Shown here: positions 1-64,000 of the stretch, piece by piece
Numbering within the stretch: the stretch's first letter is position 1
Layout of the letters: each line of letters opens with the position of its first letter
Virus record (IMG/VR): IMGVR_UViG_3300012662_000009
Coordinates: 94,647-158,646 of that record
Length of the DNA: 64,000 nt
Direction: 5' to 3' (one strand)
DNA from: a virus
Lineage: Duplodnaviria > Caudoviricetes
Made by a program: the position numbers and the translations under genes
Notes under the pieces: model-generated
The model's input: only the letters and a program-made list of their open reading frames with translations
Told to the model about the DNA's origin: nothing
The model's database searches: none

Positions 1-170
1 ATTCAGTGAAGTCAAAGGATTCGCCTGGTTTTAGATTGTAATTATTAAATTTTTTATTAGATATTCTTTTAGTTATTATACCATCCTTTATAATGCCTAT
101 ACGAGCTGTGGTGTGGACAAGTGTATCATCCACATCAAATAAAAGTATCCTACCGTTATTTCTATACTCA

Positions 171-695
171 CTAAAGGTTTTCATTTAATAAAGTGTTTCT
201 TAGAATATTATAATATCTTTTTAAGGGAGTTATTTTACTAAATCCTTGAATATCATCTTCTTTAATCAATCTCCTGGCTTCAGTGGCTGATATATCATCA
301 GAGGTTCTTTTAATTTCTGTTATAGTAAAATCTTCTGAAAGATTAGCCTGTTCATGATAGTTCTTAGACATTCTTTTATAAGACTCATATCTGTCTGTAC
401 CACATACCCAAGAAGAAACTTGATATCCCTGTTTATTAAGTTCTTCAGAGATAGTTATAATATTGGCGTTTTTTATTAATATAATCCCTTCAATCTCCTT
501 ATAAGCCTTAAGTGCTTCATTGTAAATGGGTAAAAGTAAAGAAGATTTATAAGGATTCTTTGTGGTAGGATTAATAGTATCTATCATAAGGATTATTGTC
601 TTGAGATGTTTTTCCTGATATATATTTTGAATGCATTTCAAGTGGCCATATGTAAATGGCTGAAAACGACCTATTATGATATTTACTTTTTGCAT
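171..695 (-). CDS. Cytidylyltransferase-like / NMNAT-like nucleotidyltransferase (HIGH superfamily)
   Basis: GRFQPFTYGH (HxGH-type) motif, VCGTDR and C-terminal ISATEAR. Confidence 0.75.
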   Translation of the reverse strand: MQKVNIIIGRFQPFTYGHLKCIQNIYQEKHLKTIILMIDTINPTTKNPYKSSLLLPIYNEALKAYKEIEGIILIKNANIITISEELNKQGYQVSSWVCGTDRYESYKRMSKNYHEQANLSEDFTITEIKRTSDDISATEARRLIKEDDIQGFSKITPLKRYYNILRNTLLNENL

Positions 696-773
696 TATAA
701 GTTAGTTTTAATCTTCATGTATTGATATATTAAATCGGTAGGAAATATTTAGTAGAATGATTATTATATTAAT

Positions 774-2444
774 ATGAAAAACTATAAATTATATAGTACT
801 AATCTCCTCCTGGGTGGTAATATGAAATATGATTTGATATTAAATAAAAATAATATCAATGATATCATTGATATCAATGATATTCATATAACTCCTATAA
901 CTGAATTGTCGTCTTATAATAAGTATATAGATGAAAATCTCTTAAATTATACCCATCAGGAGAATCTCTCAAGGTATTATAAGAATAATATAGAATCCTT
1001 TTATGAGGATGGTATAGATCCTTTATTAAAATCTAATTGGCCTATAAAATCCGATGATGATTTTATAAAAAATTATGATGATACTTTTATAATGGGTGCT
1101 AAGAGGCCCCATTACAGTGTATATAATAAACAATGTGAGGTCCTGGTACCTCTTTGGTTGGAGCAAGTAAAGGATAGTTTAATTATATATATAAAATTAA
1201 AAGATGCTTCTAAGAGTTATGTTATGGGTTCTATAGAAGTACCTGTTATAGGGCACAATTTTAATTACTTTAAGGATTATATAAAGGATATAGGTCTTAA
1301 TGAAGGTGATGATAAAGTAATGTATATAAACCTCGAAAATAAACAAGCTTCTATAAACTGCATAGATCTTAAATCAGGTCAGCCTGAGGTTAAAGATGTT
1401 TCTTATATAGTATCCAATTTAGTATCCAGAGAAAGACCTCTGATGGAGAATGATTCTATAATTATTAATAGTTGGAATGGGTCTATAGCGAAACAATTGT
1501 TTAATTTCAATATATGTTTTGATTTCGATGATGTTGCATGGAATATTCATCAAAGCCCCAATACAAAGTATTATATAGAAATATCAGTAAAAGTAGATGG
1601 GCAAGAACTTCCTTTGAAAGATTTTTATACAAATTATCAAGATCTTATAAAAGAAGGGGGAGACCCATCTAAAGAATCTGACAATGTCTTATCATATCTA
1701 CAAGATAATCATTATTTATCTTTCGTAGATAAAAATAAGATCCCCCAGAAATATATCCATTGGTCTTTACAAGATCATAATGATTATATATTTAATCTCT
1801 ATGATGGGTTTGCAGGAGTATCCTCAGATGGTACTTATTTATCTCATTATTATGGTCTTACAAAAGACTCAGAAGATTATAAAGATCTCGTATTAAGGAC
1901 TATAAACTTTAATAAAACAGTCACTCCTATAAAAACAGAAGGCCCCTCAATAGATATTAAAGAGATTGAATATAACAAATCTGATAATAAATCCAATTAT
2001 GTATTCCGCTATGATGGTCAGATTAAACCCACATTTGTAGGGCCGACAAATAATTATATATATTATAAAATCATCTTAAATGACACCAATAAAAATCCTT
2101 TTGAAAAATATATAGGCACTGGATACATTCCTTTATATCCCTCTATAGGTTATTATTCTTATGGATATTGTAAAAATGATGATTATAAAGAACTAAATAA
2201 ATATCCTGAATATAAACTATATAATGATAATCAAGTATATCTCCTTGAAAATGATATAAGTTTTGATAAAGACATTGTAGGAGACATAACAGAAGATATT
2301 ATTAATAGTTTTTTTGAGAGATTTAATGAAGATGATAGAGAATATATTAAGGGACTTTATAATATTTCTTATGATCTTTATAAGACTGAATTAAAAAACA
2401 AAGAATTACATAAAAAATTCCATATAAAATTAACATTAAAATGA
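774..2444 (+). CDS. Hypothetical protein, possibly virion structural
   Basis: 556-aa ORF with no recognisable motif. Confidence 0.5.
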   Translation: MKNYKLYSTNLLLGGNMKYDLILNKNNINDIIDINDIHITPITELSSYNKYIDENLLNYTHQENLSRYYKNNIESFYEDGIDPLLKSNWPIKSDDDFIKNYDDTFIMGAKRPHYSVYNKQCEVLVPLWLEQVKDSLIIYIKLKDASKSYVMGSIEVPVIGHNFNYFKDYIKDIGLNEGDDKVMYINLENKQASINCIDLKSGQPEVKDVSYIVSNLVSRERPLMENDSIIINSWNGSIAKQLFNFNICFDFDDVAWNIHQSPNTKYYIEISVKVDGQELPLKDFYTNYQDLIKEGGDPSKESDNVLSYLQDNHYLSFVDKNKIPQKYIHWSLQDHNDYIFNLYDGFAGVSSDGTYLSHYYGLTKDSEDYKDLVLRTINFNKTVTPIKTEGPSIDIKEIEYNKSDNKSNYVFRYDGQIKPTFVGPTNNYIYYKIILNDTNKNPFEKYIGTGYIPLYPSIGYYSYGYCKNDDYKELNKYPEYKLYNDNQVYLLENDISFDKDIVGDITEDIINSFFERFNEDDREYIKGLYNISYDLYKTELKNKELHKKFHIKLTLK

Positions 2445-2445
2445 T

Positions 2446-3588
2446 ATGAGTGACACAAATAATATATATGCAGAGATAAAAGCTCCCCAATTGAGCGATG
2501 CAAAATATGGTGATAATCTTGATTCGCAATTTAATGCAATTAATAGTAACTTTACTAAAATAGGATCAAGTGCTTTTACAAGGGGTGATAAAGGAGACTC
2601 TGTAAATGCATATAGATTGGATATTACTGATAAAGTAAAAGATACTTATAAAGACGATTATAAAAAAGGTATTATAGCCCAGGCTATATATATGGGGTTA
2701 GATCAGGATGGATTAGGTCCTATACCTATTTCAAAAGATGCAAAAATAGAAGTTTCAGTAATTATTAATGATATAGAAAATCCTATTTTAAAAAGCTTTT
2801 GGTCTTTATATGTAGCGGGCAAGACACCGTGGTCAACCAGTAAAAATCTTTTATCTGTCGTAGAAAATATCTTAATTGATATTATGCCGTTCTTTTATAT
2901 AGATAAAAATTTTTATTCTGAAAATTTAAATCTACCTAATGATAAAAAAGATAAAACGGGCATTTATACTTTCGAAAATATATCTCCGCGCGACGGGCTA
3001 AGAATCTTATTCACTCAAAACCCTATTTCTCAAAGCATTTATTATAATACTAATAAAGAAACCTGGTGTTGGGCTTTAGGAAGTAATCAAACGGACATTC
3101 CTATATATAAACAAACTTATGATGATAAAATTTTGATTCCTTGGGGAGATGACAAAGACACTTATCACGCCATGTATGTTTATAAAGGTAGTGATGAAGG
3201 AACAAGAAAAAACAGTTTAGCTATTAGCCCATATAGAAAAAATAAAAATGATCAATGGGAAGCTATTAAATGGAAGCCTACAGATGAAGATTCAACATGG
3301 CCTGAATTGAATCTTGATAATTACTATTTAGTCCATGCAAATAGGGTTTTGGCAAGCAGCGGATATTTCAGAACATTATCATCACAGAGATTTTATACAG
3401 AAGACATTATATCAACTGAGAAACCATTAAATATTACTGCCAGTAATGGGATTAAAATAACTGGTGGGATTAAAATCAATATTGGGGGAGAAAATCAAGA
3501 TTTGGAACAATATTTAACTCGGCTCGATTCAAGAATTATATCTTTAGAAACAAAACAAAAGAATCCTCTATCTAACACTCCAAAATAG
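2446..3588 (+). CDS. Hypothetical protein, possibly tail-associated
   Basis: 380-aa ORF; short RGDKGDS collagen-like triplet and C-terminal coiled coil. Confidence 0.45.
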   Translation: MSDTNNIYAEIKAPQLSDAKYGDNLDSQFNAINSNFTKIGSSAFTRGDKGDSVNAYRLDITDKVKDTYKDDYKKGIIAQAIYMGLDQDGLGPIPISKDAKIEVSVIINDIENPILKSFWSLYVAGKTPWSTSKNLLSVVENILIDIMPFFYIDKNFYSENLNLPNDKKDKTGIYTFENISPRDGLRILFTQNPISQSIYYNTNKETWCWALGSNQTDIPIYKQTYDDKILIPWGDDKDTYHAMYVYKGSDEGTRKNSLAISPYRKNKNDQWEAIKWKPTDEDSTWPELNLDNYYLVHANRVLASSGYFRTLSSQRFYTEDIISTEKPLNITASNGIKITGGIKINIGGENQDLEQYLTRLDSRIISLETKQKNPLSNTPK

Positions 3589-3646
3589 GTTAAGATATAT
3601 AAATCTATATAAAATATATTTTGCGCGAAATTTGATATGTTTATGC
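3569..3646. repeat. Dispersed palindromic element, copy 1 (right arm degenerate)
   Basis: caaaataggttaaGATATA-TAAATC-TATAT...ttttgcgcgaaatttgatatgtttatg; shares core and flanks with the other four copies. Confidence 0.7.
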
Positions 3647-3700
3647 GCATTATAAATATATTTTTAGAATATCCTTTAATGTATAAATTAAAAAAATAAA

Positions 3701-4450
3701 ATGAAAAATATAAAAGAATATATAAACGAGTCACTTTTTGATGACGAAGATGATTTACTTGATAAGAACCCAGATCAAGTAATATTTGATTATTTGAAAA
3801 GCATAGTCCTATCACATCAAGTTAAATATGTAGATGAGGAATTTTATATAAAGAATGGTATAATATACTATAGAGGAAGTGATCAATTTACATTTACCAT
3901 CGAAAGCCCTATGCCTTCTTATATAAATTTTGATAAAAAATCCTGTGGTGATAATATTATTTCTTTATTAAGTTATAATGGAATATCTCAGGAAGATTTG
4001 GATAGGCTTCCTGGTGGGGTCTGGTTAATAAAATCTAATAGATTGTCTAAATTAACTATTCCTATATACAAGGCTCTTGATTTACAGGAAGTGAATATTT
4101 TTAATAATGTTATACTTAAGCCTGTTGAAGAATATACTAATATTGCAATAACTATTGGTAAAAGAAAGCAGAATAAACTAACCCCTAAAGATATTATGAA
4201 TTTATCTGTTCAGGGAAAGGATCCGGAAGTATGTCTCCGTATAATTAACCAGAATGATTATAACGATATTAAAAATATGCTATTGAGTGATCCTGATTTT
4301 TCTAAGCATGTTATAAAGGATCTCCATTGTTCTGTAATAGTTGGTAATTATGGGGGTAGAGAAAAATATTTTTTAGAATATTTAGATATGTCCGATAACA
4401 TTACTGACGTGATATCAAAAGGTCAGTGGAGAGAAAGATGTGAGATATAA
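3701..4450 (+). CDS. Paralog family member (LFD.E..L.DKNP); putative internal virion protein
   Basis: N-terminus MKNIKEYINESLFDDEDDLLDKNP shared with 16271, 32059 and 43011 ORFs. Confidence 0.65.
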   Translation: MKNIKEYINESLFDDEDDLLDKNPDQVIFDYLKSIVLSHQVKYVDEEFYIKNGIIYYRGSDQFTFTIESPMPSYINFDKKSCGDNIISLLSYNGISQEDLDRLPGGVWLIKSNRLSKLTIPIYKALDLQEVNIFNNVILKPVEEYTNIAITIGKRKQNKLTPKDIMNLSVQGKDPEVCLRIINQNDYNDIKNMLLSDPDFSKHVIKDLHCSVIVGNYGGREKYFLEYLDMSDNITDVISKGQWRERCEI

Positions 4451-4453
4451 TGA

Positions 4454-6127
4454 TTAAACATTAATAATACTATAATCATAACCTTCCTTCTTATAAGTCC
4501 TGATCTTGGCAAGGCCTTGTAGGTATAATTTTTTAGTAGGAAATATATCTACAATGTCATATAAATAAAACTTAGACTTCTCTTTGGTCTTAAGCATAAG
4601 TCTTCCTAATGATTGTTTATTAATAACCTCAGACTTAAAAGATTGCGCAAAAATACCATAATCAACATTTTTAAAAGTCAAGCCTGTACCACAACAACCA
4701 TAAGAAGCAATTAATATAACATTATCATTAACAAGCATTTCATCAAGAATTGCTTGTCTTTTTTTGATATTGGTGGCCCCTGTAATTTTATATATTATTT
4801 TGTCAGGAAATTCTTGCTTAAAGACTTTTTCAAGATAATTTAAGTATTCCGTATGATGAGCAAATACTATAATATTTTTTTGTAGGCCCCTTATAATATT
4901 ATTAATAACTTTTATTCTCTTCTTCGACCTATGCACGAGCATTTGCTCAAGTATTAAAAGATTCGAACCCTTTGATTTACATAGGTCTATAAGATATGAT
5001 ATATATTCTTTATTATTATAAAGATTTTTAAGGTTCTTTAATGTATATGGTAATACTTTTTCATGGGTTATAGTAAAAGACCTTTGTTTTTTTGGTAATA
5101 AAACTTTTTTACCGTTAATAATTTTATCGGAGCTGCAGAGATATTCACCACATTTTATATAATCATTTTCTAGATCACTCTCGTCATAAGATATTCTATA
5201 TTGTTTTATAACAGGCTCGGCAAGAAATCCTTCATCTATCAATTCGCGAGCTGATAAATCCTGTATTTGGGGACCCATAAGTGATTGACAACAAAAGGAT
5301 TCTATGGTCGATTCCTGTGGAAGTGTACCCGTAAACCCAAATTTGATCTTAGCATTCTTTATAAAGTCTTGCGATAAAATTGTATTAATAGACTTACAAA
5401 CCAAATGATGGGCTTCGTCTATACATATTACATCATAATCTTTGAAGAAACTGGGATTATACTTTTTATTTCTTTTATCCGCGCGTTGTACAAGAGATTG
5501 ATAAGTACCTATAGTGAGATTAGCAGATTCACAATATTCCGATTTAGCCCATATAGCTTCTGCTTGAAAAAATTCTTTATACTCCTTAAAATCTTCTACT
5601 CCTTGCTTAACTAATTGAATAGAAGGTACTACCATAAGAATTTTTTTAGCTCCATGTTCAAGCATATAACGAAATATTATATAAGCTATTAAAGTCTTAC
5701 CGGCACGAGTTGCGAGTTGAGAGAGACTCTGACGATATTTCAATATAAGCCATGCAGCCTTGATTTGATAATCCCTTGGTTGTATATTAAGATCCCATTT
5801 ATTTATATATAAAGTAAAATCTTCAAGTGTCATATCAAAATCATTATACTTGAAATAATTGTCTATTCCAGATACTTCTATATTATTTTTTTGACAGAAC
5901 CCATAAACCTCTCGCCATAGACCGGAATGACAATAATATATAAGATCTCCTGTCTTAGACTTAAATTTATTAAGAAAGACCTCTGGCTTAGGAACTCCTG
6001 AAAAAGAAGGTAAGAACATATACTGAGGGATTTTATTAAGATATCCTTCGAGTTCTTTAAGTTCTTTGGGGTCTCCTTGCATAAAGATATATCTGAGATC
6101 ATCTTTCTTATATAAGATTTTAATCAT
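4454..6127 (-). CDS. uvsW: UvsW-like SF2 DNA helicase
   Basis: PRDYQ Q-motif, ATRAGKT, DEAHH, GFTGT, QSLGR. Confidence 0.88.
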   Translation of the reverse strand: MIKILYKKDDLRYIFMQGDPKELKELEGYLNKIPQYMFLPSFSGVPKPEVFLNKFKSKTGDLIYYCHSGLWREVYGFCQKNNIEVSGIDNYFKYNDFDMTLEDFTLYINKWDLNIQPRDYQIKAAWLILKYRQSLSQLATRAGKTLIAYIIFRYMLEHGAKKILMVVPSIQLVKQGVEDFKEYKEFFQAEAIWAKSEYCESANLTIGTYQSLVQRADKRNKKYNPSFFKDYDVICIDEAHHLVCKSINTILSQDFIKNAKIKFGFTGTLPQESTIESFCCQSLMGPQIQDLSARELIDEGFLAEPVIKQYRISYDESDLENDYIKCGEYLCSSDKIINGKKVLLPKKQRSFTITHEKVLPYTLKNLKNLYNNKEYISYLIDLCKSKGSNLLILEQMLVHRSKKRIKVINNIIRGLQKNIIVFAHHTEYLNYLEKVFKQEFPDKIIYKITGATNIKKRQAILDEMLVNDNVILIASYGCCGTGLTFKNVDYGIFAQSFKSEVINKQSLGRLMLKTKEKSKFYLYDIVDIFPTKKLYLQGLAKIRTYKKEGYDYSIINV

Positions 6128-6203
6128 GCTCGTCTAAATTTTTTCTTATGTTTTAATATATAAATCCATTAAAAGATTTTTAACGTACTAAAATATTAAT
6201 AAA

Positions 6204-6986
6204 GTGCATACAATAGTAGCAATAGACATAGAAACCACCGGGTTAGATCCTCAAAATGATTATATAGTACAATTAAGTGCTGTGAAATTTAACTCTGATA
6301 GCATATTTGATCTTGAACCGGAAATTTTAGGTAGTATTGATTATATAATTATTCCTCAACATAAATTTATAATATCTCCGGGAGCTCTTCGAACACATGG
6401 TTATACAGAAGAATTTATAAAAGATAATGGAGTCTATATCAAAGATATAGCTGAATATATTATAAAGTTTATAGGGGATTCTGATTACCTTACATATAAT
6501 GGTAATAACTTTGATTTTAAGTTTTTAGTTAAAGACTTTAAATTAGCTGGTTATGATTTTCCTATAGAAAATAGGAAGTTCTATGACAGTTATGCTATGG
6601 AATGTAAATTTTCTCCCCGAGACCTAAGCTCTGTTTATAAAAATTATACAGGGGAAGTCTTTGAAAATTCGCACGATTCTCTGGCAGATGTAAATGCCAC
6701 AATAAAAGTATTTCAAAGTCAAATTAAGAGATATAATTTGAATATCGAAGAGATCTCCAACTGGAATGAAAATAATTTACTCTCCATAGGGGGTTCTATA
6801 AGATACGCTCAAGGAACTGATTCAGAACCTCTTATAGTATTTGCAGTAGGTAAGTATAAGGATTCTGATATATATAAAGTAATGAAGGAGGATCCTTCCT
6901 ATTGTCGCTGGTGGTCCACTAATGTGGCATCTGAGAGAGATAGGAATATTGCCAAAGAATATTGTAAGAAACTCATGAGTAAGTAA
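6204..6986 (+). CDS. DEDDh 3'-5' exonuclease (DnaQ-like)
   Basis: DIETTG, YNGNNFD, HDSLADV motifs. Confidence 0.88.
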   Translation: MHTIVAIDIETTGLDPQNDYIVQLSAVKFNSDSIFDLEPEILGSIDYIIIPQHKFIISPGALRTHGYTEEFIKDNGVYIKDIAEYIIKFIGDSDYLTYNGNNFDFKFLVKDFKLAGYDFPIENRKFYDSYAMECKFSPRDLSSVYKNYTGEVFENSHDSLADVNATIKVFQSQIKRYNLNIEEISNWNENNLLSIGGSIRYAQGTDSEPLIVFAVGKYKDSDIYKVMKEDPSYCRWWSTNVASERDRNIAKEYCKKLMSK

Positions 6987-7022
6987 TTATATATTTTTTA
7001 TTAACACTTTTATTTTTAATTA

Positions 7023-8084
7023 TTGATGAAACAAAAAAAATTTGAATGGCCTGCTTTCAACCGAGATAAAGATCGTATTCGGTATAATTCACAGGCTTAC
7101 GCTCAAATGAGCATTGCTGATGCTTTTAATAAGGCCTATAACCTCAAGATCAAGCCTACAGAAGTATCTGATGAGACACCACGAGATCTCCGCGTAGGTG
7201 ATATTATCAAGGTGTTTATTCGAGATGTTCAGAAGAATCATGTTGAATTTGATTCAACTAATGTCAAGGCAAACCTAAGTTCTTCAGTCAACCTTTGGAA
7301 GTATAATCGCTTCAAGAATAATATTCCCAAGGAATCAGTCGAAGCGCGTGTTACAAATGTCTCGAGGGGGACAACTTATATCGATCCACTGACACTACTC
7401 ACTGAAGGTTATGTCTTGCCTTTTGTTAAAGATCCTTGGAAGCAAAAAGATCTTAAGAATCCACATAAAATTCTTGTAAAGAATCTTCAATTGTCCCGCG
7501 GTGGGTTCATCGGTCAAGCTGTTATTCCGAGTACCTCAGGATTTGTTGGAGAGGATTATACAGTAGAGGCTTTTATACCGGGTTCGCAAATTGTATTGAA
7601 TATTACTAAGGACTTTGAGAGTTTTATAGGAAAAGATGTAGAGGCTTTTATAGTAAATTATATACCGAAGCCTGGAGCAGACAATAAAATGTCCCTTATA
7701 TGCTCCACCAAAGAACTCCTTAAATTTTACGGAGATTCTACTATGGTAGAGATGTTCAAGCACTGGACCGAATCTGATGAGATCTGGCAAGAAACCAAAA
7801 ATGCTCGTTTTGGTGGCCTTGTGACAGGTATTATAAATTCTTCTAAGAAATGTGGGGTCTTCGTTGAAATACCTGAATTGAATATTACCGGTATGGTTCA
7901 ATGCAATCCCTCAGAGATAGTTGACTACAAACCCGGCGATGAACTTATGGTAGGTATTGAGGGTTTCGAAGAAGAAACTTATTTCAATAAAGATGTTCAG
8001 CAAGTACAACACCAAGATCCTTATATAATCACTGAGGGATGTCTGGAGAAATGCAATCTCAAGCCTATTTTGAAGATTTGTTAA
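7023..8084 (+). CDS. S1-domain protein (ribosomal protein bS1-like)
   Basis: S1/OB signatures EAFIPGSQI, GVFVEIPELNITGMV, LRVGDIIKV. Confidence 0.7.
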   Translation: MMKQKKFEWPAFNRDKDRIRYNSQAYAQMSIADAFNKAYNLKIKPTEVSDETPRDLRVGDIIKVFIRDVQKNHVEFDSTNVKANLSSSVNLWKYNRFKNNIPKESVEARVTNVSRGTTYIDPLTLLTEGYVLPFVKDPWKQKDLKNPHKILVKNLQLSRGGFIGQAVIPSTSGFVGEDYTVEAFIPGSQIVLNITKDFESFIGKDVEAFIVNYIPKPGADNKMSLICSTKELLKFYGDSTMVEMFKHWTESDEIWQETKNARFGGLVTGIINSSKKCGVFVEIPELNITGMVQCNPSEIVDYKPGDELMVGIEGFEEETYFNKDVQQVQHQDPYIITEGCLEKCNLKPILKIC

Positions 8085-8101
8085 AGGAATATTAATAGTA
8101 C

Positions 8102-8134
8102 AAAAAAAAGGATCCGTATACGGATCCTTTTTTT
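8102..8134. terminator. Bidirectional intrinsic terminator
   Basis: Palindrome A-tract-ggatccgtatacggatcc-T-tract between convergent genes. Confidence 0.85.
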
Positions 8135-8729
8135 ATACATTTACAAATTCATAATCAATATTATTGAAACTAAACTCTACGTCAAAAGTCCCCGAATCTC
8201 TTTCTAATTTATTAAAATTAAAATCAAGACCTTCTATGCCATTTATATATACATCAAAGAACTTTATACGAGATGTTATGGTCCCATCCTCATCAAGTAA
8301 TTCTATATATAATACTTTATCGGGCCCATAATCAAGAGGTTTGCATACCCTATAAAAAATTGTTTCATACAACATAAAATAATTATATAATCCCTGATTC
8401 ATCCTAAAGGTTATTTTGAATTTCTTATCAATCTTATCTATTGGATTAGAAGGGGTTACATAAGTAATATCCGTTTTAGGTTCTATATTAAACTTGCCCA
8501 ATTTCCTCTCGAATGAATTAGAACTGTGCTGTGCTTGCGAAATAACCACATCAGAAATACCGGGGAAGCTTATGCCTTGTATTGACTCATTAAGATAATC
8601 TATAGGAGTATTTATCACCCCGGGATTTTTATCTAAGATCTTTTGATACTTATCCACTATAGGATCGGGTAAAAAATCTTTGGGTAATTCAAATCTAAAT
8701 AAATCAAATCTCGGAGATAATGAAAGCAT
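8133..8729 (-). CDS. T4 gp3-like tail completion / tube-fold protein
   Basis: IQGISFPGI...FKITFRMNQGLYNY...IELLDEDG...IKFFDVYINGIEGLDF...FDVEFSF pattern of the gp3/gp19 fold. Confidence 0.55.
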   Translation of the reverse strand: MLSLSPRFDLFRFELPKDFLPDPIVDKYQKILDKNPGVINTPIDYLNESIQGISFPGISDVVISQAQHSSNSFERKLGKFNIEPKTDITYVTPSNPIDKIDKKFKITFRMNQGLYNYFMLYETIFYRVCKPLDYGPDKVLYIELLDEDGTITSRIKFFDVYINGIEGLDFNFNKLERDSGTFDVEFSFNNIDYEFVNV

Positions 8730-8762
8730 TTAATAATCCTGTATAATTAAATATATAATAAC

Positions 8763-9245
8763 ATGTACAACAGAGACGGTAAATGGCTTTTACATAAAAG
8801 AGAAGCGATAAGAAAAATGTTAAGAGTACGTTTTGATGAGAAACGCGATACAACACCCTTACTGGATGAATATTATGAGACTATTAAAGAACTCAAAGAC
8901 ATAGGTATTAAAACTGCAACTCGTTCTGGCACTGTTTATCTAAGGTATAATAAAGCAGGCACCAAAGAATCTCATCAAAAAATTATTAAACCCTCTAATG
9001 ATCGAAAAAAGTTTTATATAAATATTGCATGGAACTCAAAAACAAATAATATAAAGATCATCCAGAATTACCTTAAAATATTAAAAATCAAACAAGTAAA
9101 TGCAGAGTTCTCAGAATTTCCTGATCGAAAAGAGTATATAAATACTTATATATACCAAGGGACAGAATCTGAATTAAATATTATAAAGAGCACAGTTAAT
9201 TATCTTATTGAAACTCAAAGAGATAATAATATAGATATTTATTAA
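8763..9245 (+). CDS. Hypothetical protein
   Basis: 160-aa basic ORF. Confidence 0.5.
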   Translation: MYNRDGKWLLHKREAIRKMLRVRFDEKRDTTPLLDEYYETIKELKDIGIKTATRSGTVYLRYNKAGTKESHQKIIKPSNDRKKFYINIAWNSKTNNIKIIQNYLKILKIKQVNAEFSEFPDRKEYINTYIYQGTESELNIIKSTVNYLIETQRDNNIDIY

Positions 9246-9263
9246 GAAATTTTAAGGTTCAAT

Positions 9264-9302
9264 CACTAAAGATCCCTATAAATTTGTTATATCAATACAT
9301 AA
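9264..9302 (+). promoter_or_regulatory. Promoter-like motif (TAAA-N12-TTTGTTATAT) upstream of sigma gene
   Basis: cacTAAAgatccctataaaTTTGTTATATcaatacataa; related copies at eight other gene starts. Confidence 0.65.
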
Positions 9303-9320
9303 CGTTTTAACAAGATTTAT

Positions 9321-9971
9321 ATGATAGGATCAAAGATTAAGGAAGAAAATTACAATGTACAACAGTATGCCCCTCTTGTATATAAAATAACAAAGCAATT
9401 CGTAAACTCTGTTAAGATGCCATGGAATGATATCAGTTCAATGGCGTGGGAAGGTCTTGTCCTGGCCTTTCGTAGCTATGATCCAGACAGATCTAACATG
9501 ACTTTTGTACAATTTGCAGCGTATTCCATAAGAAATAATATATTAACTTCTATAGACTATGAACTGAGAACAGTGCGAATGTCAGCATATGCACAAAAAA
9601 AGGCTTCGGATCAGGGACTTCCTTCTTTTACATCGGTATCTATGACAGCTATATCAGGAACAAATGGATCGGAGGATTCTGATATGACCTCTAAAGAATA
9701 TCGATATAAACTTTATGAAGAGATCAAACCGGGTTATGCAAAAATTATGGATGGGATGTATAAAAAACTTGAGGGAAAATTTTCCGAGAGGGATATAAAG
9801 ATCTTTTACATGACATTCTCTCTCAAAGATTATGATGAGTACAAATGTAAGGATATAGCGAAACACTTTAAGGTCTCTGAAGGTCGTGTATCACAAATAG
9901 TTAAGCATATAATAGAATATATAAGGCAAGATAAAGATCTTAAAGAATCTTTGATGGATCTGCTTAATTAA
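9321..9971 (+). CDS. Sigma-70 family RNA polymerase sigma factor (FliA/SigD-like)
   Basis: Region 2 (MAWEGLVLAFRSYDPDR...FVQFAAYSIRNNI) and region 4 HTH (DIAKHFKVSEGRVSQI). Confidence 0.85.
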   Translation: MIGSKIKEENYNVQQYAPLVYKITKQFVNSVKMPWNDISSMAWEGLVLAFRSYDPDRSNMTFVQFAAYSIRNNILTSIDYELRTVRMSAYAQKKASDQGLPSFTSVSMTAISGTNGSEDSDMTSKEYRYKLYEEIKPGYAKIMDGMYKKLEGKFSERDIKIFYMTFSLKDYDEYKCKDIAKHFKVSEGRVSQIVKHIIEYIRQDKDLKESLMDLLN

Positions 9972-10011
9972 TACATATGGTTCAATATTTTTAACTAAAA
10001 TATATATAGAC

Positions 10012-10641
10012 ATGCTTATTACAAAAATTTTTAAGGCTGAATCAATGCATCGAGTGGTCAATTGCTCGAGTAAATACTGCAAATATTCCTGTCATGGACA
10101 TTCTGCTGTTATCGAGGTGACATTCAAAGGAACCCAACCAGATAACGGTGGTATGGTTTATGATTTTGGTCTTATGAAAGGTACCATTAAACAATTCATC
10201 GAGTCCATGGATCATGCAGCACTACTTTATAATTATGATGATCCAAAATATGTTAGTTTTATCAAAGAATTTAATAAACGCTGGATATCACTTCCTGTAT
10301 CACCTTCAGCAGAATTTCTCTCGGCTTTTATATTCCAGTATATAAAGTTCATCATGAACCATACTGTTCCCGAAAATGGCGAAGGTCCTATAAGTGTTTA
10401 TTCAGTTAAATATCACGAAACTACAACAGGATCCGCAACATGTTTTGAAGAGGATCTTAATACATGGTTTCCGGAAAAATTCCTTAAAGAAGTACAATTC
10501 TCTCAAGGTGTTAAGGATGAATGGTCAGAAGACCTTATGAAGATCATAGAAGATCACGATAATGAAATATTTAAGTATCTTTATGACGAGGGGTTGGTTT
10601 ATAATGAAATAGCTGAACAACAGGTAAAAAAGAACTGGTAA
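10012..10641 (+). CDS. queD: 6-carboxy-5,6,7,8-tetrahydropterin synthase
   Basis: H...C...HGHS, GMVYDFG, PSAE, YHET motifs. Confidence 0.88.
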   Translation: MLITKIFKAESMHRVVNCSSKYCKYSCHGHSAVIEVTFKGTQPDNGGMVYDFGLMKGTIKQFIESMDHAALLYNYDDPKYVSFIKEFNKRWISLPVSPSAEFLSAFIFQYIKFIMNHTVPENGEGPISVYSVKYHETTTGSATCFEEDLNTWFPEKFLKEVQFSQGVKDEWSEDLMKIIEDHDNEIFKYLYDEGLVYNEIAEQQVKKNW

Positions 10642-10646
10642 AAAAT

Positions 10647-11450
10647 ATGAAAATACAAATAAGCGAGATATTTTGTTCTATCCAAGGTGAAGGAATCTTT
10701 TCGGGTGTTCCATCAGTATTCCTAAGGACTAATGGATGTAATCTAAGATGTTGTTTTGCTGGAGGTTCTATATGCGACACTGCATATACTTCGCATCACC
10801 CGGGAATGTCTGAATATACAGATACAAAGGATGTTATAGATGAACTTAAAAAGATCTTTAAAGAAAATCCCAATGTACATCATCTGGTCATCACTGGCGG
10901 CGAGCCTATGATTCAACAAAAGGCTCTTATAGAAGTACTTAAAAATCTTGAGGAAAATCCGGTAAATCTCCCTACTATTACAGTTGAAACAAATGGTTCT
11001 ATAAGTCCATTGGAAGAATTTTATTATTATGTGGACTTCTGGTCAGTATCACCAAAACTTTCTACATCAGCATGCTTCGAAGGAACTGATATACTAAAGG
11101 AATTACAAGAACTTCATAATAAAAATCGTATAAACATCAAGTCTTTATATGATATTATTATGTCTTCTCGTAAAGTCCAGATGAAATTTGTTTATTCAGA
11201 TAGTTCTAATGAAGAGGAAATTAAAGAACTTCTTAAACAAATTTATGATTATGGATCTACTACGACAAATTCTTTTACATTCCAAGAACATTTCAACGAG
11301 GACTTGCAAATAATGCTCATGCCAGAAGGTCAAATATTGGAGCAGGTTCAGAGGTCATCTAAAGAAGCTGTCGAAGTATGTATAAAGAATGGCTGGAGAT
11401 TCACTGATAGACTCCATATCAGAATCTGGGGTGACAAGAGAAAAGTTTAA
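10647..11450 (+). CDS. queE: 7-carboxy-7-deazaguanine synthase (radical SAM)
   Basis: EIFCSIQGEG, CNLRC...CDT, ITGGEP, ETNG, SPKL, RLH. Confidence 0.92.
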   Translation: MKIQISEIFCSIQGEGIFSGVPSVFLRTNGCNLRCCFAGGSICDTAYTSHHPGMSEYTDTKDVIDELKKIFKENPNVHHLVITGGEPMIQQKALIEVLKNLEENPVNLPTITVETNGSISPLEEFYYYVDFWSVSPKLSTSACFEGTDILKELQELHNKNRINIKSLYDIIMSSRKVQMKFVYSDSSNEEEIKELLKQIYDYGSTTTNSFTFQEHFNEDLQIMLMPEGQILEQVQRSSKEAVEVCIKNGWRFTDRLHIRIWGDKRKV

Positions 11451-11475
11451 GTTAGTTATTATATAGTTAGTTGTG

Positions 11476-11510
11476 AAGGCCTCTATAAATAAATTATAGG
11501 GGCCTTTTTT
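11476..11510 (+). terminator. Intrinsic terminator
   Basis: aaggcctctataa...ttataggggcc followed by T-tract after queE. Confidence 0.65.
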
Positions 11511-11540
11511 ATATATTTTTATATATACACTTTTAATATT

Positions 11541-12341
11541 ATGATAAAGATCAATAGTGAACTTCCGATATGTTTATTAAGTGAAAATAAAAGACTTAAT
11601 GAATATGACTTTGTATTATTTCATTTATATAATTCTAATCCGGATTATAGGATATATTATAAGAATCTCAGTAGATTCTGTATATTAGATAATTCTGCTT
11701 ATGAATTTTATATAAAAGGCGAGGAACTTAATATGGATTTATATAGAGAAGCTATCGATGATCTTATTCCTGACTTTTATATACTTCCTGATGTCCTTAT
11801 GAATAAAGATAAGACGTTAGAATTATCAAAGAAGTTCTTAAATAAACCCATTAATAGTTTATCACCGGATCCAATGGGGACACTGCAAGGCAATACGCCT
11901 GAAGAAATGGTAGAGTGTCTTAAAGAATATAAAAAATTAGGCATAAGAGCTATTGCAATACCTTTTCATAATTATTTTTATACTGAATATAAAGTTGATA
12001 GTGATATTAAAGAATTTTTTGAAGAGCAATTTGGAATGATTAATAAAGATCATTTATATGCTATGGGTAGGATACAATTCATGAGAGATCATAAAGATCT
12101 TTTAGAAGAGATGGGTCATGTGCATATATTGGGTTCGCATTGCCCCATAGAAAAAGTCTTTTACAGAAATTTTCAGACCATGGATACAGGATATCCTGTC
12201 AAGTGTGGTATAGCAGGTGAGAAACTCTTTGAAGAAAAGGAAAAACCTAATATTATCATTGATGATTTTATGTCAATTCCTCTAAGCCCCATGACAAAGG
12301 CTCTTATAATAGACAATATTGAGAAATTTAGAAGGTTATGA
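11541..12341 (+). CDS. DpdA-like / TGT-family deazaguanine DNA transglycosylase
   Basis: ILDNSAYE, ILPDV, VHILG, MDT motifs of the TGT barrel; sits within the queD-queE-folE2 cluster. Confidence 0.7.
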   Translation: MIKINSELPICLLSENKRLNEYDFVLFHLYNSNPDYRIYYKNLSRFCILDNSAYEFYIKGEELNMDLYREAIDDLIPDFYILPDVLMNKDKTLELSKKFLNKPINSLSPDPMGTLQGNTPEEMVECLKEYKKLGIRAIAIPFHNYFYTEYKVDSDIKEFFEEQFGMINKDHLYAMGRIQFMRDHKDLLEEMGHVHILGSHCPIEKVFYRNFQTMDTGYPVKCGIAGEKLFEEKEKPNIIIDDFMSIPLSPMTKALIIDNIEKFRRL

Positions 12342-13279
12342 TAAAAATACTTATAACAGACACTCATTTTGGTATTAAACAAAATTCTATAATATGGCTT
12401 AATTCTCAATGTGATTTTATAGAGAAGCAATTAATACCTTATATAAAAAATCTTAAACAATCAGTTCAATTAATACACCTGGGGGATGTTTTTGATTCCC
12501 GCTCAACTATCTCAACACTGGTGGCATCTCGTATAGTAAAAATTTTCAGGTTATTGCGAGAGGTTGTTGAAGAATTTATAATAATAGATGGAAATCATGA
12601 CTATTACTCACCCAATTCAGATGAGGTTGATACTTTAAGTCTTTTATTGAAGAATATGGATATTCATATAATAAATAGAAATATTCTCATCAAAGGATCT
12701 GATATGTTCATTCCGTGGTATCAATGGGATCCTATAAAGATTCAAGAAAGAGTTAATAAAAGTAATATAAAAAATATCTTTACACATGCTGATATAGTAA
12801 CTGAAGGATGTCCTGTAACAAGCTGCAATGTATATTCGGGTCATATACATATACCTTACATCAAAGGACCTATAAGGAATCTTGGATCTTGTTATGCACT
12901 CAATTTTGGTGATTCAAATAGTGAAAGAGGTTTTTATAAATTAGAAGGAGATAACCTCGAATTTATACCCAATGAATATTCTATAAAATTCCATAGGATA
13001 TATAATGATGAAATATTTGAAAATCATACATTTAATAATAATGATTATATAGAGATATATATAGATGACAATAAAATGTCTGTAAAAGAATATAATGATA
13101 AGTTATCATATTATACAAAAAAATATAAGAATCTTCGCATAATACCGAATAAAACTTCTATAGGAGACATTGATTGCGAATCCTTGAGAAGTTATGATCT
13201 CACAACTATTATAAAAAGTCTTATTCCTAAAGAACTTAAAGAAAAATTTAAGATCATAGAAGATCGAGTGGAATATTAA
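12338..13279 (+). CDS. gp47-like (Mre11/SbcD) recombination endonuclease subunit
   Basis: DTHFG, GDVFD, GNHD, SGHIH phosphoesterase motifs. Confidence 0.85.
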   Translation: MIKILITDTHFGIKQNSIIWLNSQCDFIEKQLIPYIKNLKQSVQLIHLGDVFDSRSTISTLVASRIVKIFRLLREVVEEFIIIDGNHDYYSPNSDEVDTLSLLLKNMDIHIINRNILIKGSDMFIPWYQWDPIKIQERVNKSNIKNIFTHADIVTEGCPVTSCNVYSGHIHIPYIKGPIRNLGSCYALNFGDSNSERGFYKLEGDNLEFIPNEYSIKFHRIYNDEIFENHTFNNNDYIEIYIDDNKMSVKEYNDKLSYYTKKYKNLRIIPNKTSIGDIDCESLRSYDLTTIIKSLIPKELKEKFKIIEDRVEY

Positions 13280-13330
13280 AAATGTGGTTACATTTTAATA
13301 TATAATATCATATTACAACAAAATAAGAAT

Positions 13331-14290
13331 ATGAACAAAGACATTAAAGTAAAAGATCTCAAGAGAGATTATGATATGGGATTTGAACCCACAGAAGATT
13401 ATTTAGATTCTATGCCTGATATGCAAAACGCCCCTTATAGTTCTAAATATCGCATTAATAAAGTAGGTATACATAATTTCAAAATGCCTCTTAAGGTTAT
13501 TCAAAAAGATGGAGGGTCTCAAGAGGTTATGGCTACAATAACTGGTACAGTTTCATTAGAGGCCAATAAAGCAGGTATTAATATGTCCCGTATTATCAGA
13601 ACTGCTTATAAATCAGTAGATGATATCTTTAGCATTGATAAACTTTGCGATGTCCTTACGAATTATAAAAAAGACCTTCATAGCTTCGATGCTCATATTA
13701 TTATGAAATTTCCTTATAGACTCTGGCAGAACGCGCTGAAATCTAAAAAAGGCTCTGGAGAACCTGAAGGGGGCTGGCAATATTATGACGTGACTTTTGA
13801 TGTTAATCTTAATAAAGAAGGTCAATTCAGAAAAGTTATGTATATTGATTATATATATTCCAGTGCATGCCCTTGTAGCACCGCTCTATCGGAATATGCT
13901 GCGTATACTAGGGGGGTTTATGGAATACCCCATTCACAACGATCTGTAGTTAAATTAGGTATTGAATTTGATAAACTTATATGGATCGAAGATGTTATTT
14001 CAAAATGCCGAGAAGTGGTTCCTACGGAGACTTTGGTGTTCTGCAAAAGAATCGATGAAATGCAATTTGCGATCTTAAATGGTGCTCAACCCAAATTCGT
14101 AGAGGATGCAGCTCGAATATTTGCTAATATGCTTGATGAAATGCCTGATGTAATTGATTACAGGATTATCCTAAGCCATTTAGAAAGTCTGCATGATCAT
14201 AATGCTATAGCGGTGATTACTAAGGATATAAAAGGATCTAAATTTGACGATGAAATTTCTTATGAAGACTTTAATGCTTTGATCCGTTAA
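13331..14290 (+). CDS. folE2: GTP cyclohydrolase IB
   Basis: GINMSR, SACPCS, PHSQRS, PKFVED, ESLHDHNA. Confidence 0.9.
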   Translation: MNKDIKVKDLKRDYDMGFEPTEDYLDSMPDMQNAPYSSKYRINKVGIHNFKMPLKVIQKDGGSQEVMATITGTVSLEANKAGINMSRIIRTAYKSVDDIFSIDKLCDVLTNYKKDLHSFDAHIIMKFPYRLWQNALKSKKGSGEPEGGWQYYDVTFDVNLNKEGQFRKVMYIDYIYSSACPCSTALSEYAAYTRGVYGIPHSQRSVVKLGIEFDKLIWIEDVISKCREVVPTETLVFCKRIDEMQFAILNGAQPKFVEDAARIFANMLDEMPDVIDYRIILSHLESLHDHNAIAVITKDIKGSKFDDEISYEDFNALIR

Positions 14291-14379
14291 ATATTTTGTA
14301 AACATTGTTAACGAGCCCTTAAGATATACTTGAGGGCTTTGTTTTTATTATTATAAGGTTATTATAAAAAAGCCTATAC

Positions 14380-14691
14380 ATGAAAGCGCGTATTAAAGGA
14401 ACTACGAAGAGCATAGAAATAACTCAGATAAAAGGTATATATAATAACTCCGATGTCCTTTATCAAGACTCTGCGGGTCAGACCTATACTAAAGATCAGT
14501 TAGACATTACTAATATAATTATTCCATCGAGTACTGCACCCGATTGGTTTAAGATTTATACTGATATAGTCATAACATCCCTTAAAGAATTTATAAAACT
14601 TAATAAATCAGAAGACTATATTGCGCAAATGTCAATAAAACAAGCTGATAGTCTTATTAAATTATTGCAAGAAAAATATGAAACATCATAA
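14380..14691 (+). CDS. Hypothetical protein
   Basis: 103-aa ORF. Confidence 0.5.
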   Translation: MKARIKGTTKSIEITQIKGIYNNSDVLYQDSAGQTYTKDQLDITNIIIPSSTAPDWFKIYTDIVITSLKEFIKLNKSEDYIAQMSIKQADSLIKLLQEKYETS

Positions 14692-14766
14692 AATAAATAA
14701 AACATGTATCTTAGCTGATATTGTATTAGGATTAAGTATCTTAATATATTGTATAATCCTCTTTGC

Positions 14767-15081
14767 ATGAAATATTATCTGCGCTTTGGAGATATTCCTG
14801 TTAATGGTCTATCAAACATCTGGTTAAATAATCAGATCATAGGCCAGGAACTTGGTGTATCTGCATATGATACTGTTTTAATGACCGATGGATGGCATAT
14901 AATACTACCTAAACCAATAACTCATAGAGGAATCCACACATTAAATATATTAATAAACGATAAAAGACCTGTATACATACTTTCTGGTGAAGAAATAGGC
15001 ATAGGTACTGATGGAGAACCTCTCCTTAAAAATCCTAAGATTTTATTAGAAATCACACGAAATTTTTGGGAGGGTCACTAA
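14767..15081 (+). CDS. Hypothetical phage protein
   Basis: YLRFGDIP...ELGVSAYD...GTDGEPLL; ATG at 14767 preferred over upstream TTG. Confidence 0.55.
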   Translation: MKYYLRFGDIPVNGLSNIWLNNQIIGQELGVSAYDTVLMTDGWHIILPKPITHRGIHTLNILINDKRPVYILSGEEIGIGTDGEPLLKNPKILLEITRNFWEGH

Positions 15082-15149
15082 AGATTTTATAATCATTTGT
15101 TATATCAATACATAAAAGATAATATAATTAACTTATAAAACTAACTAAG

Positions 15150-15629
15150 ATGAAAGAGTTTGAACAATATGATATAACAAAAATTCATCAGCTAAGAATA
15201 TTCAATCCCTTCAAGAAATTTCTTTTCTTTGGATATGCTTATCGTGATGACACTCCTGAATATGAAGGTTACACTTATCGTGAAAAAGTGCCGACTGATA
15301 ATAAAGGTTCCCGAATTGTGTTTGCTATCTCGGTGCAAATGATAATCCTTTATGTATTATCTATAATTTGGAATATTTTTGGTACAACCACGGCTCATGA
15401 AAGTGTAACTTTTACAAGTTCACAGATATGGGTCATTGGGCTTATAGGATATTTTACAATACCATCATTGATATACTTAATATTAACCCATATAGAAGAA
15501 AAACGATATGAGATTATGATGATGGTCGAGGACTTTAATCATGATTCATATAAAAAATATGCGAAATCACTTTATAGAACCACCATGCATAATAAAATTA
15601 GAAATCGTTTAGATGAAATATATAAATAA
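15150..15629 (+). CDS. Hypothetical membrane protein
   Basis: Two hydrophobic segments; promoter motif at 15079-15105. Confidence 0.55.
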   Translation: MKEFEQYDITKIHQLRIFNPFKKFLFFGYAYRDDTPEYEGYTYREKVPTDNKGSRIVFAISVQMIILYVLSIIWNIFGTTTAHESVTFTSSQIWVIGLIGYFTIPSLIYLILTHIEEKRYEIMMMVEDFNHDSYKKYAKSLYRTTMHNKIRNRLDEIYK

Positions 15630-15662
15630 CTTAATTAATATTAACATATAAAAATTACTATC

Positions 15663-16196
15663 ATGAGTGTAGGATATAAAATTCTTAAAGTATCGCGAGG
15701 CTTAAAATCAAGCGTAGTAAACAGGTTCAATAATAGTATAAAAGATATCTTAAATGATGCGAATGATGCGAATGATGATGATGAAATTACAAGCGAAATT
15801 ATCGACAATAAAGTTGATGGTTTGAAAAAGATTCTTTTGAAAATGTCTATGAAAGTGGATGATGACTTCTTCATAGGGACGTTATATCCTGATGTTGATG
15901 AATGTTCAGTATATAGGCACCAATATTTCCTCAAAGAAGTGGTAAATCTACTATATAATCTTTTCGATAATGCTGAGCTTTTTGATGATCCCTTAAAGGA
16001 TGTTTTTGGAGTTCTCAACTATCAAAAAAATCAAATTATGCAAATACCTTATATGGATAAGGTTATTAACCGAGCTATGAAGAGACATATTCTCCCAGCC
16101 GAAGCTTCGCGCAAACGTTATATTAAGCATTTGGAAAGCGCCTGGAGCAAATTAGATAATTTATGTAAGGCAACCACAGGTCAATATTGGAAGTAA
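15663..16196 (+). CDS. Hypothetical protein
   Basis: 177-aa ORF. Confidence 0.5.
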   Translation: MSVGYKILKVSRGLKSSVVNRFNNSIKDILNDANDANDDDEITSEIIDNKVDGLKKILLKMSMKVDDDFFIGTLYPDVDECSVYRHQYFLKEVVNLLYNLFDNAELFDDPLKDVFGVLNYQKNQIMQIPYMDKVINRAMKRHILPAEASRKRYIKHLESAWSKLDNLCKATTGQYWK

Positions 16197-16220
16197 TTTT
16201 GTTAAAAATGCCAATAAAAT

Positions 16221-16248
16221 AAAAAAGAGACCTTAAGGTCTCTTTTTT
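16221..16248. terminator. Bidirectional intrinsic terminator
   Basis: Perfect palindrome aaaaaagagaccttaaggtctctttttt between convergent genes. Confidence 0.85.
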
Positions 16249-16270
16249 ATGTAATATGGAATAATATAAA

Positions 16271-17026
16271 TTACTCATAAATAATTTTAACCCACTCACC
16301 TTTTGATATATCTTGAGTATATTCTCTATGATTTTTTGTTGTTTTTGTTTTATCTAAAAAAGCATAACCATATTTAACCTTGTGATTTACAACCAAATTT
16401 GCGCCTATATTTTTTATTATATATGGTAACAAATTTTTAAGTTGTTTTTCATCAAGCATTGAGGAGCTTGGCAATTCAAGTGTAAATATGCCGTCTGCGA
16501 TTCTTTTATTAACAGTCAATCCCTGGACAGATTTTGCACCATATTGGCGAAAACTATTTAATATGCTTATATTTCTATTTTTCTTGACCTTAAAGTCTAT
16601 ATTGACATTTTTTAATTCCTCTATTCCACAGAGTCTAATATCTGAATAAGCTTTTATATTTAAATCTTTTAATATAGTGGATTTACCTGCAAACATAGAT
16701 GTCTGCACAGGATCATTAATAGACATTATTGTCCCAGGCAATTTATCTAAATCCTTTTGAGTTAAATCGGATATATTTATCATCCAGGTCAGGTTATTCT
16801 TTGACATATCAAATTGGATAAAATCTGGGATATGATCATATAATATGATTTGCCGACCATACTTTGAATAAAGACCCTTAGGGCCTGTTAAAAGAAGTTT
16901 TTCCGGATTTTTTAGATTTGTATACTGTTTCAACCATGAATATATGGCTTCTGTTGGGTTTTTATCTACGAGATGTTCCTCGTTATCAAATAATCCTTCT
17001 GATAAATATAATTTAATATCTCGCAT
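16271..17026 (-). CDS. Paralog family member (LFD.E..L.DKNP); putative internal virion protein
   Basis: MRDIKLYLSEGLFDNEEHLVDKNP; C-terminal ISKGEW matches ISKGQW of the 3701 ORF. Confidence 0.65.
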   Translation of the reverse strand: MRDIKLYLSEGLFDNEEHLVDKNPTEAIYSWLKQYTNLKNPEKLLLTGPKGLYSKYGRQIILYDHIPDFIQFDMSKNNLTWMINISDLTQKDLDKLPGTIMSINDPVQTSMFAGKSTILKDLNIKAYSDIRLCGIEELKNVNIDFKVKKNRNISILNSFRQYGAKSVQGLTVNKRIADGIFTLELPSSSMLDEKQLKNLLPYIIKNIGANLVVNHKVKYGYAFLDKTKTTKNHREYTQDISKGEWVKIIYE

Positions 17027-17031
17027 ATATT

Positions 17032-17610
17032 TTAACGTATATTATAAGGATCGCACCATTCAGTATAAATGACTTCTAAGCAGAAATTATTCCATATGTT
17101 CAATAAAAAACTTACATTATCTTCGCATGAGTCTTTGCTTAATGTGCCATGGTGTTGTTTATAATAGATATTTATAAGATCCCTTGCAGCTTGATCATTG
17201 TCCCAAAGGCCTTGCGGGGTCATAATTTCAAGGATATCATTGGTCATGTTAATATCATCTGAAGGAATGGAATCCATCATTTCTTCTATATAATCTATAA
17301 ATGCCTCATATACAGTAATCATATCAGTTATATTCTTCTCATTATATCCAACATATCCTGAAAATTCATCATGAGTTGCTATATCTAAATTTCTTCTTAA
17401 CCCTCTATCTAACAATTGTTTTAATTTTTTGAAGGAAAGAACATCCCTAATACTCTTTAAGTAATCTCGAAGTTCTGATTTGACATATTTAATCTTTTTC
17501 TTATCATCCATTTTAGAGCTCATTGATGTTTCACCTATTAGAATTTTTTGTAAGTTTGATATTACATCCATTGCATTAGACTCTGTTATAAATTGCTGTA
17601 AAGATTTCAT
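17032..17610 (-). CDS. Hypothetical protein with capsid-targeting-like N-terminus
   Basis: MKSLQQFITE. Confidence 0.55.
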   Translation of the reverse strand: MKSLQQFITESNAMDVISNLQKILIGETSMSSKMDDKKKIKYVKSELRDYLKSIRDVLSFKKLKQLLDRGLRRNLDIATHDEFSGYVGYNEKNITDMITVYEAFIDYIEEMMDSIPSDDINMTNDILEIMTPQGLWDNDQAARDLINIYYKQHHGTLSKDSCEDNVSFLLNIWNNFCLEVIYTEWCDPYNIR

Positions 17611-17727
17611 TATCTCGTTTTTTATTTATAATATCCAAAAAAAAAACAAATTGTAAATATGACGTTAAAATTTCATATAATATTAAATATATAAGATATA
17701 TAACTACTAACTTATATAAAATAAATT

Positions 17728-18897
17728 ATGAGTGGATTATCAGGACATATGTTAAATCTTTGGGAGGACCTAAGTCTGACTAAAGCAGACCTTAAAGAAA
17801 TCATCCAGAGATCTTTTGAAAATCGTTTTTGTTTCAAAGAAAAAATTGATGGATTCAACATCCACTTCTTTATAAAAGACGGTGAACTCCGCTTCGCAAG
17901 AAATAAAAAGGACCTCTTAAATGGGGGTATGGATCTTGACGGAATATGTAATCGATGGTTTAATAAAAAAGATATATTTGATGTTTATAAAGATGCTTAT
18001 ATGATCTTATCCGATACTCTGTTCACATTTCAACGAGGTCTTCCCGCATACACTCCAAAGTTTAAGAATAGCATTGTAACATATAATTGTGAGTGCTTCA
18101 AAGCAGGAATCACTAATGTAGTTCCTTATGAGTTCGGTGGAGTAGCTATCCATAATATCTGGGAATGGGATCTCGATAGCAATGAAGTGATTATAACAGA
18201 CTTTAATGATGTTAATAAAGGATATTTTCAGTTCTTGTGTGATCCTTATGTATATATAGAACTTAAAGATTCCTACAAATCTTTATATAAATATTATAAT
18301 GACACCATAGATTCCATATTCGGTCAATGTAAGACCATAGAAGAACTATATCAAAGGGAGTTTTTAATATACCTTAAAAAAGACTTTGCACATGCTTTTA
18401 AACATCCTGAGTATATTAAATATATCTTTAATAGAATCTTCAAAGATGATAATTCGTTTAATCTTAGGGACTTAAAAAAGATATACAAAGATCCGGAGGA
18501 ATTTTGTACTGAGAATATTATAAAAACCTTAATAGATCTTAAACAAGATGTCAAATATACTTGTTATGGAGAACTTAGGAAAACTCTTATAGAAATAGGA
18601 GATGTTCTATTAAGGGATGCAGATTGTTATATTAATCAAATTTATAAATATAAAGCTCAGGATATTCTGCGAAAAGAAATAAATGACGCTATTGATAGAT
18701 TGATTAAGTGTGGTAATCAACACACAATAAATATCGCCAGTAAGATTTATCATGAATATGTTACTGGAGGTTCTACTATAAACCCCCTTGAAGGTGTAGT
18801 ATTCAATTACAATAATCAAACCTATAAATGGACAGGATCGTTTAGTATTATTAATAAAATAATAGGACTATCAAAATCATATGATAAAAAAATTTAA
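17728..18897 (+). CDS. Ligase-like nucleotidyltransferase-fold protein
   Basis: KEKIDG (motif I-like), LEGVVF (IV-like), YKWTG (V-like). Confidence 0.5.
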   Translation: MSGLSGHMLNLWEDLSLTKADLKEIIQRSFENRFCFKEKIDGFNIHFFIKDGELRFARNKKDLLNGGMDLDGICNRWFNKKDIFDVYKDAYMILSDTLFTFQRGLPAYTPKFKNSIVTYNCECFKAGITNVVPYEFGGVAIHNIWEWDLDSNEVIITDFNDVNKGYFQFLCDPYVYIELKDSYKSLYKYYNDTIDSIFGQCKTIEELYQREFLIYLKKDFAHAFKHPEYIKYIFNRIFKDDNSFNLRDLKKIYKDPEEFCTENIIKTLIDLKQDVKYTCYGELRKTLIEIGDVLLRDADCYINQIYKYKAQDILRKEINDAIDRLIKCGNQHTINIASKIYHEYVTGGSTINPLEGVVFNYNNQTYKWTGSFSIINKIIGLSKSYDKKI

Positions 18898-20095
18898 ATC
18901 CTTTATAACAGAAAAAGATCAAGCTTGGCAAACAATAGCCAGAGACGTTAAAGATATATACAATTATATAGATACATCTAAATTTCCTCCATATAGCATC
19001 TTCAAAAAATTTATAGAAAACACTGGTGAGACTGATATAAAGTTTATATGCAGGAATGATGGTGGGTGTTCTTATATAAAGATTCCTTATATATATGATG
19101 AATATCTTACCATTGCAGCAAAAAAATCTAATGGAGTATTCACTAAAGGTCCTTATAGTGGCAGTAAATGTAATTTTTATTATAATAAAAAGAAATGTAT
19201 AGAACTTGGTAACGGCTCTGTAAATCGGGTCTCAACAAAAGATCAGGAAAGTAATACAATAAGACTTTATAACAACTATTCTAATCTTGTGCAGGAATCT
19301 TTAGAGGATATTGAAAATATCGCCCGTGATTTGGCTATAGATAAGACATGGGTGAAATCTTATAAAATGCAATTGATATCTATTATAAATTATATAGAAT
19401 CGTTTGGTGGAGCTCCCGGTGATTATAAAATGGCTCGAGTTGATAAAAGTTCCCCCATAGGGGCCGCCTACGAGGGCATGGTAAATCGTTATAGAATTAA
19501 AATAGGACACAAAGATAGAAATACTGTAGATCCTTCTGACGTAATACTATATAAAAAACAAAACGAAGGTTCGATTATAAATCTCTTAAAATCCATCGAA
19601 GACATCAAAGAATTTCGCGAGAAACTTTTTAATACTAAAGAAGTCATCGGAATATCCCTCAAAAAGCTCGGTAAGAATAGTAAAGGCGTTTATGAATTTA
19701 ACAATGGTAAGATCCATATAAAATCTATTAAAGAAATCTATGGTTTCACTCGGACATCCAATAAACAAGATCCTTCCAAAGAAGGCAGAGGTATTAAATT
19801 TAAAGTTGATTATATAGACGGAGAAGATCAAACAAGGACTATTACATGTGTTCTCAGGACCTTCGGAAGAGAATCATTAGATTTTAGTATAGACGGTACG
19901 ACATATCAAGTAGGTAAATCACCCAGAGCTCTTTGGATGAAATATCTTAATGTTACTAATAAAGACTCTATGACGGATATCTTTAATAAAATGGAAAATC
20001 TCATAAATAACAAACAATATGATATCTTATTGAAGATCATTAAAGGGTCTTTTAAGGAAGGAGATCAATGCTTTCCTTTTATAATGTTGCATTAA
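18881..20095 (+). CDS. Putative PD-(D/E)xK nuclease with capsid-targeting-like N-terminus
   Basis: DPSDVIL...VIGISLKK; N-terminus MIKKFKSFITE. Confidence 0.5.
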   Translation: MIKKFKSFITEKDQAWQTIARDVKDIYNYIDTSKFPPYSIFKKFIENTGETDIKFICRNDGGCSYIKIPYIYDEYLTIAAKKSNGVFTKGPYSGSKCNFYYNKKKCIELGNGSVNRVSTKDQESNTIRLYNNYSNLVQESLEDIENIARDLAIDKTWVKSYKMQLISIINYIESFGGAPGDYKMARVDKSSPIGAAYEGMVNRYRIKIGHKDRNTVDPSDVILYKKQNEGSIINLLKSIEDIKEFREKLFNTKEVIGISLKKLGKNSKGVYEFNNGKIHIKSIKEIYGFTRTSNKQDPSKEGRGIKFKVDYIDGEDQTRTITCVLRTFGRESLDFSIDGTTYQVGKSPRALWMKYLNVTNKDSMTDIFNKMENLINNKQYDILLKIIKGSFKEGDQCFPFIMLH

Positions 20096-20116
20096 AGAGG
20101 AGGATTTCATAAATGT

Positions 20117-20195
20117 GATTTAACAAAGAGAAATAGGCTCGATATAGATTTATATATCCGAGCCTATTTTGATCGAAATTTAATATGTTTATGTG
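20117..20195. repeat. Dispersed palindromic element, copy 2
   Basis: gatttaacaaagag-aaataggctcgatata-GATTTA-tatatccgagcctatttt-gatcgaaatttaatatgtttatg. Confidence 0.85.
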
Positions 20196-20287
20196 AGTTT
20201 ATTATATATTTTAATCTAAGACACCGTTAATATATTGATTCATGATCTTCATATAAAATTATTTTATCCTACTATCATTAAATTGGG

Positions 20288-21634
20288 TCATTCCAAGCTC
20301 GTCTGTATATCTCTGGACCTTTCAAGACCTAATTCATCTACCAGTGGTTTATAGCAATATATAAACCAATCAAGTTTTATGTAATCTTTATTATTACTAA
20401 GCGTTTCTTCTATGGCTTTTTTGAGGTTATAATATTCAACATCAATGTTTTCTAATATCTTTTTATCCCATTTCTTCATCAGGACATCTAATATAGAAAA
20501 TATTATAAAGTGCTTATGATATTTTTCATCCTTCAATGCACTATCATATTCTTTAGGAACATTTTCAAGGAATTTCTTAAAATACTCTTTATAATTCTCT
20601 ACCTTATCTCTATCTATATCGGATTTGAAAGGTCTTAATTTAAGTGTATCATCAGATCCTCCATAAATATCATAAGGTTCTATATTATGTTTTTTATTAA
20701 ATTCTTTGAGTTTCTCTTTATATTCTGTTTGTGATTCTATATCAAGAATTTCAAGTAATTCATCAAAGTCTTTTTGCTGGTCTGCATCCAAACATTTTTT
20801 AAGAAGTCTTTGATATCTTTTATGAAATAACGGATTAGATTGTAATCTCATTATAACCAATCCTTTATTATTATCGAACTCTGGTAATAATTTATCGCAA
20901 TATTTCTTGAATTGTTCAGGAGTATTTACTATATACATCCAATCCTTAGCATTATCTATATTATCTCTCCAGATTTCATATAAAAACTTTTGGTTTTGCA
21001 AATGTTGCATAGCTACCACACATTTCTTATAACCCATGGCTTTGAAATATGATAAGAACCTACATTTAGATACATATGTATATTTCTCTAATATATCTTC
21101 TTGTTCTAATGTATGATTCCATTCATCATATCTAAAGGGATAATACATACTATATTCAAATGGAACAACACCAAAAGCGGTACCACTACAGTAGTCTGTA
21201 AACGGCCTATATTTATCTAAATATACTCTTTTATAAACATCCATATCGCAATAAGGCTTAGCATTAGAGCATTCAAGGATTGATAAAATATCGTGTTGTC
21301 TCTTATTATTCTCCCTCATATACTTCATCATAGTATAATAATCTTGCGACATAAGTTGCTTCTCAGTTTCTCCTATGAGTGAAGTAAGATCCCAATATTT
21401 TCTTGGAATAAGCTCTCTTTGATCTTGCAAGATCCTCGGGGTCTTGTCTTTTATAGCTTTTATAAGGGCCTTTCTTTTATCGGTACCGTTTAAATTCTTT
21501 ATATTATAATCTTTATCCCATTTAATTGTGACTGAATTATTCCCATATTTATGTTTAGCAATAACATAATATATAGCATCATCAGATATTATATCGCCTC
21601 TTTGCTCAAGTATAAAGTCTTGTAAAGTTTTCAT
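20288..21634 (-). CDS. Protein with DUF5591/ArcS-like domain and capsid-targeting-like N-terminus
   Basis: ILECSNAKPY and GVVPFEYSMYYPFRYD resemble ArcS/DUF5591 CSxxKPY and GxVPxExxxxYP motifs; starts MKTLQDFILE. Confidence 0.55.
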   Translation of the reverse strand: MKTLQDFILEQRGDIISDDAIYYVIAKHKYGNNSVTIKWDKDYNIKNLNGTDKRKALIKAIKDKTPRILQDQRELIPRKYWDLTSLIGETEKQLMSQDYYTMMKYMRENNKRQHDILSILECSNAKPYCDMDVYKRVYLDKYRPFTDYCSGTAFGVVPFEYSMYYPFRYDEWNHTLEQEDILEKYTYVSKCRFLSYFKAMGYKKCVVAMQHLQNQKFLYEIWRDNIDNAKDWMYIVNTPEQFKKYCDKLLPEFDNNKGLVIMRLQSNPLFHKRYQRLLKKCLDADQQKDFDELLEILDIESQTEYKEKLKEFNKKHNIEPYDIYGGSDDTLKLRPFKSDIDRDKVENYKEYFKKFLENVPKEYDSALKDEKYHKHFIIFSILDVLMKKWDKKILENIDVEYYNLKKAIEETLSNNKDYIKLDWFIYCYKPLVDELGLERSRDIQTSLE

Positions 21635-21772
21635 GTATATATAATAAAAATAAGGACCTGATAAATATATGTTTTTATTTATATATAAAGATTTGTAGGG
21701 TGCGCAAAAATCCTTAAAAAATACCTTATAAATATATATTTTAAGAAAACATCACAAAAACAATTTTTATAT

Positions 21773-24169
21773 ATGAAAGTAATAAAACGAGATGGATCAA
21801 AACAAGATTTTTCACCTGATAAGATCAAAGCAGTTATCACAAAAGCTTTTAATAGTGTTCAGCAAGAGGTACCCGATAAATTTTTAGAACAACTTATGGG
21901 TTCTTTTGATAAGATCAAGAAAGACGAAATAGATGTAGAGGATATTCAGGATATTATTCAAAATGAACTTATTAAGCGTAATAAATATGAAGTTGTAGAA
22001 TCTTTTATATTATATAGGAACAAACGAGCTGAGATCCGAGAGCAGAAATCTGACCTTATAAAAAATATTAAGAACAAACTTCAAGGATCTAATATAGAAA
22101 ATCAAAATGCGAATGTTGATGAAGAATCCTTTGGTGGTCGTATAGGAGAAGCTGCTCGTATAGTTTCTAAGAATGATGCATTAAAGTATAGAATGTCCAA
22201 AAAATCTCGTAAAAATCATGAAAATAATGAGATATATATCCATGATCTCGATTCATATACTGCTGGAATGCATAACTGTCTTTCGGTACCCATAGACAAA
22301 CTTCTTAAAGACGGCTTTCAAACACAACAGACGGATGTCCGTGGAAGCGGCTCTATAAGCACTGCTATGCAACTTGTAGCGGTCCTCTTTCAATTACAAT
22401 CACTGCAACAATTCGGAGGAGTCTCAGCAACTCATCTTGATTGGTCTATGGTGCCTTTTGTAAGGAAGTCTTTTTATAAACATTATAAAGATGCATTGAA
22501 GTTTATGGAAAATCTTAAAGGTAATTTTTATGAACTACAAGACAGATCCATAGATGATGAAGCTTATAAAGAACATCCCAAGGCATATGAATATGCGATG
22601 GAAATGACTAAAAGGGAAGTTTATCAAGCGGTTGAAGCATGTTTTCATAACCTGAATACCCTGCAGTCGCGCAGTGGTTGCCAGCTCCCCTTCTCCTCTA
22701 TAAATTACGGTACATGCACTCTCCCCGAAGGTCAATTAGTAATTCGGGCCATTCTTGACAAATCTATTGAAGGCACAGGAAAATATGGCAAGACTTCGAT
22801 ATTCCCCTGTGGAATATTCCAATACAAAAAAGGCATAAATGACCGACCAGGAACTCCTAATTATGATCTTTTCAAATTAGCCTTAAGGTCCACTGCACAG
22901 AGACTTTATCCTAATTATGCCAATTGCGACTGGAGTAATCAAATAGATTGGGTTAAAAAAGACCGTAAAGACAAACAAGAATATATTGACAGTCTTGCGC
23001 AAGAAGATTATTCTAAACTATTAAAAATTATAGAAGAACAACCTGAGATAGGAGAGTTTTTGGATTTAACAATTTGCTCAAAAAACCTTAAAATTATGAG
23101 TAAAATTCACCCATATGAAGACTTTTCCACAATGGGTTGTCGCACAGTCAATGGTTTTGATATAAATTTTCTCGATTGCTATAAAGAAAATGTTCAATGC
23201 GCCTTAGAAGGAACCCCCTTCAAATATCCTGATCTCTGGTCAGCAGCTCAAAAAGATGGTAGAGGTAATATATGTCCTGTAACGATTATTCTCCCGACAC
23301 TTGCCATGGAAGCCAAAGAACTTTCACAAAAAACAGGAGATGATATTATAGAATGTTTTATGGATATCCTTAATAAGAAAATTTACGAGGCTAAGGATAT
23401 GCTCTTAGAACGTTTTGACCATATATCATCACAATCACCCAAAGCAGCTAAGTTTATGTATGATAATGGTACTATGTCAGGATATAATGAGTCTGAGGGA
23501 ATCATTTCTGCGCTTAAACATGGGACGATTGTAATAGGTCAATTAGGTCTTGCAGAGACTTTGTATATTCTTATAGGAAAAGATCATACAACATCTGAAG
23601 GAATGAATCTTGCTAAGAATATTGAACAACTCTTTTTAGACCGCTGTAATGAATTTAAAGAGGAATACCATATGAACTTCGGAGTTTATTATACACCCGC
23701 GGAGAACTTATGTAAGACCGCTATGGATAAATTTAAGAAGAAGTATGGGGAGATCCCTAACGTCTCCGATAAAAAATACTTTACTAATTCAATGCATGTG
23801 CCTGTATGGAAAGAAGTAAATCCTTATCAAAAGATTAATATAGAATCTCAATTAACGGGTTATTCAAATGCTGGATGCATAACTTATGTCGAACTTCCCA
23901 GTACAGCTATAAATAACATTGAAGCCCTTGAAGATATTGTCAAATATGCTATGGATGAAGACATTCCATACTTTGCTTTGAATAGCCCCTGTGACACATG
24001 CCAAGAATGTCATTATCAAGGTGATATCGGGGGTACTTGCCCTAAATGCGGATCAAATGATATCCTAAGACTTAAAAGAGTAACTGGGTATCTTACAACG
24101 GATTATAGAAGATTCAATGAAGGTAAGATAGAAGAAGTTGAGGATCGAGTTAAGCATATTAAAAACTGA
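21773..24169 (+). CDS. nrdD: Anaerobic ribonucleoside-triphosphate reductase with N-terminal ATP cone
   Basis: VIKRDG ATP cone, YIHDLD, HNC, MGCRT, YFTNS, CxxC...CxxC, RVTGYL glycyl-radical loop. Confidence 0.97.
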   Translation: MKVIKRDGSKQDFSPDKIKAVITKAFNSVQQEVPDKFLEQLMGSFDKIKKDEIDVEDIQDIIQNELIKRNKYEVVESFILYRNKRAEIREQKSDLIKNIKNKLQGSNIENQNANVDEESFGGRIGEAARIVSKNDALKYRMSKKSRKNHENNEIYIHDLDSYTAGMHNCLSVPIDKLLKDGFQTQQTDVRGSGSISTAMQLVAVLFQLQSLQQFGGVSATHLDWSMVPFVRKSFYKHYKDALKFMENLKGNFYELQDRSIDDEAYKEHPKAYEYAMEMTKREVYQAVEACFHNLNTLQSRSGCQLPFSSINYGTCTLPEGQLVIRAILDKSIEGTGKYGKTSIFPCGIFQYKKGINDRPGTPNYDLFKLALRSTAQRLYPNYANCDWSNQIDWVKKDRKDKQEYIDSLAQEDYSKLLKIIEEQPEIGEFLDLTICSKNLKIMSKIHPYEDFSTMGCRTVNGFDINFLDCYKENVQCALEGTPFKYPDLWSAAQKDGRGNICPVTIILPTLAMEAKELSQKTGDDIIECFMDILNKKIYEAKDMLLERFDHISSQSPKAAKFMYDNGTMSGYNESEGIISALKHGTIVIGQLGLAETLYILIGKDHTTSEGMNLAKNIEQLFLDRCNEFKEEYHMNFGVYYTPAENLCKTAMDKFKKKYGEIPNVSDKKYFTNSMHVPVWKEVNPYQKINIESQLTGYSNAGCITYVELPSTAINNIEALEDIVKYAMDEDIPYFALNSPCDTCQECHYQGDIGGTCPKCGSNDILRLKRVTGYLTTDYRRFNEGKIEEVEDRVKHIKN

Positions 24170-24206
24170 TAATAATATTTATATATAATCTAAAACATCA
24201 TAGTAC

Positions 24207-24740
24207 ATGAAATATATAAAAATAACATACCCGGATATCAATAATGGTCTTGGATGTAGAGTAACTCTCTGGGTCTCAGGATGTACTCATAAATGCCTTG
24301 GGTGTCATAATCAATGGGCACAAGATTATAATATAGGAAAAGATTTCGATCAGGTTATTAAAAGAGATATCATAGAAATACTTGATAACGAACATGTTAA
24401 AGGCCTTACAATATCTGGAGGAGATCCTTTAGATCAAGATAAGAAATCCCTCAAAGACCTTGAAAATTTTTTGAAAGTACTAAGAATCTTATATAAAGAC
24501 AAAAAAGACATCTGGTTATATACTGGATATGAATTTAAGGATCTTAATAAATCTCAAAAGGAAGTCTTAAAATACTGTGATTATCTTGTTGATGGTCCTT
24601 TTGAGATAGATAAAAAAGATTTAAGTTTGCCTTTCAGGGGTTCTAAAAATCAACGTATTATAGATTTAAAAGATTATTTCAAGAAGAAAAAGAAATTTTT
24701 ATATAAAATTTTCCCTGTAAAACTTAAATTTTTAATGTGA
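24207..24740 (+). CDS. nrdG: Anaerobic RNR activating enzyme
   Basis: SGCTHKCLGCHN, SGGDPL, WLYTGY, FRGSKNQ. Confidence 0.96.
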   Translation: MKYIKITYPDINNGLGCRVTLWVSGCTHKCLGCHNQWAQDYNIGKDFDQVIKRDIIEILDNEHVKGLTISGGDPLDQDKKSLKDLENFLKVLRILYKDKKDIWLYTGYEFKDLNKSQKEVLKYCDYLVDGPFEIDKKDLSLPFRGSKNQRIIDLKDYFKKKKKFLYKIFPVKLKFLM

Positions 24741-24788
24741 GTTTGTTATTTAGATACATAAGAAGTTAAATACAAAAAGAAAAAAGAA

Positions 24789-25484
24789 ATGAAAACAATT
24801 TTCAAAGGAACAGTAAATGGTAAGGAGTTTGATGATGTTAAAGCATATAATGAAGCACTCCTGAAAGCTATAAATAGTGGTGAAGCTGTCAAAGCTACAT
24901 CCAAAACAGAATCTGAGGAAGAAACCGAAGAACCTGATGACTTTAGTTATCTTGATCCTTCTGAGGATATCTATAAAGATGGATTCCTATATGCTGATCG
25001 CCTTGTAAACGGCGACGACGAAGACGATGCATGGGCTTATGCTGACGAACGAGAGCGCTTGCAAATACGCACGGAAGAAATCCTTAATGCCATCGAAGAT
25101 AATCATGAGGATATTGATGTAGCAGCTCTTATAGAGCGCTATAAAGCCGCTGTAGATGATGTCGCGGATGATAGAGATCGTAATCAGGCTACTATCAAGA
25201 GTCTTTGCAAGAAGATTGAAACCGCTAAGGAAGAGATCAAGGACCTCGAGGAGCAATTGAAGATCGCTCAACACGCTGATATAGTCATAGATCTTTATAA
25301 GGAGCATTTCACTGATGTTGTAACATCGTTGGATGAATGGCTTGAAACTTCTATGAAGAATACGGAAGAACCTGAAGAGTGTACTTGTCAGTCTTGTGAT
25401 TGCACTGAATGTAAATCTAAGGAAGATACTAAAGAAGACCTCTATAATAGCATTATGAAACTCATGCGAGAGATCTTTAAGTAA
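24789..25484 (+). CDS. Acidic coiled-coil hypothetical protein with Cys-rich tail
   Basis: CTCQSCDCTEC near C-terminus; promoter motif at 24725-24751. Confidence 0.55.
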   Translation: MKTIFKGTVNGKEFDDVKAYNEALLKAINSGEAVKATSKTESEEETEEPDDFSYLDPSEDIYKDGFLYADRLVNGDDEDDAWAYADERERLQIRTEEILNAIEDNHEDIDVAALIERYKAAVDDVADDRDRNQATIKSLCKKIETAKEEIKDLEEQLKIAQHADIVIDLYKEHFTDVVTSLDEWLETSMKNTEEPEECTCQSCDCTECKSKEDTKEDLYNSIMKLMREIFK

Positions 25485-25545
25485 TTCAAAAATAAGAACT
25501 TATAAAATCCTCGGTAGTAATATCGGGGATTTATTTTTACTCAAT

Positions 25546-25887
25546 ATGAATATAAACGACTATAATATAAAAGCTTATTATAAAATCATATCGACTGCTG
25601 AAACACTTACGTCAGAAGAACATATACAGGCTCTGACCAATATGATTCAGAATTTTATAGATATCAATGAAAGATATTTTAAGGCCCGAAAATGGAGATT
25701 ATATAATATATTAAAGATTCAAAAAGAGAAGTTATCCTATTTATATATAAAAAATGAATTAATAACCCTACAAAATACTATAGTGCAACAATATCAGCAA
25801 TTTATGCAGAATAAAGTAATTAAGTCTTTTGAAGTCATAGGGTTTGGAAAAAGAGAAATAATGGGAAATGAAAATTATGAAGAATAA
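25546..25887 (+). CDS. Hypothetical protein
   Basis: 113-aa ORF. Confidence 0.45.
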   Translation: MNINDYNIKAYYKIISTAETLTSEEHIQALTNMIQNFIDINERYFKARKWRLYNILKIQKEKLSYLYIKNELITLQNTIVQQYQQFMQNKVIKSFEVIGFGKREIMGNENYEE

Positions 25888-26566
25888 CATTATAGCCTTA
25901 ATAATAACTGTTTTAATATTCATATTTAGTATCTCTGGGTGTGTTTATAAGTGTAATAGAGATCAAATAAACATCTTAAAACAAAACCTCAGAGCAGCTC
26001 AAGATACTATAGAAGTGGTTAAATTAAGCAATGGAAATCTTTTATATGAAAAAGCTGCTTATATACTCAATGAAAAAGATCTTCTTAAACAACTTAATAT
26101 GACAAAAGAAGAACTCAAAGAAATCAAGAAAAAAGCCGGGCGGCCTATTTATATAACTGATATTCAAACTATTATTAAATATGACACTATAAATACTACT
26201 AAAGATTCTATTATATATCGAAATGGAGATCTCGATTATACTTTTAAGCACAATGACGAATGGTTAAGTTTCCGCGGCCATACACTTATAAAAGATTCTA
26301 TACCATCCACTCAAATCTTTGATATAACAATACCCACAGCTCTCAAAGTAGGTCTCACTAAAGATTATAATATATTTGTAGAACCAACAAATCCTTATAT
26401 GAGCATCACGAGCATCGAAGGAGCTATTCTTGACAAATCATCTATAATTAAAAAACCTAAGATCACACATGGTCTCACAATAGGCTTGGGTGTACAGTAT
26501 GGGATACTTAACAAACAATTTGACATAGGTCCACAAATATCCTATGGATTACATATCAATTTTTAA
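25868..26566 (+). CDS. Membrane-anchored coiled-coil protein (possible spanin-like lysis protein)
   Basis: N-terminal TM, coiled coil, C-terminal beta-strands ending in F (GLGVQYG...SYGLHINF). Confidence 0.45.
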   Translation: MKIMKNNIIALIITVLIFIFSISGCVYKCNRDQINILKQNLRAAQDTIEVVKLSNGNLLYEKAAYILNEKDLLKQLNMTKEELKEIKKKAGRPIYITDIQTIIKYDTINTTKDSIIYRNGDLDYTFKHNDEWLSFRGHTLIKDSIPSTQIFDITIPTALKVGLTKDYNIFVEPTNPYMSITSIEGAILDKSSIIKKPKITHGLTIGLGVQYGILNKQFDIGPQISYGLHINF

Positions 26567-26644
26567 AAAGAAACATGGATAGATCACTAAAGATTCATCC
26601 ATGTTTTGTTATATAGATACATTAATAACTAACTTATAAATACA

Positions 26645-27208
26645 ATGGAAGATAAAATACCCAAAAAAGCATCTTCATATGTCATTAATATAGTTCAAAA
26701 GATCAATCCACAAGCAACTAAACTAACCACTTGGGATCAGGCTTGGGATATAATATCTGAATGGGCTTCTTTAGACGGAGAACTTATCTCTAACGACAAT
26801 AGGAGGTCTACAGACACCACTTTTGAACTCTCTAAAGGTGATAAAATCCTTAAAGTCTTTATATGGCCCACAGCAGAAGTCTTTGAAGCCGGTGATTGGG
26901 ACTGGACAAAGATCTTTAAGGAAGTTCTTGAATATATCCTTAAAGAAAAAATCATCAAAATCCCTCGCAGGAAAAGATCTGATACTGGAGAAGCTCGTAA
27001 ACAGCCTGTACAACGCACAAAAAACGCTCAAATTTCGCAATCTAAGCAAGATATGCAGAAATCCTCATCCGAGACCTTAGAAGAGCTTAAAAAGCGAAAA
27101 ATGAACTTATATCACAAAATATATAATCTACAGCTTAAACATAAGGATGCAAAAGAATATATAATACAATATAATATCATCACAGAGCAAATAAAGAATT
27201 TGAAATGA
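26645..27208 (+). CDS. Hypothetical protein
   Basis: 187-aa ORF after promoter motif at 26588-26614. Confidence 0.5.
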   Translation: MEDKIPKKASSYVINIVQKINPQATKLTTWDQAWDIISEWASLDGELISNDNRRSTDTTFELSKGDKILKVFIWPTAEVFEAGDWDWTKIFKEVLEYILKEKIIKIPRRKRSDTGEARKQPVQRTKNAQISQSKQDMQKSSSETLEELKKRKMNLYHKIYNLQLKHKDAKEYIIQYNIITEQIKNLK

Positions 27209-27387
27209 AAATTTATGTAATCGAACGGTCACCTATTATGATCAATGGTAATCTCAACATCAACCCCAAATATGAACCTACAGAATTTGAATATGATGAA
27301 ATATATAAAGCTGTAGATAAACTTCATCAATTGTACAATGACTTTCCAGATTATTATTATATAGTTAAAGAAGTCCTTAAAGAATGA
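27205..27387 (+). CDS. Small hypothetical protein
   Basis: ATGA-coupled to both neighbours. Confidence 0.45.
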   Translation: MKIYVIERSPIMINGNLNINPKYEPTEFEYDEIYKAVDKLHQLYNDFPDYYYIVKEVLKE

Positions 27388-27605
27388 TTTTACAATTGCC
27401 TTCAAAAAAAGTAATAGAAACTGACGGGATCTCACAAGTAGATTCTGTCAGTTTTCATAATGATAATGTATCAAGATCTTGGGCTGAGTATGATGTAATA
27501 TATAGCGATGGTTGTATAGTGCCTTTATATTATGATACCGAATCTTCTGCTAATCATGATAAGATTTTTTTAGAAGATTTTTTGAAAAAGAATAAAGAAT
27601 CTTAA
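27384..27605 (+). CDS. Small hypothetical protein
   Basis: ATGA-coupled to the upstream ORF. Confidence 0.45.
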   Translation: MILQLPSKKVIETDGISQVDSVSFHNDNVSRSWAEYDVIYSDGCIVPLYYDTESSANHDKIFLEDFLKKNKES

Positions 27606-27641
27606 AAGGAGCCTATATTATATACAAAAAAAAGATACATC

Positions 27642-27941
27642 ATGAGAAAGACTGAAGTTCGTGAAAAGACATTGCAATGTATTAATAGTATGTTTAAGGA
27701 TTCTCAAATAGAAAATGAAACGAGATTTATAGAGGATCTTAATATGTCTTTGAAAGATATGATAGTACTTGGTGATTCCTTGGAAGAATCACTGGAGATA
27801 AAGCTTTCTTGTGATGACCTTAAAGAAATGCTTGAGGGTTCTGTAGAGGATATGGTTGATTTTATATATGATTTTTTAAAGCCTTTTACATTGCTGAATG
27901 AAAAGCGTGGTTATAGTTATCTTAAGAATATCAAAGAATGA
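27642..27941 (+). CDS. Acyl-carrier-protein-like protein with degenerate DSL motif
   Basis: ETRFIEDLNMSLKDMIVLGDSLEESLEIKLS...SVEDMVDFI follows the ACP helix pattern. Confidence 0.55.
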   Translation: MRKTEVREKTLQCINSMFKDSQIENETRFIEDLNMSLKDMIVLGDSLEESLEIKLSCDDLKEMLEGSVEDMVDFIYDFLKPFTLLNEKRGYSYLKNIKE

Positions 27942-28411
27942 TATTAGCAGCTCTTATATTATTCCTTATATATAATCTTTATTATATCTTTTCTAAAGGC
28001 ATTCCAGAAAATCTTAGCTCGACTTATTATGACCTTGGATGGTTCTTCCCTGTTACTATAGGGATCTGCGGGGTTCTTACTATGATCACTTGGCTGGGTG
28101 CCTTAGAAGGTTCTCTTTGGCAATTTACAGGTTTTTTATGTCCTACTGCAATATTCTTTATGTGCGCTGCACCAGATTTTAAGAAATTTGGATTGATATA
28201 TAAAGTACATTCCATGGGTTCTTATATAGGAGCGCTTATAGCAATTCTTTCTATAATCTTTATATTTAATTCTTGGCAAGTACTTTTATTAGTATTATTG
28301 GGGATAATTTTAATGGTACTGGGCTCGAAGACTTGGAAGAGGTGTTATATATATTGGATAGAACTCTGGATTTTCTTTTCGATTTTTGTTGTGCTCCTGT
28401 TAAAGATTTGA
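27938..28411 (+). CDS. Integral membrane protein
   Basis: About five hydrophobic segments; GIPENLSSTYY. Confidence 0.6.
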   Translation: MILAALILFLIYNLYYIFSKGIPENLSSTYYDLGWFFPVTIGICGVLTMITWLGALEGSLWQFTGFLCPTAIFFMCAAPDFKKFGLIYKVHSMGSYIGALIAILSIIFIFNSWQVLLLVLLGIILMVLGSKTWKRCYIYWIELWIFFSIFVVLLLKI

Positions 28412-28461
28412 TGATGATTTATTATATATAAATGTAAGAGAGATTGATGAATCTTAACTAA

Positions 28462-28536
28462 GGTCCTTTAGCTCAGTTGGTTGAGAGCAGTAGACTCATA
28501 ATCTAAAGGTCGTAGGTTCAAGCCCTACAAGGACCA
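28462..28536 (+). tRNA. tRNA with CAT anticodon, most likely tRNA-Ile2 (lysidine) rather than initiator Met
   Basis: Full cloverleaf GGTCCTT/AAGGACC, loop CT-CAT-AA; paired G1-C72, no three consecutive G-C pairs in the anticodon stem; CCA not encoded. Confidence 0.85.
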
Positions 28537-28602
28537 CTTAAAGAGTTCTTTGACATTGTTGTTGAAAAGCCACCATGATGGAATGGTAGACATGGCAGAC
28601 TT

Positions 28603-29263
28603 TGTTCAAAAATCAAACTATGGTATATGAAAACTATAAAGTATACGGGCCTTATTTAAATAAAAAAGATAATAGATTGAGATGTAATTTAGTCTTTAAA
28701 AATAAGATGAAAATAATTTCTTATCCAAAATATTTAATGGAGGTTTATTTAGATAGATATCTGGATAAAGATGAAACTGTAGATCATATTGATGGAAATC
28801 CTTTAAATAATGATATAAATAATTTACGCATTCTTAAAAGAAAAATTCATTGTTATAATGATGCTTATCGTAACAAAGATTTAAAAGTAAAATGTAGAAT
28901 GTGTAGGAAAGAATTTATTGTGAAGGGATCCAGATTAAATGATAGAAACAGACATAATTCTGGTTATTTTTGTTCTAAACAATGCACAGGAAAATATGGT
29001 GCATTAATTCAGAATGGAGAAATAAAAAAAGAATATAAGCCAAAAATAACCTCAGATAAATATCAGGTCAGGAGTGCACCCGAAGAAATTCGAGATGTAG
29101 AAGCGGGCTAATTCGGTGAATGACATAGGCCTTATAAATTATGTAGAACGCCGAGCTAAGTTGAATATGAATTATTCATAAATGTGTAGAGACTATATAC
29201 CCGCCTCCTAAGTTCTATATGAATATGGAGAAGACATAGTCCAAGTGCTTGAAAAAGCATATG
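28603..29263 (+). mobile_element. Group I self-splicing intron with homing endonuclease ORF
   Basis: 5' exon ends in U, intron ends in G; P (aattcggtgaa), Q (aacgccgagc), R (agagacta), S (aagacatagtcc); P3 gcggg/cccgc. Confidence 0.9.
28620..29111 (+). CDS. Intron-encoded HNH homing endonuclease with C-terminal zinc finger
   Basis: ETVDHIDGNPLNNDINNL...H; CRMC...FCSKQC; ATG at 28620. Confidence 0.88.
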   Translation: MVYENYKVYGPYLNKKDNRLRCNLVFKNKMKIISYPKYLMEVYLDRYLDKDETVDHIDGNPLNNDINNLRILKRKIHCYNDAYRNKDLKVKCRMCRKEFIVKGSRLNDRNRHNSGYFCSKQCTGKYGALIQNGEIKKEYKPKITSDKYQVRSAPEEIRDVEAG

Positions 29264-29324
29264 AAAATCTGCTGAGCAGGAATGCTCGTGTGAGTTCGAC
29301 TCTCACTGGTGGTACTATAAAATA

Positions 29325-29502
29325 GGTTATATAGTTTAATGGAAACAGAATAGACTTTGATAAAAGAGAAAAGCAATTCTAATGCTGTTAGAAATTATAA
29401 GTTTCTCCATTAGATAACCTTTTCGCAAAGATAATTCTGAAATGCTCCTGATTTATCAAACTTTTAGCAGGAGAAATACAAGTTTAAATCTTGTTATAAT
29501 CA
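29325..29502 (+). ncRNA. tRNA-like RNA with large D-loop insertion and expanded anticodon loop
   Basis: Acceptor GGTTATA/TATAATC+A, D stem GTTT/AAAT, stem CTCCTG/CAGGAG, T arm ACAAG-TTTAAAT-CTTGT. Confidence 0.6.
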
Positions 29503-29511
29503 CAAAATAAA

Positions 29512-29613
29512 GACCACAGGTGCGCAACTGGATGGTCAACGTAACTCAATAACACTTTAGGCTGTTATTTCTTAATCGTAGGTAAGAGTATGGTGGTAAC
29601 GAGCAGTTCCACT
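29512..29613 (+). ncRNA. Unidentified structured RNA motif, copy 1
   Basis: Hairpin-AACGTAA-ctcaata-hairpin-TCTT AATCGTAGGT AAGA-GTAT-hairpin; homologous layout at 29872-30014. Confidence 0.6.
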
Positions 29614-29616
29614 GAT

Positions 29617-29688
29617 GGTTCTTTAGCTCAATGGTAGAGCAATTGACTGTTAATCAATAGGTTATAGGTTCGAGCCCTATAAGAACCG
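29617..29688 (+). tRNA. tRNA-Asn(GUU)
   Basis: Cloverleaf, ATTGA-CT-GTT-AA-TCAAT, G73. Confidence 0.95.
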
Positions 29689-29697
29689 CGGATATAA

Positions 29698-29783
29698 GGA
29701 GGAGAAGCAGAATGGATTCATGCACCAATCTTCTAAATTGGCATCTGTAATAGATGTTGTGGGTTCGACTCCCACCTCCTTCA
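29698..29783 (+). tRNA. tRNA with UCU (Arg) anticodon and long class-II variable arm
   Basis: GGAGGAG/CTCCTTC, CCAAT-CT-TCT-AA-ATTGG, variable stem CATCT-GTAAT-AGATG. Confidence 0.85.
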
Positions 29784-29789
29784 CAAAAC

Positions 29790-29861
29790 GCTCCTATAGT
29801 ATAATGGTTATTACACCTCACTTGTAATGAGGTTATATTGGTTCGATTCCGATTAGGAGCT
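29790..29861 (+). tRNA. tRNA-Thr(UGU)
   Basis: GCTCCTA/TAGGAGC, CCTCA-CT-TGT-AA-TGAGG. Confidence 0.95.
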
Positions 29862-29871
29862 CAGGAAAAAA

Positions 29872-30014
29872 GTTCATGGTTGGATCCACCTGGAACAACG
29901 TAATACTCAATAGGCCCACTGAGAGGGAAAACTCGAGAAGAACCTCCCATGCACACTTGATTGGTCTGAATCGTAGGTCGGATGGTATAGCTGCACATGC
30001 CAGTAATAATGTGC
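29872..30014 (+). ncRNA. Unidentified structured RNA motif, copy 2
   Basis: Hairpin-AACGTAA-tactcaata-variable domain-TCTG AATCGTAGGT CGGA-tgGTAT-hairpin. Confidence 0.6.
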
Positions 30015-30020
30015 TTGACA

Positions 30021-30056
30021 AAAAATCCTCTGAAAGAAATTTCGGAGGATTTTTTG
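30021..30056 (+). terminator. Intrinsic terminator closing the RNA cluster
   Basis: aaaaatcctctgaa-agaaa-tttcggaggatttttt. Confidence 0.8.
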
Positions 30057-30140
30057 TGTCCTATACTAAATTTTTTAAAACCATTTGTTATATCAATACA
30101 TAAAAGAATATATAACTAACGCAGTAAAACCAACAAAGAT

Positions 30141-30311
30141 ATGAAAAAGTTGATAATAACAATCGCAATATTAATAGTCCTTTGTAGCACTATAGGTCTT
30201 TCTTTTATATGGAAATCTGCACCAGACGTATGTATTCTTGGTAGCTGCATATCTATTCTATGTTCTTACTGGTTTTACACCGCTGCTATTGATGCCTCAC
30301 ATGGAGAATAA
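30141..30311 (+). CDS. Small membrane protein (56 aa, below the track cut-off)
   Basis: MKKLIITIAILIVLCSTIGLSFIWK...; promoter motif at 30067-30093. Confidence 0.5.
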   Translation: MKKLIITIAILIVLCSTIGLSFIWKSAPDVCILGSCISILCSYWFYTAAIDASHGE

Positions 30312-30493
30312 AAGATCTTATTATATATAAAAAAGATCCTTCATGAAGAATCCTTTCAAACCACAATATAGAATCCTCACTGATAGAAATAGTAGGTTCT
30401 GGATACTGCGAAAGAAATGGTATCAAAGTGATTATCACGTATTTACTAAAATGGGATCTTATAGTAATCTCTTAAAAATCAAAGAAATAATTC

Positions 30494-30711
30494 ATGAGTT
30501 GGTTTACGGAAAGTAATAGGATAAGCATTTCTTCGGAGGATTTCTATTAGGACTCTTTATAAATTTTTGGTTCGCAATCGGTGTTGGTTGGGGAATGGAA
30601 TTTAAAGATGAGCAATATGGAAATAAATTTGACCTCATAGACTTCGCAATGACCACAATAGGAGGTCTTATAGGTTATATGATACAAATCTTTATAATAA
30701 AACTCATATGA
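30494..30711 (+). pseudogene. Small membrane protein gene with a 1-nt frameshift near 30520
   Basis: MSWFTESNR continues in the -1 frame as KHFFGGFLLG...GMEFKDEQYGNKFDLIDFAMTTIGGLIG. Confidence 0.55.
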
Positions 30712-31001
30712 ATATCAAAGAACAAATATCAAAACGTCAAGATTTTAATAGAGTTATCCTTACACGACTTGAAAAGAAATATGGAGATCAATATAAATAT
30801 CTTTGGCAGCCTATATCACAATGCGTAGAAGGAATACCTCAGCAGAGATTCGGGCAAATCATATGTAATTATATCCTACCAGATTACAGATGTAGTTTTC
30901 CTTCGGAAATCACTCAAAATTTTATGTCACAGATCTTTCCCAATGACCCTGACCCATTCTATGAAGAATCATATACAACACTAAAACGAATATCACAATG
31001 A
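30708..31001 (+). CDS. Hypothetical protein
   Basis: PQQRFGQII...DPFYEES. Confidence 0.55.
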   Translation: MNIKEQISKRQDFNRVILTRLEKKYGDQYKYLWQPISQCVEGIPQQRFGQIICNYILPDYRCSFPSEITQNFMSQIFPNDPDPFYEESYTTLKRISQ

Positions 31002-31379
31002 AACGGGACATTTTCTTTATAATAATTTTAACAATCCTTTTCTTTATACCTATTTCATATATACTTTACTCGCTCCTTGATTTTGAAACTATTATAGTAT
31101 CAGGAGGGGTGCTTGCAATAGCATTAGTGGTATATGAAATATTTCATCAAAAGAAACTTCGTAAACACTAAAGTTTTTGGTGCTAAAAGACGTTGTAAAA
31201 GATATGGATAGATCGAAGAAATGCATAAGATCGTTAAAGAAATGCAAATTAAGCGATAGCAGCCGAATCCTATAAATAAAGTCTTAATGTGTTCATATAA
31301 GAATTAGAATCATTCATATAATTATTTTTTAGCCTATCATATGATAGGCTTTTTTATTATATATAAAAAAATTAAAGCA

Positions 31380-31958
31380 ATGTTCAAAATAGCCTCTCAC
31401 AATTCACTCACATATCTTCCTGTAAAGAATTGGTATTTAATACCCTTTAAGTACATGGCAAGATGCCAATCAAAAGACCTTAAAACTCAATATGAAGAAT
31501 ATAATATAAGATTCTTTGATATAAGAATTAAATTTGATACTAAAGAAGATGCATATTTTGGTCACGGATTAATAACTTATAAAGCTAAAATAGAAGATGT
31601 CTTTACATATCTTAATAATAAAGAAGGAGTTACGGTAAGAATCCTCCTTGAAAATAAATCAAAAAAATATTATAAAAGATTTAGAGAGTTCTGTGATTAC
31701 CTTGTAAAAAGATTTCCTCATATAAACTTTATAGGGGGGCGAGACAAACACAATTGGGAAATTGTATATAACTTCCCTGGTCATGAGCCTACATATCTTG
31801 ATAAATATGCTTCCAATAATAAACTCGCTAAGAATTGTTCAGGATGGATCTTAGATGATCTCTGTCCGTGGATTTACGCAAAATTATTTAATAAAAAGAA
31901 TATTCAAAAAGGTACTGATAAAGAATATTTGATGATAGACTTTGTAAATATATCATAA
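31380..31958 (+). CDS. PI-PLC X-domain-like phosphodiesterase
   Basis: ASHNS, CQSKDLKTQY, IRFFDIRI, FGHG; ATG at 31380 preferred. Confidence 0.7.
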   Translation: MFKIASHNSLTYLPVKNWYLIPFKYMARCQSKDLKTQYEEYNIRFFDIRIKFDTKEDAYFGHGLITYKAKIEDVFTYLNNKEGVTVRILLENKSKKYYKRFREFCDYLVKRFPHINFIGGRDKHNWEIVYNFPGHEPTYLDKYASNNKLAKNCSGWILDDLCPWIYAKLFNKKNIQKGTDKEYLMIDFVNIS

Positions 31959-31984
31959 CATACCTCTATAACACGCATAGAAGA

Positions 31985-32052
31985 GATTTAACAAAGAGAA
32001 ATAGGCTTAGGTATATAAATCTATATCTAAGCCTATTTTGATCGAAATTTGA
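31985..32052. repeat. Dispersed palindromic element, copy 3
   Basis: gatttaacaaagag-aaataggcttaggtata-TAAATC-tatatctaagcctatttt-gatcgaaatttga. Confidence 0.85.
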
Positions 32053-32058
32053 GAGGTT

Positions 32059-32910
32059 TTACGCGTAATCTTTCATGGAGCGAACTATGTCACTTTCTAC
32101 ATTATTTGTCGCCCAGAGGAGAAGAATAGGATCTCCACCGCGAGTTACCAATTGTAGGAGGCCTTTGGAGTTAAGATAAAATCCATCAATTCCGTTATCA
32201 ACCATTTGACTGAACTCTTTAATATGATCAGATATTATGTATCTATTAAGACCATGATCTTTCATTTCTTTATAGACATTTTTAAGATATTTAATTACAG
32301 GGCCTTTCTCATCTGTAAAAATTATTCTAAACAATTTTTTACCTTCGGATTGTATATTACTGAGATCGTAAAAATTTACATTGGAATTTATAATGGATAT
32401 AAATCTAATCACAGCACTATGATCAATAAATTTTAAATTGAGATTTCGGATGGAATTAATCCCTTTTAATTTAAGAATTGACTGTTCATCCATTTTACCA
32501 GAAACATTTATATTTATGTTTTTGATATCCTTATTATTTTCTATAAAAGATATTAGTCCTGCGCCGGGAATATCCTTTTGAGATTTGATAGGATATTCTA
32601 TATTTATGATTATTACTTTATTCCAGGGTTCTTCTTCTAATTTAATCCATTTCGGAATCGGATTAAATAATCTTAAACTCCTACCTAAAGAATCTCTAAA
32701 TGTCCTCTTGATGTCTACCTTTCCTTCAGGATTAATGAAAAAATCATTGGCTAATTTCCTATTATCATTGTCCCATAATCCACGAGCATTTATAGGATCT
32801 TTGAACCAGTCAATCATAGATTGATTGGGTGTCTTATCCAATAAATCATCTTCTTTATCGAAAAGAGATTCATTAAAGGATTTTATTATATATTCTTTAA
32901 TATCTTTCAT
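32059..32910 (-). CDS. Paralog family member (LFD.E..L.DK.P); putative internal virion protein
   Basis: MKDIKEYIIKSFNESLFDKEDDLLDKTP. Confidence 0.65.
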   Translation of the reverse strand: MKDIKEYIIKSFNESLFDKEDDLLDKTPNQSMIDWFKDPINARGLWDNDNRKLANDFFINPEGKVDIKRTFRDSLGRSLRLFNPIPKWIKLEEEPWNKVIIINIEYPIKSQKDIPGAGLISFIENNKDIKNININVSGKMDEQSILKLKGINSIRNLNLKFIDHSAVIRFISIINSNVNFYDLSNIQSEGKKLFRIIFTDEKGPVIKYLKNVYKEMKDHGLNRYIISDHIKEFSQMVDNGIDGFYLNSKGLLQLVTRGGDPILLLWATNNVESDIVRSMKDYA

Positions 32911-32955
32911 AAATAGAATTTTATAAATAAATAATAACAGATATTAAAAGATTAT

Positions 32956-33489
32956 CTAATCCTCCTCAGATTCCTTTAACATACTCTTAATAAAATCTTT
33001 AGAACCTCTATGGGTGTTTTGATTGACTTCTATTTCCTCATCAGTATTCTTGTCAAAATTCATTTCTAATTGAAATCCTTTCATCATATTATTAAGACTT
33101 GTTACGATCTCACCCATCTTTGTCGTAATTGATATAATAGTTTTTTGAATTTCTGTAAGGGCTCTATATAAAGAAGCATTATTATTATTCGTTGAAATGG
33201 CTTGTAAAATAGCGTCATGAGCCCTTTCATCCGCCTTTCGCATCTTGATAAGAACTCTCATAGATTCTAATTCAGAATCTATACGTTTTTTGATGGTAGG
33301 ATGACTCTTGATAAATTCCTCATCATAATAAAATTGCGAGAGATTATTAATCATATCCCTAGCATCTTTTATAGAGGAATCATCTATATCAGATAGGTCA
33401 ATTGTAATGAGGTTTTCTCCATCTATGTCAAAAAGCTCGTCCCCGGATTTTTGCCTTTGCTCAAAAATTTCTTTCTCAAGGTCTTCCAT
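32956..33489 (-). CDS. Hypothetical helical protein
   Basis: 177-aa ORF coupled to the upstream gene. Confidence 0.5.
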   Translation of the reverse strand: MEDLEKEIFEQRQKSGDELFDIDGENLITIDLSDIDDSSIKDARDMINNLSQFYYDEEFIKSHPTIKKRIDSELESMRVLIKMRKADERAHDAILQAISTNNNNASLYRALTEIQKTIISITTKMGEIVTSLNNMMKGFQLEMNFDKNTDEEIEVNQNTHRGSKDFIKSMLKESEED

Positions 33490-34184
33490 TACTTCTTAGA
33501 TTTTTTAATAGTCTTCTTAGGAATTTCTTTTATAACTTCTTTTTTGGGTTCTGGTATATAAAAAGGTTCAATGTGTTCTTCTTCTTTATCTTGTGCTTCA
33601 AAAATCTTTTTAAGGGATTCTTTAATACCTTCTTTTATAACATTAATATCAATCTTATTTATATACCACTCAACAATTTCTTCTTCTGTTATTCCCATGA
33701 TTTCTATAAGCATATCGATAGCTTTCTTAGGAAAGGACTTATCATCTATCTTAAAATCTATCTTCGGAAGAGGTTTTCTGGATAACGCTCGAGATATTAT
33801 AGGATCTTCTTTATAAGTTGTGGTTTGTAAAGAGTTATTTATATAACTATTTGTAGGGCCGACAAATGAATTTCCTGAGATAAGATATTGATCTTCAGGT
33901 AATATATCGGATTCCGGTTGGATCATATCAAGTACGTCTTGCGGGTATGTTTGAGATTTTGTAGGAGTGCTTGATTGAGGAGATTGTTTAGATATAGGTG
34001 CATCAGACTTAATATAATTCTGTATAAAATTATAATCAAGCATTCTCCCATCTGTTGTTTTGACAAGATATTGATTATCTTGGAAATAAGAATCTTCTAC
34101 TGTAAAAGAATCTCCTGTCTGAGGATTATACCAGGTACCGGACATTACAGGTCCTTCACCACTAAAGGATAAGTTATTCAACAT
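33489..34184 (-). CDS. Hypothetical protein
   Basis: 231-aa ORF. Confidence 0.5.
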   Translation of the reverse strand: MLNNLSFSGEGPVMSGTWYNPQTGDSFTVEDSYFQDNQYLVKTTDGRMLDYNFIQNYIKSDAPISKQSPQSSTPTKSQTYPQDVLDMIQPESDILPEDQYLISGNSFVGPTNSYINNSLQTTTYKEDPIISRALSRKPLPKIDFKIDDKSFPKKAIDMLIEIMGITEEEIVEWYINKIDINVIKEGIKESLKKIFEAQDKEEEHIEPFYIPEPKKEVIKEIPKKTIKKSKK

Positions 34185-34186
34185 AA

Positions 34187-34786
34187 TTAATTAAATGATT
34201 TTGAGTATATTTCTAATAATTCGGGGTGTTTAATAAGTGTATATATAATAGTTGCTACACGAGAAGGTTCTTCATTAGCGAAATAAAGTACTGGGGAGTT
34301 CTTAAAAGAATATAAAGACTTTACAAAGCTTTGGATATCCCGCGATTCAACATTATCTCGTTCTTTGAAGTTATAAGCATATTTTTCATTGAGATATCGA
34401 GTTTTTCTATTTATTGTAGTTCCATCTAACCATATAAAACATATGTCATCATTTATAGAATTTGGAATAATACTTAAAAATTGATCAGGAGATACAGCAA
34501 AGACCTCATTGTGGTCTAAAGAATATTTTGACAGACCTTCGAAGTACTTATAAGATTCTGATGTGATTCCACAAGGAATTTCTTGGATAAAAACATATGC
34601 ATTGTTTTCGAAAATGTCTTTAATATCTTTATCAGTATATAATTCGTAATTAAAACTATTATAAATCTCTGCACGTGGCTCTGATATATTAGAAAATAAT
34701 TTTCCACAAGGGATTTTATATTGACTTAAAATATCTAATATTTCTTGCTTGCCTGAGCTATGTAAGCCTACAATAAAATACTTCAC
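34187..34786 (-). CDS. P-loop nucleotide kinase (guanylate-kinase-like)
   Basis: FIVGLHSSGKQ at the N-terminus. Confidence 0.5.
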   Translation of the reverse strand: MKYFIVGLHSSGKQEILDILSQYKIPCGKLFSNISEPRAEIYNSFNYELYTDKDIKDIFENNAYVFIQEIPCGITSESYKYFEGLSKYSLDHNEVFAVSPDQFLSIIPNSINDDICFIWLDGTTINRKTRYLNEKYAYNFKERDNVESRDIQSFVKSLYSFKNSPVLYFANEEPSRVATIIYTLIKHPELLEIYSKSFN

Positions 34787-34854
34787 TTGATTCTAAGATT
34801 TTTCTTAAGAATAAGTGAAGTATTTATAATAGGTTAAGGATTTTATAAGAATTT

Positions 34855-37800
34855 TTATACCATTCTCACTTTTACGCCATTTGCATGTACTCCGACACCC
34901 GTCAAGACATCTAAGATCTCGCTTATACCCATAAAGTCTTCGCTTATGGCATTTGTCCTATTCTTATTAAATGCTTTTATTCTTGCCATTCGTTCTGCGG
35001 CACTATTTCCAACACCATTAGATATGATTGTCGAGGCTTTATTTTTTAAGTAATTTATAGGCTTATCGGATATATTTTCATCAGTAGTATCAGTATCTTT
35101 TCCAGGCTTTTCCGGAGTTACATCACCAACAGCAATATCTTCCATTTTCTTTGGAATTTTTGATAACAATTCTTTTAATTCCTCAAGGAGAGGAGCTATT
35201 CGGTCATTTAAGGCTTCAGCAAGATCTTGGAAGTTGCCATTTATAGATTGTGAGAAATCGGCCATATGCTCAAATAAACGTTCTGCAGACTGGAGTTTTT
35301 GAAGATCCATTGAATTGACCTTATCCATGAATTTCATATATTGTTCGGTTGACTTTTGAATGAAATTCAATCGAGATGCCAAAGATATATTATCTTTCTT
35401 GGGGAATATATCAACAACATTTTTCATTATATTTTGTATCCTTCGAGATTTCTTTTCATTATCAACCAAAGCGGTACCAGAAAATAATGTTATTTGCTCT
35501 ATTACTGATTGCGCAGAACTTAAAATATTTTTTGCACCATCAAGAGCCGAAGTATTGTCTTTCCATGATTCTAAAGAGGTCATCTGTGTGGTTAGCTTAG
35601 CAAAATCTTTAGATATTATGCTTGTGATGCCTTGAATAATTTTACTACCATTACCTATAATATCCGCTTTGTCGTTATTTTTATATTTTGTATTGGTCAA
35701 CGCATAACATGCATGAACAATTTCATCCATGAAATTTACTATGCTTGCAAGTTTATTACGCAATCCTTGACCACTATCAATTTCAATGCCCCCTATTCTA
35801 TTTTCTATAGCATTCATTAAAGGTATATCCAATTCATTCATTTTCTTCATATTAGTACCCATGGTCATTAAACTACCTATGATACTACTATAATTTTTAA
35901 TGATATTGGCGACATTTTCAATATCATCTGGATCAATATCTTTATATTTAGCATTATCTCCTATGAACATACCCACCACCTTAGTAGTTACTGTATTAGC
36001 GTAGGTCATAATGCTATCGATTTTTTCCGAGAGTCCTTTCGGTTCTTGAAATTTACTAATTTCCATAAGATTATTAGACATATATCTTAATGCCTCAATA
36101 CATGTGGATACTTCTGTTAAATAACCAGCTGTGGCCATTGCATTATATTGTTTAGCGCTCATGCCAACAACAAAGAAACTAAGTAAATCCGCCCAACCTG
36201 AAGAGGATTGATTCATTGTATCATCCGGTTGGTTTACAGCATCTATAACTTTATTAGAGGTATTTATAATAGATTTAAGTTTAGTATCTATATTATCACT
36301 TATTGTAATATTACCAATTTCATTAAGATTTTTTGCAATACCCTTGATAATTTCTATAGAAGATAAAGTAAGAGCTAAATAAGCTATGTTTTGAATAGCA
36401 TTCCAAATCTCAACTAAACCACTGCTAAAGAAACTTAAAATGGACTCAAAAAATCCTTTCTCAGACTTATTATCTTTATCATCTTGAGCATCCCATAAAG
36501 CATTGTTAACAGTACCCGCGGTTTGAATTACTAAATCCAGATTGTTTTTAATTTTTATATCATCCAACTCAATCTTTTGCAATCCCATTAAACTCAGGGC
36601 AATAAAATTAATAAGATTTATAGATATTAAAGTAAGTGCTAAGAATGCTATAGTAAGAATAGCATCCCATATAGCAGCCAATTGACCCAATCCTAAGAAA
36701 CTAAGCACTGCACCAAATAATCCGCGACCAGACTTATTATCTTTATCATCTTCAGGATCCCAAAGTTTATTTATAACATCCCAAGAAGTTTTTATAACTA
36801 AAGATACATTATTAGAGATTTTTTCGCCATCTAAATTAATCTCCTGTAATAATCTTAATTCACCGGCCATGAATAATATGAGTGTTACAGAAATGAGTGA
36901 AAGAGCCAGGAAAGCTACAGCCATGATAGCATCCCAAATCATTAAAAGTTTTGTACCACCGACAAATTCTATGACTGCACCAAATATTCCCCTATTGGAA
37001 TCATTATTCTTATCATCAACACCATCCCAAATACTATCAATAACTAACCAAGCGGTCTCAATGACCATCCTAACATTCTCCTGTATTTGGCCAGGATCCA
37101 ATTTCACCTCCTGCAATAATCTTAATGCACCAGCCATGAATAAGATAAGCATGATTGAAACAAAAGTTGCTGCTAAAAATGCAACAGCAAGAATAGCTTC
37201 TATAATACCTGCTATACCTTTAAAGAAATTTAATACAGGAGAATACCAGGATTTAGTTGCAGGATTACTATCAGGATCATCTCGATCAAATATAGATTCT
37301 ATAATAGACCATGCAGTATCCATTATAACTCCCACATTTTCAAGAATTCTTTCTTTATCAAGTTTTATTTCTTGCAGCATTCTTAAAAAGACAGCTGTGA
37401 GCAAGATAAGGCCTATGACCACAGTGACCGCTAAGATACCTATAGCGGCTACAAAAAGAGCGGGAAGCGCTAAGCCCATGATATAACCCATAAGAGCTAT
37501 AATACCAACTATTGCTAAGAATCCCAAAAAGAATATTAAAAGATTTTTAAGACCTTTGACAATAGGCGTAACAATAAATATAAGTATAAGTAATAAAACT
37601 GCTATAATAGTAAATGCCAAAAAGACTAATCCCAATAAGGCAAGAGCTACAAAGAGTTTGGCTGATAAGAATTTAGCTATGACTTTAATAATAATTTTCA
37701 TAACAAAACCAAAAGCCATAAAACATAAAATTATTATAGGTGAGAACATTACAAACAATGCCATTATAGGAACTAAAAGCAATATTACCCACATTAATTT

Positions 37801-38580
37801 ACCCAACATTATCATAGTCTTGAGTAAATTCTTTATTTTATGTCGAGCTCGCCTTGTATTTTTCATCCTATTAATCCTATTCAATAGATGTTCGAGTTTG
37901 TTAAGAATAGGATATATCTTCGCGAGTTTTTTATCTACGCTATGGGTATGGATTTTTCTAATAATTTTCATTATAGACCTCAAACCCTCAGAAATTTCTT
38001 CTATGGCATTTATATTCTTTACAAGAACATCAGCATCTATAGATTTCAATCCTGAACTATCAAGCCAATTACCGAAGTCTATAATATTTCCTATAGTTTT
38101 CTTAAATATCTTAATTTTCCATTTAAGCACTAATAATTTCTTAACACTTATCTTTTTAAGTTCATCAATGGACTCATTAACAGATTTTATAACATCTACT
38201 ATAGGCTTTATGGGATTACCGCTGAAGTTTATCAGGGCAGTTCTTCTACGAGCTTGTTTAATAATGAAATACCCAAGATTAATAATGTCATTAATAATCT
38301 TCTTTACTAATTTTATTTGAGATCTCTTAATTTTTTCAGCTTTAGCAATACTTTCAGCAGACGTTAAGATACTTGCCATGATACCGTCATCTCCAAAAAC
38401 CACATTAAGTGTCTCTTGAAATTTCTTGACATCATTTGCAGTTTTCGCTGATATATAAGCATCTTTTTTATACATAGTCTTAACAACCACTTCTAAAACC
38501 TGAGAAGAGGCTTTAAGTTGAGATTCAATAATTTTTACCAAATCATTTTGATTTACGGGCTTTGTAGAGTCTTTGGCCAT
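34855..38580 (-). CDS. Tape-measure-like membrane protein with internal repeats
   Basis: 1241 aa, mostly helical, long hydrophobic block, tandem ~88-aa repeats. Confidence 0.6.
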   Translation of the reverse strand: MAKDSTKPVNQNDLVKIIESQLKASSQVLEVVVKTMYKKDAYISAKTANDVKKFQETLNVVFGDDGIMASILTSAESIAKAEKIKRSQIKLVKKIINDIINLGYFIIKQARRRTALINFSGNPIKPIVDVIKSVNESIDELKKISVKKLLVLKWKIKIFKKTIGNIIDFGNWLDSSGLKSIDADVLVKNINAIEEISEGLRSIMKIIRKIHTHSVDKKLAKIYPILNKLEHLLNRINRMKNTRRARHKIKNLLKTMIMLGKLMWVILLLVPIMALFVMFSPIIILCFMAFGFVMKIIIKVIAKFLSAKLFVALALLGLVFLAFTIIAVLLLILIFIVTPIVKGLKNLLIFFLGFLAIVGIIALMGYIMGLALPALFVAAIGILAVTVVIGLILLTAVFLRMLQEIKLDKERILENVGVIMDTAWSIIESIFDRDDPDSNPATKSWYSPVLNFFKGIAGIIEAILAVAFLAATFVSIMLILFMAGALRLLQEVKLDPGQIQENVRMVIETAWLVIDSIWDGVDDKNNDSNRGIFGAVIEFVGGTKLLMIWDAIMAVAFLALSLISVTLILFMAGELRLLQEINLDGEKISNNVSLVIKTSWDVINKLWDPEDDKDNKSGRGLFGAVLSFLGLGQLAAIWDAILTIAFLALTLISINLINFIALSLMGLQKIELDDIKIKNNLDLVIQTAGTVNNALWDAQDDKDNKSEKGFFESILSFFSSGLVEIWNAIQNIAYLALTLSSIEIIKGIAKNLNEIGNITISDNIDTKLKSIINTSNKVIDAVNQPDDTMNQSSSGWADLLSFFVVGMSAKQYNAMATAGYLTEVSTCIEALRYMSNNLMEISKFQEPKGLSEKIDSIMTYANTVTTKVVGMFIGDNAKYKDIDPDDIENVANIIKNYSSIIGSLMTMGTNMKKMNELDIPLMNAIENRIGGIEIDSGQGLRNKLASIVNFMDEIVHACYALTNTKYKNNDKADIIGNGSKIIQGITSIISKDFAKLTTQMTSLESWKDNTSALDGAKNILSSAQSVIEQITLFSGTALVDNEKKSRRIQNIMKNVVDIFPKKDNISLASRLNFIQKSTEQYMKFMDKVNSMDLQKLQSAERLFEHMADFSQSINGNFQDLAEALNDRIAPLLEELKELLSKIPKKMEDIAVGDVTPEKPGKDTDTTDENISDKPINYLKNKASTIISNGVGNSAAERMARIKAFNKNRTNAISEDFMGISEILDVLTGVGVHANGVKVRMV

Positions 38581-38824
38581 ATTTTATATTATATGACTTA
38601 ATAATAACTCTTAAAAACTAAATCATTGAAAAACTTTTTATATATAAAAACAAAAACATTATGTTTACTTTCATCAGTACATTAATCAGAATTATTATCT
38701 GGGTTTTGATCGGTCTATTTGCTGCTATAGGATTTACATTATGTCTTCCTATTTTTATTCTATGCATAATATTTGTATCATCAAAACTGGGTTATTTAAT
38801 ATCGAAATATAAACAGAAAAAGCC

Positions 38825-40180
38825 ATGTTAATAAAGAAAAAAGATGCCAATCCTAATTACTTAATGACCATTGTAAGGATTGATAACATCATACCTATTA
38901 AAAACTCTAACAATTTAATTAAGACCACTATCAATGGGTATGACATAATATGCTCTAAAGATATTCAAAAAGGGGATATTATGGTATATTTCCCATGTGA
39001 ATGTTGTATAAATCCTAAATATCTTTCTGCCAATAACCTATATGATTATTCAAATTACCGATTAAATTCCAATAAAGACCTCGTAAATGAATCGAATAAA
39101 AGAGAATTATGTGGATTTTTTGGTAAGAATGGCCGTGTGAGGATTATTAAATTGCGCGGGGAATATTCACAAGGATTTATAGCACCTATCCAAACACTTA
39201 TAAACACTTGGCCTGAATTAAAAGATACTTATTGGAATTCTTTAGTAGGTGCCCATGTAAGTCATATTAATGATGAATGGATATGTAAGAAGTATGTATG
39301 TAATCCTATAAACCAACCAGTTAAAAACTTTAATAAAGCTCAAAAGGCTCTTAAAAAATATCCTGAGATCTTAGGTGACTTCAAATTTCATTATGACACT
39401 AAACAACTCGGCGAATATATTAATGAAATATCTCCCGAAGACCGTATAACGATCTCTATAAAAGTCCATGGGACTTCAGTGATCCTTTCTAATATGCTTT
39501 GCCAGAAACCCTTAGGATTCTTTGGAAAATTCTTTAAGTCTTTAGGATTTAAGAAGATAGGTCAAAAGTATATGAATATATATTCCTCCAGAAAAGTTAT
39601 AAAGAATTTTAATAATTCTTCTTATTATGGAACTGATATCTGGGGATGTGTCAATAGAGATTTCGGACAATACATAGAACCTGATATGACTGTTTATGGT
39701 GAGATTGTTGGATACGAAGAAGGTACTAATAAATTCATTCAAAAAGATTATGATTATGGGTGTAAAGAAGGCACTTGGAAATTCATGCCTTATAGAATAG
39801 TCAAGAATTGCTCTACGAGGCCTATAGAATATAATGTTAATGAAGTTTGGAAATGGTCTTGTGATGTAAATAATCTTGAAGGACATAATAAAATCCTCCC
39901 CATAAAAGTATTATATAGAGGCCTTGCCAAAGACTTATATAAAATACCTATAGATGATCATTGGAGAGAAAATTTTATCGAACGACTTAAAAATGATCCG
40001 ACTTTTGGACTTGAATATGAAGAGCCTATGTGTATTAATAAAGTCCCTCGAGAAGGAATAGTTATAAGAATAGATGGGGATATTAAACCAGAGGCTTGGA
40101 AACTCAAGGCAAAATCTTTTTATGCTCGAGAAGCAAAACAACATGATAATAATGAAGTAGATATAGAAGAAATAAATTAA
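38825..40180 (+). CDS. RNA ligase (Rnl2/DRB0094-like) with N-terminal OB domain
   Basis: IKVHGTS, VYGEI, REGIVIR, WKLK; KLRGEYSQG in the N-terminal domain. Confidence 0.82.
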   Translation: MLIKKKDANPNYLMTIVRIDNIIPIKNSNNLIKTTINGYDIICSKDIQKGDIMVYFPCECCINPKYLSANNLYDYSNYRLNSNKDLVNESNKRELCGFFGKNGRVRIIKLRGEYSQGFIAPIQTLINTWPELKDTYWNSLVGAHVSHINDEWICKKYVCNPINQPVKNFNKAQKALKKYPEILGDFKFHYDTKQLGEYINEISPEDRITISIKVHGTSVILSNMLCQKPLGFFGKFFKSLGFKKIGQKYMNIYSSRKVIKNFNNSSYYGTDIWGCVNRDFGQYIEPDMTVYGEIVGYEEGTNKFIQKDYDYGCKEGTWKFMPYRIVKNCSTRPIEYNVNEVWKWSCDVNNLEGHNKILPIKVLYRGLAKDLYKIPIDDHWRENFIERLKNDPTFGLEYEEPMCINKVPREGIVIRIDGDIKPEAWKLKAKSFYAREAKQHDNNEVDIEEIN

Positions 40181-40186
40181 GAGGGT

Positions 40187-40753
40187 ATGCTTAAACTTAA
40201 TAATACATATAAAAAAGTCAAAGACGTTTTTGTTAATCCAAAATTAAAATTCTTTTTTGGTCCCTGGAAAAAAGACCCATGTCTCCCTATATATCGAAGA
40301 GGGTCTATTATAAGGCTTTTTTCTAAGCATCAGATATTGGGTAAATGGAATGAAGATTTCAAGAAAAACCACCCATTCTTTACAAAATATTTCAAACCTC
40401 AATATGAACTCCCTATATGGACGGCTTTTGATATATTTAATTGGGATATCATGTGGAAGACTAAATACGGTGATTATCGATTTGAGTTTCCGGGGCAATT
40501 TACAATAGTATTTTTTGGATTATCTTTTTCTATTTGGAATATAAATCCTACAGGAAATACTCTTAAAGATGAAGATTATTGGGAGGCTATATTGAATTAT
40601 ATAAATTCCAATAAGGAACTCCCTATCGAAAAACTTAGGGACGTTGATTCAAAACTCGGCCGTTGGGTTAGATATACTGATGAAGGTAAAGAAGTTGTGA
40701 GACGATTAGATAAAGACTTTTTAAAAGAACCATATAAAAATTTTGATAATTAA
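40187..40753 (+). CDS. Hypothetical protein
   Basis: 188-aa aromatic-rich ORF (WKTKYGDYRFE). Confidence 0.5.
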   Translation: MLKLNNTYKKVKDVFVNPKLKFFFGPWKKDPCLPIYRRGSIIRLFSKHQILGKWNEDFKKNHPFFTKYFKPQYELPIWTAFDIFNWDIMWKTKYGDYRFEFPGQFTIVFFGLSFSIWNINPTGNTLKDEDYWEAILNYINSNKELPIEKLRDVDSKLGRWVRYTDEGKEVVRRLDKDFLKEPYKNFDN

Positions 40754-40800
40754 TAATTGAATCCTTCTAAATATTTAGAAGGATTTTTTTATATAAAAAC

Positions 40801-41061
40801 ATGGAAAAGAAATTTTTTTATAAATTTGAAGAAAATAATCAAAACGTCATCAGGGTAATGACTCCGAGTGATGTTAAGAGTTATATAGTGAGCCATTATG
40901 AGATATCTGGAGAATATATAAAAGATCCTATAAAGCTCTCATATGAGGATGCAAAAGAATATATAGAGAATATAAAGAAAATAAGAGGAGATAAATATAT
41001 CAATGAAAGATATATTGAATATCTTGAAGATCAATTAAATAATTATAAATCAAACATTTAA
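40801..41061 (+). CDS. Hypothetical protein
   Basis: 86-aa ORF. Confidence 0.45.
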   Translation: MEKKFFYKFEENNQNVIRVMTPSDVKSYIVSHYEISGEYIKDPIKLSYEDAKEYIENIKKIRGDKYINERYIEYLEDQLNNYKSNI

Positions 41062-41068
41062 GAATATT

Positions 41069-41695
41069 ATGACTAACGAAGAATGGATTCGACATGCAGT
41101 AGAAGTACTTGATAGTATTGTTTTCGAAGGTGATTTAGATTTGCTTAATCATCCCTTTCAAGTCTCCTGGGGTAAGACAGCTGGTAAAAAACTTACTGAA
41201 GTCATACAACCTTATGATGGTGAAGATGTTAAATTGGAAGATTTCTTTCCCACCACGATTTCAATAAATTATACTATTAAAGACCCTAAGCAACTTTTGG
41301 GAAATCTTGCATTGGAATGTATCCATGCTTTCTTCAATGAAAAATCCGTAGGTTCTAAGCGATTTAAGAAACTCGCTGAAAAATATTATTTTGAAAAACC
41401 TTATAAATCTTATAATCCTTCTTCACATCTTAGTGATCTCATAGACAGTGCTTATGAAGAACTTACTAAACTCTATGGTAAATTCCCTGGTACTCCAGTA
41501 GTCTTCCATGAGAAGGAAAAGAAGGAGCGTAAAAAAAGTACTTATGTAATGTTCTGTCCGAATTGTGGATATGAGGTTAAAGTAAGCGCCAAAATGTTTG
41601 ATAAACATGGTAAAGGTTCTTTGACGTGTGTATGTGGTACTAAGATGGGTATTGATCTAACCGATGAAGAAAATAATGACGATATGAATGAATAA
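41069..41695 (+). CDS. SprT-like protein with degenerate zincin motif and C-terminal zinc ribbon
   Basis: LALECIHA at the HExxH position; CPNCG...CVCG. Confidence 0.5.
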   Translation: MTNEEWIRHAVEVLDSIVFEGDLDLLNHPFQVSWGKTAGKKLTEVIQPYDGEDVKLEDFFPTTISINYTIKDPKQLLGNLALECIHAFFNEKSVGSKRFKKLAEKYYFEKPYKSYNPSSHLSDLIDSAYEELTKLYGKFPGTPVVFHEKEKKERKKSTYVMFCPNCGYEVKVSAKMFDKHGKGSLTCVCGTKMGIDLTDEENNDDMNE

Positions 41696-41882
41696 TAAAA
41701 GAATAAGAAATAACGAAAGGATCAAAGTGAGCAAGGTAGATCTCAAAACATTTGTATTAGAGAACCTTACAATAGATCCTTATTGGGATGACTTGTATAA
41801 TCCTCCTAAAAAAACTAAGAAAAAAGGCTAAATTTATTATAAAGCTTTGTTATATCAATATATAACAGAGCTTTTTTATATT

Positions 41883-42506
41883 ATGAAAGTATTAAGTAAA
41901 ATAATTTTATCATGGATCATCTTTTGGCATGCATTAAGTGCTTTATTGATGATATGTCCGGATTTTAATAAAAAAACTTATATATCATATTATCAGGAAC
42001 CTATAACAGAACAAATAGATTCTACATATATCTATAGAGATTCTTTGGTGAATGAAATAGAAACTTATATGAATTCATATGCCCCTGGCCATAAGATTTC
42101 AGCTGAGCACATAATAGATTCTTGCGCTAAATATGATATAGACATTGTATTTGTTCTTGCACAGGGGCATTTAGAATCAGGTTTTGGAACACGCGGTATA
42201 GCAGCTAAGACAAATTCTGTATGGAATGTAGGATCTTATGATGGTTATTCATCAGAAAAAATATTAAGGTCTGGCAAAGGTTATAAACACCCCAATTCTT
42301 CTATAGGTCCTTATATAAATCTTTTAAGAAATCGATATCTGATTAGTGGAAAAACTGAGGAAGATCTTATGAAAAACTTTATATCACATACAGGTCATCG
42401 ATATGCCTCCAATACTAAATATGAGGTACAACTTAAATATCTTCATAACAAGATCAAAAAAGAAACTAATATAGATACATTATATAAAAACTATAAATCA
42501 TTATGA
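41883..42506 (+). CDS. GH73 glucosaminidase-type peptidoglycan hydrolase with N-terminal TM anchor
   Basis: LAQGHLESGFG, NSVWNV, RYASN; ATG at 41883. Confidence 0.8.
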   Translation: MKVLSKIILSWIIFWHALSALLMICPDFNKKTYISYYQEPITEQIDSTYIYRDSLVNEIETYMNSYAPGHKISAEHIIDSCAKYDIDIVFVLAQGHLESGFGTRGIAAKTNSVWNVGSYDGYSSEKILRSGKGYKHPNSSIGPYINLLRNRYLISGKTEEDLMKNFISHTGHRYASNTKYEVQLKYLHNKIKKETNIDTLYKNYKSL

Positions 42507-43042
42507 AAATAATCTTTACAGGGGCACAAGGAACTGGCAAGACAACTATTTTAAATCATTATAAAAAACAAGGTTATAATATCATCACAGAAGTAGTTAG
42601 AAATCTCTCTAAAGAAGGTGTTAAAATCAACGAAATGGGTGATTTAGATGGTCAAAAAAGAATCTTTAGTGAATATAGAAAAACTCTTAATAAAGAAAAA
42701 TCTTATATATCAGATAGAGGTCTTACTGACGTAACAGCATATACTTCCTATTTGGGTATAAAAAACGATAATTTAGATCTTCGATTGGAGTCTTTATATC
42801 AATTAGTAGATATCACGGAATTTTATAATAATAATACAGATGTAATAACATGTTATTTTCCTATAGAATTTCCTGTAGTAGATGACGGAGTAAGATCTAT
42901 TAATGAGGAATTTAGACATGACATAGACGAGAATATTAAAAATATTTTGGATGGTATTGGTATCCAATATTATACAATCACCGGCACCGTAGAAGAACGC
43001 ATTAAACAGATTGATAAAATTATTCAAGATGTCACTCTTTGA
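42503..43042 (+). CDS. AAA_28 / NadR-like P-loop kinase
   Basis: FTGAQGTGKTT, ISDRG, DDGVR. Confidence 0.75.
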   Translation: MKIIFTGAQGTGKTTILNHYKKQGYNIITEVVRNLSKEGVKINEMGDLDGQKRIFSEYRKTLNKEKSYISDRGLTDVTAYTSYLGIKNDNLDLRLESLYQLVDITEFYNNNTDVITCYFPIEFPVVDDGVRSINEEFRHDIDENIKNILDGIGIQYYTITGTVEERIKQIDKIIQDVTL

Positions 43043-43724
43043 ATCTGAGGATGAAATCCTTGATAAAAATCCTTCTATAATAGCGTCTAATTGGATTTCA
43101 AAAAACATCGTATGGAATCATGGTGATGTCCGGCATCAAGAAGACTGGAAACGATTTGTTAAGATAATTCCATCAGGCAATAAATTTATTATTAAATGCA
43201 ATATGCCTCTCATCGCAGAATTTCTTACACCGCTTCCTGAATGGCTTATAATAGATAAAGATTGTTTTATTGAAAATACCATAGGATTTATCATACATTC
43301 ACAAAAAGACATCGATGCATTTCCAAGTATCCACAAAGTAACTAATAATAGCAATATTGAAGATCTAACATTTTATACAAAGGCTAATAGTATTATCTTC
43401 GAAGGCCCATGTCAATTTAAGAATGTTCATATAACATCAAAAGCAAATAATTTAATTGACTGTCGAATAGATTCGTTTGGATATGATATAAATAATATTA
43501 CAGAACTACACTTTCATAATTTCAATAAATCCTCTATAACACTTATAAATCCTGGAATATCGCAAGAAGAATGTGTTAATATATGTAATATAGACAAATA
43601 TAGACCTTTTATAGAACATGCTAAGAAACTAAACATTCATTTTATTAATTTCGCATATTTTATAAATGATGAACCGAGATATATTTCATATAAACTTAAA
43701 AAAGGCAATTATATTATTTCATGA
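43011..43724 (+). CDS. Paralog family member (LF..E..ILDKNP)
   Basis: MSLFESEDEILDKNP; true start probably ATG at 43029. Confidence 0.6.
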   Translation: MIKLFKMSLFESEDEILDKNPSIIASNWISKNIVWNHGDVRHQEDWKRFVKIIPSGNKFIIKCNMPLIAEFLTPLPEWLIIDKDCFIENTIGFIIHSQKDIDAFPSIHKVTNNSNIEDLTFYTKANSIIFEGPCQFKNVHITSKANNLIDCRIDSFGYDINNITELHFHNFNKSSITLINPGISQEECVNICNIDKYRPFIEHAKKLNIHFINFAYFINDEPRYISYKLKKGNYIIS

Positions 43725-43760
43725 ATAAGTGAAGAATATTGTACATATTATTGAACACGA

Positions 43761-43838
43761 ATAAATATATCAAATTTCGATCAAAATAGGCTCAGACATA
43801 TAAATCTATATCGAGCCTATTTTGTTGCGTATATGAGC
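43761..43838. repeat. Dispersed palindromic element, copy 4
   Basis: caaatttcgatc-aaaataggctcagacata-TAAATC-tatatcgagcctatttt-gttgcg. Confidence 0.85.
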
Positions 43839-43845
43839 TTCTAAA

Positions 43846-44640
43846 TTATTTCATAAAATCTAATTTGAGTTTCTTATATTTCTTTAATGCTTCTTCTTTC
43901 TCTAAAGGAATATCCGTGCGAGGAAGTATTAACATATTAAATCCGTTTTCTTTCATTGTTTGAATGAATTTAAGATGTTTTTTGTACCATTTTTCAGGAT
44001 CAGCTTTAAATTCCTTAAGAACCATCTTAGCACCTTTTGAATTAGTATCCATAAAAGTTGCTTTGTCCGTGTTATTAATCAACCTAATATTTGAGGCAAA
44101 ATTATAAAATTCATTATCATTCATAGGAGTCCTCACGCCATTCTGCTCTACCACAAAGTATTCTTTACCAGGCCATTGTGCTCTATATTTGCTATTCCAA
44201 GCACTTAGATCAAGTGTTAAATTCTTGAGTTTCGTAGCTACAATTTTGAAGCCCGTATATTGATGTTTCATAATACCTATGTTTTTAAGTACTATATTGG
44301 GCTTCTTAATACTTTCATAAACATCTACTATCTTACCGGGGATCACATCAATATCTTTTTGATTCCGAACACTGAAGCTAATAGTTACAGGGACATTCGA
44401 CCAAGAATCCTCATCAAATTTTATAAAATTAGGTATGGGCTCGGCAAATTCAACACCATCACCATAATTAATATCTTGAGGCCCCTTCCAAGTTACTATT
44501 CCATCGGTAATTTCCATAATATCATCAACAGAAGGATTACCAGGCAATCTAACTATAACAGCGTCATCATCATGCATCCATTCTTCAGGTGTTTTAATTG
44601 CTTCGTTTATACTCTCTAAGTAATTTCTAAGATTTTCCAT
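43846..44640 (-). CDS. Distant paralog family member; putative internal virion protein
   Basis: MENLRNYLESINEA; internal PIPNFIKFD...QKDIDVIPG shared with the family. Confidence 0.55.
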   Translation of the reverse strand: MENLRNYLESINEAIKTPEEWMHDDDAVIVRLPGNPSVDDIMEITDGIVTWKGPQDINYGDGVEFAEPIPNFIKFDEDSWSNVPVTISFSVRNQKDIDVIPGKIVDVYESIKKPNIVLKNIGIMKHQYTGFKIVATKLKNLTLDLSAWNSKYRAQWPGKEYFVVEQNGVRTPMNDNEFYNFASNIRLINNTDKATFMDTNSKGAKMVLKEFKADPEKWYKKHLKFIQTMKENGFNMLILPRTDIPLEKEEALKKYKKLKLDFMK

Positions 44641-44663
44641 TTTATTTTTTTTGTATAGAATTT

Positions 44664-46274
44664 CTATTTCACATCATATCCATGGCCAGATAATATAGGC
44701 CTGGCTAAATCATTAATAACACATTTTTCGTTTTTAGTAACGTATTTTAATGATTCTTTAATAGCTTCTTCTTTATTCAGATATCTATTATAATACTTTA
44801 TATTAGTTAACTTAGTTGGCCACGGGAAGATTTTACAAATCTCGGGTGAACTCAATATAAAATCGTTGTTATAAATATCGGTTAATTCACAAATAGGATT
44901 TTCAAAATCAAAATGATAAGATTCGGGTCTTAATTTATATATAGGTAAAGTCTTATCATATATTTGTTGGTATATATTAAGCTCCGTTGTAAAATTGTCT
45001 CTGTTCCATCTATATATAACTATATAAACACCCTTGTCTAATTCACATTTAAGACTATCAACACCCAATATATACTTATCTTTTTGAGATTGTATATATA
45101 TATTTATAGGACCGAAGTTTAAGATACTTTTATTTGTATTAATAAATTTATCTATATCTATTATAAAAGATATGGTGCCAGATTCTCCACATGTGCCTTT
45201 TTGATATACTATACAAGCATTCTTATTCAAAGGGTTATATATATTCCTTGCTATGATATTATTATTATGACAATAAAATTTATCCATAATACTTATATCA
45301 TTCTTTGTATACTGCTTTCTCACAGCATCTTCATTAAATATATTATAAAGGTTTGTAGCAGCAAATATGGGAGAACTTATAGGGTCTGCACCAACTTCTC
45401 TTTCTTGCTCAGTCCTTTCTAATTCACCAAAGGTTTCATCATAAGTATTTATAAGCCAATTATCTATAATGCCTTCAAAATCACCATTGTCTATATTAGT
45501 AGATTCATTATATTTAACCAATGATAATTTCCAAGTAGTAGACCTCCAAAGGAGCCCCTCAGCTTTTTCATCATAAGCAGCATTAACTTGCCACATGCGC
45601 TTCATCATAGGTATATATAAGAAATCTTTAGCCTTAGGGAAAGCTGTATCACCAAAAGCCTTAGCAAATTGTGTCTTTGAAAGTTCTGTTTCCCAGTCGG
45701 TTTGCCAATCAAAATCAAAATCCCCTATCTTAGGATTAGACGAGGGCATAGTACCATCCTGAATCATAAGTTTAAGTTGTTTTACAGCTACAACATCATG
45801 CAGAGTAAATTCCTTAAAAGTATAATCAGCAGTATCTTCCTTAGGTGATGTTCTGAAGTAATATATAGGGAGACCTAACATACATATTATAGAATCAGCT
45901 AATTGTTGTTGTAATAACAGTGCACAATCAAGATTGTTATAAGGTTGAAAAAGATTCTCGTCACCACAAAAGTCTTGTAAGAAAGATAATGTTGAATCAA
46001 GGCAGATACTATAACATTTAGTATAAAGACCTCCTAAAGAAATTTTATCAAAAGACCCAAATAAAAGAACCCTTAAATAAAAATCCGATTCGTAATTGGA
46101 AGTGATTCTTTTATATTCATTATAATCAACCCAATTGGTCCAGCAAACACCATCAGAAGACCAACTATATTGACATTGCATAGTAATATCAATACCAAAG
46201 GAATCAATTACTTTAATCTCTTGATATCTAACAGCCTCTTGAAATTGCAATATTCTTTTTATACCACAAGACAT
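44664..46274 (-). CDS. gp14-like neck/head-completion protein with extra domains
   Basis: SIICMLGLPIYY...LSKTQF...PKAKDFLYIPMMKRMWQV pattern. Confidence 0.5.
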   Translation of the reverse strand: MSCGIKRILQFQEAVRYQEIKVIDSFGIDITMQCQYSWSSDGVCWTNWVDYNEYKRITSNYESDFYLRVLLFGSFDKISLGGLYTKCYSICLDSTLSFLQDFCGDENLFQPYNNLDCALLLQQQLADSIICMLGLPIYYFRTSPKEDTADYTFKEFTLHDVVAVKQLKLMIQDGTMPSSNPKIGDFDFDWQTDWETELSKTQFAKAFGDTAFPKAKDFLYIPMMKRMWQVNAAYDEKAEGLLWRSTTWKLSLVKYNESTNIDNGDFEGIIDNWLINTYDETFGELERTEQEREVGADPISSPIFAATNLYNIFNEDAVRKQYTKNDISIMDKFYCHNNNIIARNIYNPLNKNACIVYQKGTCGESGTISFIIDIDKFINTNKSILNFGPINIYIQSQKDKYILGVDSLKCELDKGVYIVIYRWNRDNFTTELNIYQQIYDKTLPIYKLRPESYHFDFENPICELTDIYNNDFILSSPEICKIFPWPTKLTNIKYYNRYLNKEEAIKESLKYVTKNEKCVINDLARPILSGHGYDVK

Positions 46275-46275
46275 A

Positions 46276-46701
46276 TTAAAGTTTTCTTTGAGCCTCTGAT
46301 TGAAGTGATCCTGATACCGATCTTATATATGATATTGCTTGATCAACACCCGATATAGAACGCCATTTAGTTGATGAAGCCATTACAATACCATCTCCTT
46401 TATCCTTAAAGACTATTAAAAAAGTCTTTTTAGATGTATGACCTGCAATATAATCATGATAGCCTACAGTAGCTACTACCCATTTACCAAAATCAGTAAC
46501 TTCAGCAAAGTAATTTGTCCCAAAGCTATTAACTGCGCTTTGAAGAGCTCGGCCGAAATTGTTATTGGCATGCATACGAGGATCGTCAACATCGACATAT
46601 ATACCGGGACCTTTATCTACTGATGAGGGATTTTTTTTGGCATTATAACGATCGTCTTCGTTTATAAGCGGATCTATATATAATATTGCATCGTATTTCA
46701 T
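46276..46701 (-). CDS. Hypothetical protein
   Basis: 141-aa ORF in the structural operon. Confidence 0.5.
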   Translation of the reverse strand: MKYDAILYIDPLINEDDRYNAKKNPSSVDKGPGIYVDVDDPRMHANNNFGRALQSAVNSFGTNYFAEVTDFGKWVVATVGYHDYIAGHTSKKTFLIVFKDKGDGIVMASSTKWRSISGVDQAISYIRSVSGSLQSEAQRKL

Positions 46702-46749
46702 AGTTATATAATAACATAAAAAAAGGATCCTTTATAGGGATCCTTTATA

Positions 46750-47043
46750 TTAAAATTTAGGCATATTCATTGAATTTGGGGAGCCCGTATTAAAATTAGG
46801 AGAAGCCATTTTAGGCATTGAATTTGACATCATCTTATTCATATTACTGGGTTTCGCCATATCCATATATTCATTTACATGATATTTTTTCATTTCTGAC
46901 TTCTGTTTATCATTCTCTTCTTTAACGATATCATTAAGTTGCTTTATAAATAATTCATACTCCCAAGCTGGTAATATATCGATCTCAGAAGGTTGTATAT
47001 GAAATTGTTTGGCAAGGACAGCTTTCATTTTGATATAATTCAT
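46750..47043 (-). CDS. gp51-like baseplate hub assembly protein (start uncertain)
   Basis: LAKQFHIQPSEIDILPAWEYELFIKQL; follows the gp26-like gene. Confidence 0.6.
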   Translation of the reverse strand: MNYIKMKAVLAKQFHIQPSEIDILPAWEYELFIKQLNDIVKEENDKQKSEMKKYHVNEYMDMAKPSNMNKMMSNSMPKMASPNFNTGSPNSMNMPKF

Positions 47044-47143
47044 TATATCTAATTTGAACAACCCATAAATAGCTGCTTCCACATATTCGTTTGTCAATCT
47101 CTCAGGAGGCCATTCAAGATCTATATCGGTCAACCAACCATAC

Positions 47144-48190
47144 TTAGCGAGACCCAAATTTCTTAACTTTAGACTCAACCGTGAAGAGAATTTTGATGCC
47201 GTTCGGAAACTGGACTGTAGAGGTAGCCTCCTGGCCACAATTCGGACAAGTACAACGAAGTTTTTCCGATGGATTTATAGTGATATTGTTTACTACATCA
47301 TTCATAAAAGAAAACATATCATAATCCCATGACTGATATTCTTTATAAATCTTTTGAATCTGTCTATCGAGCATAGATGGATCCTTAGCAGGTTTATCCA
47401 ACATCCATATTAGGAACTTAACAAAAGTTTCATCGATCTTCTGTTTATTACGAGCTCGTGCTGTAGCCCATTCAATAACAGCCTCGTCTTTACCGAGCTT
47501 GGGGGTAAATAATATAATAGGATTATGATCTACCCCATATTCCTGTGGATTAATGACCCATTTACCGTCTTGCCAATATTTTTCTATAAGATCATCATCC
47601 GGAAATTCATAGAAGAGATTAGAAGAAGTCAGATTATAAGTAATTTCAGTATCACATTCCGAGCAGGTATCTTCAAATTCAATCTTAGACTCACCCTCTG
47701 CAAAAGTATATTCGCGGACTTTAAGAATAAACCAGAAACGATCCCAAGAATTTATTTGAGTCCAAGAAATACCTTTACCATCACCACCTTCGATCTTAAG
47801 AGATGTCTTGATAATCTCATTAAAGACATTATTAACAACATCGGGGCGCTCCTCGTCAATAGCCGTCCAATTTTTTATAGCGGACATCTGCGCGGGTTTT
47901 ATATAAAAAGTCCAGTCAGAAGGATAAAAGTCGCTTCTTATACCCATCTCAGCACGATCTATAGGGATCCATCCATGAGAGATAGGAGTAGAACCTTCAA
48001 TTATTTTATCATGTTCTCTTTTGGTCTTTTTAAGGAATGTATCCAATGATTGTTTCTCATCGCTATCAAGTTCTTCTTTCTGGCCATAAGAAGCTCTGTG
48101 TTGGAGCTTACCCATATTCTTAGGCTTCTCTTCACCACCCAGGTCACCTATTTGAGATTCAAGTTCATTATAGTCTTGAGACATATACAA
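47144..48190 (-). CDS. gp26-like baseplate hub subunit
   Basis: DRFWFILKVR, CSECD, CPNCG; upstream of the gp51-like gene. Confidence 0.6.
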   Translation of the reverse strand: MYMSQDYNELESQIGDLGGEEKPKNMGKLQHRASYGQKEELDSDEKQSLDTFLKKTKREHDKIIEGSTPISHGWIPIDRAEMGIRSDFYPSDWTFYIKPAQMSAIKNWTAIDEERPDVVNNVFNEIIKTSLKIEGGDGKGISWTQINSWDRFWFILKVREYTFAEGESKIEFEDTCSECDTEITYNLTSSNLFYEFPDDDLIEKYWQDGKWVINPQEYGVDHNPIILFTPKLGKDEAVIEWATARARNKQKIDETFVKFLIWMLDKPAKDPSMLDRQIQKIYKEYQSWDYDMFSFMNDVVNNITINPSEKLRCTCPNCGQEATSTVQFPNGIKILFTVESKVKKFGSR

Positions 48191-48302
48191 ATATTTTTTT
48201 TTGTATAGAATATATTATATATAGTATTTTGTTAAGTATTTTTGAAGGATTTTATTAAAAATCTCAATTGTAATTAATATTATATAGTTAAAAATAATTT
48301 AT

Positions 48303-49862
48303 ATGACTCACCCAGATTCCTATAAAAATATTATAACAGGACGTTTATCTTTGGATAATTGGCTTATAAGATATTATAGTGAATTTTACCAATTTTTAAA
48401 AGACCATTATGTAGATTGCACTACAAAAGAAGCATTATATATGTTTTATAATAATATAGAAGAGAAACCTTTATGCAAAGCTTGTGGTAAACCTGTTAAT
48501 TTTCATGGGTATGTTAAGGGATTTGGAGAGTTTTGTTCAAGTAAATGCGCGCAAAATGATAAAGAAGTTCGTGAAAAATATAAAAAATCTAATATACAAA
48601 AATATGGGGATAATTATACTGAGCAATTTATTAAAAAAGGCAAACAAACATGTCTCAAAAGATATGGAGTAGAAAACATAAGCAGTATCCCAGAATTTCG
48701 TGAAAAAGCTAAACAAACATGTCTTGAAAGATATGGAGTTAATAACCCAATGAAATCTAACACAATACAAGATAAATCGAAACAAACATGTCTTGAAAGA
48801 TATGGTAATGAATATTATTTCCGTTCAGAAGAGTATGATCGTAAAAGAAAAGAATGTTTAGAAAAATCACGAAAGACATGTCTTGAGAAATATGGCCATG
48901 AATATGCTATTCAATCAGAGGATACAAAGAAAAAATTAAGAGGGACATGTCTTGAAAGATATGGTGTAGAGTATATGTGTTTATCACAAAAAGCTCATAA
49001 TTCAAGAAATTCTCAAAGTAAACCAAATGAAAATTTTAAAGATTTATTAATTGAAAATAATATAAAATATGAAAAAGAAAAATACTTATGCGGAAAGTCT
49101 TTTGATTTTTTAGTTAACAATACTTTAATTGAGATCAATCCATATCCTACACATAATATTAATTGGAATCCATTTGGAGGAAAAATGATAGGAAAAACAT
49201 ATCATTATGATAAGACTAAATTGGCGCGGGATAATAATTATAGGATAATTAATATATGGGATTGGGATGATAAATCTAAAATAGCAAAATCTTTAATTAA
49301 AAAGAATAAATTATACGCCAGAAATTGTACCATTAAACGTATAAATAAGAAAATTTTAGATGAATTTCTAAATCAATATCATTTTCAGAATACATGTAGA
49401 AATCAAAGCGTTAGATTAGGATTGTATTATAATAATGAATTGATTCAAGTAATGTCTTTTGGCAAACCAAGATATAATAAAAAATTCGAATATGAATTAA
49501 TTAGGCTTTGTACAAAGTTTGAATATATAATTATTGGGGGTGCAGAAAAGTTATTTAATTATTTTATAAAAGAATCTAATCCTCAATCCATTATATCTTA
49601 TTGTGATAATTCCAAATTTTCAGGTAATGTGTATAATAAATTAGGATTTAAACTAATATCAAGAGGAAATCCTTCAAGGCATTGGTATAATAGCAAAACA
49701 AAAACCCATATAACAGATAATTTATTATTAAAAAAAGGATTTGATAATATATTTCATACAAATTATGGTAAGGGAAGTTCTAATGAAGAATTAATGAGAT
49801 CTTATGGATTTGTAGAAATTTATGATGCAGGACAAAGTACATACGCTTGGTACTCAAATTAA
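48303..49862 (+). CDS. Free-standing endonuclease-like protein: zinc finger, KQTCLERYG repeats, PD-(D/E)xK-like and GNAT-like domains
   Basis: CKACG...FCSSKC; five to six (K/R)xTCLE(R/K)YG-type repeats; FDF...IEIN; YELIRLC...GGAEKLF...SYCD. Confidence 0.65.
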   Translation: MTHPDSYKNIITGRLSLDNWLIRYYSEFYQFLKDHYVDCTTKEALYMFYNNIEEKPLCKACGKPVNFHGYVKGFGEFCSSKCAQNDKEVREKYKKSNIQKYGDNYTEQFIKKGKQTCLKRYGVENISSIPEFREKAKQTCLERYGVNNPMKSNTIQDKSKQTCLERYGNEYYFRSEEYDRKRKECLEKSRKTCLEKYGHEYAIQSEDTKKKLRGTCLERYGVEYMCLSQKAHNSRNSQSKPNENFKDLLIENNIKYEKEKYLCGKSFDFLVNNTLIEINPYPTHNINWNPFGGKMIGKTYHYDKTKLARDNNYRIINIWDWDDKSKIAKSLIKKNKLYARNCTIKRINKKILDEFLNQYHFQNTCRNQSVRLGLYYNNELIQVMSFGKPRYNKKFEYELIRLCTKFEYIIIGGAEKLFNYFIKESNPQSIISYCDNSKFSGNVYNKLGFKLISRGNPSRHWYNSKTKTHITDNLLLKKGFDNIFHTNYGKGSSNEELMRSYGFVEIYDAGQSTYAWYSN

Positions 49863-49872
49863 TATTTAAATC

Positions 49873-51699
49873 ATGAAAAAGAAAAAAGAAGTTTTTAATC
49901 CGGTTAAAGAAGACGACTCTGGTAAGATCGCTAAAAGAATGATTTGGTCCACCGAATCCCTTAACCTTGCCATTAAAGGTCTTGAAGAAGGTAAAAAACT
50001 CAAAGCAAATCCTTTTTATGAAAATAATACAAGACTATTAAAGGGAGATCTTGTATTTGAAAGGACTGAAGAAGAAATAGAAGAATGGAAGAAATGCAAA
50101 GATGATATATTATATTTTGCTGAAAAGTATTGTAAATTAATGACCCCAGAAGGTATTCAGCATATACACTTAAGAGATTATCAAAAGAAGTATTTAAGAC
50201 ATCTTGAAAAGAATCGTTTAAGTATTTATTTAGCATGTAGGCAATGCTCAAAAACAACTATGTCTGCATTATTTATGCTGCATTATATTTGTTTTAATTT
50301 CGATAAAAATGCTCTGGTGCTCGGCAATAAACGCAGAACCTCAATCGAAATCTTAGATAAAACGAGAAAAGTGTTCATTGAGCTCCCTTTCTTTTTACGA
50401 CCAGGAATATATAAATGGAATGAAGGTGAAATTGTTTTGGATAATGGATGCAGAATCATGGCGGAAGCAACTACCATAAACTCAGGTATATCTTATACAT
50501 TCCATTGTATTCTTGCCGATGAGTTTGCTCATATTCCTCCGAATATTATAGATAAATTTTATAATAACATTTTCCCTACGATTACAGCATCTCGAGCAAG
50601 ATTTATGATAACATCTACTCAGAACGGATACAATTTATTTTATAAGATATGGCAAGCGGCTATTAATAGAGAGTCTGAGTATGCACCATTTAAAACCGAT
50701 TGGTGGGAGGTACCTGAATGGAATCCTGAAAAGAAATGTTGGGAGAAACGTGATGAGGCTTGGCATCAGATGCAAGTAGCTAATTATGGTTCTGAAGAAG
50801 CATTTAATTCACAATTCGGCACTAATTTCGATGTATCTGCTAATACACTTATAGCTCAGAAAGTACTTATAAAGAAAAGAAAAGAAACGGAGAGGTTTGT
50901 TAATAAAGATTTAGCAGGAGTTCCGTGTTCAGAGTATTTCTTTTGGAAACCTTCGTATGAACCTATGGATGAACTTAAAAAGGATTATATAATAGTTACT
51001 TGTGATATATCTGAAGGGATTGGAAGGGATTATACTGTTTTTATGATAAATCGTATATTAAATTCTACTACGAACGAAACAGAATGTATAGGGTATTTTA
51101 GATCTAATAAAACAGAACGAAATCAAAGCGCTCTTGCATTGCAATTGTTATGTTCCTATTATATGAACTCTAATCAATATATAGTATCTTTTGAATGGAA
51201 TACTTATGGAGAATTGTTCTTATCTTATTTATATGATAATATGGATAATAATCAAGAAATTATGAGGGGATTTGACCCATCTAATATAGTGAAGTATTAT
51301 AATGAATCTGGCTCAAGATACTTAAATGGCATTAAGATAACTTCTGGTAATAAAACAACAGCTTGTCTAATGTTTAAAGAAGATTATGAAAAAGGAGTTA
51401 TAAAGAATGATTCAGATGCTTTTATGTTTGAACTCGAAAAATTCTGTAATGATGGGACAAATCATTTTAAGGCTTCTTATGGACATGATGATATGGTTAT
51501 GTCACAGATTCAATTAAATTTTGTAAAGAAAACTCTGCAATATAAGATTTTAAGAGATCAATTTGACGAAAGATTAGAGATTAAAAGTAATATATATAAT
51601 CCGTTTGAAAATCCTCATAATAATTTTATGATTTCTGATTATTTTAATATTAATAGTACTGAAGAAAATCCTAATAAAAAAAGACTGAATATCTTTTAA
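49873..51699 (+). CDS. terL: Terminase large subunit (T4 gp17-like)
   Basis: LRDYQ, RQCSKTT Walker A, LADEFAH Walker B, ITSTQNG, DISEG...DY, HDDMVM. Confidence 0.92.
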   Translation: MKKKKEVFNPVKEDDSGKIAKRMIWSTESLNLAIKGLEEGKKLKANPFYENNTRLLKGDLVFERTEEEIEEWKKCKDDILYFAEKYCKLMTPEGIQHIHLRDYQKKYLRHLEKNRLSIYLACRQCSKTTMSALFMLHYICFNFDKNALVLGNKRRTSIEILDKTRKVFIELPFFLRPGIYKWNEGEIVLDNGCRIMAEATTINSGISYTFHCILADEFAHIPPNIIDKFYNNIFPTITASRARFMITSTQNGYNLFYKIWQAAINRESEYAPFKTDWWEVPEWNPEKKCWEKRDEAWHQMQVANYGSEEAFNSQFGTNFDVSANTLIAQKVLIKKRKETERFVNKDLAGVPCSEYFFWKPSYEPMDELKKDYIIVTCDISEGIGRDYTVFMINRILNSTTNETECIGYFRSNKTERNQSALALQLLCSYYMNSNQYIVSFEWNTYGELFLSYLYDNMDNNQEIMRGFDPSNIVKYYNESGSRYLNGIKITSGNKTTACLMFKEDYEKGVIKNDSDAFMFELEKFCNDGTNHFKASYGHDDMVMSQIQLNFVKKTLQYKILRDQFDERLEIKSNIYNPFENPHNNFMISDYFNINSTEENPNKKRLNIF

Positions 51700-52418
51700 T
51701 GGCAATAATAAAGAAAAATAGTGCGAAGTATAAAGAAGAACAGGAAAAACTACATAAAAAACCTGATTCTAAATTTAATATGCTTAAAGCTATTAAAGAA
51801 GATGCTGTATATAAAACTAATGTGGTTAAACGAGATAAGACCGTTAGAAATTTTATAACAAGGCATTTTGATGTTAATATGAACTGGAAAAAATATATAG
51901 TACCAGGACAACTCATAATGTTTGATTATTTTCAACCTAAATATAAAGAAGAACTTGAGTATTATGATGCTATGCCTTGCACTATATTCTTCGGTGTTAG
52001 GAAGACTGATCATGGGTTTCGTGTCTTGGGGTTTAATATGCATTATTATCCCCCTGCTATTAGATATGCCCTTATGGATAAGATATTTAGTATATTTAAG
52101 GGATTTTATATGAAACACTGGGATACTAAAATGACTGTTGCTAATCCTAATTTTGATTATAGATATATTATATATCAATTACAAAAAGCAAAGCTTGATA
52201 TAGGTATTAGAGAGTATATTCCTGAATTAATGAGAAATATCAGGCCTTTGACAACTAATGTTTGGTCTCGGGTAGTTTTTACTGAGGGGAGATTTTTTAA
52301 GAAAACTCGCGAAGCCATATTAAATTACTGGAAGCAGAAGAAGATCGATCCTGAGTATATAAAGAAAATCACTAACGCTGCTCTTCAAGTACAGAAAAAG
52401 AAATCTAAGAAGAAATGA
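51699..52418 (+). CDS. T4 gp2-like DNA end protector
   Basis: PGQLIMFDY.PK...YYDAMP...LGFNMHYYPP.IR. Confidence 0.7.
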   Translation: MAIIKKNSAKYKEEQEKLHKKPDSKFNMLKAIKEDAVYKTNVVKRDKTVRNFITRHFDVNMNWKKYIVPGQLIMFDYFQPKYKEELEYYDAMPCTIFFGVRKTDHGFRVLGFNMHYYPPAIRYALMDKIFSIFKGFYMKHWDTKMTVANPNFDYRYIIYQLQKAKLDIGIREYIPELMRNIRPLTTNVWSRVVFTEGRFFKKTREAILNYWKQKKIDPEYIKKITNAALQVQKKKSKKK

Positions 52419-53229
52419 TACCTTTATATAATTATATAAATAATAATAACATAACCATAGATGGGCATGTTCATCTCTTTTCACATAGAGGTAGCTTAAA
52501 GGACCTTTATAAATACGGATGTGATTCTTGTATAGGATTTATAGACATTGAATTAGATTCTTTAAAAGAATATAAAGATATTCCTGTTTATATAAAAAGT
52601 TTATAGAAGACCGCCCTGAGTTCTTTGAAAATCCTAATAATAAACTTTTGGCAACATCATTGAATATAGAAGATATTAAAAAGATTTATAATCAAAATCC
52701 TGACAAAATCTCAGGTTTTGGCGAGTTAAAACTTTATGATACTTCCCGTGGAGAAAAAATAAATCTCAAGAAAATATCTTTTGCTAAGGATGTTTGTAAA
52801 TTTTCTGAGAGTGTGGGCAACTTACCCGTTTATATACATTTTAATATTAAAAACAAAAGTGACGTAGAAAGATTTAATAATCTTTTAAGTAATTACCCAT
52901 ATACACCTATAATCTTATGTCATGCAGGTATGACTCAAAGTTACGAAGAATATGCTTGGTCACATGTAAGGGAATTTATGAAGGATTATAATAATCTTTA
53001 TATAGATCTTTCATGGGTGAGTTTAGCATATTTTGGTAAGAACCCTATACAACTCACTCAAGGAGATATTAATAAAATGTTTTATGGGTCCGATATAAGC
53101 CCTAAGCAACAGATCTTTTTGAAAAACAATAAAGTAACTTATACTGAATCTGATATATTAAAATGGAAAGATTCTATTAATAATTTTATAAGGTCCGATA
53201 TAAATATTAAAAAACTTTTTCGCGGATGA
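52415..53229 (+). pseudogene. Amidohydrolase-family protein split by a 1-nt frameshift near 52586
   Basis: IDGHVH in the first ORF; GFGELK, PVYIH, ILCHAG, YIDLS, FYGSD in the second; the -1 frame is open across the gap. Confidence 0.7.
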
Positions 53230-54371
53230 AAACTTTTAATGAATATATAACAACATCTCCTTATCTATTATCTCAGGAAGATAAAGATAAATTATTGAAA
53301 TTGGACAAGTTATATTATGAGTTTATAATGAAATGCAAAGAATCTTATGATGCACATATTATAGTCAATTTAGATGAACAATGGGAGCTCTTTAATAAAC
53401 ACCTCAAAACAAGTATTAAATACAATCCTATATTTAAACTCCAACCTAACACCTTAACAGACTATCATATACAACTTGGTGAGACTTTATTAAAAGAATT
53501 TAGGAATTTTAGATGTTTCTTATCTGAATATTATATACAACTTATAACGGACCAATTGGATATTATAAAATATTTTATGGGTCTTGAATCGGCCCCATAT
53601 TATATGTCTCGAAAAAGTCTTCTGCCATCTTTAGAAAATTATCAGAAAGCACTTGAAGTTATTAAAAACACTAAATTTGATGAATCCTTAACTACTGATA
53701 GGAATATCCCTGGGGATAAAGTTGCTAAGATCATACAGAATTATATAGATTCTAAAGAATATCACTGGATCGTTAAATTAAACGATGAATTACTTCCCAG
53801 GATGTCTGTTAGACCTAATAAAACCATGTATGTCAAGACACAATCTAAGTTCTCTAAAGAAGATATAGAAGGTCTTAAAAGGCATGAAGTAGATGGGCAT
53901 ATAGGAAGAAGGTATTATGGACTTAAAACCGGGTTATATTTATTCCTATTTGGCTTGCCTGGCAGAAATACATTAGACGAAGGCTTGGCTGTATATAATT
54001 CATTGCATAAAGTCAAGAAAGTCAAACCCAATGTAATGTTTAATATAGCCATTAAAACAGTTGTGTCTTACCAACTCAATAAAATGGATTTCTGGGATCT
54101 TTTCAAATATGTCAAAGAACTTGCTCCCGAATTTCCTGATAAAAAGGTATTTACGATGCTTGCAAGATTTAAAAGAGAAGTAGGAGATGGGTCTATGTTG
54201 GGAGGATGTACTGATGATTTATCATATTTCTGTGGATATCGAATAGTTAAGGACATGACAGATCAACAAAGAGATGATATATTAAAATATAATATAGGGC
54301 CGGGACAGATAAAAGATCTTCCAAAGATTAAAGAGTTCTTAAAAGTCAATAAATTCAAATCACTTATATAA
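53226..54371 (+). CDS. DUF1704 / MATCAP-like (QEGLA-motif) metallopeptidase
   Basis: HEVDGH (HExxxH) and DEGLA; N-terminus MKTFNEYIT. Confidence 0.75.
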   Translation: MKTFNEYITTSPYLLSQEDKDKLLKLDKLYYEFIMKCKESYDAHIIVNLDEQWELFNKHLKTSIKYNPIFKLQPNTLTDYHIQLGETLLKEFRNFRCFLSEYYIQLITDQLDIIKYFMGLESAPYYMSRKSLLPSLENYQKALEVIKNTKFDESLTTDRNIPGDKVAKIIQNYIDSKEYHWIVKLNDELLPRMSVRPNKTMYVKTQSKFSKEDIEGLKRHEVDGHIGRRYYGLKTGLYLFLFGLPGRNTLDEGLAVYNSLHKVKKVKPNVMFNIAIKTVVSYQLNKMDFWDLFKYVKELAPEFPDKKVFTMLARFKREVGDGSMLGGCTDDLSYFCGYRIVKDMTDQQRDDILKYNIGPGQIKDLPKIKEFLKVNKFKSLI

Positions 54372-54638
54372 AAAACAACCCAGGGAGCAATAAAGATCTT
54401 TCCTGGGTTTGTTATATATAATTAGAATGGAAATAGAATATTTTTACGGGACACTTATATGTTGTCTCATGGTTTTAATCATATCATTTTTAGATCATAA
54501 TGATAAAGGAAAGAAAATCTTATAAAAACATCAAAACGGGTGAGCTCATACATGTTGAGTTTGTCATAGGGGATTATGTAGTATATACGAAAGACTGGGA
54601 TGTATATAAAATACATATCAAAGAATTTGAAAAAACTT

Positions 54639-55418
54639 ATGAATTATACTGTAGAGCTCAATAATATATATATATTTGGAGATCTCCATGGAAGATTTGG
54701 AGATGTGATATTTAATATCAAAAAATATGATATTAAAGATTCTATATTAATATACTGTGGTGATATAGGAATAGGATTCCATAAGAAAGAATATTATGAC
54801 AATATCTTTAAAAAAATCAATAAGTTATGTCGCGAGAGAAATATATATATATTCTTTATAAGAGGCAATCATGATGATCCTTCATATTTTAATTCAGGTT
54901 TATATAAAACGGGAAGAGTTATTACAGTGCATGATTGGTCTGTAATTAAAACCATCAATCATAACATTCTTTGTGTTGGTGGTGCTATTTCGATTGATAG
55001 AACATATCGGAAAATGAGGATGAATGGAGACATGATCCTCAAAAATAGATATAATAGCTCTGATATTAGAAAAGAATATTGGGGAGATGAGGCGCCTTAT
55101 ATTGATAAAGATATTTTATATAACTTAAAAAATATTGATATAGTATGTACACATACATGTCCCAATTTCTGTTATCCTCATACTAAAGAAGGTATTATAA
55201 AATATCTTATAGGGGATCCTTTATTAGAGCAAGACATTGATAATGAAAGGAACATAATGACGAATATATATAATACTTTAAAAGAAAACAATAACCCCAT
55301 AAAATATTGGATATATGGTCATTACCATCAACATTATATTGAAATCATAGATAATATAAGATTTGTTTTATTAGATATGCATATGAGTAATGCTGTAGAT
55401 TTTTATAATATCCATTAA
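54639..55418 (+). CDS. Calcineurin-like metallophosphoesterase
   Basis: GDLHG, CGDIG, RGNHD, GGAISID, THTCP, GHYH. Confidence 0.88.
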   Translation: MNYTVELNNIYIFGDLHGRFGDVIFNIKKYDIKDSILIYCGDIGIGFHKKEYYDNIFKKINKLCRERNIYIFFIRGNHDDPSYFNSGLYKTGRVITVHDWSVIKTINHNILCVGGAISIDRTYRKMRMNGDMILKNRYNSSDIRKEYWGDEAPYIDKDILYNLKNIDIVCTHTCPNFCYPHTKEGIIKYLIGDPLLEQDIDNERNIMTNIYNTLKENNNPIKYWIYGHYHQHYIEIIDNIRFVLLDMHMSNAVDFYNIH

Positions 55419-55506
55419 ATTATTATGTAGTATTTGTTATATCAATATATAACGATATAAATCATACGGATATGTTTAAGTTATTCAAAAGAAAAAGATA
55501 ACTAAT

Positions 55507-55830
55507 ATGATAGCATTATTAATAATAGGGGGATTACTTGTAATTACAATTATTGTAAGTATATTCTACATTATTTCTGAAAATTATATATGTAAAAGAG
55601 ATAATATAAAACAAGAGCATATAGCACAGAATAACCCTAATTTTATCTATAGAATAGAATTTCGGTCTATATTAAATGAACATTATCCATTTCCAGGCAA
55701 AATATACATTGATGGAGATGTATCTGCCGTGAGAAAAAGAATAAGGAAACTAAGAAAATCTTACGGAGCCACTCTCAACTATGAGGTATATGAAGAACGA
55801 AACTTAACTAATTCTATTGATTGGGAATGA
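55507..55830 (+). CDS. Hypothetical protein with N-terminal TM segment
   Basis: Hydrophobic N-terminus. Confidence 0.45.
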   Translation: MIALLIIGGLLVITIIVSIFYIISENYICKRDNIKQEHIAQNNPNFIYRIEFRSILNEHYPFPGKIYIDGDVSAVRKRIRKLRKSYGATLNYEVYEERNLTNSIDWE

Positions 55831-56057
55831 AATACATAATACTTTATTTGACATTGGAAAATGGAGACCATATTCCAAATTATAATGTGGTATCGTCTAA
55901 AGAAGATATTGCTAAATTTATAGAGAAAGCTAAGAAAGATTATTTAGCTTGTAACTTTAGAATATTTGAACTTGGTTCTGAAATAACTGAAGAAGGCGTG
56001 TTTGAATTGTGCGATGATATTAGTAATGAATTTATAGAAACTAAAATTGAATGGTAA
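55821..56057 (+). CDS. Small hypothetical protein
   Basis: Part of an overlapping small-gene operon. Confidence 0.45.
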   Translation: MGMKYIILYLTLENGDHIPNYNVVSSKEDIAKFIEKAKKDYLACNFRIFELGSEITEEGVFELCDDISNEFIETKIEW

Positions 56058-56320
56058 TGACTATTGAAGAATATAACAAAACAAAGACTTCCCTTGATGA
56101 AGCAAAGAGATACATTGAGGTTATTACCCATTGTAAATCTTTAGAGGAATATAAAGATAAAAAGAAACTGGAAATTAGTATAAATGTAGGTGATGAAAAA
56201 GATTTTTATTCCTGGAGAGTTTGGACACTAAATAGCTATGATGAAGATCTTCTTCTTGATATTATGGGTGCTATTAAAAAGTATCAAGCGAGGCTAATTG
56301 ATAAGTTGGAAGGATTATAA
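56051..56320 (+). CDS. Small hypothetical protein
   Basis: Part of an overlapping small-gene operon. Confidence 0.45.
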   Translation: MVMTIEEYNKTKTSLDEAKRYIEVITHCKSLEEYKDKKKLEISINVGDEKDFYSWRVWTLNSYDEDLLLDIMGAIKKYQARLIDKLEGL

Positions 56321-56415
56321 TGAATTTAAAAGAATATTCCCATGCAAAGAAAGCAATGGAAAAACAAAAAAGTTCTTCACAAGACTAAATATAAATACCA
56401 TTAAAATATTAAAAA

Positions 56416-56631
56416 ATGAAATACAAAGCAAGACTCGAAAACAATTTGAAAGTAGATATCATGGAAGTCAATGGCAAAGACTTCTCATCATATCCTATTG
56501 AAACACAAAGAGATATGATTATTAAAATCATTCAAAATTGCTCAGAAGAAAATCTCAGATTGATTTGCCAAGATATTGTTCAAATTACCGGAAACATAGA
56601 GCCCTCGGATACTTTTAATTATAATGTATGA
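56416..56631 (+). CDS. Small hypothetical protein
   Basis: ATGA-coupled to the next gene. Confidence 0.4.
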   Translation: MKYKARLENNLKVDIMEVNGKDFSSYPIETQRDMIIKIIQNCSEENLRLICQDIVQITGNIEPSDTFNYNV

Positions 56632-56966
56632 AAATCTATATAAATAGAGATCATATAATATCTATAAAAGTATTTTTTGAGGCTTTAGAAAGCAATATTA
56701 AATATTATCCTCCTAAGAAACATTGGTATGGCATATCAAAGGAATATTGGGTATATCATTGTTGTTTAGGATACCAAAAAATATATGACTTACAAGATTA
56801 CGTCAATACCTTTAATGGATATTATACAATCCGTGGTAAAGAATTGTACAGTTTACCATATGTTGTCATAGAGACCTCTGGAAAGAATATAGAGAAGGTC
56901 TTTAAGACAAACGAAGAAGCCGAAGATTTTTGTAAAGACATTAAAGAAAAACTTATTGAAATATGA
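56628..56966 (+). CDS. Hypothetical protein
   Basis: ATGA-coupled to thyX. Confidence 0.5.
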   Translation: MKIYINRDHIISIKVFFEALESNIKYYPPKKHWYGISKEYWVYHCCLGYQKIYDLQDYVNTFNGYYTIRGKELYSLPYVVIETSGKNIEKVFKTNEEAEDFCKDIKEKLIEI

Positions 56967-57784
56967 AAATAATCAAGCAAAGCTACGAAATAATTAATCA
57001 AACAGATTTCAGCATAGAAGGCATAGAAAAATTCGTAGAAAAATGTGCTCGTGTATCTTATAAATCCGAAGATAAGATTACAGAAGATTCTTATAAACAA
57101 TTTGTACAAAACCTTATAAAAAATGATCATGGAAGACCCCTTGAATTGGGCACAGTATACTTAACAGTACCTATTGTATATGGGCATGAAACCAAACTTA
57201 CTAATAACGAAATGAAGATATTGAGGAATCCATATACAAAATACCTTTATGATGACAAATTATATATCACCACGAATTATAGAGTCATTATAGGAGATCA
57301 TATGGAAAGTCTTCTTAAGTATCTTTCAGAGCCTACTAAGCATTATAAACGTTATACAGTACATTTTATAATCAATAGGGGTGTCATGGATGAATTCCGT
57401 ACGCATGTCTCTCTCAGTCATTTAGCTGAAAGTACGCGTTTCTGTTCTTATAATAAAGATCGATTTGAGAATGAGGTAACCTTTATATTACCGCACTGGT
57501 GGGAAAAGAAAGATTGGAATAACAGAGAATTTTTCCTAAAATGCTGCCGTGAATCTGAAAAGAATTATTTTAGCATGCTCGAACAAGGATTTAAGGCGCA
57601 AGATGCCCGTGATGTCCTTCCACTGGATATTAAATCAGAGCTCATATCATGTGGATTCGGTGATGCCTGGGAGAATTTCTTTTATAGGCGCGCTGATAAA
57701 GTTGCACACCCTATGGCCCAGCAAATAGCTATACCTCTTCAAAAAGATTTTAAGGAAATACTTAAAGATTCCAGGGCGAATTAA
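56963..57784 (+). CDS. thyX: FAD-dependent thymidylate synthase
   Basis: ARVSYKSE, H.RPLE, EFRTH...ESTRFC, ARDVLP, AHP. Confidence 0.9.
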   Translation: MKIIKQSYEIINQTDFSIEGIEKFVEKCARVSYKSEDKITEDSYKQFVQNLIKNDHGRPLELGTVYLTVPIVYGHETKLTNNEMKILRNPYTKYLYDDKLYITTNYRVIIGDHMESLLKYLSEPTKHYKRYTVHFIINRGVMDEFRTHVSLSHLAESTRFCSYNKDRFENEVTFILPHWWEKKDWNNREFFLKCCRESEKNYFSMLEQGFKAQDARDVLPLDIKSELISCGFGDAWENFFYRRADKVAHPMAQQIAIPLQKDFKEILKDSRAN

Positions 57785-57808
57785 TATATAAATACATAAA
57801 GTCATAAT

Positions 57809-58216
57809 ATGAAAAAATTACTATTAATAATTTTGGGAATCTTTTGTTCCATTAGCCTATACTCTGCTGAGGTATATGAATTTAGAACAGTGGGATTTGC
57901 CTCAAAATTTTATAATGAACAATTACAATACTGGGAAGATTGGTCTGATGTACAACCCAGCAATATGAGGATGATTATTAATGACACTTATCATATAGTA
58001 ATTATATATTCTCCTCAGACTCAAATATATAAAATAACGGAACACGTAAATAATTTTTATGATTCCGATGGAGACTATAATATGATATATAAATTTATTG
58101 ATCAAGATGGTGATAGAGGTACTATGAAGCTTCTCATGAGAACCACAGGCCAAAGTGAATTATATATAATGTTTAATAATGTTAAATGGTGTTATATAGT
58201 AGAAAGAAAGTATTAA
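57809..58216 (+). CDS. Secreted hypothetical protein
   Basis: Signal peptide MKKLLLIILGIFCSISLYSA. Confidence 0.6.
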   Translation: MKKLLLIILGIFCSISLYSAEVYEFRTVGFASKFYNEQLQYWEDWSDVQPSNMRMIINDTYHIVIIYSPQTQIYKITEHVNNFYDSDGDYNMIYKFIDQDGDRGTMKLLMRTTGQSELYIMFNNVKWCYIVERKY

Positions 58217-58217
58217 T

Positions 58218-58439
58218 ATGGAAATGAAACAACGAATATCTATAAGTGATACCCTTAAAAATTACGATCCTGCAGCTAATGTTGGTGACTATATAGAAAT
58301 TGTAGAATGGGATAACAGTGAAGGATATGACATCTCAATATATGAAGAACCTGTTATGAAAACATTTAGTTTGACATATGGGGAAATAGAAGCAATGAAT
58401 TTTTTAATAAAGAATTTAGAATATAATAAAAGTTTTTAA
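58218..58439 (+). CDS. Small hypothetical protein
   Basis: YIEIVEWDNSEGYDISI. Confidence 0.5.
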   Translation: MEMKQRISISDTLKNYDPAANVGDYIEIVEWDNSEGYDISIYEEPVMKTFSLTYGEIEAMNFLIKNLEYNKSF

Positions 58440-58460
58440 CAAATTAATTTTCAAACAATT

Positions 58461-59594
58461 ATGAAAAAGTTTTTTACAGTTTTGTTGGCAACAATCTTTG
58501 CCGTGAGCACTTTTGCGCAGAAACCTCTTGAACCCAGTAATATTACAGATAATATTTCTGTAACACTTAAAGCTGGTGTCTCGACACCTCTACACCATTC
58601 TTTCACAACCGTTGATCCTCTTGTAGGTCTTGAATTTAATAAAATGATTACTCCGACTTTTGGTTTGGGTGTAGAGGGTGAATGGACAATTAAAGATGCA
58701 TGTAATGCCTCTGAAAACATTAGATTTGAACACCAATATGTAGGCGTTAGAACTATTACAAATCTTATGAATCTCTTTGGTGGATATAAAGGCAATCGCC
58801 GAGCTTTTGAAATCGATATGATTCTTGGGGTAGGTTGGGGACATATTTATGGCCATAGTGATAACCCCTATGTAATTGGCTATGATAAAAACTTTGTGGA
58901 AACTAAGACTGAATTGAATTTCAATGTAAATCTTGGGGAGTTCCGACAGCATACTATTTCATTCCGACCTGGTGTTGTATGGAATATGCATACGCATGAT
59001 TATCAGGCAGATTATAGCATAAACAGGGCTAATCTCCAATTGGCGGTAGCTTATACATATCACTTTAAGAACTCCAATGGAACGCATGGATTTGTATTCA
59101 GTGACAAGCTTTATACACAAGCTCAAATGGACACTATGAATGATCAAATTAATGATCTGCGCAAGCAATGTGATGATGCTAATAAGCGAGTCGATGAATG
59201 TCTGTTGATCATCCAAGATCTTCAGGGTACTAATGAAACGCTTTCTAATGAACTTAAGAAAAGCAACGATAATGAAATTCCTGAGGCTCCTGATAGTCCT
59301 ATAGGTTTCAAGAAAGGTTCTTATGAAATTAATGAAACGTCTCTTCCGATGATTAAAGACATCGCTGAGTTCATGAAGTCCAATGATAAGACTTATGTAA
59401 TATCTGGATATGCGTCTGTAGAAGGTACTAAGGAGTTTAATCAAAAACTTTCTGAGCAACGAGCCAATGTTATTAAAGATCAATTGATTAAATTTGGAGT
59501 GCCCGCTAATCGACTCGAAACAAAAGCTTTTGGTGCCACCGATGAATTTGGGGATAAACCTTTCAATCGAATCGTAATAGCAACGGTGAAATAA
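58461..59594 (+). CDS. Bacteroidales-type OmpA family outer-membrane protein
   Basis: Signal peptide, beta-barrel (NLMNLFGGY, YHFKNSNGTHGF), coiled coil, OmpA C-domain (GYASVEG...NQKLSEQRA...NR). Confidence 0.9.
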   Translation: MKKFFTVLLATIFAVSTFAQKPLEPSNITDNISVTLKAGVSTPLHHSFTTVDPLVGLEFNKMITPTFGLGVEGEWTIKDACNASENIRFEHQYVGVRTITNLMNLFGGYKGNRRAFEIDMILGVGWGHIYGHSDNPYVIGYDKNFVETKTELNFNVNLGEFRQHTISFRPGVVWNMHTHDYQADYSINRANLQLAVAYTYHFKNSNGTHGFVFSDKLYTQAQMDTMNDQINDLRKQCDDANKRVDECLLIIQDLQGTNETLSNELKKSNDNEIPEAPDSPIGFKKGSYEINETSLPMIKDIAEFMKSNDKTYVISGYASVEGTKEFNQKLSEQRANVIKDQLIKFGVPANRLETKAFGATDEFGDKPFNRIVIATVK

Positions 59595-59686
59595 TTAATA
59601 GTTTTTAGATAATTTTTAAGAGGAGGTATATAAATATCTCCTCTTATTTTGTTATATAAATATATAATATAAAACTTTATAAAATT

Positions 59687-60790
59687 ATGCTTTACAATCT
59701 TGATGAAATTTGCCTTATTCCTACAAAAATAACAACCATCAAAAGTCGCAAAGAATGCATACCACTTTACAATAGTGCTTCTTGTGACTATAAGCTACCT
59801 ATATACATCTCACCAATGTCATCAGTCCTTGATGAAAATAATATACAATTATTTGAGCAAGGTCATTATAATACTATTGTGCCACGTTCAGTAGAATTTA
59901 ATAAAAGGATTGAAATACTTAGCAGTGGTATAGTAGTTGCTTTTGGATTCAAAGAGGCTTCTTATCTTTATGATTATTTTGATGATATCCTGAGCCGTAA
60001 AATGTCTAAACTTGGATATACTGCCCATATATGTATAGATCAGGCTAATGGTCATATGGAAGAACTTATAAATCTTTGCAAGGATTTCAAAACATTACTG
60101 GGTGAAGAAATATGGATAATGACCGGTAATATAGCTAATCCTGTTACTTACTATGAATATGCAAAAGCTGGTATAGATGCTGTGAGAATAGGTATAGGAT
60201 CAGGCAATGTGTGTACCACTTCTATACAGACAGGTATACACTACCCCATGGCAACACTTATAATAGAAACTTATGCAGCAAAGAAATTTGTCAAGGAATC
60301 ATTGGATATAGACATTGAATCCCTTAATAGTGCTGTTACCCATCAAGATATTATAGAGACTATCAAAGCCACTAAAAATGAATATAAATCAGTACCTCTT
60401 ATAATTGCAGATGGGGGATTTACTAATATTAGTCAGATTATCAAAGCACTTGCACTGGGGGCTGATTATGTTATGATAGGGCGCTTGGCAGCTGCGATGA
60501 AAGAAGCTTGTGGTAAAGTAGTATATGATAATGAAAAAGGTATATGTAGGGAATATTATGGAATGTCTACACATCGGGCCCAAAATGAAATTAGTAAAGG
60601 AAATGTATTAAAACATGAAGAGGGTGTCGAAAAGAAAATTCCTATAAAAACCTCCATAGATCAATTCCGCAAAGATTTTTGTGATGTAATATCCTCTACA
60701 ATGTCATATACAGGCCATAAAAATCTCGAAGAATTTATAGGTGGTGTTGAATATAATGTAATGAATCTCAAGACCTTAAATAAAATTTAG
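59687..60790 (+). CDS. GMP reductase / IMPDH-family enzyme
   Basis: ISPM, IDQANGH, GIGSGNVCTT, IIADGG, ALGADYVMIG, YYGMS. Confidence 0.85.
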   Translation: MLYNLDEICLIPTKITTIKSRKECIPLYNSASCDYKLPIYISPMSSVLDENNIQLFEQGHYNTIVPRSVEFNKRIEILSSGIVVAFGFKEASYLYDYFDDILSRKMSKLGYTAHICIDQANGHMEELINLCKDFKTLLGEEIWIMTGNIANPVTYYEYAKAGIDAVRIGIGSGNVCTTSIQTGIHYPMATLIIETYAAKKFVKESLDIDIESLNSAVTHQDIIETIKATKNEYKSVPLIIADGGFTNISQIIKALALGADYVMIGRLAAAMKEACGKVVYDNEKGICREYYGMSTHRAQNEISKGNVLKHEEGVEKKIPIKTSIDQFRKDFCDVISSTMSYTGHKNLEEFIGGVEYNVMNLKTLNKI

Positions 60791-60793
60791 GAT

Positions 60794-61141
60794 ATGGATT
60801 TATTAATAAAAGATATTAAAGATCATCTTATCGGAGAAGGATTTAAAAGTGATGATGAAATTATATATATTAAAACATCAGAAGCAACAGACAATTCTCA
60901 AATAATGATTATAAATGGTCAAAGAATTGTCAAGCCTGGTAATAAACATATTATAAAGTATTTAATAGAGTTCATGGGTAAAGGTCTTGTATCGGAAGTA
61001 GATAAAGATGATGAAGAATTTTTATTAATAGATTTTAAGATATTTAATAATAACAATATCATAGGCTCTACAAATATGTCATTTTATAAAGAAGATTTTA
61101 ATTTATTCATTAATTATTATAATAGATTGATTCAAATATGA
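60794..61141 (+). CDS. Hypothetical protein
   Basis: 115-aa ORF. Confidence 0.45.
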   Translation: MDLLIKDIKDHLIGEGFKSDDEIIYIKTSEATDNSQIMIINGQRIVKPGNKHIIKYLIEFMGKGLVSEVDKDDEEFLLIDFKIFNNNNIIGSTNMSFYKEDFNLFINYYNRLIQI

Positions 61142-61620
61142 TTACCAGAGATTTTATTATAAGTGAGGCTATTAAGAAATGCTTAAATGAAATGTATAAA
61201 AAGTCTCAGCCAAAGATTTCCTTGGCGCAAATGAGCAAATTAGCCAAACAAGATCCCAATGTAAAATTTTATGAACAACATTATCTATCCAAAGAAGAAT
61301 ATTTAAGTATCATGGATAATTATATGCGTGCTTATAACATAGAATCTCATTGGAGTGATTATATAGACATTGTCAAAGAATATGTTGAAAAACATGGTAT
61401 AGATATTCATGATATAGATAAAGTCCTGGAGTGTATCAAAGATTGTAAGGAATTTTATAGGTTTAATCGAGAGGAGATGATCTTTAAGTTAAATATTGCC
61501 AATTTCAGTCCTACGAGTAATAAAGAGGTTGTTGAAAAATATTATGAAAGCATAGGAGAACCCATAAAAATCCGCGATAAATTTTTTAATGAAGATACTG
61601 AACAATATGAATATAAGTAA
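61138..61620 (+). CDS. Hypothetical protein
   Basis: 160-aa ORF. Confidence 0.5.
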   Translation: MITRDFIISEAIKKCLNEMYKKSQPKISLAQMSKLAKQDPNVKFYEQHYLSKEEYLSIMDNYMRAYNIESHWSDYIDIVKEYVEKHGIDIHDIDKVLECIKDCKEFYRFNREEMIFKLNIANFSPTSNKEVVEKYYESIGEPIKIRDKFFNEDTEQYEYK

Positions 61621-62152
61621 TTATTATAGACATTTTTATAGAGTTATTAAACACAAAAAAGAAGTCTTAAAGATTTGTTGGAAAATTGGCTTGTATTGGA
61701 GAGGGCTCGTACATGACCTGTCAAAATTTCATTATAAAGAATTTATAGAGTCCTCTAAATATTATGATAAAAAGATCTCTCCCATTCCTCTTTGTAAATT
61801 AGATAAAGGATATTCAAAGGCTTGGCAGCATCATCACGGGCATAATGATCATCATTTTGAGTACTGGATAGATTATAATAAAGGCAAAATAGAACCTATT
61901 AAAATGCCCTTTGAATGCATGCTTGAAATGATTGCTGATTGGTTGGCTGCCCAAAAGACTTATAATGGAATTATTGATTATAAAAAAGAGCTTGAATGGT
62001 TTAATAATACCAAACATAATTTTATAATACATCCAGTTACTTTACAATTTACAGAAGATATTTTAATAACATTAAATGCAGGATTATTAACATTAGGGTT
62101 TATTAAAAAACATTATAATGAAATAAAAGAATTATATAATGGAACTGTATGA
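61589..62152 (+). CDS. DUF5662-like HD-domain protein
   Basis: HK...HDLSKF...AWQHH...NDHHFEYW...EMIADW. Confidence 0.75.
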   Translation: MKILNNMNISNYYRHFYRVIKHKKEVLKICWKIGLYWRGLVHDLSKFHYKEFIESSKYYDKKISPIPLCKLDKGYSKAWQHHHGHNDHHFEYWIDYNKGKIEPIKMPFECMLEMIADWLAAQKTYNGIIDYKKELEWFNNTKHNFIIHPVTLQFTEDILITLNAGLLTLGFIKKHYNEIKELYNGTV

Positions 62153-62375
62153 ATATACTATAAGGACATGCAATAAAAAAGATATTATTAAGACTATTAA
62201 AGCCATGTCTAATGACTTTTGGGAGTTTATATGTTCATGTCCTATAGACATTTCTGATAGAGAACTTTATTTCAAACGATTAAAAACTACTCAATATCCA
62301 ACAAATACTAAAAAAGCAAGTGATATAATGTATTTTACAAATAATAGGTACAATGTTTCCACTACGATGAACTAA
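62139..62375 (+). CDS. Small hypothetical protein
   Basis: 78-aa ORF. Confidence 0.4.
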   Translation: MELYEYTIRTCNKKDIIKTIKAMSNDFWEFICSCPIDISDRELYFKRLKTTQYPTNTKKASDIMYFTNNRYNVSTTMN

Positions 62376-62477
62376 TATTTCTGGTACATTCATATATAAG
62401 AGCTTAGGAAGATAATTGAAAGATCTTCCTAAGCTTTTTATTATATAAACAAAACATAACAAATAAACTATAATAGT

Positions 62478-63719
62478 ATGAATAAGATTTTAGCAGATTT
62501 AGAGTTCAATACAGTTATTAATGAAGCTCACGCGCGGACTCAAACAGGCGCTGAATTATTAAACAAGTATAAATCCTTTATAATGAATCATGAGATTACT
62601 TATGATCTTGTTAATTCGTTTGTAAAAGAAGCTCAAATTTGTCGTTATGACAATGGTATAAATCAAATACTTGAATCTGTTGCTGATTATATCAACTGCA
62701 ACAAAACTTCCTGGGCTCTTGCTACTGTATGTGAATCAATAAATCATAGCAATGCCTCGTATAACTATCTTAATAAGAATGCTGTAAAACATGTTGAAAA
62801 ACTTCTCGAGATGCAAGAAGAAGATGTTGTTAAGTATATTAAAGCAGGCGCCCTTAAAAATGTTATGTATTGCGAAGGCTTCCGTAATATTGCTAAACAA
62901 GTATATAAAAATCAACCTGTTGTAGAAGCTTCGGCTGATTATCTCAAGGCTACTCCGGTATCTATGATAGAAAATGTAGGCGATGGATTTTGCTTTGAAG
63001 TAGCAGGAACTCTTTATAAATTAGATGATGATAAGAATATCCAAGAATGTCAATGGAATGAAGTATCTAATACTTTCAAAACTGTATCGTCCCTTTTAGA
63101 ATCCAGCATATGCGAAGTAAATTCTGATACAATCATTATTAAGGCTCCCAATGCCACTTATGAAATCTCTGAAGCCGATAACATCACAAAACATGGCAAG
63201 GAAGGTGATATCAAGATGACTCTGGAGCAATTGCGCGATAACAATCGCCTTATCCTCACTGCCACCAATCCCCATCATCGTAATAACTTAGCAGGTGTTC
63301 TTGAAGCCATTGCCCTGACATGTGAGAACTATGATAAGATTCTGAGCATGGATAATACGACAATATACTCTACAAAGAACGATAAATTTGTTGTTATAGA
63401 ATCCGGTAATAATCTCTATGCCACGCTTTTACAATCCAATAGGCATCCTAAATGGACTATTAATGAAGACGCTATTAACGCACTTTCCTTTATCAAATCA
63501 AAAACCAATGTATCTCTTGATGAAAACTATGCGGAGATTGTAAGCAATGTCTTAGAAAATACTTCTATAGATGAACAGGAGAAATTAGAAGAAGAATTTA
63601 AGAATAATAAAATAAATTCTTATAAGGAGCGCATTGAAGCCCTTACGGAAAAGTTTAAGAATGATCCTGTGAAATTAGCAGTACTTTCCAAGCTGGCTAA
63701 GGATGTAGCTCAAGTTTAA
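62478..63719 (+). CDS. Hypothetical protein, possibly prohead core/scaffold
   Basis: Many (I/L/V)-x-E sites (VINE, ILES, LLEM, VVEA, MIEN, LLES, INED, VLEN). Confidence 0.45.
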   Translation: MNKILADLEFNTVINEAHARTQTGAELLNKYKSFIMNHEITYDLVNSFVKEAQICRYDNGINQILESVADYINCNKTSWALATVCESINHSNASYNYLNKNAVKHVEKLLEMQEEDVVKYIKAGALKNVMYCEGFRNIAKQVYKNQPVVEASADYLKATPVSMIENVGDGFCFEVAGTLYKLDDDKNIQECQWNEVSNTFKTVSSLLESSICEVNSDTIIIKAPNATYEISEADNITKHGKEGDIKMTLEQLRDNNRLILTATNPHHRNNLAGVLEAIALTCENYDKILSMDNTTIYSTKNDKFVVIESGNNLYATLLQSNRHPKWTINEDAINALSFIKSKTNVSLDENYAEIVSNVLENTSIDEQEKLEEEFKNNKINSYKERIEALTEKFKNDPVKLAVLSKLAKDVAQV

Positions 63720-63765
63720 AAATTCTTATAAAATATCTTTATATTTGCTCCATGCATGGAGATAT

Positions 63766-63792
63766 AAAACCTGGCTTTGGTCAGGTTTTTTA
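63766..63792 (+). terminator. Intrinsic terminator
   Basis: aaaacctggc-tttg-gtcaggtttttt. Confidence 0.75.
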
Positions 63793-63821
63793 TTGGATAT
63801 TTAATTACTCTCATATTTGCT

Positions 63822-63898
63822 CTCTAACATAACAAAATAGGCTCAGATATAGATTTATATATCTGAGCCTGTCAAAGTCTGTTAAATCGCTTCTAAAT
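63822..63898. repeat. Dispersed palindromic element, copy 5
   Basis: ctctaacataac-aaaataggctcagatata-GATTTA-tatatctgagcct-gtcaaagtctgttaaatc. Confidence 0.85.
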
Positions 63899-64000
63899 GC
63901 GCTTAAAAAGTATCCCTATAATTAATCCAATTTAATACCTAATTTAGGAGTTCTCGTAAAATCTACGCAAGTCACATTCTTAGCTTTCTTAGCAAGACCC

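Follow-up and report, generated by a model that had tools for sequence, protein, structure and literature searches.

The DNA analysed here is a stretch of 64,000 nucleotides (the window) from an uncultured T4-like phage, the whole record of which (the contig) is 158.6 kb long with a CheckV completeness of 97%. Positions are those of the window unless preceded by the word contig. Dispersed along the window are five copies of a palindrome of about 40 bases, in which 17-bp inverted arms enclose a 6-bp asymmetric core (17-6-17). Each palindrome lies between two outer flanks of 25-45 nt, flank, hairpin and flank together forming a cassette of roughly 95-130 bp (Table 1). A first-pass annotation of this DNA had picked out the five palindromes, their inverted arms around an asymmetric spacer, three flank types (A, B and C) combined in the order C-B, A-B, A-B, B-C and C-A, and a core that is inverted between the two A-B copies. 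All of this was borne out, the core reading GATTTA at 20150 (copy 7) and TAAATC at 32019 (copy 8) between identical flank types. A half-arm search allowing up to 3 mismatches returned 8 matches in the window, compared with 0.93 expected from shuffles.

Table 1 Element copies and neighbouring features in the window
Feature	Position (nt)	Strand	Description
ORF	2446-3588		Stop inside the left arm of copy 6
Copy 6	3563..3649		C flank, decayed palindrome at 3583-3622, B flank; co-directional junction
T4-late-type TATAAATA	3651-3658		Just after copy 6
Paralogue	3701..4450	+	Capsid-tag-leader family; downstream of copy 6
Copy 7	20107..20198		A flank, palindrome at 20131-20169 (core GATTTA), B flank; genes 18881-20095 (+) and 20288-21634 (-) converge on it
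Copy 8	31976..32066		A flank, palindrome at 31999-32038 (core TAAATC), B flank; genes 31341-31958 (+) and 32059-32910 (-) converge on it
Paralogue	32059..32910	-	3' end 20 nt from copy 8; stop codon within the B flank
Paralogue	43011..43724	+	Ends 60 nt before copy 9
Copy 9	43756..43840		Inverted B flank, palindrome at 43784-43822 (core TAAATC), degenerate C flank; two capsid-tagged paralogues converge on it
Paralogue	43846..44640	-	Ends 22 nt from copy 9
Ordinary terminator	63766..63792	+	Of gene 62478-63719; just upstream of copy 10
Copy 10	63801..63905		C flank, palindrome at 63835-63874 with core GATTTA, inverted A flank

Mapping all copies genome-wide, as the first-pass annotation had recommended, gave ten palindromes on the contig (contig 63, 46901, 58180, 71204, 94173, 98249, 114796, 126665, 138450 and 158501), numbered here in that order, together with one scar at contig 15397-15450 that retains an A flank only. 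A profile search of the contig found no copies beyond those ten. The contig ends overlap, though imperfectly, and one metagenome contig spans both; copies 1 and 10 are therefore probably a single locus, and the ten copies probably amount to nine loci on a circular map. No relatives were detected by megablast of 16 kb against phage records, nor by scans of IMG/VR with hairpin and flank patterns, and a scan of GTDB genomes matched unrelated terminators only. The terminase is at most 32% identical to those of T4-like phages and 54-61% identical to those of four distant relatives (G001-G004). The palindrome motif is absent from these four, and two of them (G003 and G004), read through completely, have no repeated palindrome family.

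The elements lie in an accessory-gene neighbourhood. Among flanking genes of at least 100 aa, 14 of 17 are without homologues in three relatives, as against 62 of 145 genome-wide (P 5e-4). Capsid-tag paralogues make up 6 of the 18 element neighbours (P 9e-4); this family, defined by its capsid-tag leader, numbers 14 genes, five of which end at an element. Three copies in the window had been described as abutting it, and these are copies 6, 8 and 9.

Hairpin anatomy and gene ends

As RNA, four of the five window copies have folding energies between -18 and -24 kcal/mol and z scores between -4.6 and -6.9; when only the core 32 nt of the stems are folded, the values are -10 to -20 kcal/mol. In copy 8 one stem pair is altered on both sides. 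Copy 6 has lost its right arm and is unfolded, with a hairpin of only -1.3 kcal/mol, and this sole decayed hairpin stands at a co-directional junction. Convergent junctions hold 7 of the 9 loci (P about 8e-6 relative to the junction mix), among them the three window copies (7, 8 and 9) originally reported between convergent genes. Stop codons are found 0-165 nt from the hairpin, and in seven loci both flanks face gene 3' ends. The remaining convergent junctions have two-way terminators too, ordinary and unique ones that follow the same plan of A-run, stem and T-run, and ordinary terminators elsewhere in the genome all differ from each other. The U-tracts of the elements follow need: in all 13 directions from which a gene without a terminator of its own arrives, the stem is followed by 5-6 U within 8 nt, compared with at most 3 U in the four directions where termination is not needed, a correlation that represents few independent cases because copies 1, 2 and 10 are of common ancestry.

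This anatomy and placement suggest that the element is a two-way intrinsic (Rho-independent) terminator. Because the stem stands between an A-run and a T-run, transcription would be stopped from both directions where gene blocks converge; that termination does take place at the elements is our reading of their sequence. The last copy had been put forward as one that termination alone cannot explain, given the ordinary terminator standing before it. That terminator is indeed present, and the same arrangement recurs at contig copy 2, but the conclusion drawn from it was wrong: copy 10 has a U-tract on the minus strand only, which faces the converging gene across the circular junction, so that this copy too is explicable as a terminator.

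The flanks were also considered as promoters. Sigma70, extended -10, Bacteroidota-type and T4-late motifs were tried, and none fits with correct spacing. A scan for promoter-like consensus sequences gave 65 sites, compared with 78.5 expected, none of them inside element flanks; the nearest match is on the minus strand at 20230-20201, just past the B flank of copy 7. TTGACA-N16-18-TATAAT has no match in the whole genome, in which Shine-Dalgarno sites are hardly used. Mini-ORFs in the A flanks are not conserved when the copies are compared by direct reading.

Could the palindromes have a sequence-specific function beyond termination? They might be DNA sites for a phage protein or RNA elements of mRNA 3' ends, i.e. 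stability or RNase III-type processing hairpins or 3'-UTR modules of flank plus hairpin, and selection would then also maintain the likeness of the copies. No mutation of the 6-nt loop is seen in any of the ten copies or in four further copies from metagenomes, compared with about 6% changes in the arms. In a related contig (L014, see below) the hairpin departs from the family consensus at a single position, whereas the surrounding DNA is 82-84% identical. Moreover, transcription from the incoming gene would nearly always pass through a flank before it reaches the hairpin, so that the flank belongs to the 3' UTR of that gene, and the mutual differences among ordinary terminators point the same way. 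However, the loop occurs in both orientations at co-directional as well as convergent sites, so no single RNA loop sequence is maintained. Furthermore, hairpin and flanks are about equally similar among the intragenomic copies, as recent copying or conversion predicts, no Rfam family matches the element, and the distant relatives lack such a family. We give a function of this kind a low but real probability.

Mosaic flanks, related contigs and candidate enzymes

The copies have 40-70 bp of near-identical sequence in common, and copy 7 and contig copy 5 share a 70-bp stretch that is identical. All three flank pairings are present, and within each pairing the core is found in both orientations. 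A modules are tandemly duplicated at copy 1 and at the scar, the junction of which joins 8 nt of a palindrome arm to a leader fragment. The copies thus appear to double as homology patches where the genome recombines.

For comparison with closer relatives we used four short, low-coverage metagenome contigs (L006, L014, L020 and L023). At or adjoining an element, three of the four (L014, L020 and L023) differ by a rearrangement, a replaced gene or a novel joint, while L006 is collinear, a count that comes from few contigs of low coverage in which chimeras are possible. In L014 (82% identical), the right side of copy 2 is joined to a homologue of contig gene 13838-15367 and the core is flipped. 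In L023, sequence from the left side of copy 7 passes into sequence from the right side of copy 5, the joint falling inside a run of 70 identical bases; such a joint is as expected of a circle or a tandem duplication between copies 5 and 7, and might also be an assembly chimera formed via the 70-bp repeat. Comparison of L020 with the two contig ends reveals one locus in two haplotypes, the difference lying in the A flank; L020 also has a bacterial-type DeoR fragment aboard and is possibly chimeric too. The A flank of L006 is patchily converted. An empty site, i.e. a locus from which the element is absent, was not seen in the relatives compared. In G002, the only complete relative, synteny is so scrambled that breakpoints at elements are indistinguishable from background. 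The initial proposal of recombination or gene-shuffling hotspots thus gains support from the mosaic flanks, the core flip, the tandem A modules, the scar and three of the four related contigs.

Inverted 17-bp arms around a 6-bp asymmetric spacer would also suit a site for a tyrosine recombinase of the lox, dif or attC type, supplied by phage or host, and the flank combinations resemble products of exchange at the palindrome. No recombinase had been visible in the window, and none was found in the 97%-complete genome either: searches for Phage_integrase, Resolvase and Y1 transposase (PF01797) gave no match, with integrase and resolvase controls positive, leaving a host enzyme as the possible source. 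Three further observations speak against such a site. Firstly, the core is flipped between unchanged A and B flanks in copies 7 and 8, a flip that two-site recombination of the lox/dif type does not give rise to. Secondly, the tandem A duplications and the microhomology scar put exchanges outside the core, and exchange points are found in the flanks as well as in the hairpin. Thirdly, the A/T tracts and the placement suit a terminator. We hold a tyrosine-recombinase site to be highly improbable, and the tyrosine-recombinase or HUH-transposase mechanism of the first-pass annotation is not sustained. Chloroplast non-coding DNA offers a parallel for the flip itself, in the form of hairpin-associated minute inversions whose loop flips repeatedly and independently of the flanks. 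As with the core here, the flipping loop lies between short inverted repeats, although the genetic system is a different one and the chloroplast hairpins do not form a dispersed repeat family.

Transposase-moved, non-autonomous elements were considered as well. REP and BIME sequences are bacterial palindromes with roles in termination, in mRNA stability and as recombination substrates. Like the phage element, they measure about 35-40 bp, are imperfect in their symmetry, lie where genes end (in many cases between convergent genes) and combine with a small set of flanking motifs into mosaics, and the dispersed, near-identical, 3' intergenic copies described here would fit a REP/BIME-like or MITE-like family; since the family is confined to this phage lineage, recent spread is suggested. 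Yet REP/BIME sequences are mobilised by RAYT (Y1) proteins and number hundreds per bacterial chromosome, whereas here there are nine phage loci and neither a Y1/HUH transposase nor an integrase or resolvase in the genome. A MITE is further contradicted by the palindrome being central rather than terminal, by outer flanks A, B and C that are mutually unrelated and by the absence of target-site duplications at the borders. The small non-autonomous mobile element suggested at first fails for want of terminal inverted repeats and target duplications, and together with the lack of an empty site in relatives this makes transposase-driven movement very unlikely.

A phage nuclease might instead cut an extruded hairpin or cruciform and so start recombination, the elements then being part of a dedicated cassette-exchange system. 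Candidates are one of six HNH-type "homing endonuclease" paralogues, which match phrog_3339 and phrog_559, or the gp46/47 SbcCD-like complex, of which an SbcD-like gp47 homologue is encoded in the genome. One endonuclease paralogue lies directly upstream of the scar, its L014 homologue lies directly upstream of an intact element, and a second paralogue is one gene away from copy 4; in addition, the folding energies of the palindromes in single-stranded DNA are -9 to -12 kcal/mol. However, just 2 of the 6 endonuclease genes are near an element, cleavage at nine sites would require the phage to protect its own genome, and the exchange points in the flanks agree with general recombination. Searches for endonuclease VII and for GIY-YIG nucleases were both without match, as was a PDB sequence search with an endonuclease-like paralogue. 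We judge active targeting by a nuclease unlikely. Decidedly unlikely is the fuller scheme, in which palindromes and 5' capsid-tag leaders together make up the exchange system, with an HNH paralogue or the SbcCD-like gp46/47 cutting the extruded hairpin. The break would then direct recombination to the 3' boundary of accessory genes, and the conserved flanks and invariant loop would serve as recognition features. If true, this would be an integron-like device without an integrase. Integron attC sites are likewise imperfect palindromes at the 3' ends of exchangeable gene cassettes, but their recombination depends on IntI, a tyrosine recombinase, and on the folding of single strands that carry extrahelical bases, and an integrase is absent here.

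A model of exchange and its parallels

We consider it probable that the elements are a terminator-centred variant of PeSL-type recombination linkers, acting through general homologous recombination rather than as a lox/dif-like site. In this model, the cassette has been copied to nine loci, mostly beside lineage-specific accessory genes. As the copies are near-identical over 40-70 bp and palindromic, recombination machinery of the general T4 type could pair any copy with any other, whichever way round the two lie. Flanks and adjacent genes would be swapped by crossing-over and gene conversion, which would also preserve the likeness of the copies and give rise to duplicated flank modules, and exchange or template switching inside the arms would flip the loop. 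Such recombination would be tolerated because a crossover within a two-way terminator spares both converging transcription units. The agent would then be general homologous recombination and not a dedicated enzyme. The model does not explain the conserved 25-45-nt flanks or the unmutated 6-nt loop.

To our knowledge, the only sequence devices described for the swapping of accessory genes in T4-like phages are the promoter-centred PeSLs and the motifs of the ip locus. PeSLs (promoter-early stem-loops) are regulatory cassettes of T4-type phages (Arbiol et al. 2010, PMC2839356; Comeau et al. 2014, PMC4122927). Like the elements described here, they are short repeated intergenic cassettes with a terminator stem-loop, and they occur in the variable parts of T4-like genomes, beside ORFs specific to a lineage. 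PeSLs are associated with insertions, deletions and replacements where close relatives differ; here L014, L020 and L023 hint at something similar, with L006 collinear and chimeras possible among these short, low-coverage contigs. Circular excision products of neighbouring copies are a further mark of PeSLs, and the L023 joint, if genuine, would be of the kind expected. In both, modules can be degraded or duplicated by slippage and a dedicated recombinase is not known. In PeSLs, however, it is a strong outward sigma70-like (or Mot-type) early promoter, placed directly after the stem-loop and followed by a Shine-Dalgarno sequence and the start codon of the next ORF, that is conserved, the stem-loops vary, and the location is between co-directional ORFs. 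In the phage element the conserved part is the 40-bp palindrome, which is two-way and mostly lies between convergent genes; its flanks contain no recognisable promoter, which makes the parallel incomplete.

The second parallel is the ip locus of T-even phages, where conserved motifs bracket internal-protein genes (Repoila et al. 1994, PMC395341, as summarised in PMC2839356). According to that summary, variable genes with capsid-targeting leaders are bracketed there by non-coding motifs with AT-rich stem-loops, and cassettes are replaced by homologous recombination; the likeness here is that 5 of 14 leader-bearing paralogues end at an element. As summarised, the ip elements are based on T4 early promoters and have weak, variable stem-loops, and so differ from one dispersed, conserved two-way palindrome. 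Because the phage element adjoins genes with capsid-targeting leaders, exchangeable cassettes for injected proteins may have their 3' boundary at such an element.

These comparisons reveal no new kind of enzyme or mechanism. The phage element would rather represent a second design, a symmetrical two-way terminator that recombines in either orientation and leaves both converging transcription units unbroken. If confirmed, this design would help to predict the plastic sites of uncultured phage genomes, and the element draws attention to one way in which assemblies of viral metagenomes come to be broken or chimeric.

Ten copies of one palindromic element

The first-pass annotation had recognised five palindromes in the window, each with two arms around a 6-nt core (the loop of the hairpin) and outer flanks of type A, B or C. 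A search with the half-arm pattern returned 8 matches against 0.93 expected, forming these same five palindromes, with arms of 17 nt, at the positions reported; flank types A, B and C, and the way they combine, agreed with the earlier description. Genome-wide mapping placed ten copies, numbered here along the contig, with centres at 63, 46901, 58180, 71204, 94173, 98249, 114796, 126665, 138450 and 158501; a profile search of the contig found none beyond these ten. An A-only remnant, or scar, lies at contig 15397-15450. By flank type, four of the ten copies are A/B, three are B/C and three are A/C; none has the same type on both sides, an outcome with a chance probability of ~0.02-0.06 as computed from the pairing counts; both loop orientations are present in every pairing class. 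Palindromes of 100 bp or more are unstable. Homotypic flanks would give a palindrome of at least this length, and its instability may thus explain why homotypic copies are absent. The loop was unmutated in 14/14 sampled copies, where the arm rate predicts ~3-4 changes, and the flanks are conserved over 25-45 nt.

Contig positions 1-244 and the last 208 bases (window 63793-64000) are homologous in an imperfect overlap, the differences residing almost solely in the A flank (a 36-bp tandem duplication of A plus a substitution cluster). A metagenome contig from a related phage, L020, bridges the two ends, running from the DNA left of copy 10 into that right of copy 1. Thus, copies 1 and 10 are probably a single locus on a circular map, present as two haplotypes in the record, which leaves nine loci.

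Predicted termination at convergent gene ends

Convergent genes surround 7 of the 9 loci, as against 19 convergent junctions among 165 overall (P about 8e-6). The remaining convergent junctions carry ordinary two-way terminators, all different in sequence, which have a common plan of A-run, short stem, 4-nt loop and T-run. RNA folding of the family hairpins gave -18 to -24 kcal/mol (z -4.6 to -6.9), the sole decayed hairpin (window 3583-3622, -1.3 kcal/mol) being found at a co-directional junction, with a T4-late-type TATAAATA after it. Wherever a gene comes in with no terminator of its own (13 directions), the 8 nt past the stem contain 5-6 U, while the four directions with no need for termination have 2-3; in three of these four the incoming gene already ends in an ordinary terminator shortly before the element (copy 1 plus, copy 2 minus and copy 10 plus strand) and no gene arrives at the fourth (copy 3 minus strand). 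Copies 1, 2 and 10 have a common ancestry, so some of these cases are not independent of one another. It had been argued that termination alone does not explain the last copy in the window; this objection falls, as the ordinary terminator beside it would end the plus-strand transcript, whereas the palindrome (window 63835-63874) would act on the gene converging across the circular junction.

In a set of three paralogous genes, two members retain their own two-way terminators (contig 35816-35901 and 110843-110916, the latter being window 16197-16270), the stems of which differ by paired changes. The third (contig 46277-46840) is followed by a palindrome element in place of its own terminator, in what looks like a terminator replacement.

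All-against-all comparison of predicted proteins grouped 14 of them into a family whose N termini share a conserved leader, a putative capsid tag. Its members make up 6 of the 18 element-adjacent genes (P 9e-4), and 5 of the 14 end at an element. Among genes of at least 100 aa, 14/17 flanking genes are without a homologue in the three related phage records compared, as against 62/145 genome-wide (P 5e-4), and no flanking gene in the window matched Pfam or named PHROGs. Together, these data place the elements in the variable part of the genome.

Proposed exchange between copies

One scan of metagenome contigs identified four true relatives among 27 pattern matches; by pattern scans of IMG/VR and GTDB and by comparison with four distant relatives, the palindrome family is confined to the lineage of this phage. 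L006 (98% identical) runs collinear with the reference through copy 4, with a patch of the A flank changed to the variant of copies 5/7/8. In L023 (99% identical), the left of copy 7 is joined to the right of copy 5, the switch point falling within a 70-bp stretch identical in both, the joint that a circle, or a tandem duplication, of the 20.6 kb separating two direct copies would produce; L023 could alternatively be an assembly chimera. L014 (82% identical) reads, in order, right side of copy 2, C flank, hairpin (the loop inverted with respect to copy 2), diverged A flank and a homologue of the endonuclease-like gene that adjoins the scar. The reference has a tandem pair of A modules after this gene, then the first 8 nt of an arm, which microhomology has fused to a piece of leader from a lost paralogue. 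The scar region also contains two or three more partial capsid-tag leader copies on the minus strand, interrupted by stops. In L020 (99% identical), only the last 38 codons survive of the gene left of copy 10, the rest having given way to a DeoR-sensor ORF, either a captured bacterial gene fragment or the product of a chimeric low-coverage contig; at L020:1-216 the DeoR C-terminal sensor domain (E 1e-12) begins but is truncated by a stop. In G002, the only complete relative, synteny is broken every few genes, a background too scrambled to single out elements. Exchange points in the hairpin, the flanks and nearby are the signature of homology-driven events, and these differences between relatives at the elements, seen in few, short, low-coverage contigs that may include chimeras, lend some support to the recombination or gene-shuffling role first suggested.

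Short homology suffices for T4-type recombination (PMC2839356). Any two copies of the palindrome could pair, whichever way round they lie, and a crossover within the predicted two-way terminator would leave both converging units with a terminator, so that flank swapping and block inversion would be tolerated. The loop could flip between unchanged flanks via exchange or template switching within the arms; loop flipping occurs at hairpins in chloroplast DNA. Such a flip is at odds with recombination between two lox-type sites, and searches of the genome for Phage_integrase, Resolvase, Y1 transposase, endonuclease VII and GIY-YIG gave no match, leaving the tyrosine-recombinase or HUH mechanism raised earlier unsupported.

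Six HNH-type endonuclease paralogues, 509-722 aa long, have hits to phrog_3339 'homing endonuclease' (E down to 1e-123), to phrog_559 'HNH endonuclease' and to Pfam DUF7487; compared by sequence with solved structures, they gave no match. One immediately precedes the gene for the large terminase; another adjoins the scar and, in L014, the element. Active nuclease targeting at the elements, or a sequence-specific protein or RNA role there, has a low probability.

Endonuclease-like paralogues and the scar region (L041, the reference contig in full)
Feature	Coordinates	Strand	Remark
Endonuclease-like paralogue	window 48303-49862	+	PHROG/Pfam match
Endonuclease-like paralogue	contig 13838-15367		adjoins scar
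Endonuclease-like paralogue	contig 26299-27948	-	PHROG/Pfam match
Endonuclease-like paralogue	contig 28696-30387		PHROG/Pfam match
Endonuclease-like paralogue	contig 68642-70429		PHROG/Pfam match
Endonuclease-like paralogue	contig 83973-86141		PHROG/Pfam match
Scar region	contig 15349-15640 (L041:15349-15640)		private hairpin after endonuclease-like gene, then A modules and arm-leader fusion

Known cassettes and the source phage

The closest known counterparts are the promoter-early stem-loop (PeSL) cassettes of T4-type phages, in which a terminator and a promoter make up a motif that recurs in hyperplastic regions, mediates indels and gives rise to mini-circles (PMC2839356, PMC4122927). Also close are the analogous motifs at T-even ip loci (Repoila 1994, as cited in PMC2839356, PMC4122927). 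The present family resembles PeSLs in its predicted terminator and its placement, and may also resemble them in being associated with differences between relatives, as suggested by three of the four related contigs. However, no PeSL-type promoter is recognisable, as none of the sigma70-like, extended -10, Bacteroidota-type or T4-late motifs sought in the flanks fits, and both flanks face gene 3' ends in most copies; moreover, it is the palindrome itself, predicted to act two-way, that forms the conserved core. Thus, the family is probably a variant of such terminator-bearing linker cassettes, outside the PeSL family proper. REP/BIME, MITE, attC and lox/dif readings each lack a defining feature; the anatomy speaks against the small mobile element first suggested, with neither terminal inverted repeats nor target-site duplications present.

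The 158,646-bp source contig (31% G+C, rated 97% complete, classed 'linear'), in which the window spans bases 94647-158646, encodes a T4-type large terminase, 54-61% identical to those of the closest IMG/VR records, together with an anaerobic ribonucleotide reductase, a UvsW-like helicase, an SbcD-like gp47 homologue and four tRNAs. Across the whole contig, a Shine-Dalgarno-like core precedes 6/166 genes, and the host is probably not reliant on Shine-Dalgarno pairing. The T4-late-type TATAAATA is ~fourfold enriched between genes, with 22 of 106 sites in the intergenic 5.5% of the genome. Inside ORF 774-2444, at window 852-884, tandem short units build a near-perfect palindrome of 33 bp that has no relation to the element family.

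Follow-up and report, generated by a model that had tools for sequence, protein, structure and literature searches.

A candidate tRNA-like RNA gene without decoding capacity in the tRNA operon of an uncultured phage

The third gene in the tRNA operon of an uncultured gut phage has the outline of a tRNA, and it is not a decoding tRNA. We consider it moderately probable that the locus encodes an RNA derived from a tRNA and still tRNA-like, which does not decode and shares transcription and processing with the rest of the tRNA operon. Comparison with related phages indicates that the candidate is a real structured RNA gene rather than a chance arrangement of letters, and that purifying selection appears to have acted on its fold ever since a sister phage clade diverged. 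The same comparison points to an accessory, dispensable gene. The DNA analysed, referred to here as the window, is the whole stretch of 64,000 nucleotides that corresponds to bases 94647-158646 of the IMG/VR record IMGVR_UViG_3300012662_000009, a genome record of 158.6 kb that is ~97% complete and has ~30% G+C.

The candidate gene and its operon

The operon is a single run of RNA genes with short, AT-rich spacers between its tRNAs. A blastn map of the operon elements on the contigs of relatives shows the same gene order there. In window positions, the run consists of the following:

28462-30057, plus strand: the tRNA operon as a whole, one run of RNA genes
28462-28537, plus strand: tRNA-Met, operon member 1
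28569-29315, plus strand: tRNA-Leu(UAA) with a group I intron that holds an HNH open reading frame (ORF), operon member 2
29325-29502, plus strand: candidate tRNA-shaped RNA gene, operon member 3, after tRNA-Leu
29513-29616, plus strand: element A, operon member 4, ~10 nt downstream of the candidate
29617-29689, plus strand: tRNA-Asn, operon member 5
29698-29784, plus strand: class II tRNA(UCU) of 87 nt with a long variable arm, operon member 6
between tRNA(UCU) and element B, plus strand: tRNA-Thr, operon member 7
29866-29995, plus strand: element B, operon member 8
~30020-30057, plus strand: terminator-like hairpin followed by a T run, operon end

Elements A and B are related to each other and are conserved in all three clades of relatives described below, and each begins a few nucleotides past the 3' end of a tRNA or tRNA-like gene. 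Common to both are AACGTAAyACTCAATA, AATCGTAGGT and ATGGT. Compensatory changes are seen in one hairpin (ATAACA/TGTTAT versus TTATGA/TCATAA) around the loop CTTTAGGC. Neither element has an Rfam match at E <= 10, and their single-sequence folds are unstable (z > 0).

The candidate itself can be divided into these parts:

29325-29331, plus strand: 5' strand of the acceptor stem, GGTTATA, paired with 29495-29501
29334-29345, plus strand: 5' strand of the D stem, GTTT (29334-29337), and D loop AATGGAAA (29338-29345)
29346-29439, plus strand: D-loop insert of 94 nt, one long irregular hairpin closed by CAGAAT/ATTCTG
29346-29351/29434-29439, 29355-29359/29426-29430, 29368-29373/29419-29424 and 29378-29384/29408-29414, plus strand: helices of the insert, with an apical hairpin at ~29390-29407
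29440-29444, plus strand: 3' strand of the D stem, AAAT, and G26 (D stem GTTT/AAAC in the sister clade)
29445-29473, plus strand: stem CTCCTG (29445-29450)/CAGGAG (29468-29473) with the 17-nt loop ATTTATCAAACTTTTAG, at the position of the anticodon arm
29474-29494, plus strand: variable region AAAT and T arm ACAAG-TTTAAAT-CTTGT (29478-29494)
29495-29502, plus strand: 3' strand of the acceptor stem, TATAATC, and discriminator A, with no encoded CCA

The acceptor stem of 7 bp, which includes G2.U71 and T3-A70 pairs and lacks G3.U70, forms an intact 12-bp stack with the 5-bp T stem, and the T loop has 7 nt. The candidate also has U8-A9, a 4-bp D stem and a D loop with GG, the loop being 8 nt long in the window and reading AATAGAAA in the sister clade. 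The earlier note on this DNA had described the acceptor stem, the D stem GTTT/AAAT, the CTCCTG/CAGGAG stem and the T arm as intact, and the T loop as TTTAAAT rather than TTCRANT; every one of these pairings is in the sequence, and so is the unusual loop. TTTAAAT is found in both main clades, and TTCAAAT in L033(ii), a divergent relative introduced below. The elbow contacts look weakened, with U (not C) at position 56 of the T loop and with A at position 18 in the sister clade.

The same note had placed a branched hairpin in the D loop. Its placement is confirmed by covariation of C29346-G29439 (C-G to T-A), which puts the start of the insert directly behind the D loop and makes the distal AAAT the 3' strand of the D stem. 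Its branching did not survive, since two of the proposed inner helices, GAGAAA/TTTCTC and TTCTAA/TTAGAA, are just 69-72% paired in relatives. Both overlap helices that are kept there (GAGAAA/TTTCTC overlaps AAAAG/CTTTT), namely CAGAAT/ATTCTG, CTTTG/CAAAG, GAAAAG/CTTTTC, TCTAATG/CATTAGA and the apical hairpin; the insert is therefore drawn as one long irregular hairpin, a fold based on the window-only minimum free energy (MFE) structure, the RNAalifold consensus and pair counts. In the single-sequence MFE fold of the window copy, the acceptor stem, the T arm, the 6-bp stem and the hairpin of the insert all reappear, at an unremarkable energy (z = -1.67). What supports the fold is comparison with relatives. 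The insert is also single-copy, as a blastn-short search of the 158.6-kb genome returns the insert itself alone, and for this reason the idea of a MITE-like miniature mobile hairpin was rejected.

Relatives, conservation of the fold, and loss

Exact scans of IMG/VR with a 22-mer and with a 39-mer of tRNA-Asn gave no match, and a DNA search of a phage collection returned generic tRNA matches only and no close relative. Relatives were reached through a 157-aa ORF just upstream, which led to many metagenome contigs. Among nine fetched loci with the most common allele of the 157-aa protein, eight (L037-L041 and L043-L045) have an identical candidate and L042 has a deletion. The sister clade has a 157-aa protein with 85% identity, and seven of its loci carry a full-length homolog of ~200 nt at the same place, after tRNA-Leu, with 76.5-78.2% identity. 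In a third clade (157-aa protein 75% identical), the contig L033 has two related genes. L033(i) (3033-3130) lies directly after tRNA-Leu and shares the common 5' frame and the central core; it lacks the D-loop insert and has a different T arm. L033(ii) (3311-3384, 74 nt) agrees with the candidate frame in the acceptor and in the D and T arms, its D stem and acceptor stem (AACTATA/TATAGTT) differing by compensatory changes, and is recognised as a tRNA by Rfam (53.7 bits), with a closed hairpin instead of an anticodon loop. The comparison below covers six distinct full-length sequences, including the window and essentially from two clades, together with the two divergent genes of the one contig. 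A covariance model (R1) built from the six gives scores of 51 bits for L033(i) and 33 bits for L033(ii).

Several wider searches marked the edge of this distribution. Distant relatives found through NrdD (19 loci, 48-66% amino acid identity) have no tRNAs nearby; a BLAST search with the operon against five whole records of such relatives found no candidate homolog, nor did R1 in three of them. Distant loci reached through a downstream 97-aa ORF have ordinary tRNAs only and no candidate homolog by R1. A degenerate T-arm/acceptor pattern hit at least 120 metagenome loci and 38 viral loci, which the R1 screen marked as chance matches only.

Two other tRNA-like oddities were seen on these contigs. 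The anticodon arm of L033(ii) is a closed 7-8-bp hairpin, TTATAAG-AGACGT-CTTATAA, which ARAGORN reads as 'tRNA-??? (gacg)', so that this operon has tRNAs without an anticodon of two different kinds. In a relative of the phage group (L057 769-880/L052 3326-3690), a tRNA-like gene lies ahead of a structured stretch of ~400 nt, richer in G+C, with a T arm at its end. The anticodon stem of that first gene, GCTGA/TCAGT, holds ~38 nt, consisting of CTGTTAT and a 31-nt hairpin-forming insert; its acceptor strands are mismatched, so the contig may be chimeric.

The fold of the candidate is well kept across the six sequences. A 58-pair consensus is paired in 97.9% of alignment cells, and five pairs have changed on both sides, against a mean of 1.3 in shuffled alignments (none of 500 reaches five) and 0-1 in slid controls. 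Two of these compensatory double changes fall in the helix at the insert's base (CAGAAT/ATTCTG to TAGAAC/GTTCTA), one in the apical hairpin, and the others in the T stem (ACAAG/CTTGT to ACGGG/CCCGT in L051 and L053, or to ACAGA/CCTGT); the other helices of the insert show G.U-compatible changes. All seven acceptor pairs are kept across the six homologs, with the exception of G1>A in L054. Since the consensus was drawn from the same alignment, a second test used a structure predicted solely from the window sequence, with 49 pairs: each sister-clade copy differs by 25-27 substitutions, and these break 2-4 of the pairs, whereas the same number of substitutions placed at random breaks ~10.5 (P = 0.0001-0.002). 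The view of the earlier note that retained pairing argues against simple decay is thus strengthened, by the compensatory changes and by the far smaller number of broken pairs than random substitution gives. The note had also held that homologs which are ordinary tRNAs or lack conserved pairing would speak against its reading. Here the picture is mixed, as one distant homolog, the 74-nt gene at L033 3311-3384, is a near-ordinary tRNA-like gene, but pairing is kept in the others.

At the anticodon position, the sister clade and L033(i) have 21 nt more than the window. Where the window has its 6-bp stem and 17-nt loop, these relatives read CTCCTG-TTTAATGCTATTAGT-TCCTG, that is, a 7-nt bulge GTTTAAT followed by a 32-nt hairpin. 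Their arm consists of a 5-bp stem CTCCT/AGGAG (TCTC/GAGA in L033(i)), the unpaired GTTTAAT, and the 32-nt hairpin abutting the 3' strand of the stem. Judged from these alignments, the window allele derives from the ~200-nt form and was shortened when recombining TCCTG repeats, or a similar deletion between them, took out GTTTAAT together with the 5' half of a hairpin conserved in the two other clades. The 17-nt loop, the most exotic-looking feature of the molecule, is therefore the result of a recent loss, in which GTTTAAT went, the sole anticodon-like 7-mer, which is absent from the loop that remains.

Close relatives have gone further and deleted the candidate independently at least three times. 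In L031, L032 and L042, where the deletion lies at a TATA repeat, nothing but GGTTATATAATCA is left. The gene of L046 breaks off behind GTTTAAT, and element A is lost there too. In L050, with a deletion at a GGGTT repeat, what is left is the T arm and the 3' strand of the acceptor stem. In addition, in a variant contig from run X2, tRNA-Leu continues into sequence resembling a class I tRNA-Arg and not the candidate. A gene so often deleted is therefore better described as an optional tRNA look-alike than as a working tRNA.

The neighbourhood of the candidate is plastic, and the whole operon varies among relatives as the candidate does. In L031 (3607-3676) and L042 (4379-4448), ~70 nt of other sequence (…GAAGAGCATTTAATTTGTTATGGCGG…CTTCTT…), absent from the window, lie between tRNA-Leu and the remnant. 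The tRNA-Leu(UAA) gene of the window (28569-29315) has a long variable arm and a group I intron between U34 and A35 that matches Rfam RF00028 at 38.8 bits (E 6e-8, span 29060-29261), under the gathering score, with an HNH/zf-FCS endonuclease ORF inside it at 28602-29111. Its alleles include intron-less copies (L031, L032 and L046), an intron without the ORF (L033) and copies with an internal deletion of the ORF (L035, L054 and L056); ARAGORN run with introns misreads this tRNA-Leu(UAA) as tRNA-Phe(gaa). The tRNA(UCU) (Arg) at 29698-29784 has the variable-arm hairpin CATCT-GTAAT-AGATG and discriminator A73. Its slot is filled by an unrelated, ordinary 73-nt tRNA-Arg(UCU) in the near-identical phages of L038, L040 and run X4 and in the sister clade, and holds only an acceptor-plus-T-arm minihelix in L033 (about 3473-3502). 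Sister-clade orthologs of tRNA-Asn(GUU) (29617-29689) are 96% identical and have the anticodon UUU (Lys), an anticodon shift on one tRNA body; such UUU orthologs lie at L046 2236-2307, L051 2022-2093 and L056 3913-3984, and GUU is retained in L053 and L055.

One may argue from this record that the candidate is a decaying, functionless tRNA pseudogene, a former tRNA with accidental insertions on its way to deletion. The three independent deletions and the internal 21-nt deletion all lie at short direct repeats, the operon contains other wrecks such as the minihelix left of tRNA(UCU) in L033, the T-loop and D-loop signatures are degenerate, and the single-sequence fold reaches a z of just -1.67. 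However, decay does not account for substitutions that avoid breaking pairs (P <= 0.002), for five pairs with compensatory changes, or for two inserts that remain full-length across clades though deletions arise easily here; moreover, phage genomes rarely keep 180-200 nt of useless DNA. We therefore regard a pseudogene as possible but rather unlikely.

What the RNA may do

The candidate escapes tRNA finders at their usual settings. The ARAGORN and Rfam scans that the earlier note had proposed as a check gave no call at 29325-29502 with default ARAGORN and no Rfam match even at E <= 10, and a sister-clade copy scores 19.6 bits against the Rfam tRNA model, whose threshold is 29. In place of the canonical 5-bp anticodon stem and 7-nt loop with U33 and a purine at 37, the window has its 6-bp stem and 17-nt loop. 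A relaxed ARAGORN run (-ps90) proposed a tRNA-Gln(ttg) with a 90-nt intron, 'tRNA-Gln i(37,90)', a call that was rejected because its D arm is mismatched and its anticodon stem lies inside the insert. These results are a warning for annotation, since tRNA finders overlook the gene at default settings and, once relaxed, wrongly report a tRNA-Gln with an intron. A tRNA ancestry is nevertheless apparent in the sister clade: when both hairpins are removed in silico, its copies become a 73-nt cloverleaf, which ARAGORN at default settings calls tRNA-Stop(tta) in four of five cases, and the gene therefore descends from a tRNA frame with two hairpin insertions.

RNase P, the 3' trimming enzymes and the CCA-adding enzyme read the acceptor-T minihelix. 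The candidate retains the parts that tRNA-processing enzymes read, namely the acceptor stem stacked on the T arm, the D stem and the discriminator A. On the preferred reading of a non-decoding, tRNA-like RNA, the gene would be transcribed as part of the tRNA operon, and RNase P and 3' trimming would free the RNA, to which a host enzyme would add CCA, as for its tRNA neighbours; we infer this excision and tailing from established knowledge of tRNA maturation and from the kept minihelix. The product would then persist as a stable tRNA look-alike unable to decode. If it is active at all, it may act on proteins with an affinity for the elbow and acceptor end of tRNAs, which it would occupy or recruit. 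Selection reaches the 94-nt arm, which would be needless for a mere processing signal, and this favours a mimic that engages tRNA-binding proteins. Of the suggestions in the earlier note, a generic tRNA mimic thus stays the best reading, but its example of a decoy for anticodon nucleases finds no support, because the window copy is without any mimic of an anticodon loop.

A bolder form of this reading, which we entertain only tentatively, is a purpose-built mimic: CCA-tailed, with the conserved D-loop arm and the central hairpin as binding platforms that soak up or misdirect a host factor with a sense for the shape of tRNAs, such as a defence nuclease or a toxin directed at tRNAs. If so, the mimic would be an optional counter-defence cassette for the phage, and this would explain its presence or absence among near-identical phages.

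An improbable alternative is that the gene is punctuation, its sole job being to supply RNase P and 3'-processing sites that free its neighbours, notably element A. The starts of elements A and B just past tRNA or tRNA-like 3' ends would fit such a job, no part of the gene is better kept than the acceptor-T minihelix, and a precedent exists in the tRNA-like 't-elements', which are described in PMC1920247 as processing punctuation in plant mitochondria. Yet element A is retained in L031, L042 and L050, where the candidate is deleted, and a minihelix would suffice for this purpose, which leaves the selection on the 94-nt arm unexplained.

The earlier note had also pointed out an exact complement between the enlarged loop and the insert, and had suggested a switch or pseudoknot. 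The 9-nt complement, TTTGATAAA (29356-29364) and TTTATCAAA (29452-29460), is indeed exact in the window, and each of the six sequences can form the pairing, a single A-U having become G.U. By pairing with TTTGATAAA, TTTATCAAA would compete with the conserved CTTTG/CAAAG and give two conformers of a switchable RNA. A complement of this length between loop and insert is expected by chance with P = 0.017, but 13% of whole-molecule shuffles hold a 9-nt inverted repeat somewhere, and no pair has changed on both sides; in the ~200-nt form, moreover, the same loop bases lie within a local hairpin, with which the pairing would compete as well. The switch is therefore compatible with the data, but no covariation stands behind it, and we regard it as highly improbable.

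Scarcely tenable, finally, is the proposal that a hairpin 'intron' in the D loop and another between positions 38 and 39 are cut out and the ends ligated to yield an ochre-suppressor tRNA(UUA), for although the sister-clade copies without their hairpins give the 73-nt tRNA-Stop(tta) mentioned above, the window copy has no GTTTAAT and ARAGORN finds no tRNA in it once the insert is removed in silico. Rfam finds no group I core in the candidate, its sole group I match being the tRNA-Leu intron. No bulge-helix-bulge was seen by eye, the junctions being the ends of a plain 6-bp helix without 3-nt bulges. In searches whose positive controls worked, tRNA splicing endonuclease, RtcB and Rnl2 (PF01974, PF01139 and PF09414) were absent from the 97%-complete phage genome; Rnl1 (PF09511) was likewise not detected, in a search that had no working positive control. 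A suppressor would also be at odds with the use of TAA as the main stop, which ends 95 of the 140 ORFs of at least 150 codons. The recoding test failed, as TAA shows no depletion among terminators, and 92.5% of the genome is already covered by ORFs of at least 100 codons in the standard code. In addition, G at position 32 is atypical for a tRNA, and the putative loop of the relatives has G32. Splicing to a suppressor is regarded as very improbable on these grounds, and the 'tRNA with non-canonical introns' of the earlier note is effectively excluded for the window copy.

Known tRNA-like RNAs and the place of this gene

The candidate shares with canonical tRNA (RF00005) the 7-bp acceptor stem, U8-A9, the 4-bp D stem, GG in the D loop, the 5-bp T stem with its 7-nt loop and the discriminator; it differs in the 94-nt arm of the D loop, the 17-nt loop without an anticodon context and U56 in the T loop. 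Introns of tRNAs are of the group I type at the anticodon loop in bacteria, and of the bulge-helix-bulge type in archaea and eukaryotes, where D-loop positions are included. Like intron-bearing tRNAs, among which the neighbouring tRNA-Leu(UAA) truly has a group I intron at U34|A35, the candidate has an interrupted tRNA frame, but the interruptions in its family are plain hairpins of 94 and 32 nt, and the window copy has no anticodon to restore. With the tRNA-like domain of tmRNA it has in common an acceptor stem and a T arm joined to a large non-tRNA body. The earlier note was right to set tmRNA aside, since position 3-70 is T-A instead of G3-U70 and neither ARAGORN nor Rfam calls a tmRNA; the candidate is far too short and has no tag-peptide frame, and the only tmRNA match near the locus is a 13.5-bit noise match elsewhere in the operon.

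The RNAs RNAC and RNAD of phage T4 were described in the 1970s. By analogy of architecture and genomic setting, the closest counterpart of the candidate appears to be RNAC, also known as species 1 RNA. Like the candidate, RNAC (139 nt) is a small non-coding RNA gene that lies within a phage tRNA cluster and shares the strand of its tRNAs. It folds with a terminal helix of its 5' and 3' ends, a T arm beside the 3' strand and long hairpins at the places of the D and anticodon arms, and has no anticodon. A non-decoding gene in a phage tRNA cluster with a terminal helix and a T arm is a description that holds for the candidate too; the likeness is one of kind and not of homology, and R1 finds nothing related to rnaC or rnaD in the T4 locus (L066). 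In RNAC, the T loop is the canonical UUCGAAU and the terminal helix is mismatched, whereas the candidate has a regular 7-bp acceptor stem and a D stem and bears its extra arm within the D loop. So large an arm at this place, in a tRNA frame that is regular elsewhere, is a distinct variant. RNAC and RNAD still have no assigned biological role (PMC3014915, PMC9697503).

The restricted distribution of the candidate and its frequent loss limit the generality of the gene. Within these bounds, the locus is an independent example, from an uncultured phage, of a kind of non-decoding tRNA-like RNA known from T4. Beyond what T4 RNAC offers, it brings clear descent from a tRNA frame, two dated hairpin insertions, apparent selection on the fold, and natural knock-outs in near-identical genomes. 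This extra material opens the question of function to comparison, for example of hosts and defence systems with the presence or absence of the gene.

Follow-up and report, generated by a model that had tools for sequence, protein, structure and literature searches.

A tRNA operon carrying two copies of a structured RNA

The window, by which we mean the whole 64,000-nucleotide stretch of DNA analysed here, comprises bases 94647-158646 of a 158,646-bp IMG/VR record whose G+C content is 31%. Judged by sequence, the source phage is a distant relative of T4; its large terminase is of the T4 type and shares about 32% identity with the terminases of T4-like coliphages. The window contains an operon of tRNAs and other RNAs (Table 1), in which tRNA-Leu(UAA) is interrupted by a group I intron bearing an HNH gene. 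The operon is closed by a strong terminator-like hairpin that a simple terminator scan missed and for which Rfam gives only weak leader- or terminator-type noise.

Two elements of this operon, copies A and B, are the subject of the present analysis. An earlier note, made from the letters of the sequence, had reported two copies of an unrecognised structured RNA here, and direct reading finds both on the plus strand at the positions it gave. The note also placed each copy about 10 nt after a tRNA 3′ end. B follows tRNA-Thr at that distance. ARAGORN calls the tRNA-like element upstream of A only at a lowered threshold (-i -ps90), and the Rfam tRNA model does not call it at all.

Table 1. Coordinates and make-up of the RNA operon and of copies A and B, in window positions
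Feature	Position	Strand	Description
RNA operon	28462-30058	+	tRNA-Met, split tRNA-Leu(UAA), tRNA-like element, A, tRNA-Asn, tRNA-Arg, tRNA-Thr, B, terminator
tRNA-like element 5′ of copy A	29325-29503	+	Unexplained insert (about 110 nt) enclosed by acceptor, D arm and T arm
Copy A of the structured RNA, 102 nt	29512-29613	+	Ends 3 nt short of tRNA-Asn (29617); direct reading
A hairpin 1	29512-29537	+	GACCA/TGGTC around CAG-GTGCGCAA-CTG; in the MFE fold
A single-stranded motif 1	29538-29551	+	AACGTAA then CTCAATA; in place of the family's AWCGAAGAYAG
A hairpin 2	29548-29569	+	AATAACA/TGTTATT, 8-nt loop; centroid fold
A hairpin 3, signature	29570-29587	+	TCTTA-ATCGTAGG-TAAGA; top R1 match in the window, 12.3 bits
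A spacer GTAT	29588-29591	+	Directly 5′ of hairpin 4
A hairpin 4	29592-29613	+	GGTGG/CCACT, 12-nt loop; centroid fold
tRNA-Asn(GTT), tRNA-Arg(TCT), tRNA-Thr(TGT) between copies A and B	29617-29862	+	ARAGORN, Rfam
Copy B of the structured RNA, 143 nt	29872-30014	+	Starts about 10 nt past tRNA-Thr; operon terminator follows
B hairpin 1	29872-29896	+	GTTC/GAAC around TGG-TTGGAT-CCA; in the MFE fold
B motif 1	29897-29912	+	AACGTAA-TA-CTCAATA
B enlarged hairpin-2 domain	29907-29964	+	Closed by TCAAT/ATTGG; abuts hairpin 3; inner fold uncertain
B hairpin 3, signature	29965-29982	+	TCTGA-ATCGTAGG-TCGGA; R1 match, 11.7 bits
B hairpin 4	29993-30014	+	GCACAT/ATGTGC, 10-nt loop; MFE fold
Intrinsic-terminator-like hairpin	30020-30055	+	A-run, 10-bp stem TCCTCTGAAA/TTTCGGAGGA, T6; read directly

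The copies are non-coding paralogues

Each copy reads as four hairpins in a row with identical blocks left unpaired, and the two do share one layout, as had been described. The window has the motif AACGTAA(N0-3)CTCAATA at just two places, 29538 and 29897 (shuffles expect 0.01), AATCGTAGGT has only two occurrences in the whole 158,646-bp genome, one in each copy, and a hairpin of at least 4 bp around a ANCGTNGG loop is found genome-wide only in these two places (composition shuffles give a mean of about 0.5). No third element of this kind is present in the 158.6-kb genome.

When aligned, the copies are identical in 72% of columns, and the variable domain forms a single large indel. Hairpins 1, 2 and 4 are wholly different in sequence between the two, whereas four unpaired blocks, of 7, 7, 10 and 4 nt, are the same in both, which bears out the claim of diverging stems around constant single strands. 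The hairpin-4 loops read TAACGAGCAGTT in A and GCCAGTAATA in B, and the spacers before them GTAT and TGGTATAGCT. Hairpin 3 differs between A and B by one compensatory change, as had been claimed, and one wobble change; with two copies only, the covariation inside the window is thin. The earlier reading of this hairpin as a 4-bp stem with a 10-nt loop was right about the hairpin and wrong about its geometry: because the end nucleotides of the supposed 10-nt loop pair in relatives (A-U, G-C and C-G), we read a 5-bp stem (TCTTA/TAAGA in A and TCTGA/TCGGA in B) closing the 8-nt loop AUCGUAGG.

The z-score of the whole-element MFE is significant for neither copy (A, -0.24; B, +0.55), and with folding energies as ordinary as these it is comparison, not thermodynamics, that backs the structure. 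Neither direct reading nor the list of open reading frames gave any sign of coding in A and B, the copies lying in different frames and A having stops. A and B are non-coding paralogues, as had been proposed.

Searches of known families and other genomes

At the gathering score, Rfam 15 reports four tRNAs only in the window. With E-values of up to 10, nothing overlaps A, and the lone match over B is to tmRNA_permuted (29759-29933), which also spans tRNA-Thr; we rejected it as noise, since it scores 13.5 bits (E 7.3) where the gathering score is 47. The hammerhead, pistol, hatchet, twister, T-box, tmRNA and Y-RNA-like families of Rfam 15 yield nothing near the gathering threshold. The Infernal search against Rfam that had been suggested as a check thus assigns A and B to no Rfam 15 family at E up to 10. 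The earlier note could fit neither copy to the HDV, hammerhead or pistol consensus, and here too no Rfam match was found; our own HDV-like descriptor, applied to the 35 nt past each tRNA or tRNA-like end, returned 0 candidates. Membership of A and B in the HDV-like or theta ribozymes was rejected on the lack of any HDV-type Rfam match at E up to 10, on the empty descriptor and on a spacing of 9-10 nt from the tRNA or tRNA-like end.

Sequence comparison with other genomes was similarly sparse. BLAST against 50,697 phage records gave noise for A and for the related element of phage G005 (see below), and tRNAs alone matched. A strict three-motif pattern of the A/B type had 0 matches in IMG/VR, the 14-nt AACGTAA..CTCAATA pattern had chance matches only, among the matches listed, and no A/B-type copies were found elsewhere in IMG/VR. 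A hairpin-plus-GTAT pattern, the sole pattern scanned in metagenomes, had 4 matches there, all of them in one unrelated, apparently coding stretch, and these were discarded. Relatives sought through a neighbouring protein amounted to two loci, without tRNAs and without the element. A terminase search yielded five related viral records. For G002, the closest terminase relative (61% identity, 37 tRNAs), the tRNA-cluster stretches examined contain no such hairpin. G005 (208 kb, 40 tRNAs) carries the exact decamer in a 103-nt gap between tRNA-His and tRNA-Leu, where it lies inside a CTCA/TGAG stem.

A covarying RNA family in phage tRNA arrays

We scanned IMG/VR with the pattern TCTNAATCGTAGGTNRG, which is common to the hairpins of A, B and G005, and obtained a complete set of 102 loci. 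At least 27 of them lie within 75 nt of a same-strand ARAGORN tRNA and about as many more are plainly the same RNA with no tRNA called nearby; the remainder look like chance or coding matches. A second scan, anchored on the 3′ domain alone and leaving hairpin 3 free, recovered the same hairpin with the loop ANCGUNGG (A-N-C-G-U-N-G-G) on stems that vary among CUAA/UUAG, CCAA/UUGG, CCGA/UCGG, CUAG/CUAG and CCGC/GCGG. A covariance model (R1) was built from 21 members (the family alignment is A5), and retrieves at least 57 distinct family members from IMG/VR at 29-104 bits. BLAST of a family member against the cultured-phage set found one record, the uncultured 462-kb phage LR756500.1, and copies of the main family occur in two MAG contigs of a genome collection, labelled rumen and marine. 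The contigs that carry the family range from <10 kb to 462 kb.

Rfam searches of ten family loci, by gathering score and by E-value, returned tRNAs only, with a separate tmRNA elsewhere in one locus. Keyword searches gave no description of the family in the papers examined, the 10,006 unnamed candidates of PMC10690425 lying outside this comparison, and the conserved motifs of the family, looked for in literature text, matched only sequences unrelated to it, among them what seems to be a tuf (EF-Tu) gene. The hairpin-3 family is a real, covarying RNA family of phage tRNA arrays that is absent from Rfam. The earlier suggestion of a possibly new class of phage non-coding RNA is supported in part: such a family exists, and A and B themselves are without its most conserved core nucleotides. 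The roles that were offered for it, a tRNA-processing ribozyme or an anti-defence decoy, are speculative.

Family members are about 105-160 nt long, begin with AUUAGYC or AUAAGYC and have one layout, which runs from 5′ to 3′ through hairpin 1, the motif AWCGAAGAYAG, a variable hairpin 2 that often contains CCUCU, hairpin 3 with the loop ANCGUNGG on a covarying 4-5-bp stem, the spacer CNNAG and hairpin 4, after which an A-rich stretch follows. The hairpin-4 loop, CUNRGGRUAUU, makes two pseudoknots. The fold predicted from the alignment, consisting of four helices, a 3-bp pseudoknot and a second, long-range pseudoknot, is well supported by covariation. All 57 members pair in hairpin 3, where three of the four pairs have double changes, and hairpin 4 is formed by at least 14 different complementary stems. 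In the first pseudoknot the spacer pairs with the first three nucleotides of the hairpin-4 loop; the middle pair covaries (C-G, U-A, G-C) and the neighbouring purine-purine pair switches between A.G and G.A. The second pseudoknot joins motif 1 to the 3′ half of the hairpin-4 loop. Its long-range Y/R pair is C-G in 33, U-A in 14 and U-G in 6 members; the strict subset (n = 49) has C-G in 32, U-A in 14, U-G in 3 and C-A in 0, and the adjacent pair is A-U in 47 and G-C in 2. Across the 57 members, the whole structure with both pseudoknots is 92.6% paired, against 81.7% in shuffles (0/500 reach the observed value) and 26-46% when the partners are slid. All of these covariation figures overstate independence, as the members share ancestry and part of the structure was used in fitting the alignment; the pairing pattern is even so consistent across subtypes.

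Most members lie between tRNAs or just 5′ of a tRNA, tRNA-Met being the commonest. An ARAGORN tRNA is present within 90 nt downstream of 22 of 53 members (Met 9, Thr 3, Pro 3, the rest of other kinds); where this is clearest, 3-6 nt separate the end of hairpin 4 from the tRNA, and many members that have no called tRNA downstream precede tRNA-like 5′ ends that ARAGORN missed. About half of the members directly follow a tRNA 3′ end, with a gap of about 0-2 nt; others have a TAnAAT-like, promoter-like box directly upstream, and their hairpin 4 leads into a U-run. A position about 10 nt past a tRNA is therefore no rule for these RNAs, which either abut the upstream tRNA or have the promoter-like box. 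Eight loci lead not to a tRNA but to a conserved ORF of 185-195 aa that starts 25-45 nt on; this ORF, 3′ of stand-alone members, has no Pfam or PHROG match. Stand-alone members with box and U-run, together with the ORF-flanked ones, imply that the RNA is a unit of its own, and its 3′ end is defined by a terminator or by the adjoining tRNA.

Relation of A and B to the family

A and B carry the hairpin 3 by which membership is recognised (TCTTA-ATCGTAGG-TAAGA and TCTGA-ATCGTAGG-TCGGA, against the family loop ANCGUNGG), and they have in common with the family a position in a tRNA array, on the tRNA strand and next to a tRNA end. The order of their parts and their overall size also agree, in a comparison made by eye and not statistically, and the 3′ strand of hairpin 2 in A abuts hairpin 3 as it does in the family. 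Between hairpins 1 and 2 there is in each case a second motif of the type AWCGWAR, AACGUAA being its form in both A and B, AUCGUAGA that of G005 and AUCGAAGA that of the family. The inner hairpin of A, CAG-GUGCGCAA-CUG, resembles the CUG-GUGCGCA-CAG found at the same place in members of the L193 type.

The core of the family is another matter. A and B are without the CGAAGAY motif, having AACGTAA(TA)CTCAATA in its place with the AWCGWA part alone in common, and they have neither the spacer CNNAG nor the hairpin-4 loop CUNRGGRUAUU. They are the top two R1 matches in the window (E 0.35 and 0.52), yet R1 matches neither at full length, only a 16-nt hairpin; with R1 and an nhmmer profile together, a hairpin of 16-21 nt alone is matched (E 0.35-0.96). 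As both the covariance model and the HMM match only the hairpin, homology of A and B outside it rests on layout. Candidate analogues of the pseudoknots (TGG/CCA and TAATAC/GTAATA in B, AACT/AGTT in A) are equalled by shuffled loops (P 0.23-0.55). The element of the distantly related phage G005 (L159:5723-5826) is aligned by R1 at full length with 14.9 bits, and in sequence looks intermediate between A/B and the main family.

We consider it probable, though the placement falls short of demonstrated membership, that A and B are a lineage-specific, divergent subtype of an uncatalogued phage RNA family. An activity that depends on the most conserved core of the family would not carry over to A and B, which are without it.

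Inspection by eye also suggested a complementarity of the loop to 16S rRNA 341-347, a likeness to the tRNA variable-loop/T-stem junction and a CsrA-type site; we give these ideas no weight.

Possible roles of the RNA

What the window holds is probably a variant, specific to its lineage, of a phage RNA family that Rfam lacks and whose fold is well supported. We hypothesize, giving the idea an even chance, that A and B are diverged paralogues of a lineage-specific subtype that form a module of the tRNA operon, from which they are excised as stable RNAs that act alone. For A and B we infer transcription, processing, stability and action in trans along the following lines. The module would be transcribed together with the tRNAs and released by the enzymes of tRNA maturation, RNase P making the 3′ end of A as it cuts at the 5′ side of tRNA-Asn and 3′-trailer cleavage past the upstream tRNA or tRNA-like end making the 5′ ends of the modules; B would retain the terminator hairpin. 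Once excised, the module would persist as a stable folded RNA and work on its own, presenting to a putative conserved partner the invariant loop of hairpin 3 and, from between hairpins 1 and 2, the similar AWCGWAR strand. On the most likely reading, the hairpin-3 loop is the most constrained outward-facing part of the RNA.

Other explanations are considered here in falling order of likelihood. The RNA could be a cis-acting leader or spacer that serves the adjoining tRNAs and not itself, by guiding or timing the cuts of RNase P, RNase Z or RNase E, by blocking exonucleases, to the protection of the polycistronic transcript, or by affecting polymerase read-through. This is the foremost of the rivals, although we hold it to be unlikely. 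It draws on the position of most family members, 3-6 nt upstream of a tRNA or between two, and on the way in which A abuts tRNA-Asn and B stands just before the operon terminator. However, in at least eight loci of the family the RNA is followed by an ORF, and elsewhere it stops at a U-run without a tRNA, so tRNA adjacency is not obligatory; a double-pseudoknot core so conserved exceeds what punctuation needs, and the exonuclease-blocking features of coremin are absent.

For A and B only, a second explanation is decay: they would be degenerate duplicates of a family member acquired with tRNA cassettes, of which the hairpin alone survives, and their seemingly invariant motifs would reflect recent duplication instead of selection. 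Their lack of the family core would fit such remnants, as would the failure to find relatives of the A/B type elsewhere (in IMG/VR and, for one pattern, in metagenomes) and the mosaic character of the region with its homing-endonuclease intron. We nevertheless find decay improbable. Hairpins 1, 2 and 4 have fully diverged while the four unpaired blocks are identical and hairpin 3 has changed in a compensatory way, a pattern that counts against remnants because neutral decay would not spare the unpaired blocks alone.

Less probable again is a new class of self-cleaving ribozyme, trimming tRNA transcripts in a role analogous to that of theta. The compact, double-pseudoknotted family core with its near-invariant unpaired nucleotides would suit a ribozyme, the family has tight junctions with tRNA ends, and theta ribozymes show the same neighbour bias towards tRNA-Met and tRNA-Leu (PMC10879173). 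No Rfam ribozyme family matches, however, the HDV-like descriptor is empty at the 5′ sides of A and B, stand-alone members with a promoter-like box and U-run have nothing to cut, and A and B do not have the conserved core of the family. A ligand- or tRNA-sensing leader (a riboswitch-like attenuator with hairpin 4 doubling as terminator) is the most remote of these readings: stand-alone loci do have its classic layout of promoter-like box, RNA, hairpin 4 with U-run, 25-45 nt and an ORF, but most members have no U-run and lead straight into a tRNA, the hairpin-4 loop is among the most conserved parts, unlike an expression platform, and in the window the terminator follows B, not A, with no ORF after either.

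Catalytic and ligand-binding readings stay viable for the main family on account of its compact double-pseudoknot core; for A and B these are disfavoured, since the core is lost there. A bolder proposal, which we think a long shot, is that the family, including A and B in streamlined form, represents a new functional class of RNA acting directly on tRNA transcripts or tRNAs. It might be a self- or trans-cleaving ribozyme, or its GGU-containing loop might dock tRNA ends in the way that the CCA end is docked by RNase P RNA and by T-box leaders. If the proposal were true, phages would have their own means to mature, time or protect tRNAs.

Stable RNAs in phage tRNA clusters have gone unexplained since the species 1 and 2 RNAs of T4, and here a compact double-pseudoknotted RNA recurs beside tRNAs, notably tRNA-Met, in many unrelated uncultured phages. 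Riboswitch aptamers, ribozymes and RNAs binding to core machinery are typically marked by near-invariant unpaired nucleotides within a frame of covarying helices, which makes the family a good candidate for biochemical study. A and B would provide a natural 'minimal' variant that keeps the hairpin-3 loop and the general layout only, and because that loop is what they keep, hairpin 3 is the first part to mutate.

Comparison with known systems

The heptamer CGAAGAC, which is part of the family motif, also occurs in the coremin sequence, and coremin and the family are both small knotted elements. In the family, however, this heptamer is locally unpaired and pairs with the hairpin-4 loop, and there is neither a YGAD hairpin nor the coremin spacer. 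The coremin Xrn1-resistant motif of plant RNA viruses comprises two hairpins, the first of 3-4 bp with a YGAD tetraloop, on either side of a conserved 10-nt spacer (PMC6546385); apart from the heptamer, these features are absent from A, B and the family, and coremin membership was rejected.

Theta ribozymes resemble A and B in being structured RNAs that adjoin the tRNAs of uncultured phages (PMC10879173). They are HDV-like and lie within 5 nt of phage tRNAs, many of them beside tRNA-Met or tRNA-Leu (PMC10879173). The HDV-like topology is a nested double pseudoknot (P1, P2, P3 and P4) with the catalytic C in J4/2, starting at the cleavage site. A and B, by contrast, are 102 and 143 nt long, lie 9-10 nt from a tRNA and have four hairpins in a row.

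GOLLD (RF01998) and ROOL (RF03087) are, like the family, orphan, highly structured RNAs of phages or prophages. They are often encoded near tRNAs and measure about 500-800 nt, whereas the family, at about 105-160 nt, has no Rfam match at any threshold.

T4 itself offers a parallel in arrangement. Its annotation (NC_000866) lists two stable non-tRNA RNAs, rnaC and rnaD (species 1 and species 2), of 139 and 119 nt, for which we know of no function. Like A and B, these are two RNAs in a T4-type tRNA cluster that stand directly past a tRNA and at the end of the cluster, and T4, like the window, has a homing endonuclease gene inside its tRNA cluster. Homology with rnaC and rnaD, plausible by eye, was rejected, as both R1 with filters off and a subfamily HMM miss L005 1409-1672; the T4 RNAs, moreover, end in a tRNA-like T-arm or CCA-type ends, unlike A and B. 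By analogy and not by descent, rnaC and rnaD are a precedent for stable RNAs in a T4-type tRNA cluster.

Genomic neighbourhood of the family RNA

A compact member of the phage RNA family in G005, a related virus record, appears to be an intermediate form, standing between the window's copies A and B on one side and the main family on the other. It contains two AUCGUAG motifs, its hairpin 2 bears CCUCU, and its hairpin 4 is short (GCAG-CGGGUA-CUGC), through which the CCG/CGG pairing is still possible.

A conserved ORF with an N terminus that includes FNNGVAGK begins 25–45 nt downstream of the family RNA in eight phage contigs. Three copies of this ORF were scanned against Pfam and PHROG, with no meaningful match. 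Its product is possibly a protein partner of the family RNA; alternatively, the ORF may be a gene that the RNA regulates. At locus L183, the tRNA-Met that lies 3′ of the family RNA has the C1/A72 mismatch that marks bacterial initiator tRNA. At a similar locus, L166, a tmRNA gene (Rfam, 86 bits) lies a few hundred bases away.

Coordinates of features in the window and at related phage loci
Feature	Location	Details
tRNA-Leu(UAA)	window 28569-29314	class II, intron-split
Group I intron	window 28603-29263	661 nt
HNH homing-endonuclease ORF	window 28620-29111	inside the tRNA-Leu group I intron
tRNA-like element	window 29325-29503	acceptor stem GGTTATA/TATAATC, D arm, T arm
tRNA-Arg(UCU)	window 29698-29784	87 nt; Rfam tRNA, 50 bits
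RNA ligase	window 38825-40180	451 aa; PHROG 968, E 1.4e-39
Compact family member	L159:5723-5826 (G005)	103 nt; between tRNA-His and tRNA-Leu
Conserved ORF	L161:1296-1877, L164:2185-2772, L239:7187-7744 and five others	185-195 aa
tRNA-Met	L183:4972-5046	downstream of a family member

tRNA-related genes of the window

The acceptor stem, D arm and T arm of the tRNA-like element upstream of copy A enclose approximately 110 nt of unexplained insert, and the T-arm loop (TTTAAAT) is unusual. The Rfam tRNA model has no match on this element; ARAGORN reports it, as a tRNA-Gln(UUG) containing a 90-nt intron, only when the threshold is lowered. Possible identities are a tRNA with an intron, a disrupted tRNA and an RNA built on a tRNA scaffold.

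The tRNA-Arg of the same operon has a long variable arm, which is unusual in bacterial-type tRNA-Arg. An RNA ligase gene is found 9 kb away from the operon; tRNAs cleaved by host anticodon nucleases are repaired by T4-type RNA ligases.

The group I intron interrupts tRNA-Leu 3′ of U34. Rfam Intron_gpI matches 29060-29261 below its gathering score (38.8 bits, E 1.8e-8), and ARAGORN with introns allowed recovers the split tRNA, but misplaces the splice by 1 nt and labels it Phe. The insertion site is that of cyanobacterial and plastid tRNA-Leu introns.
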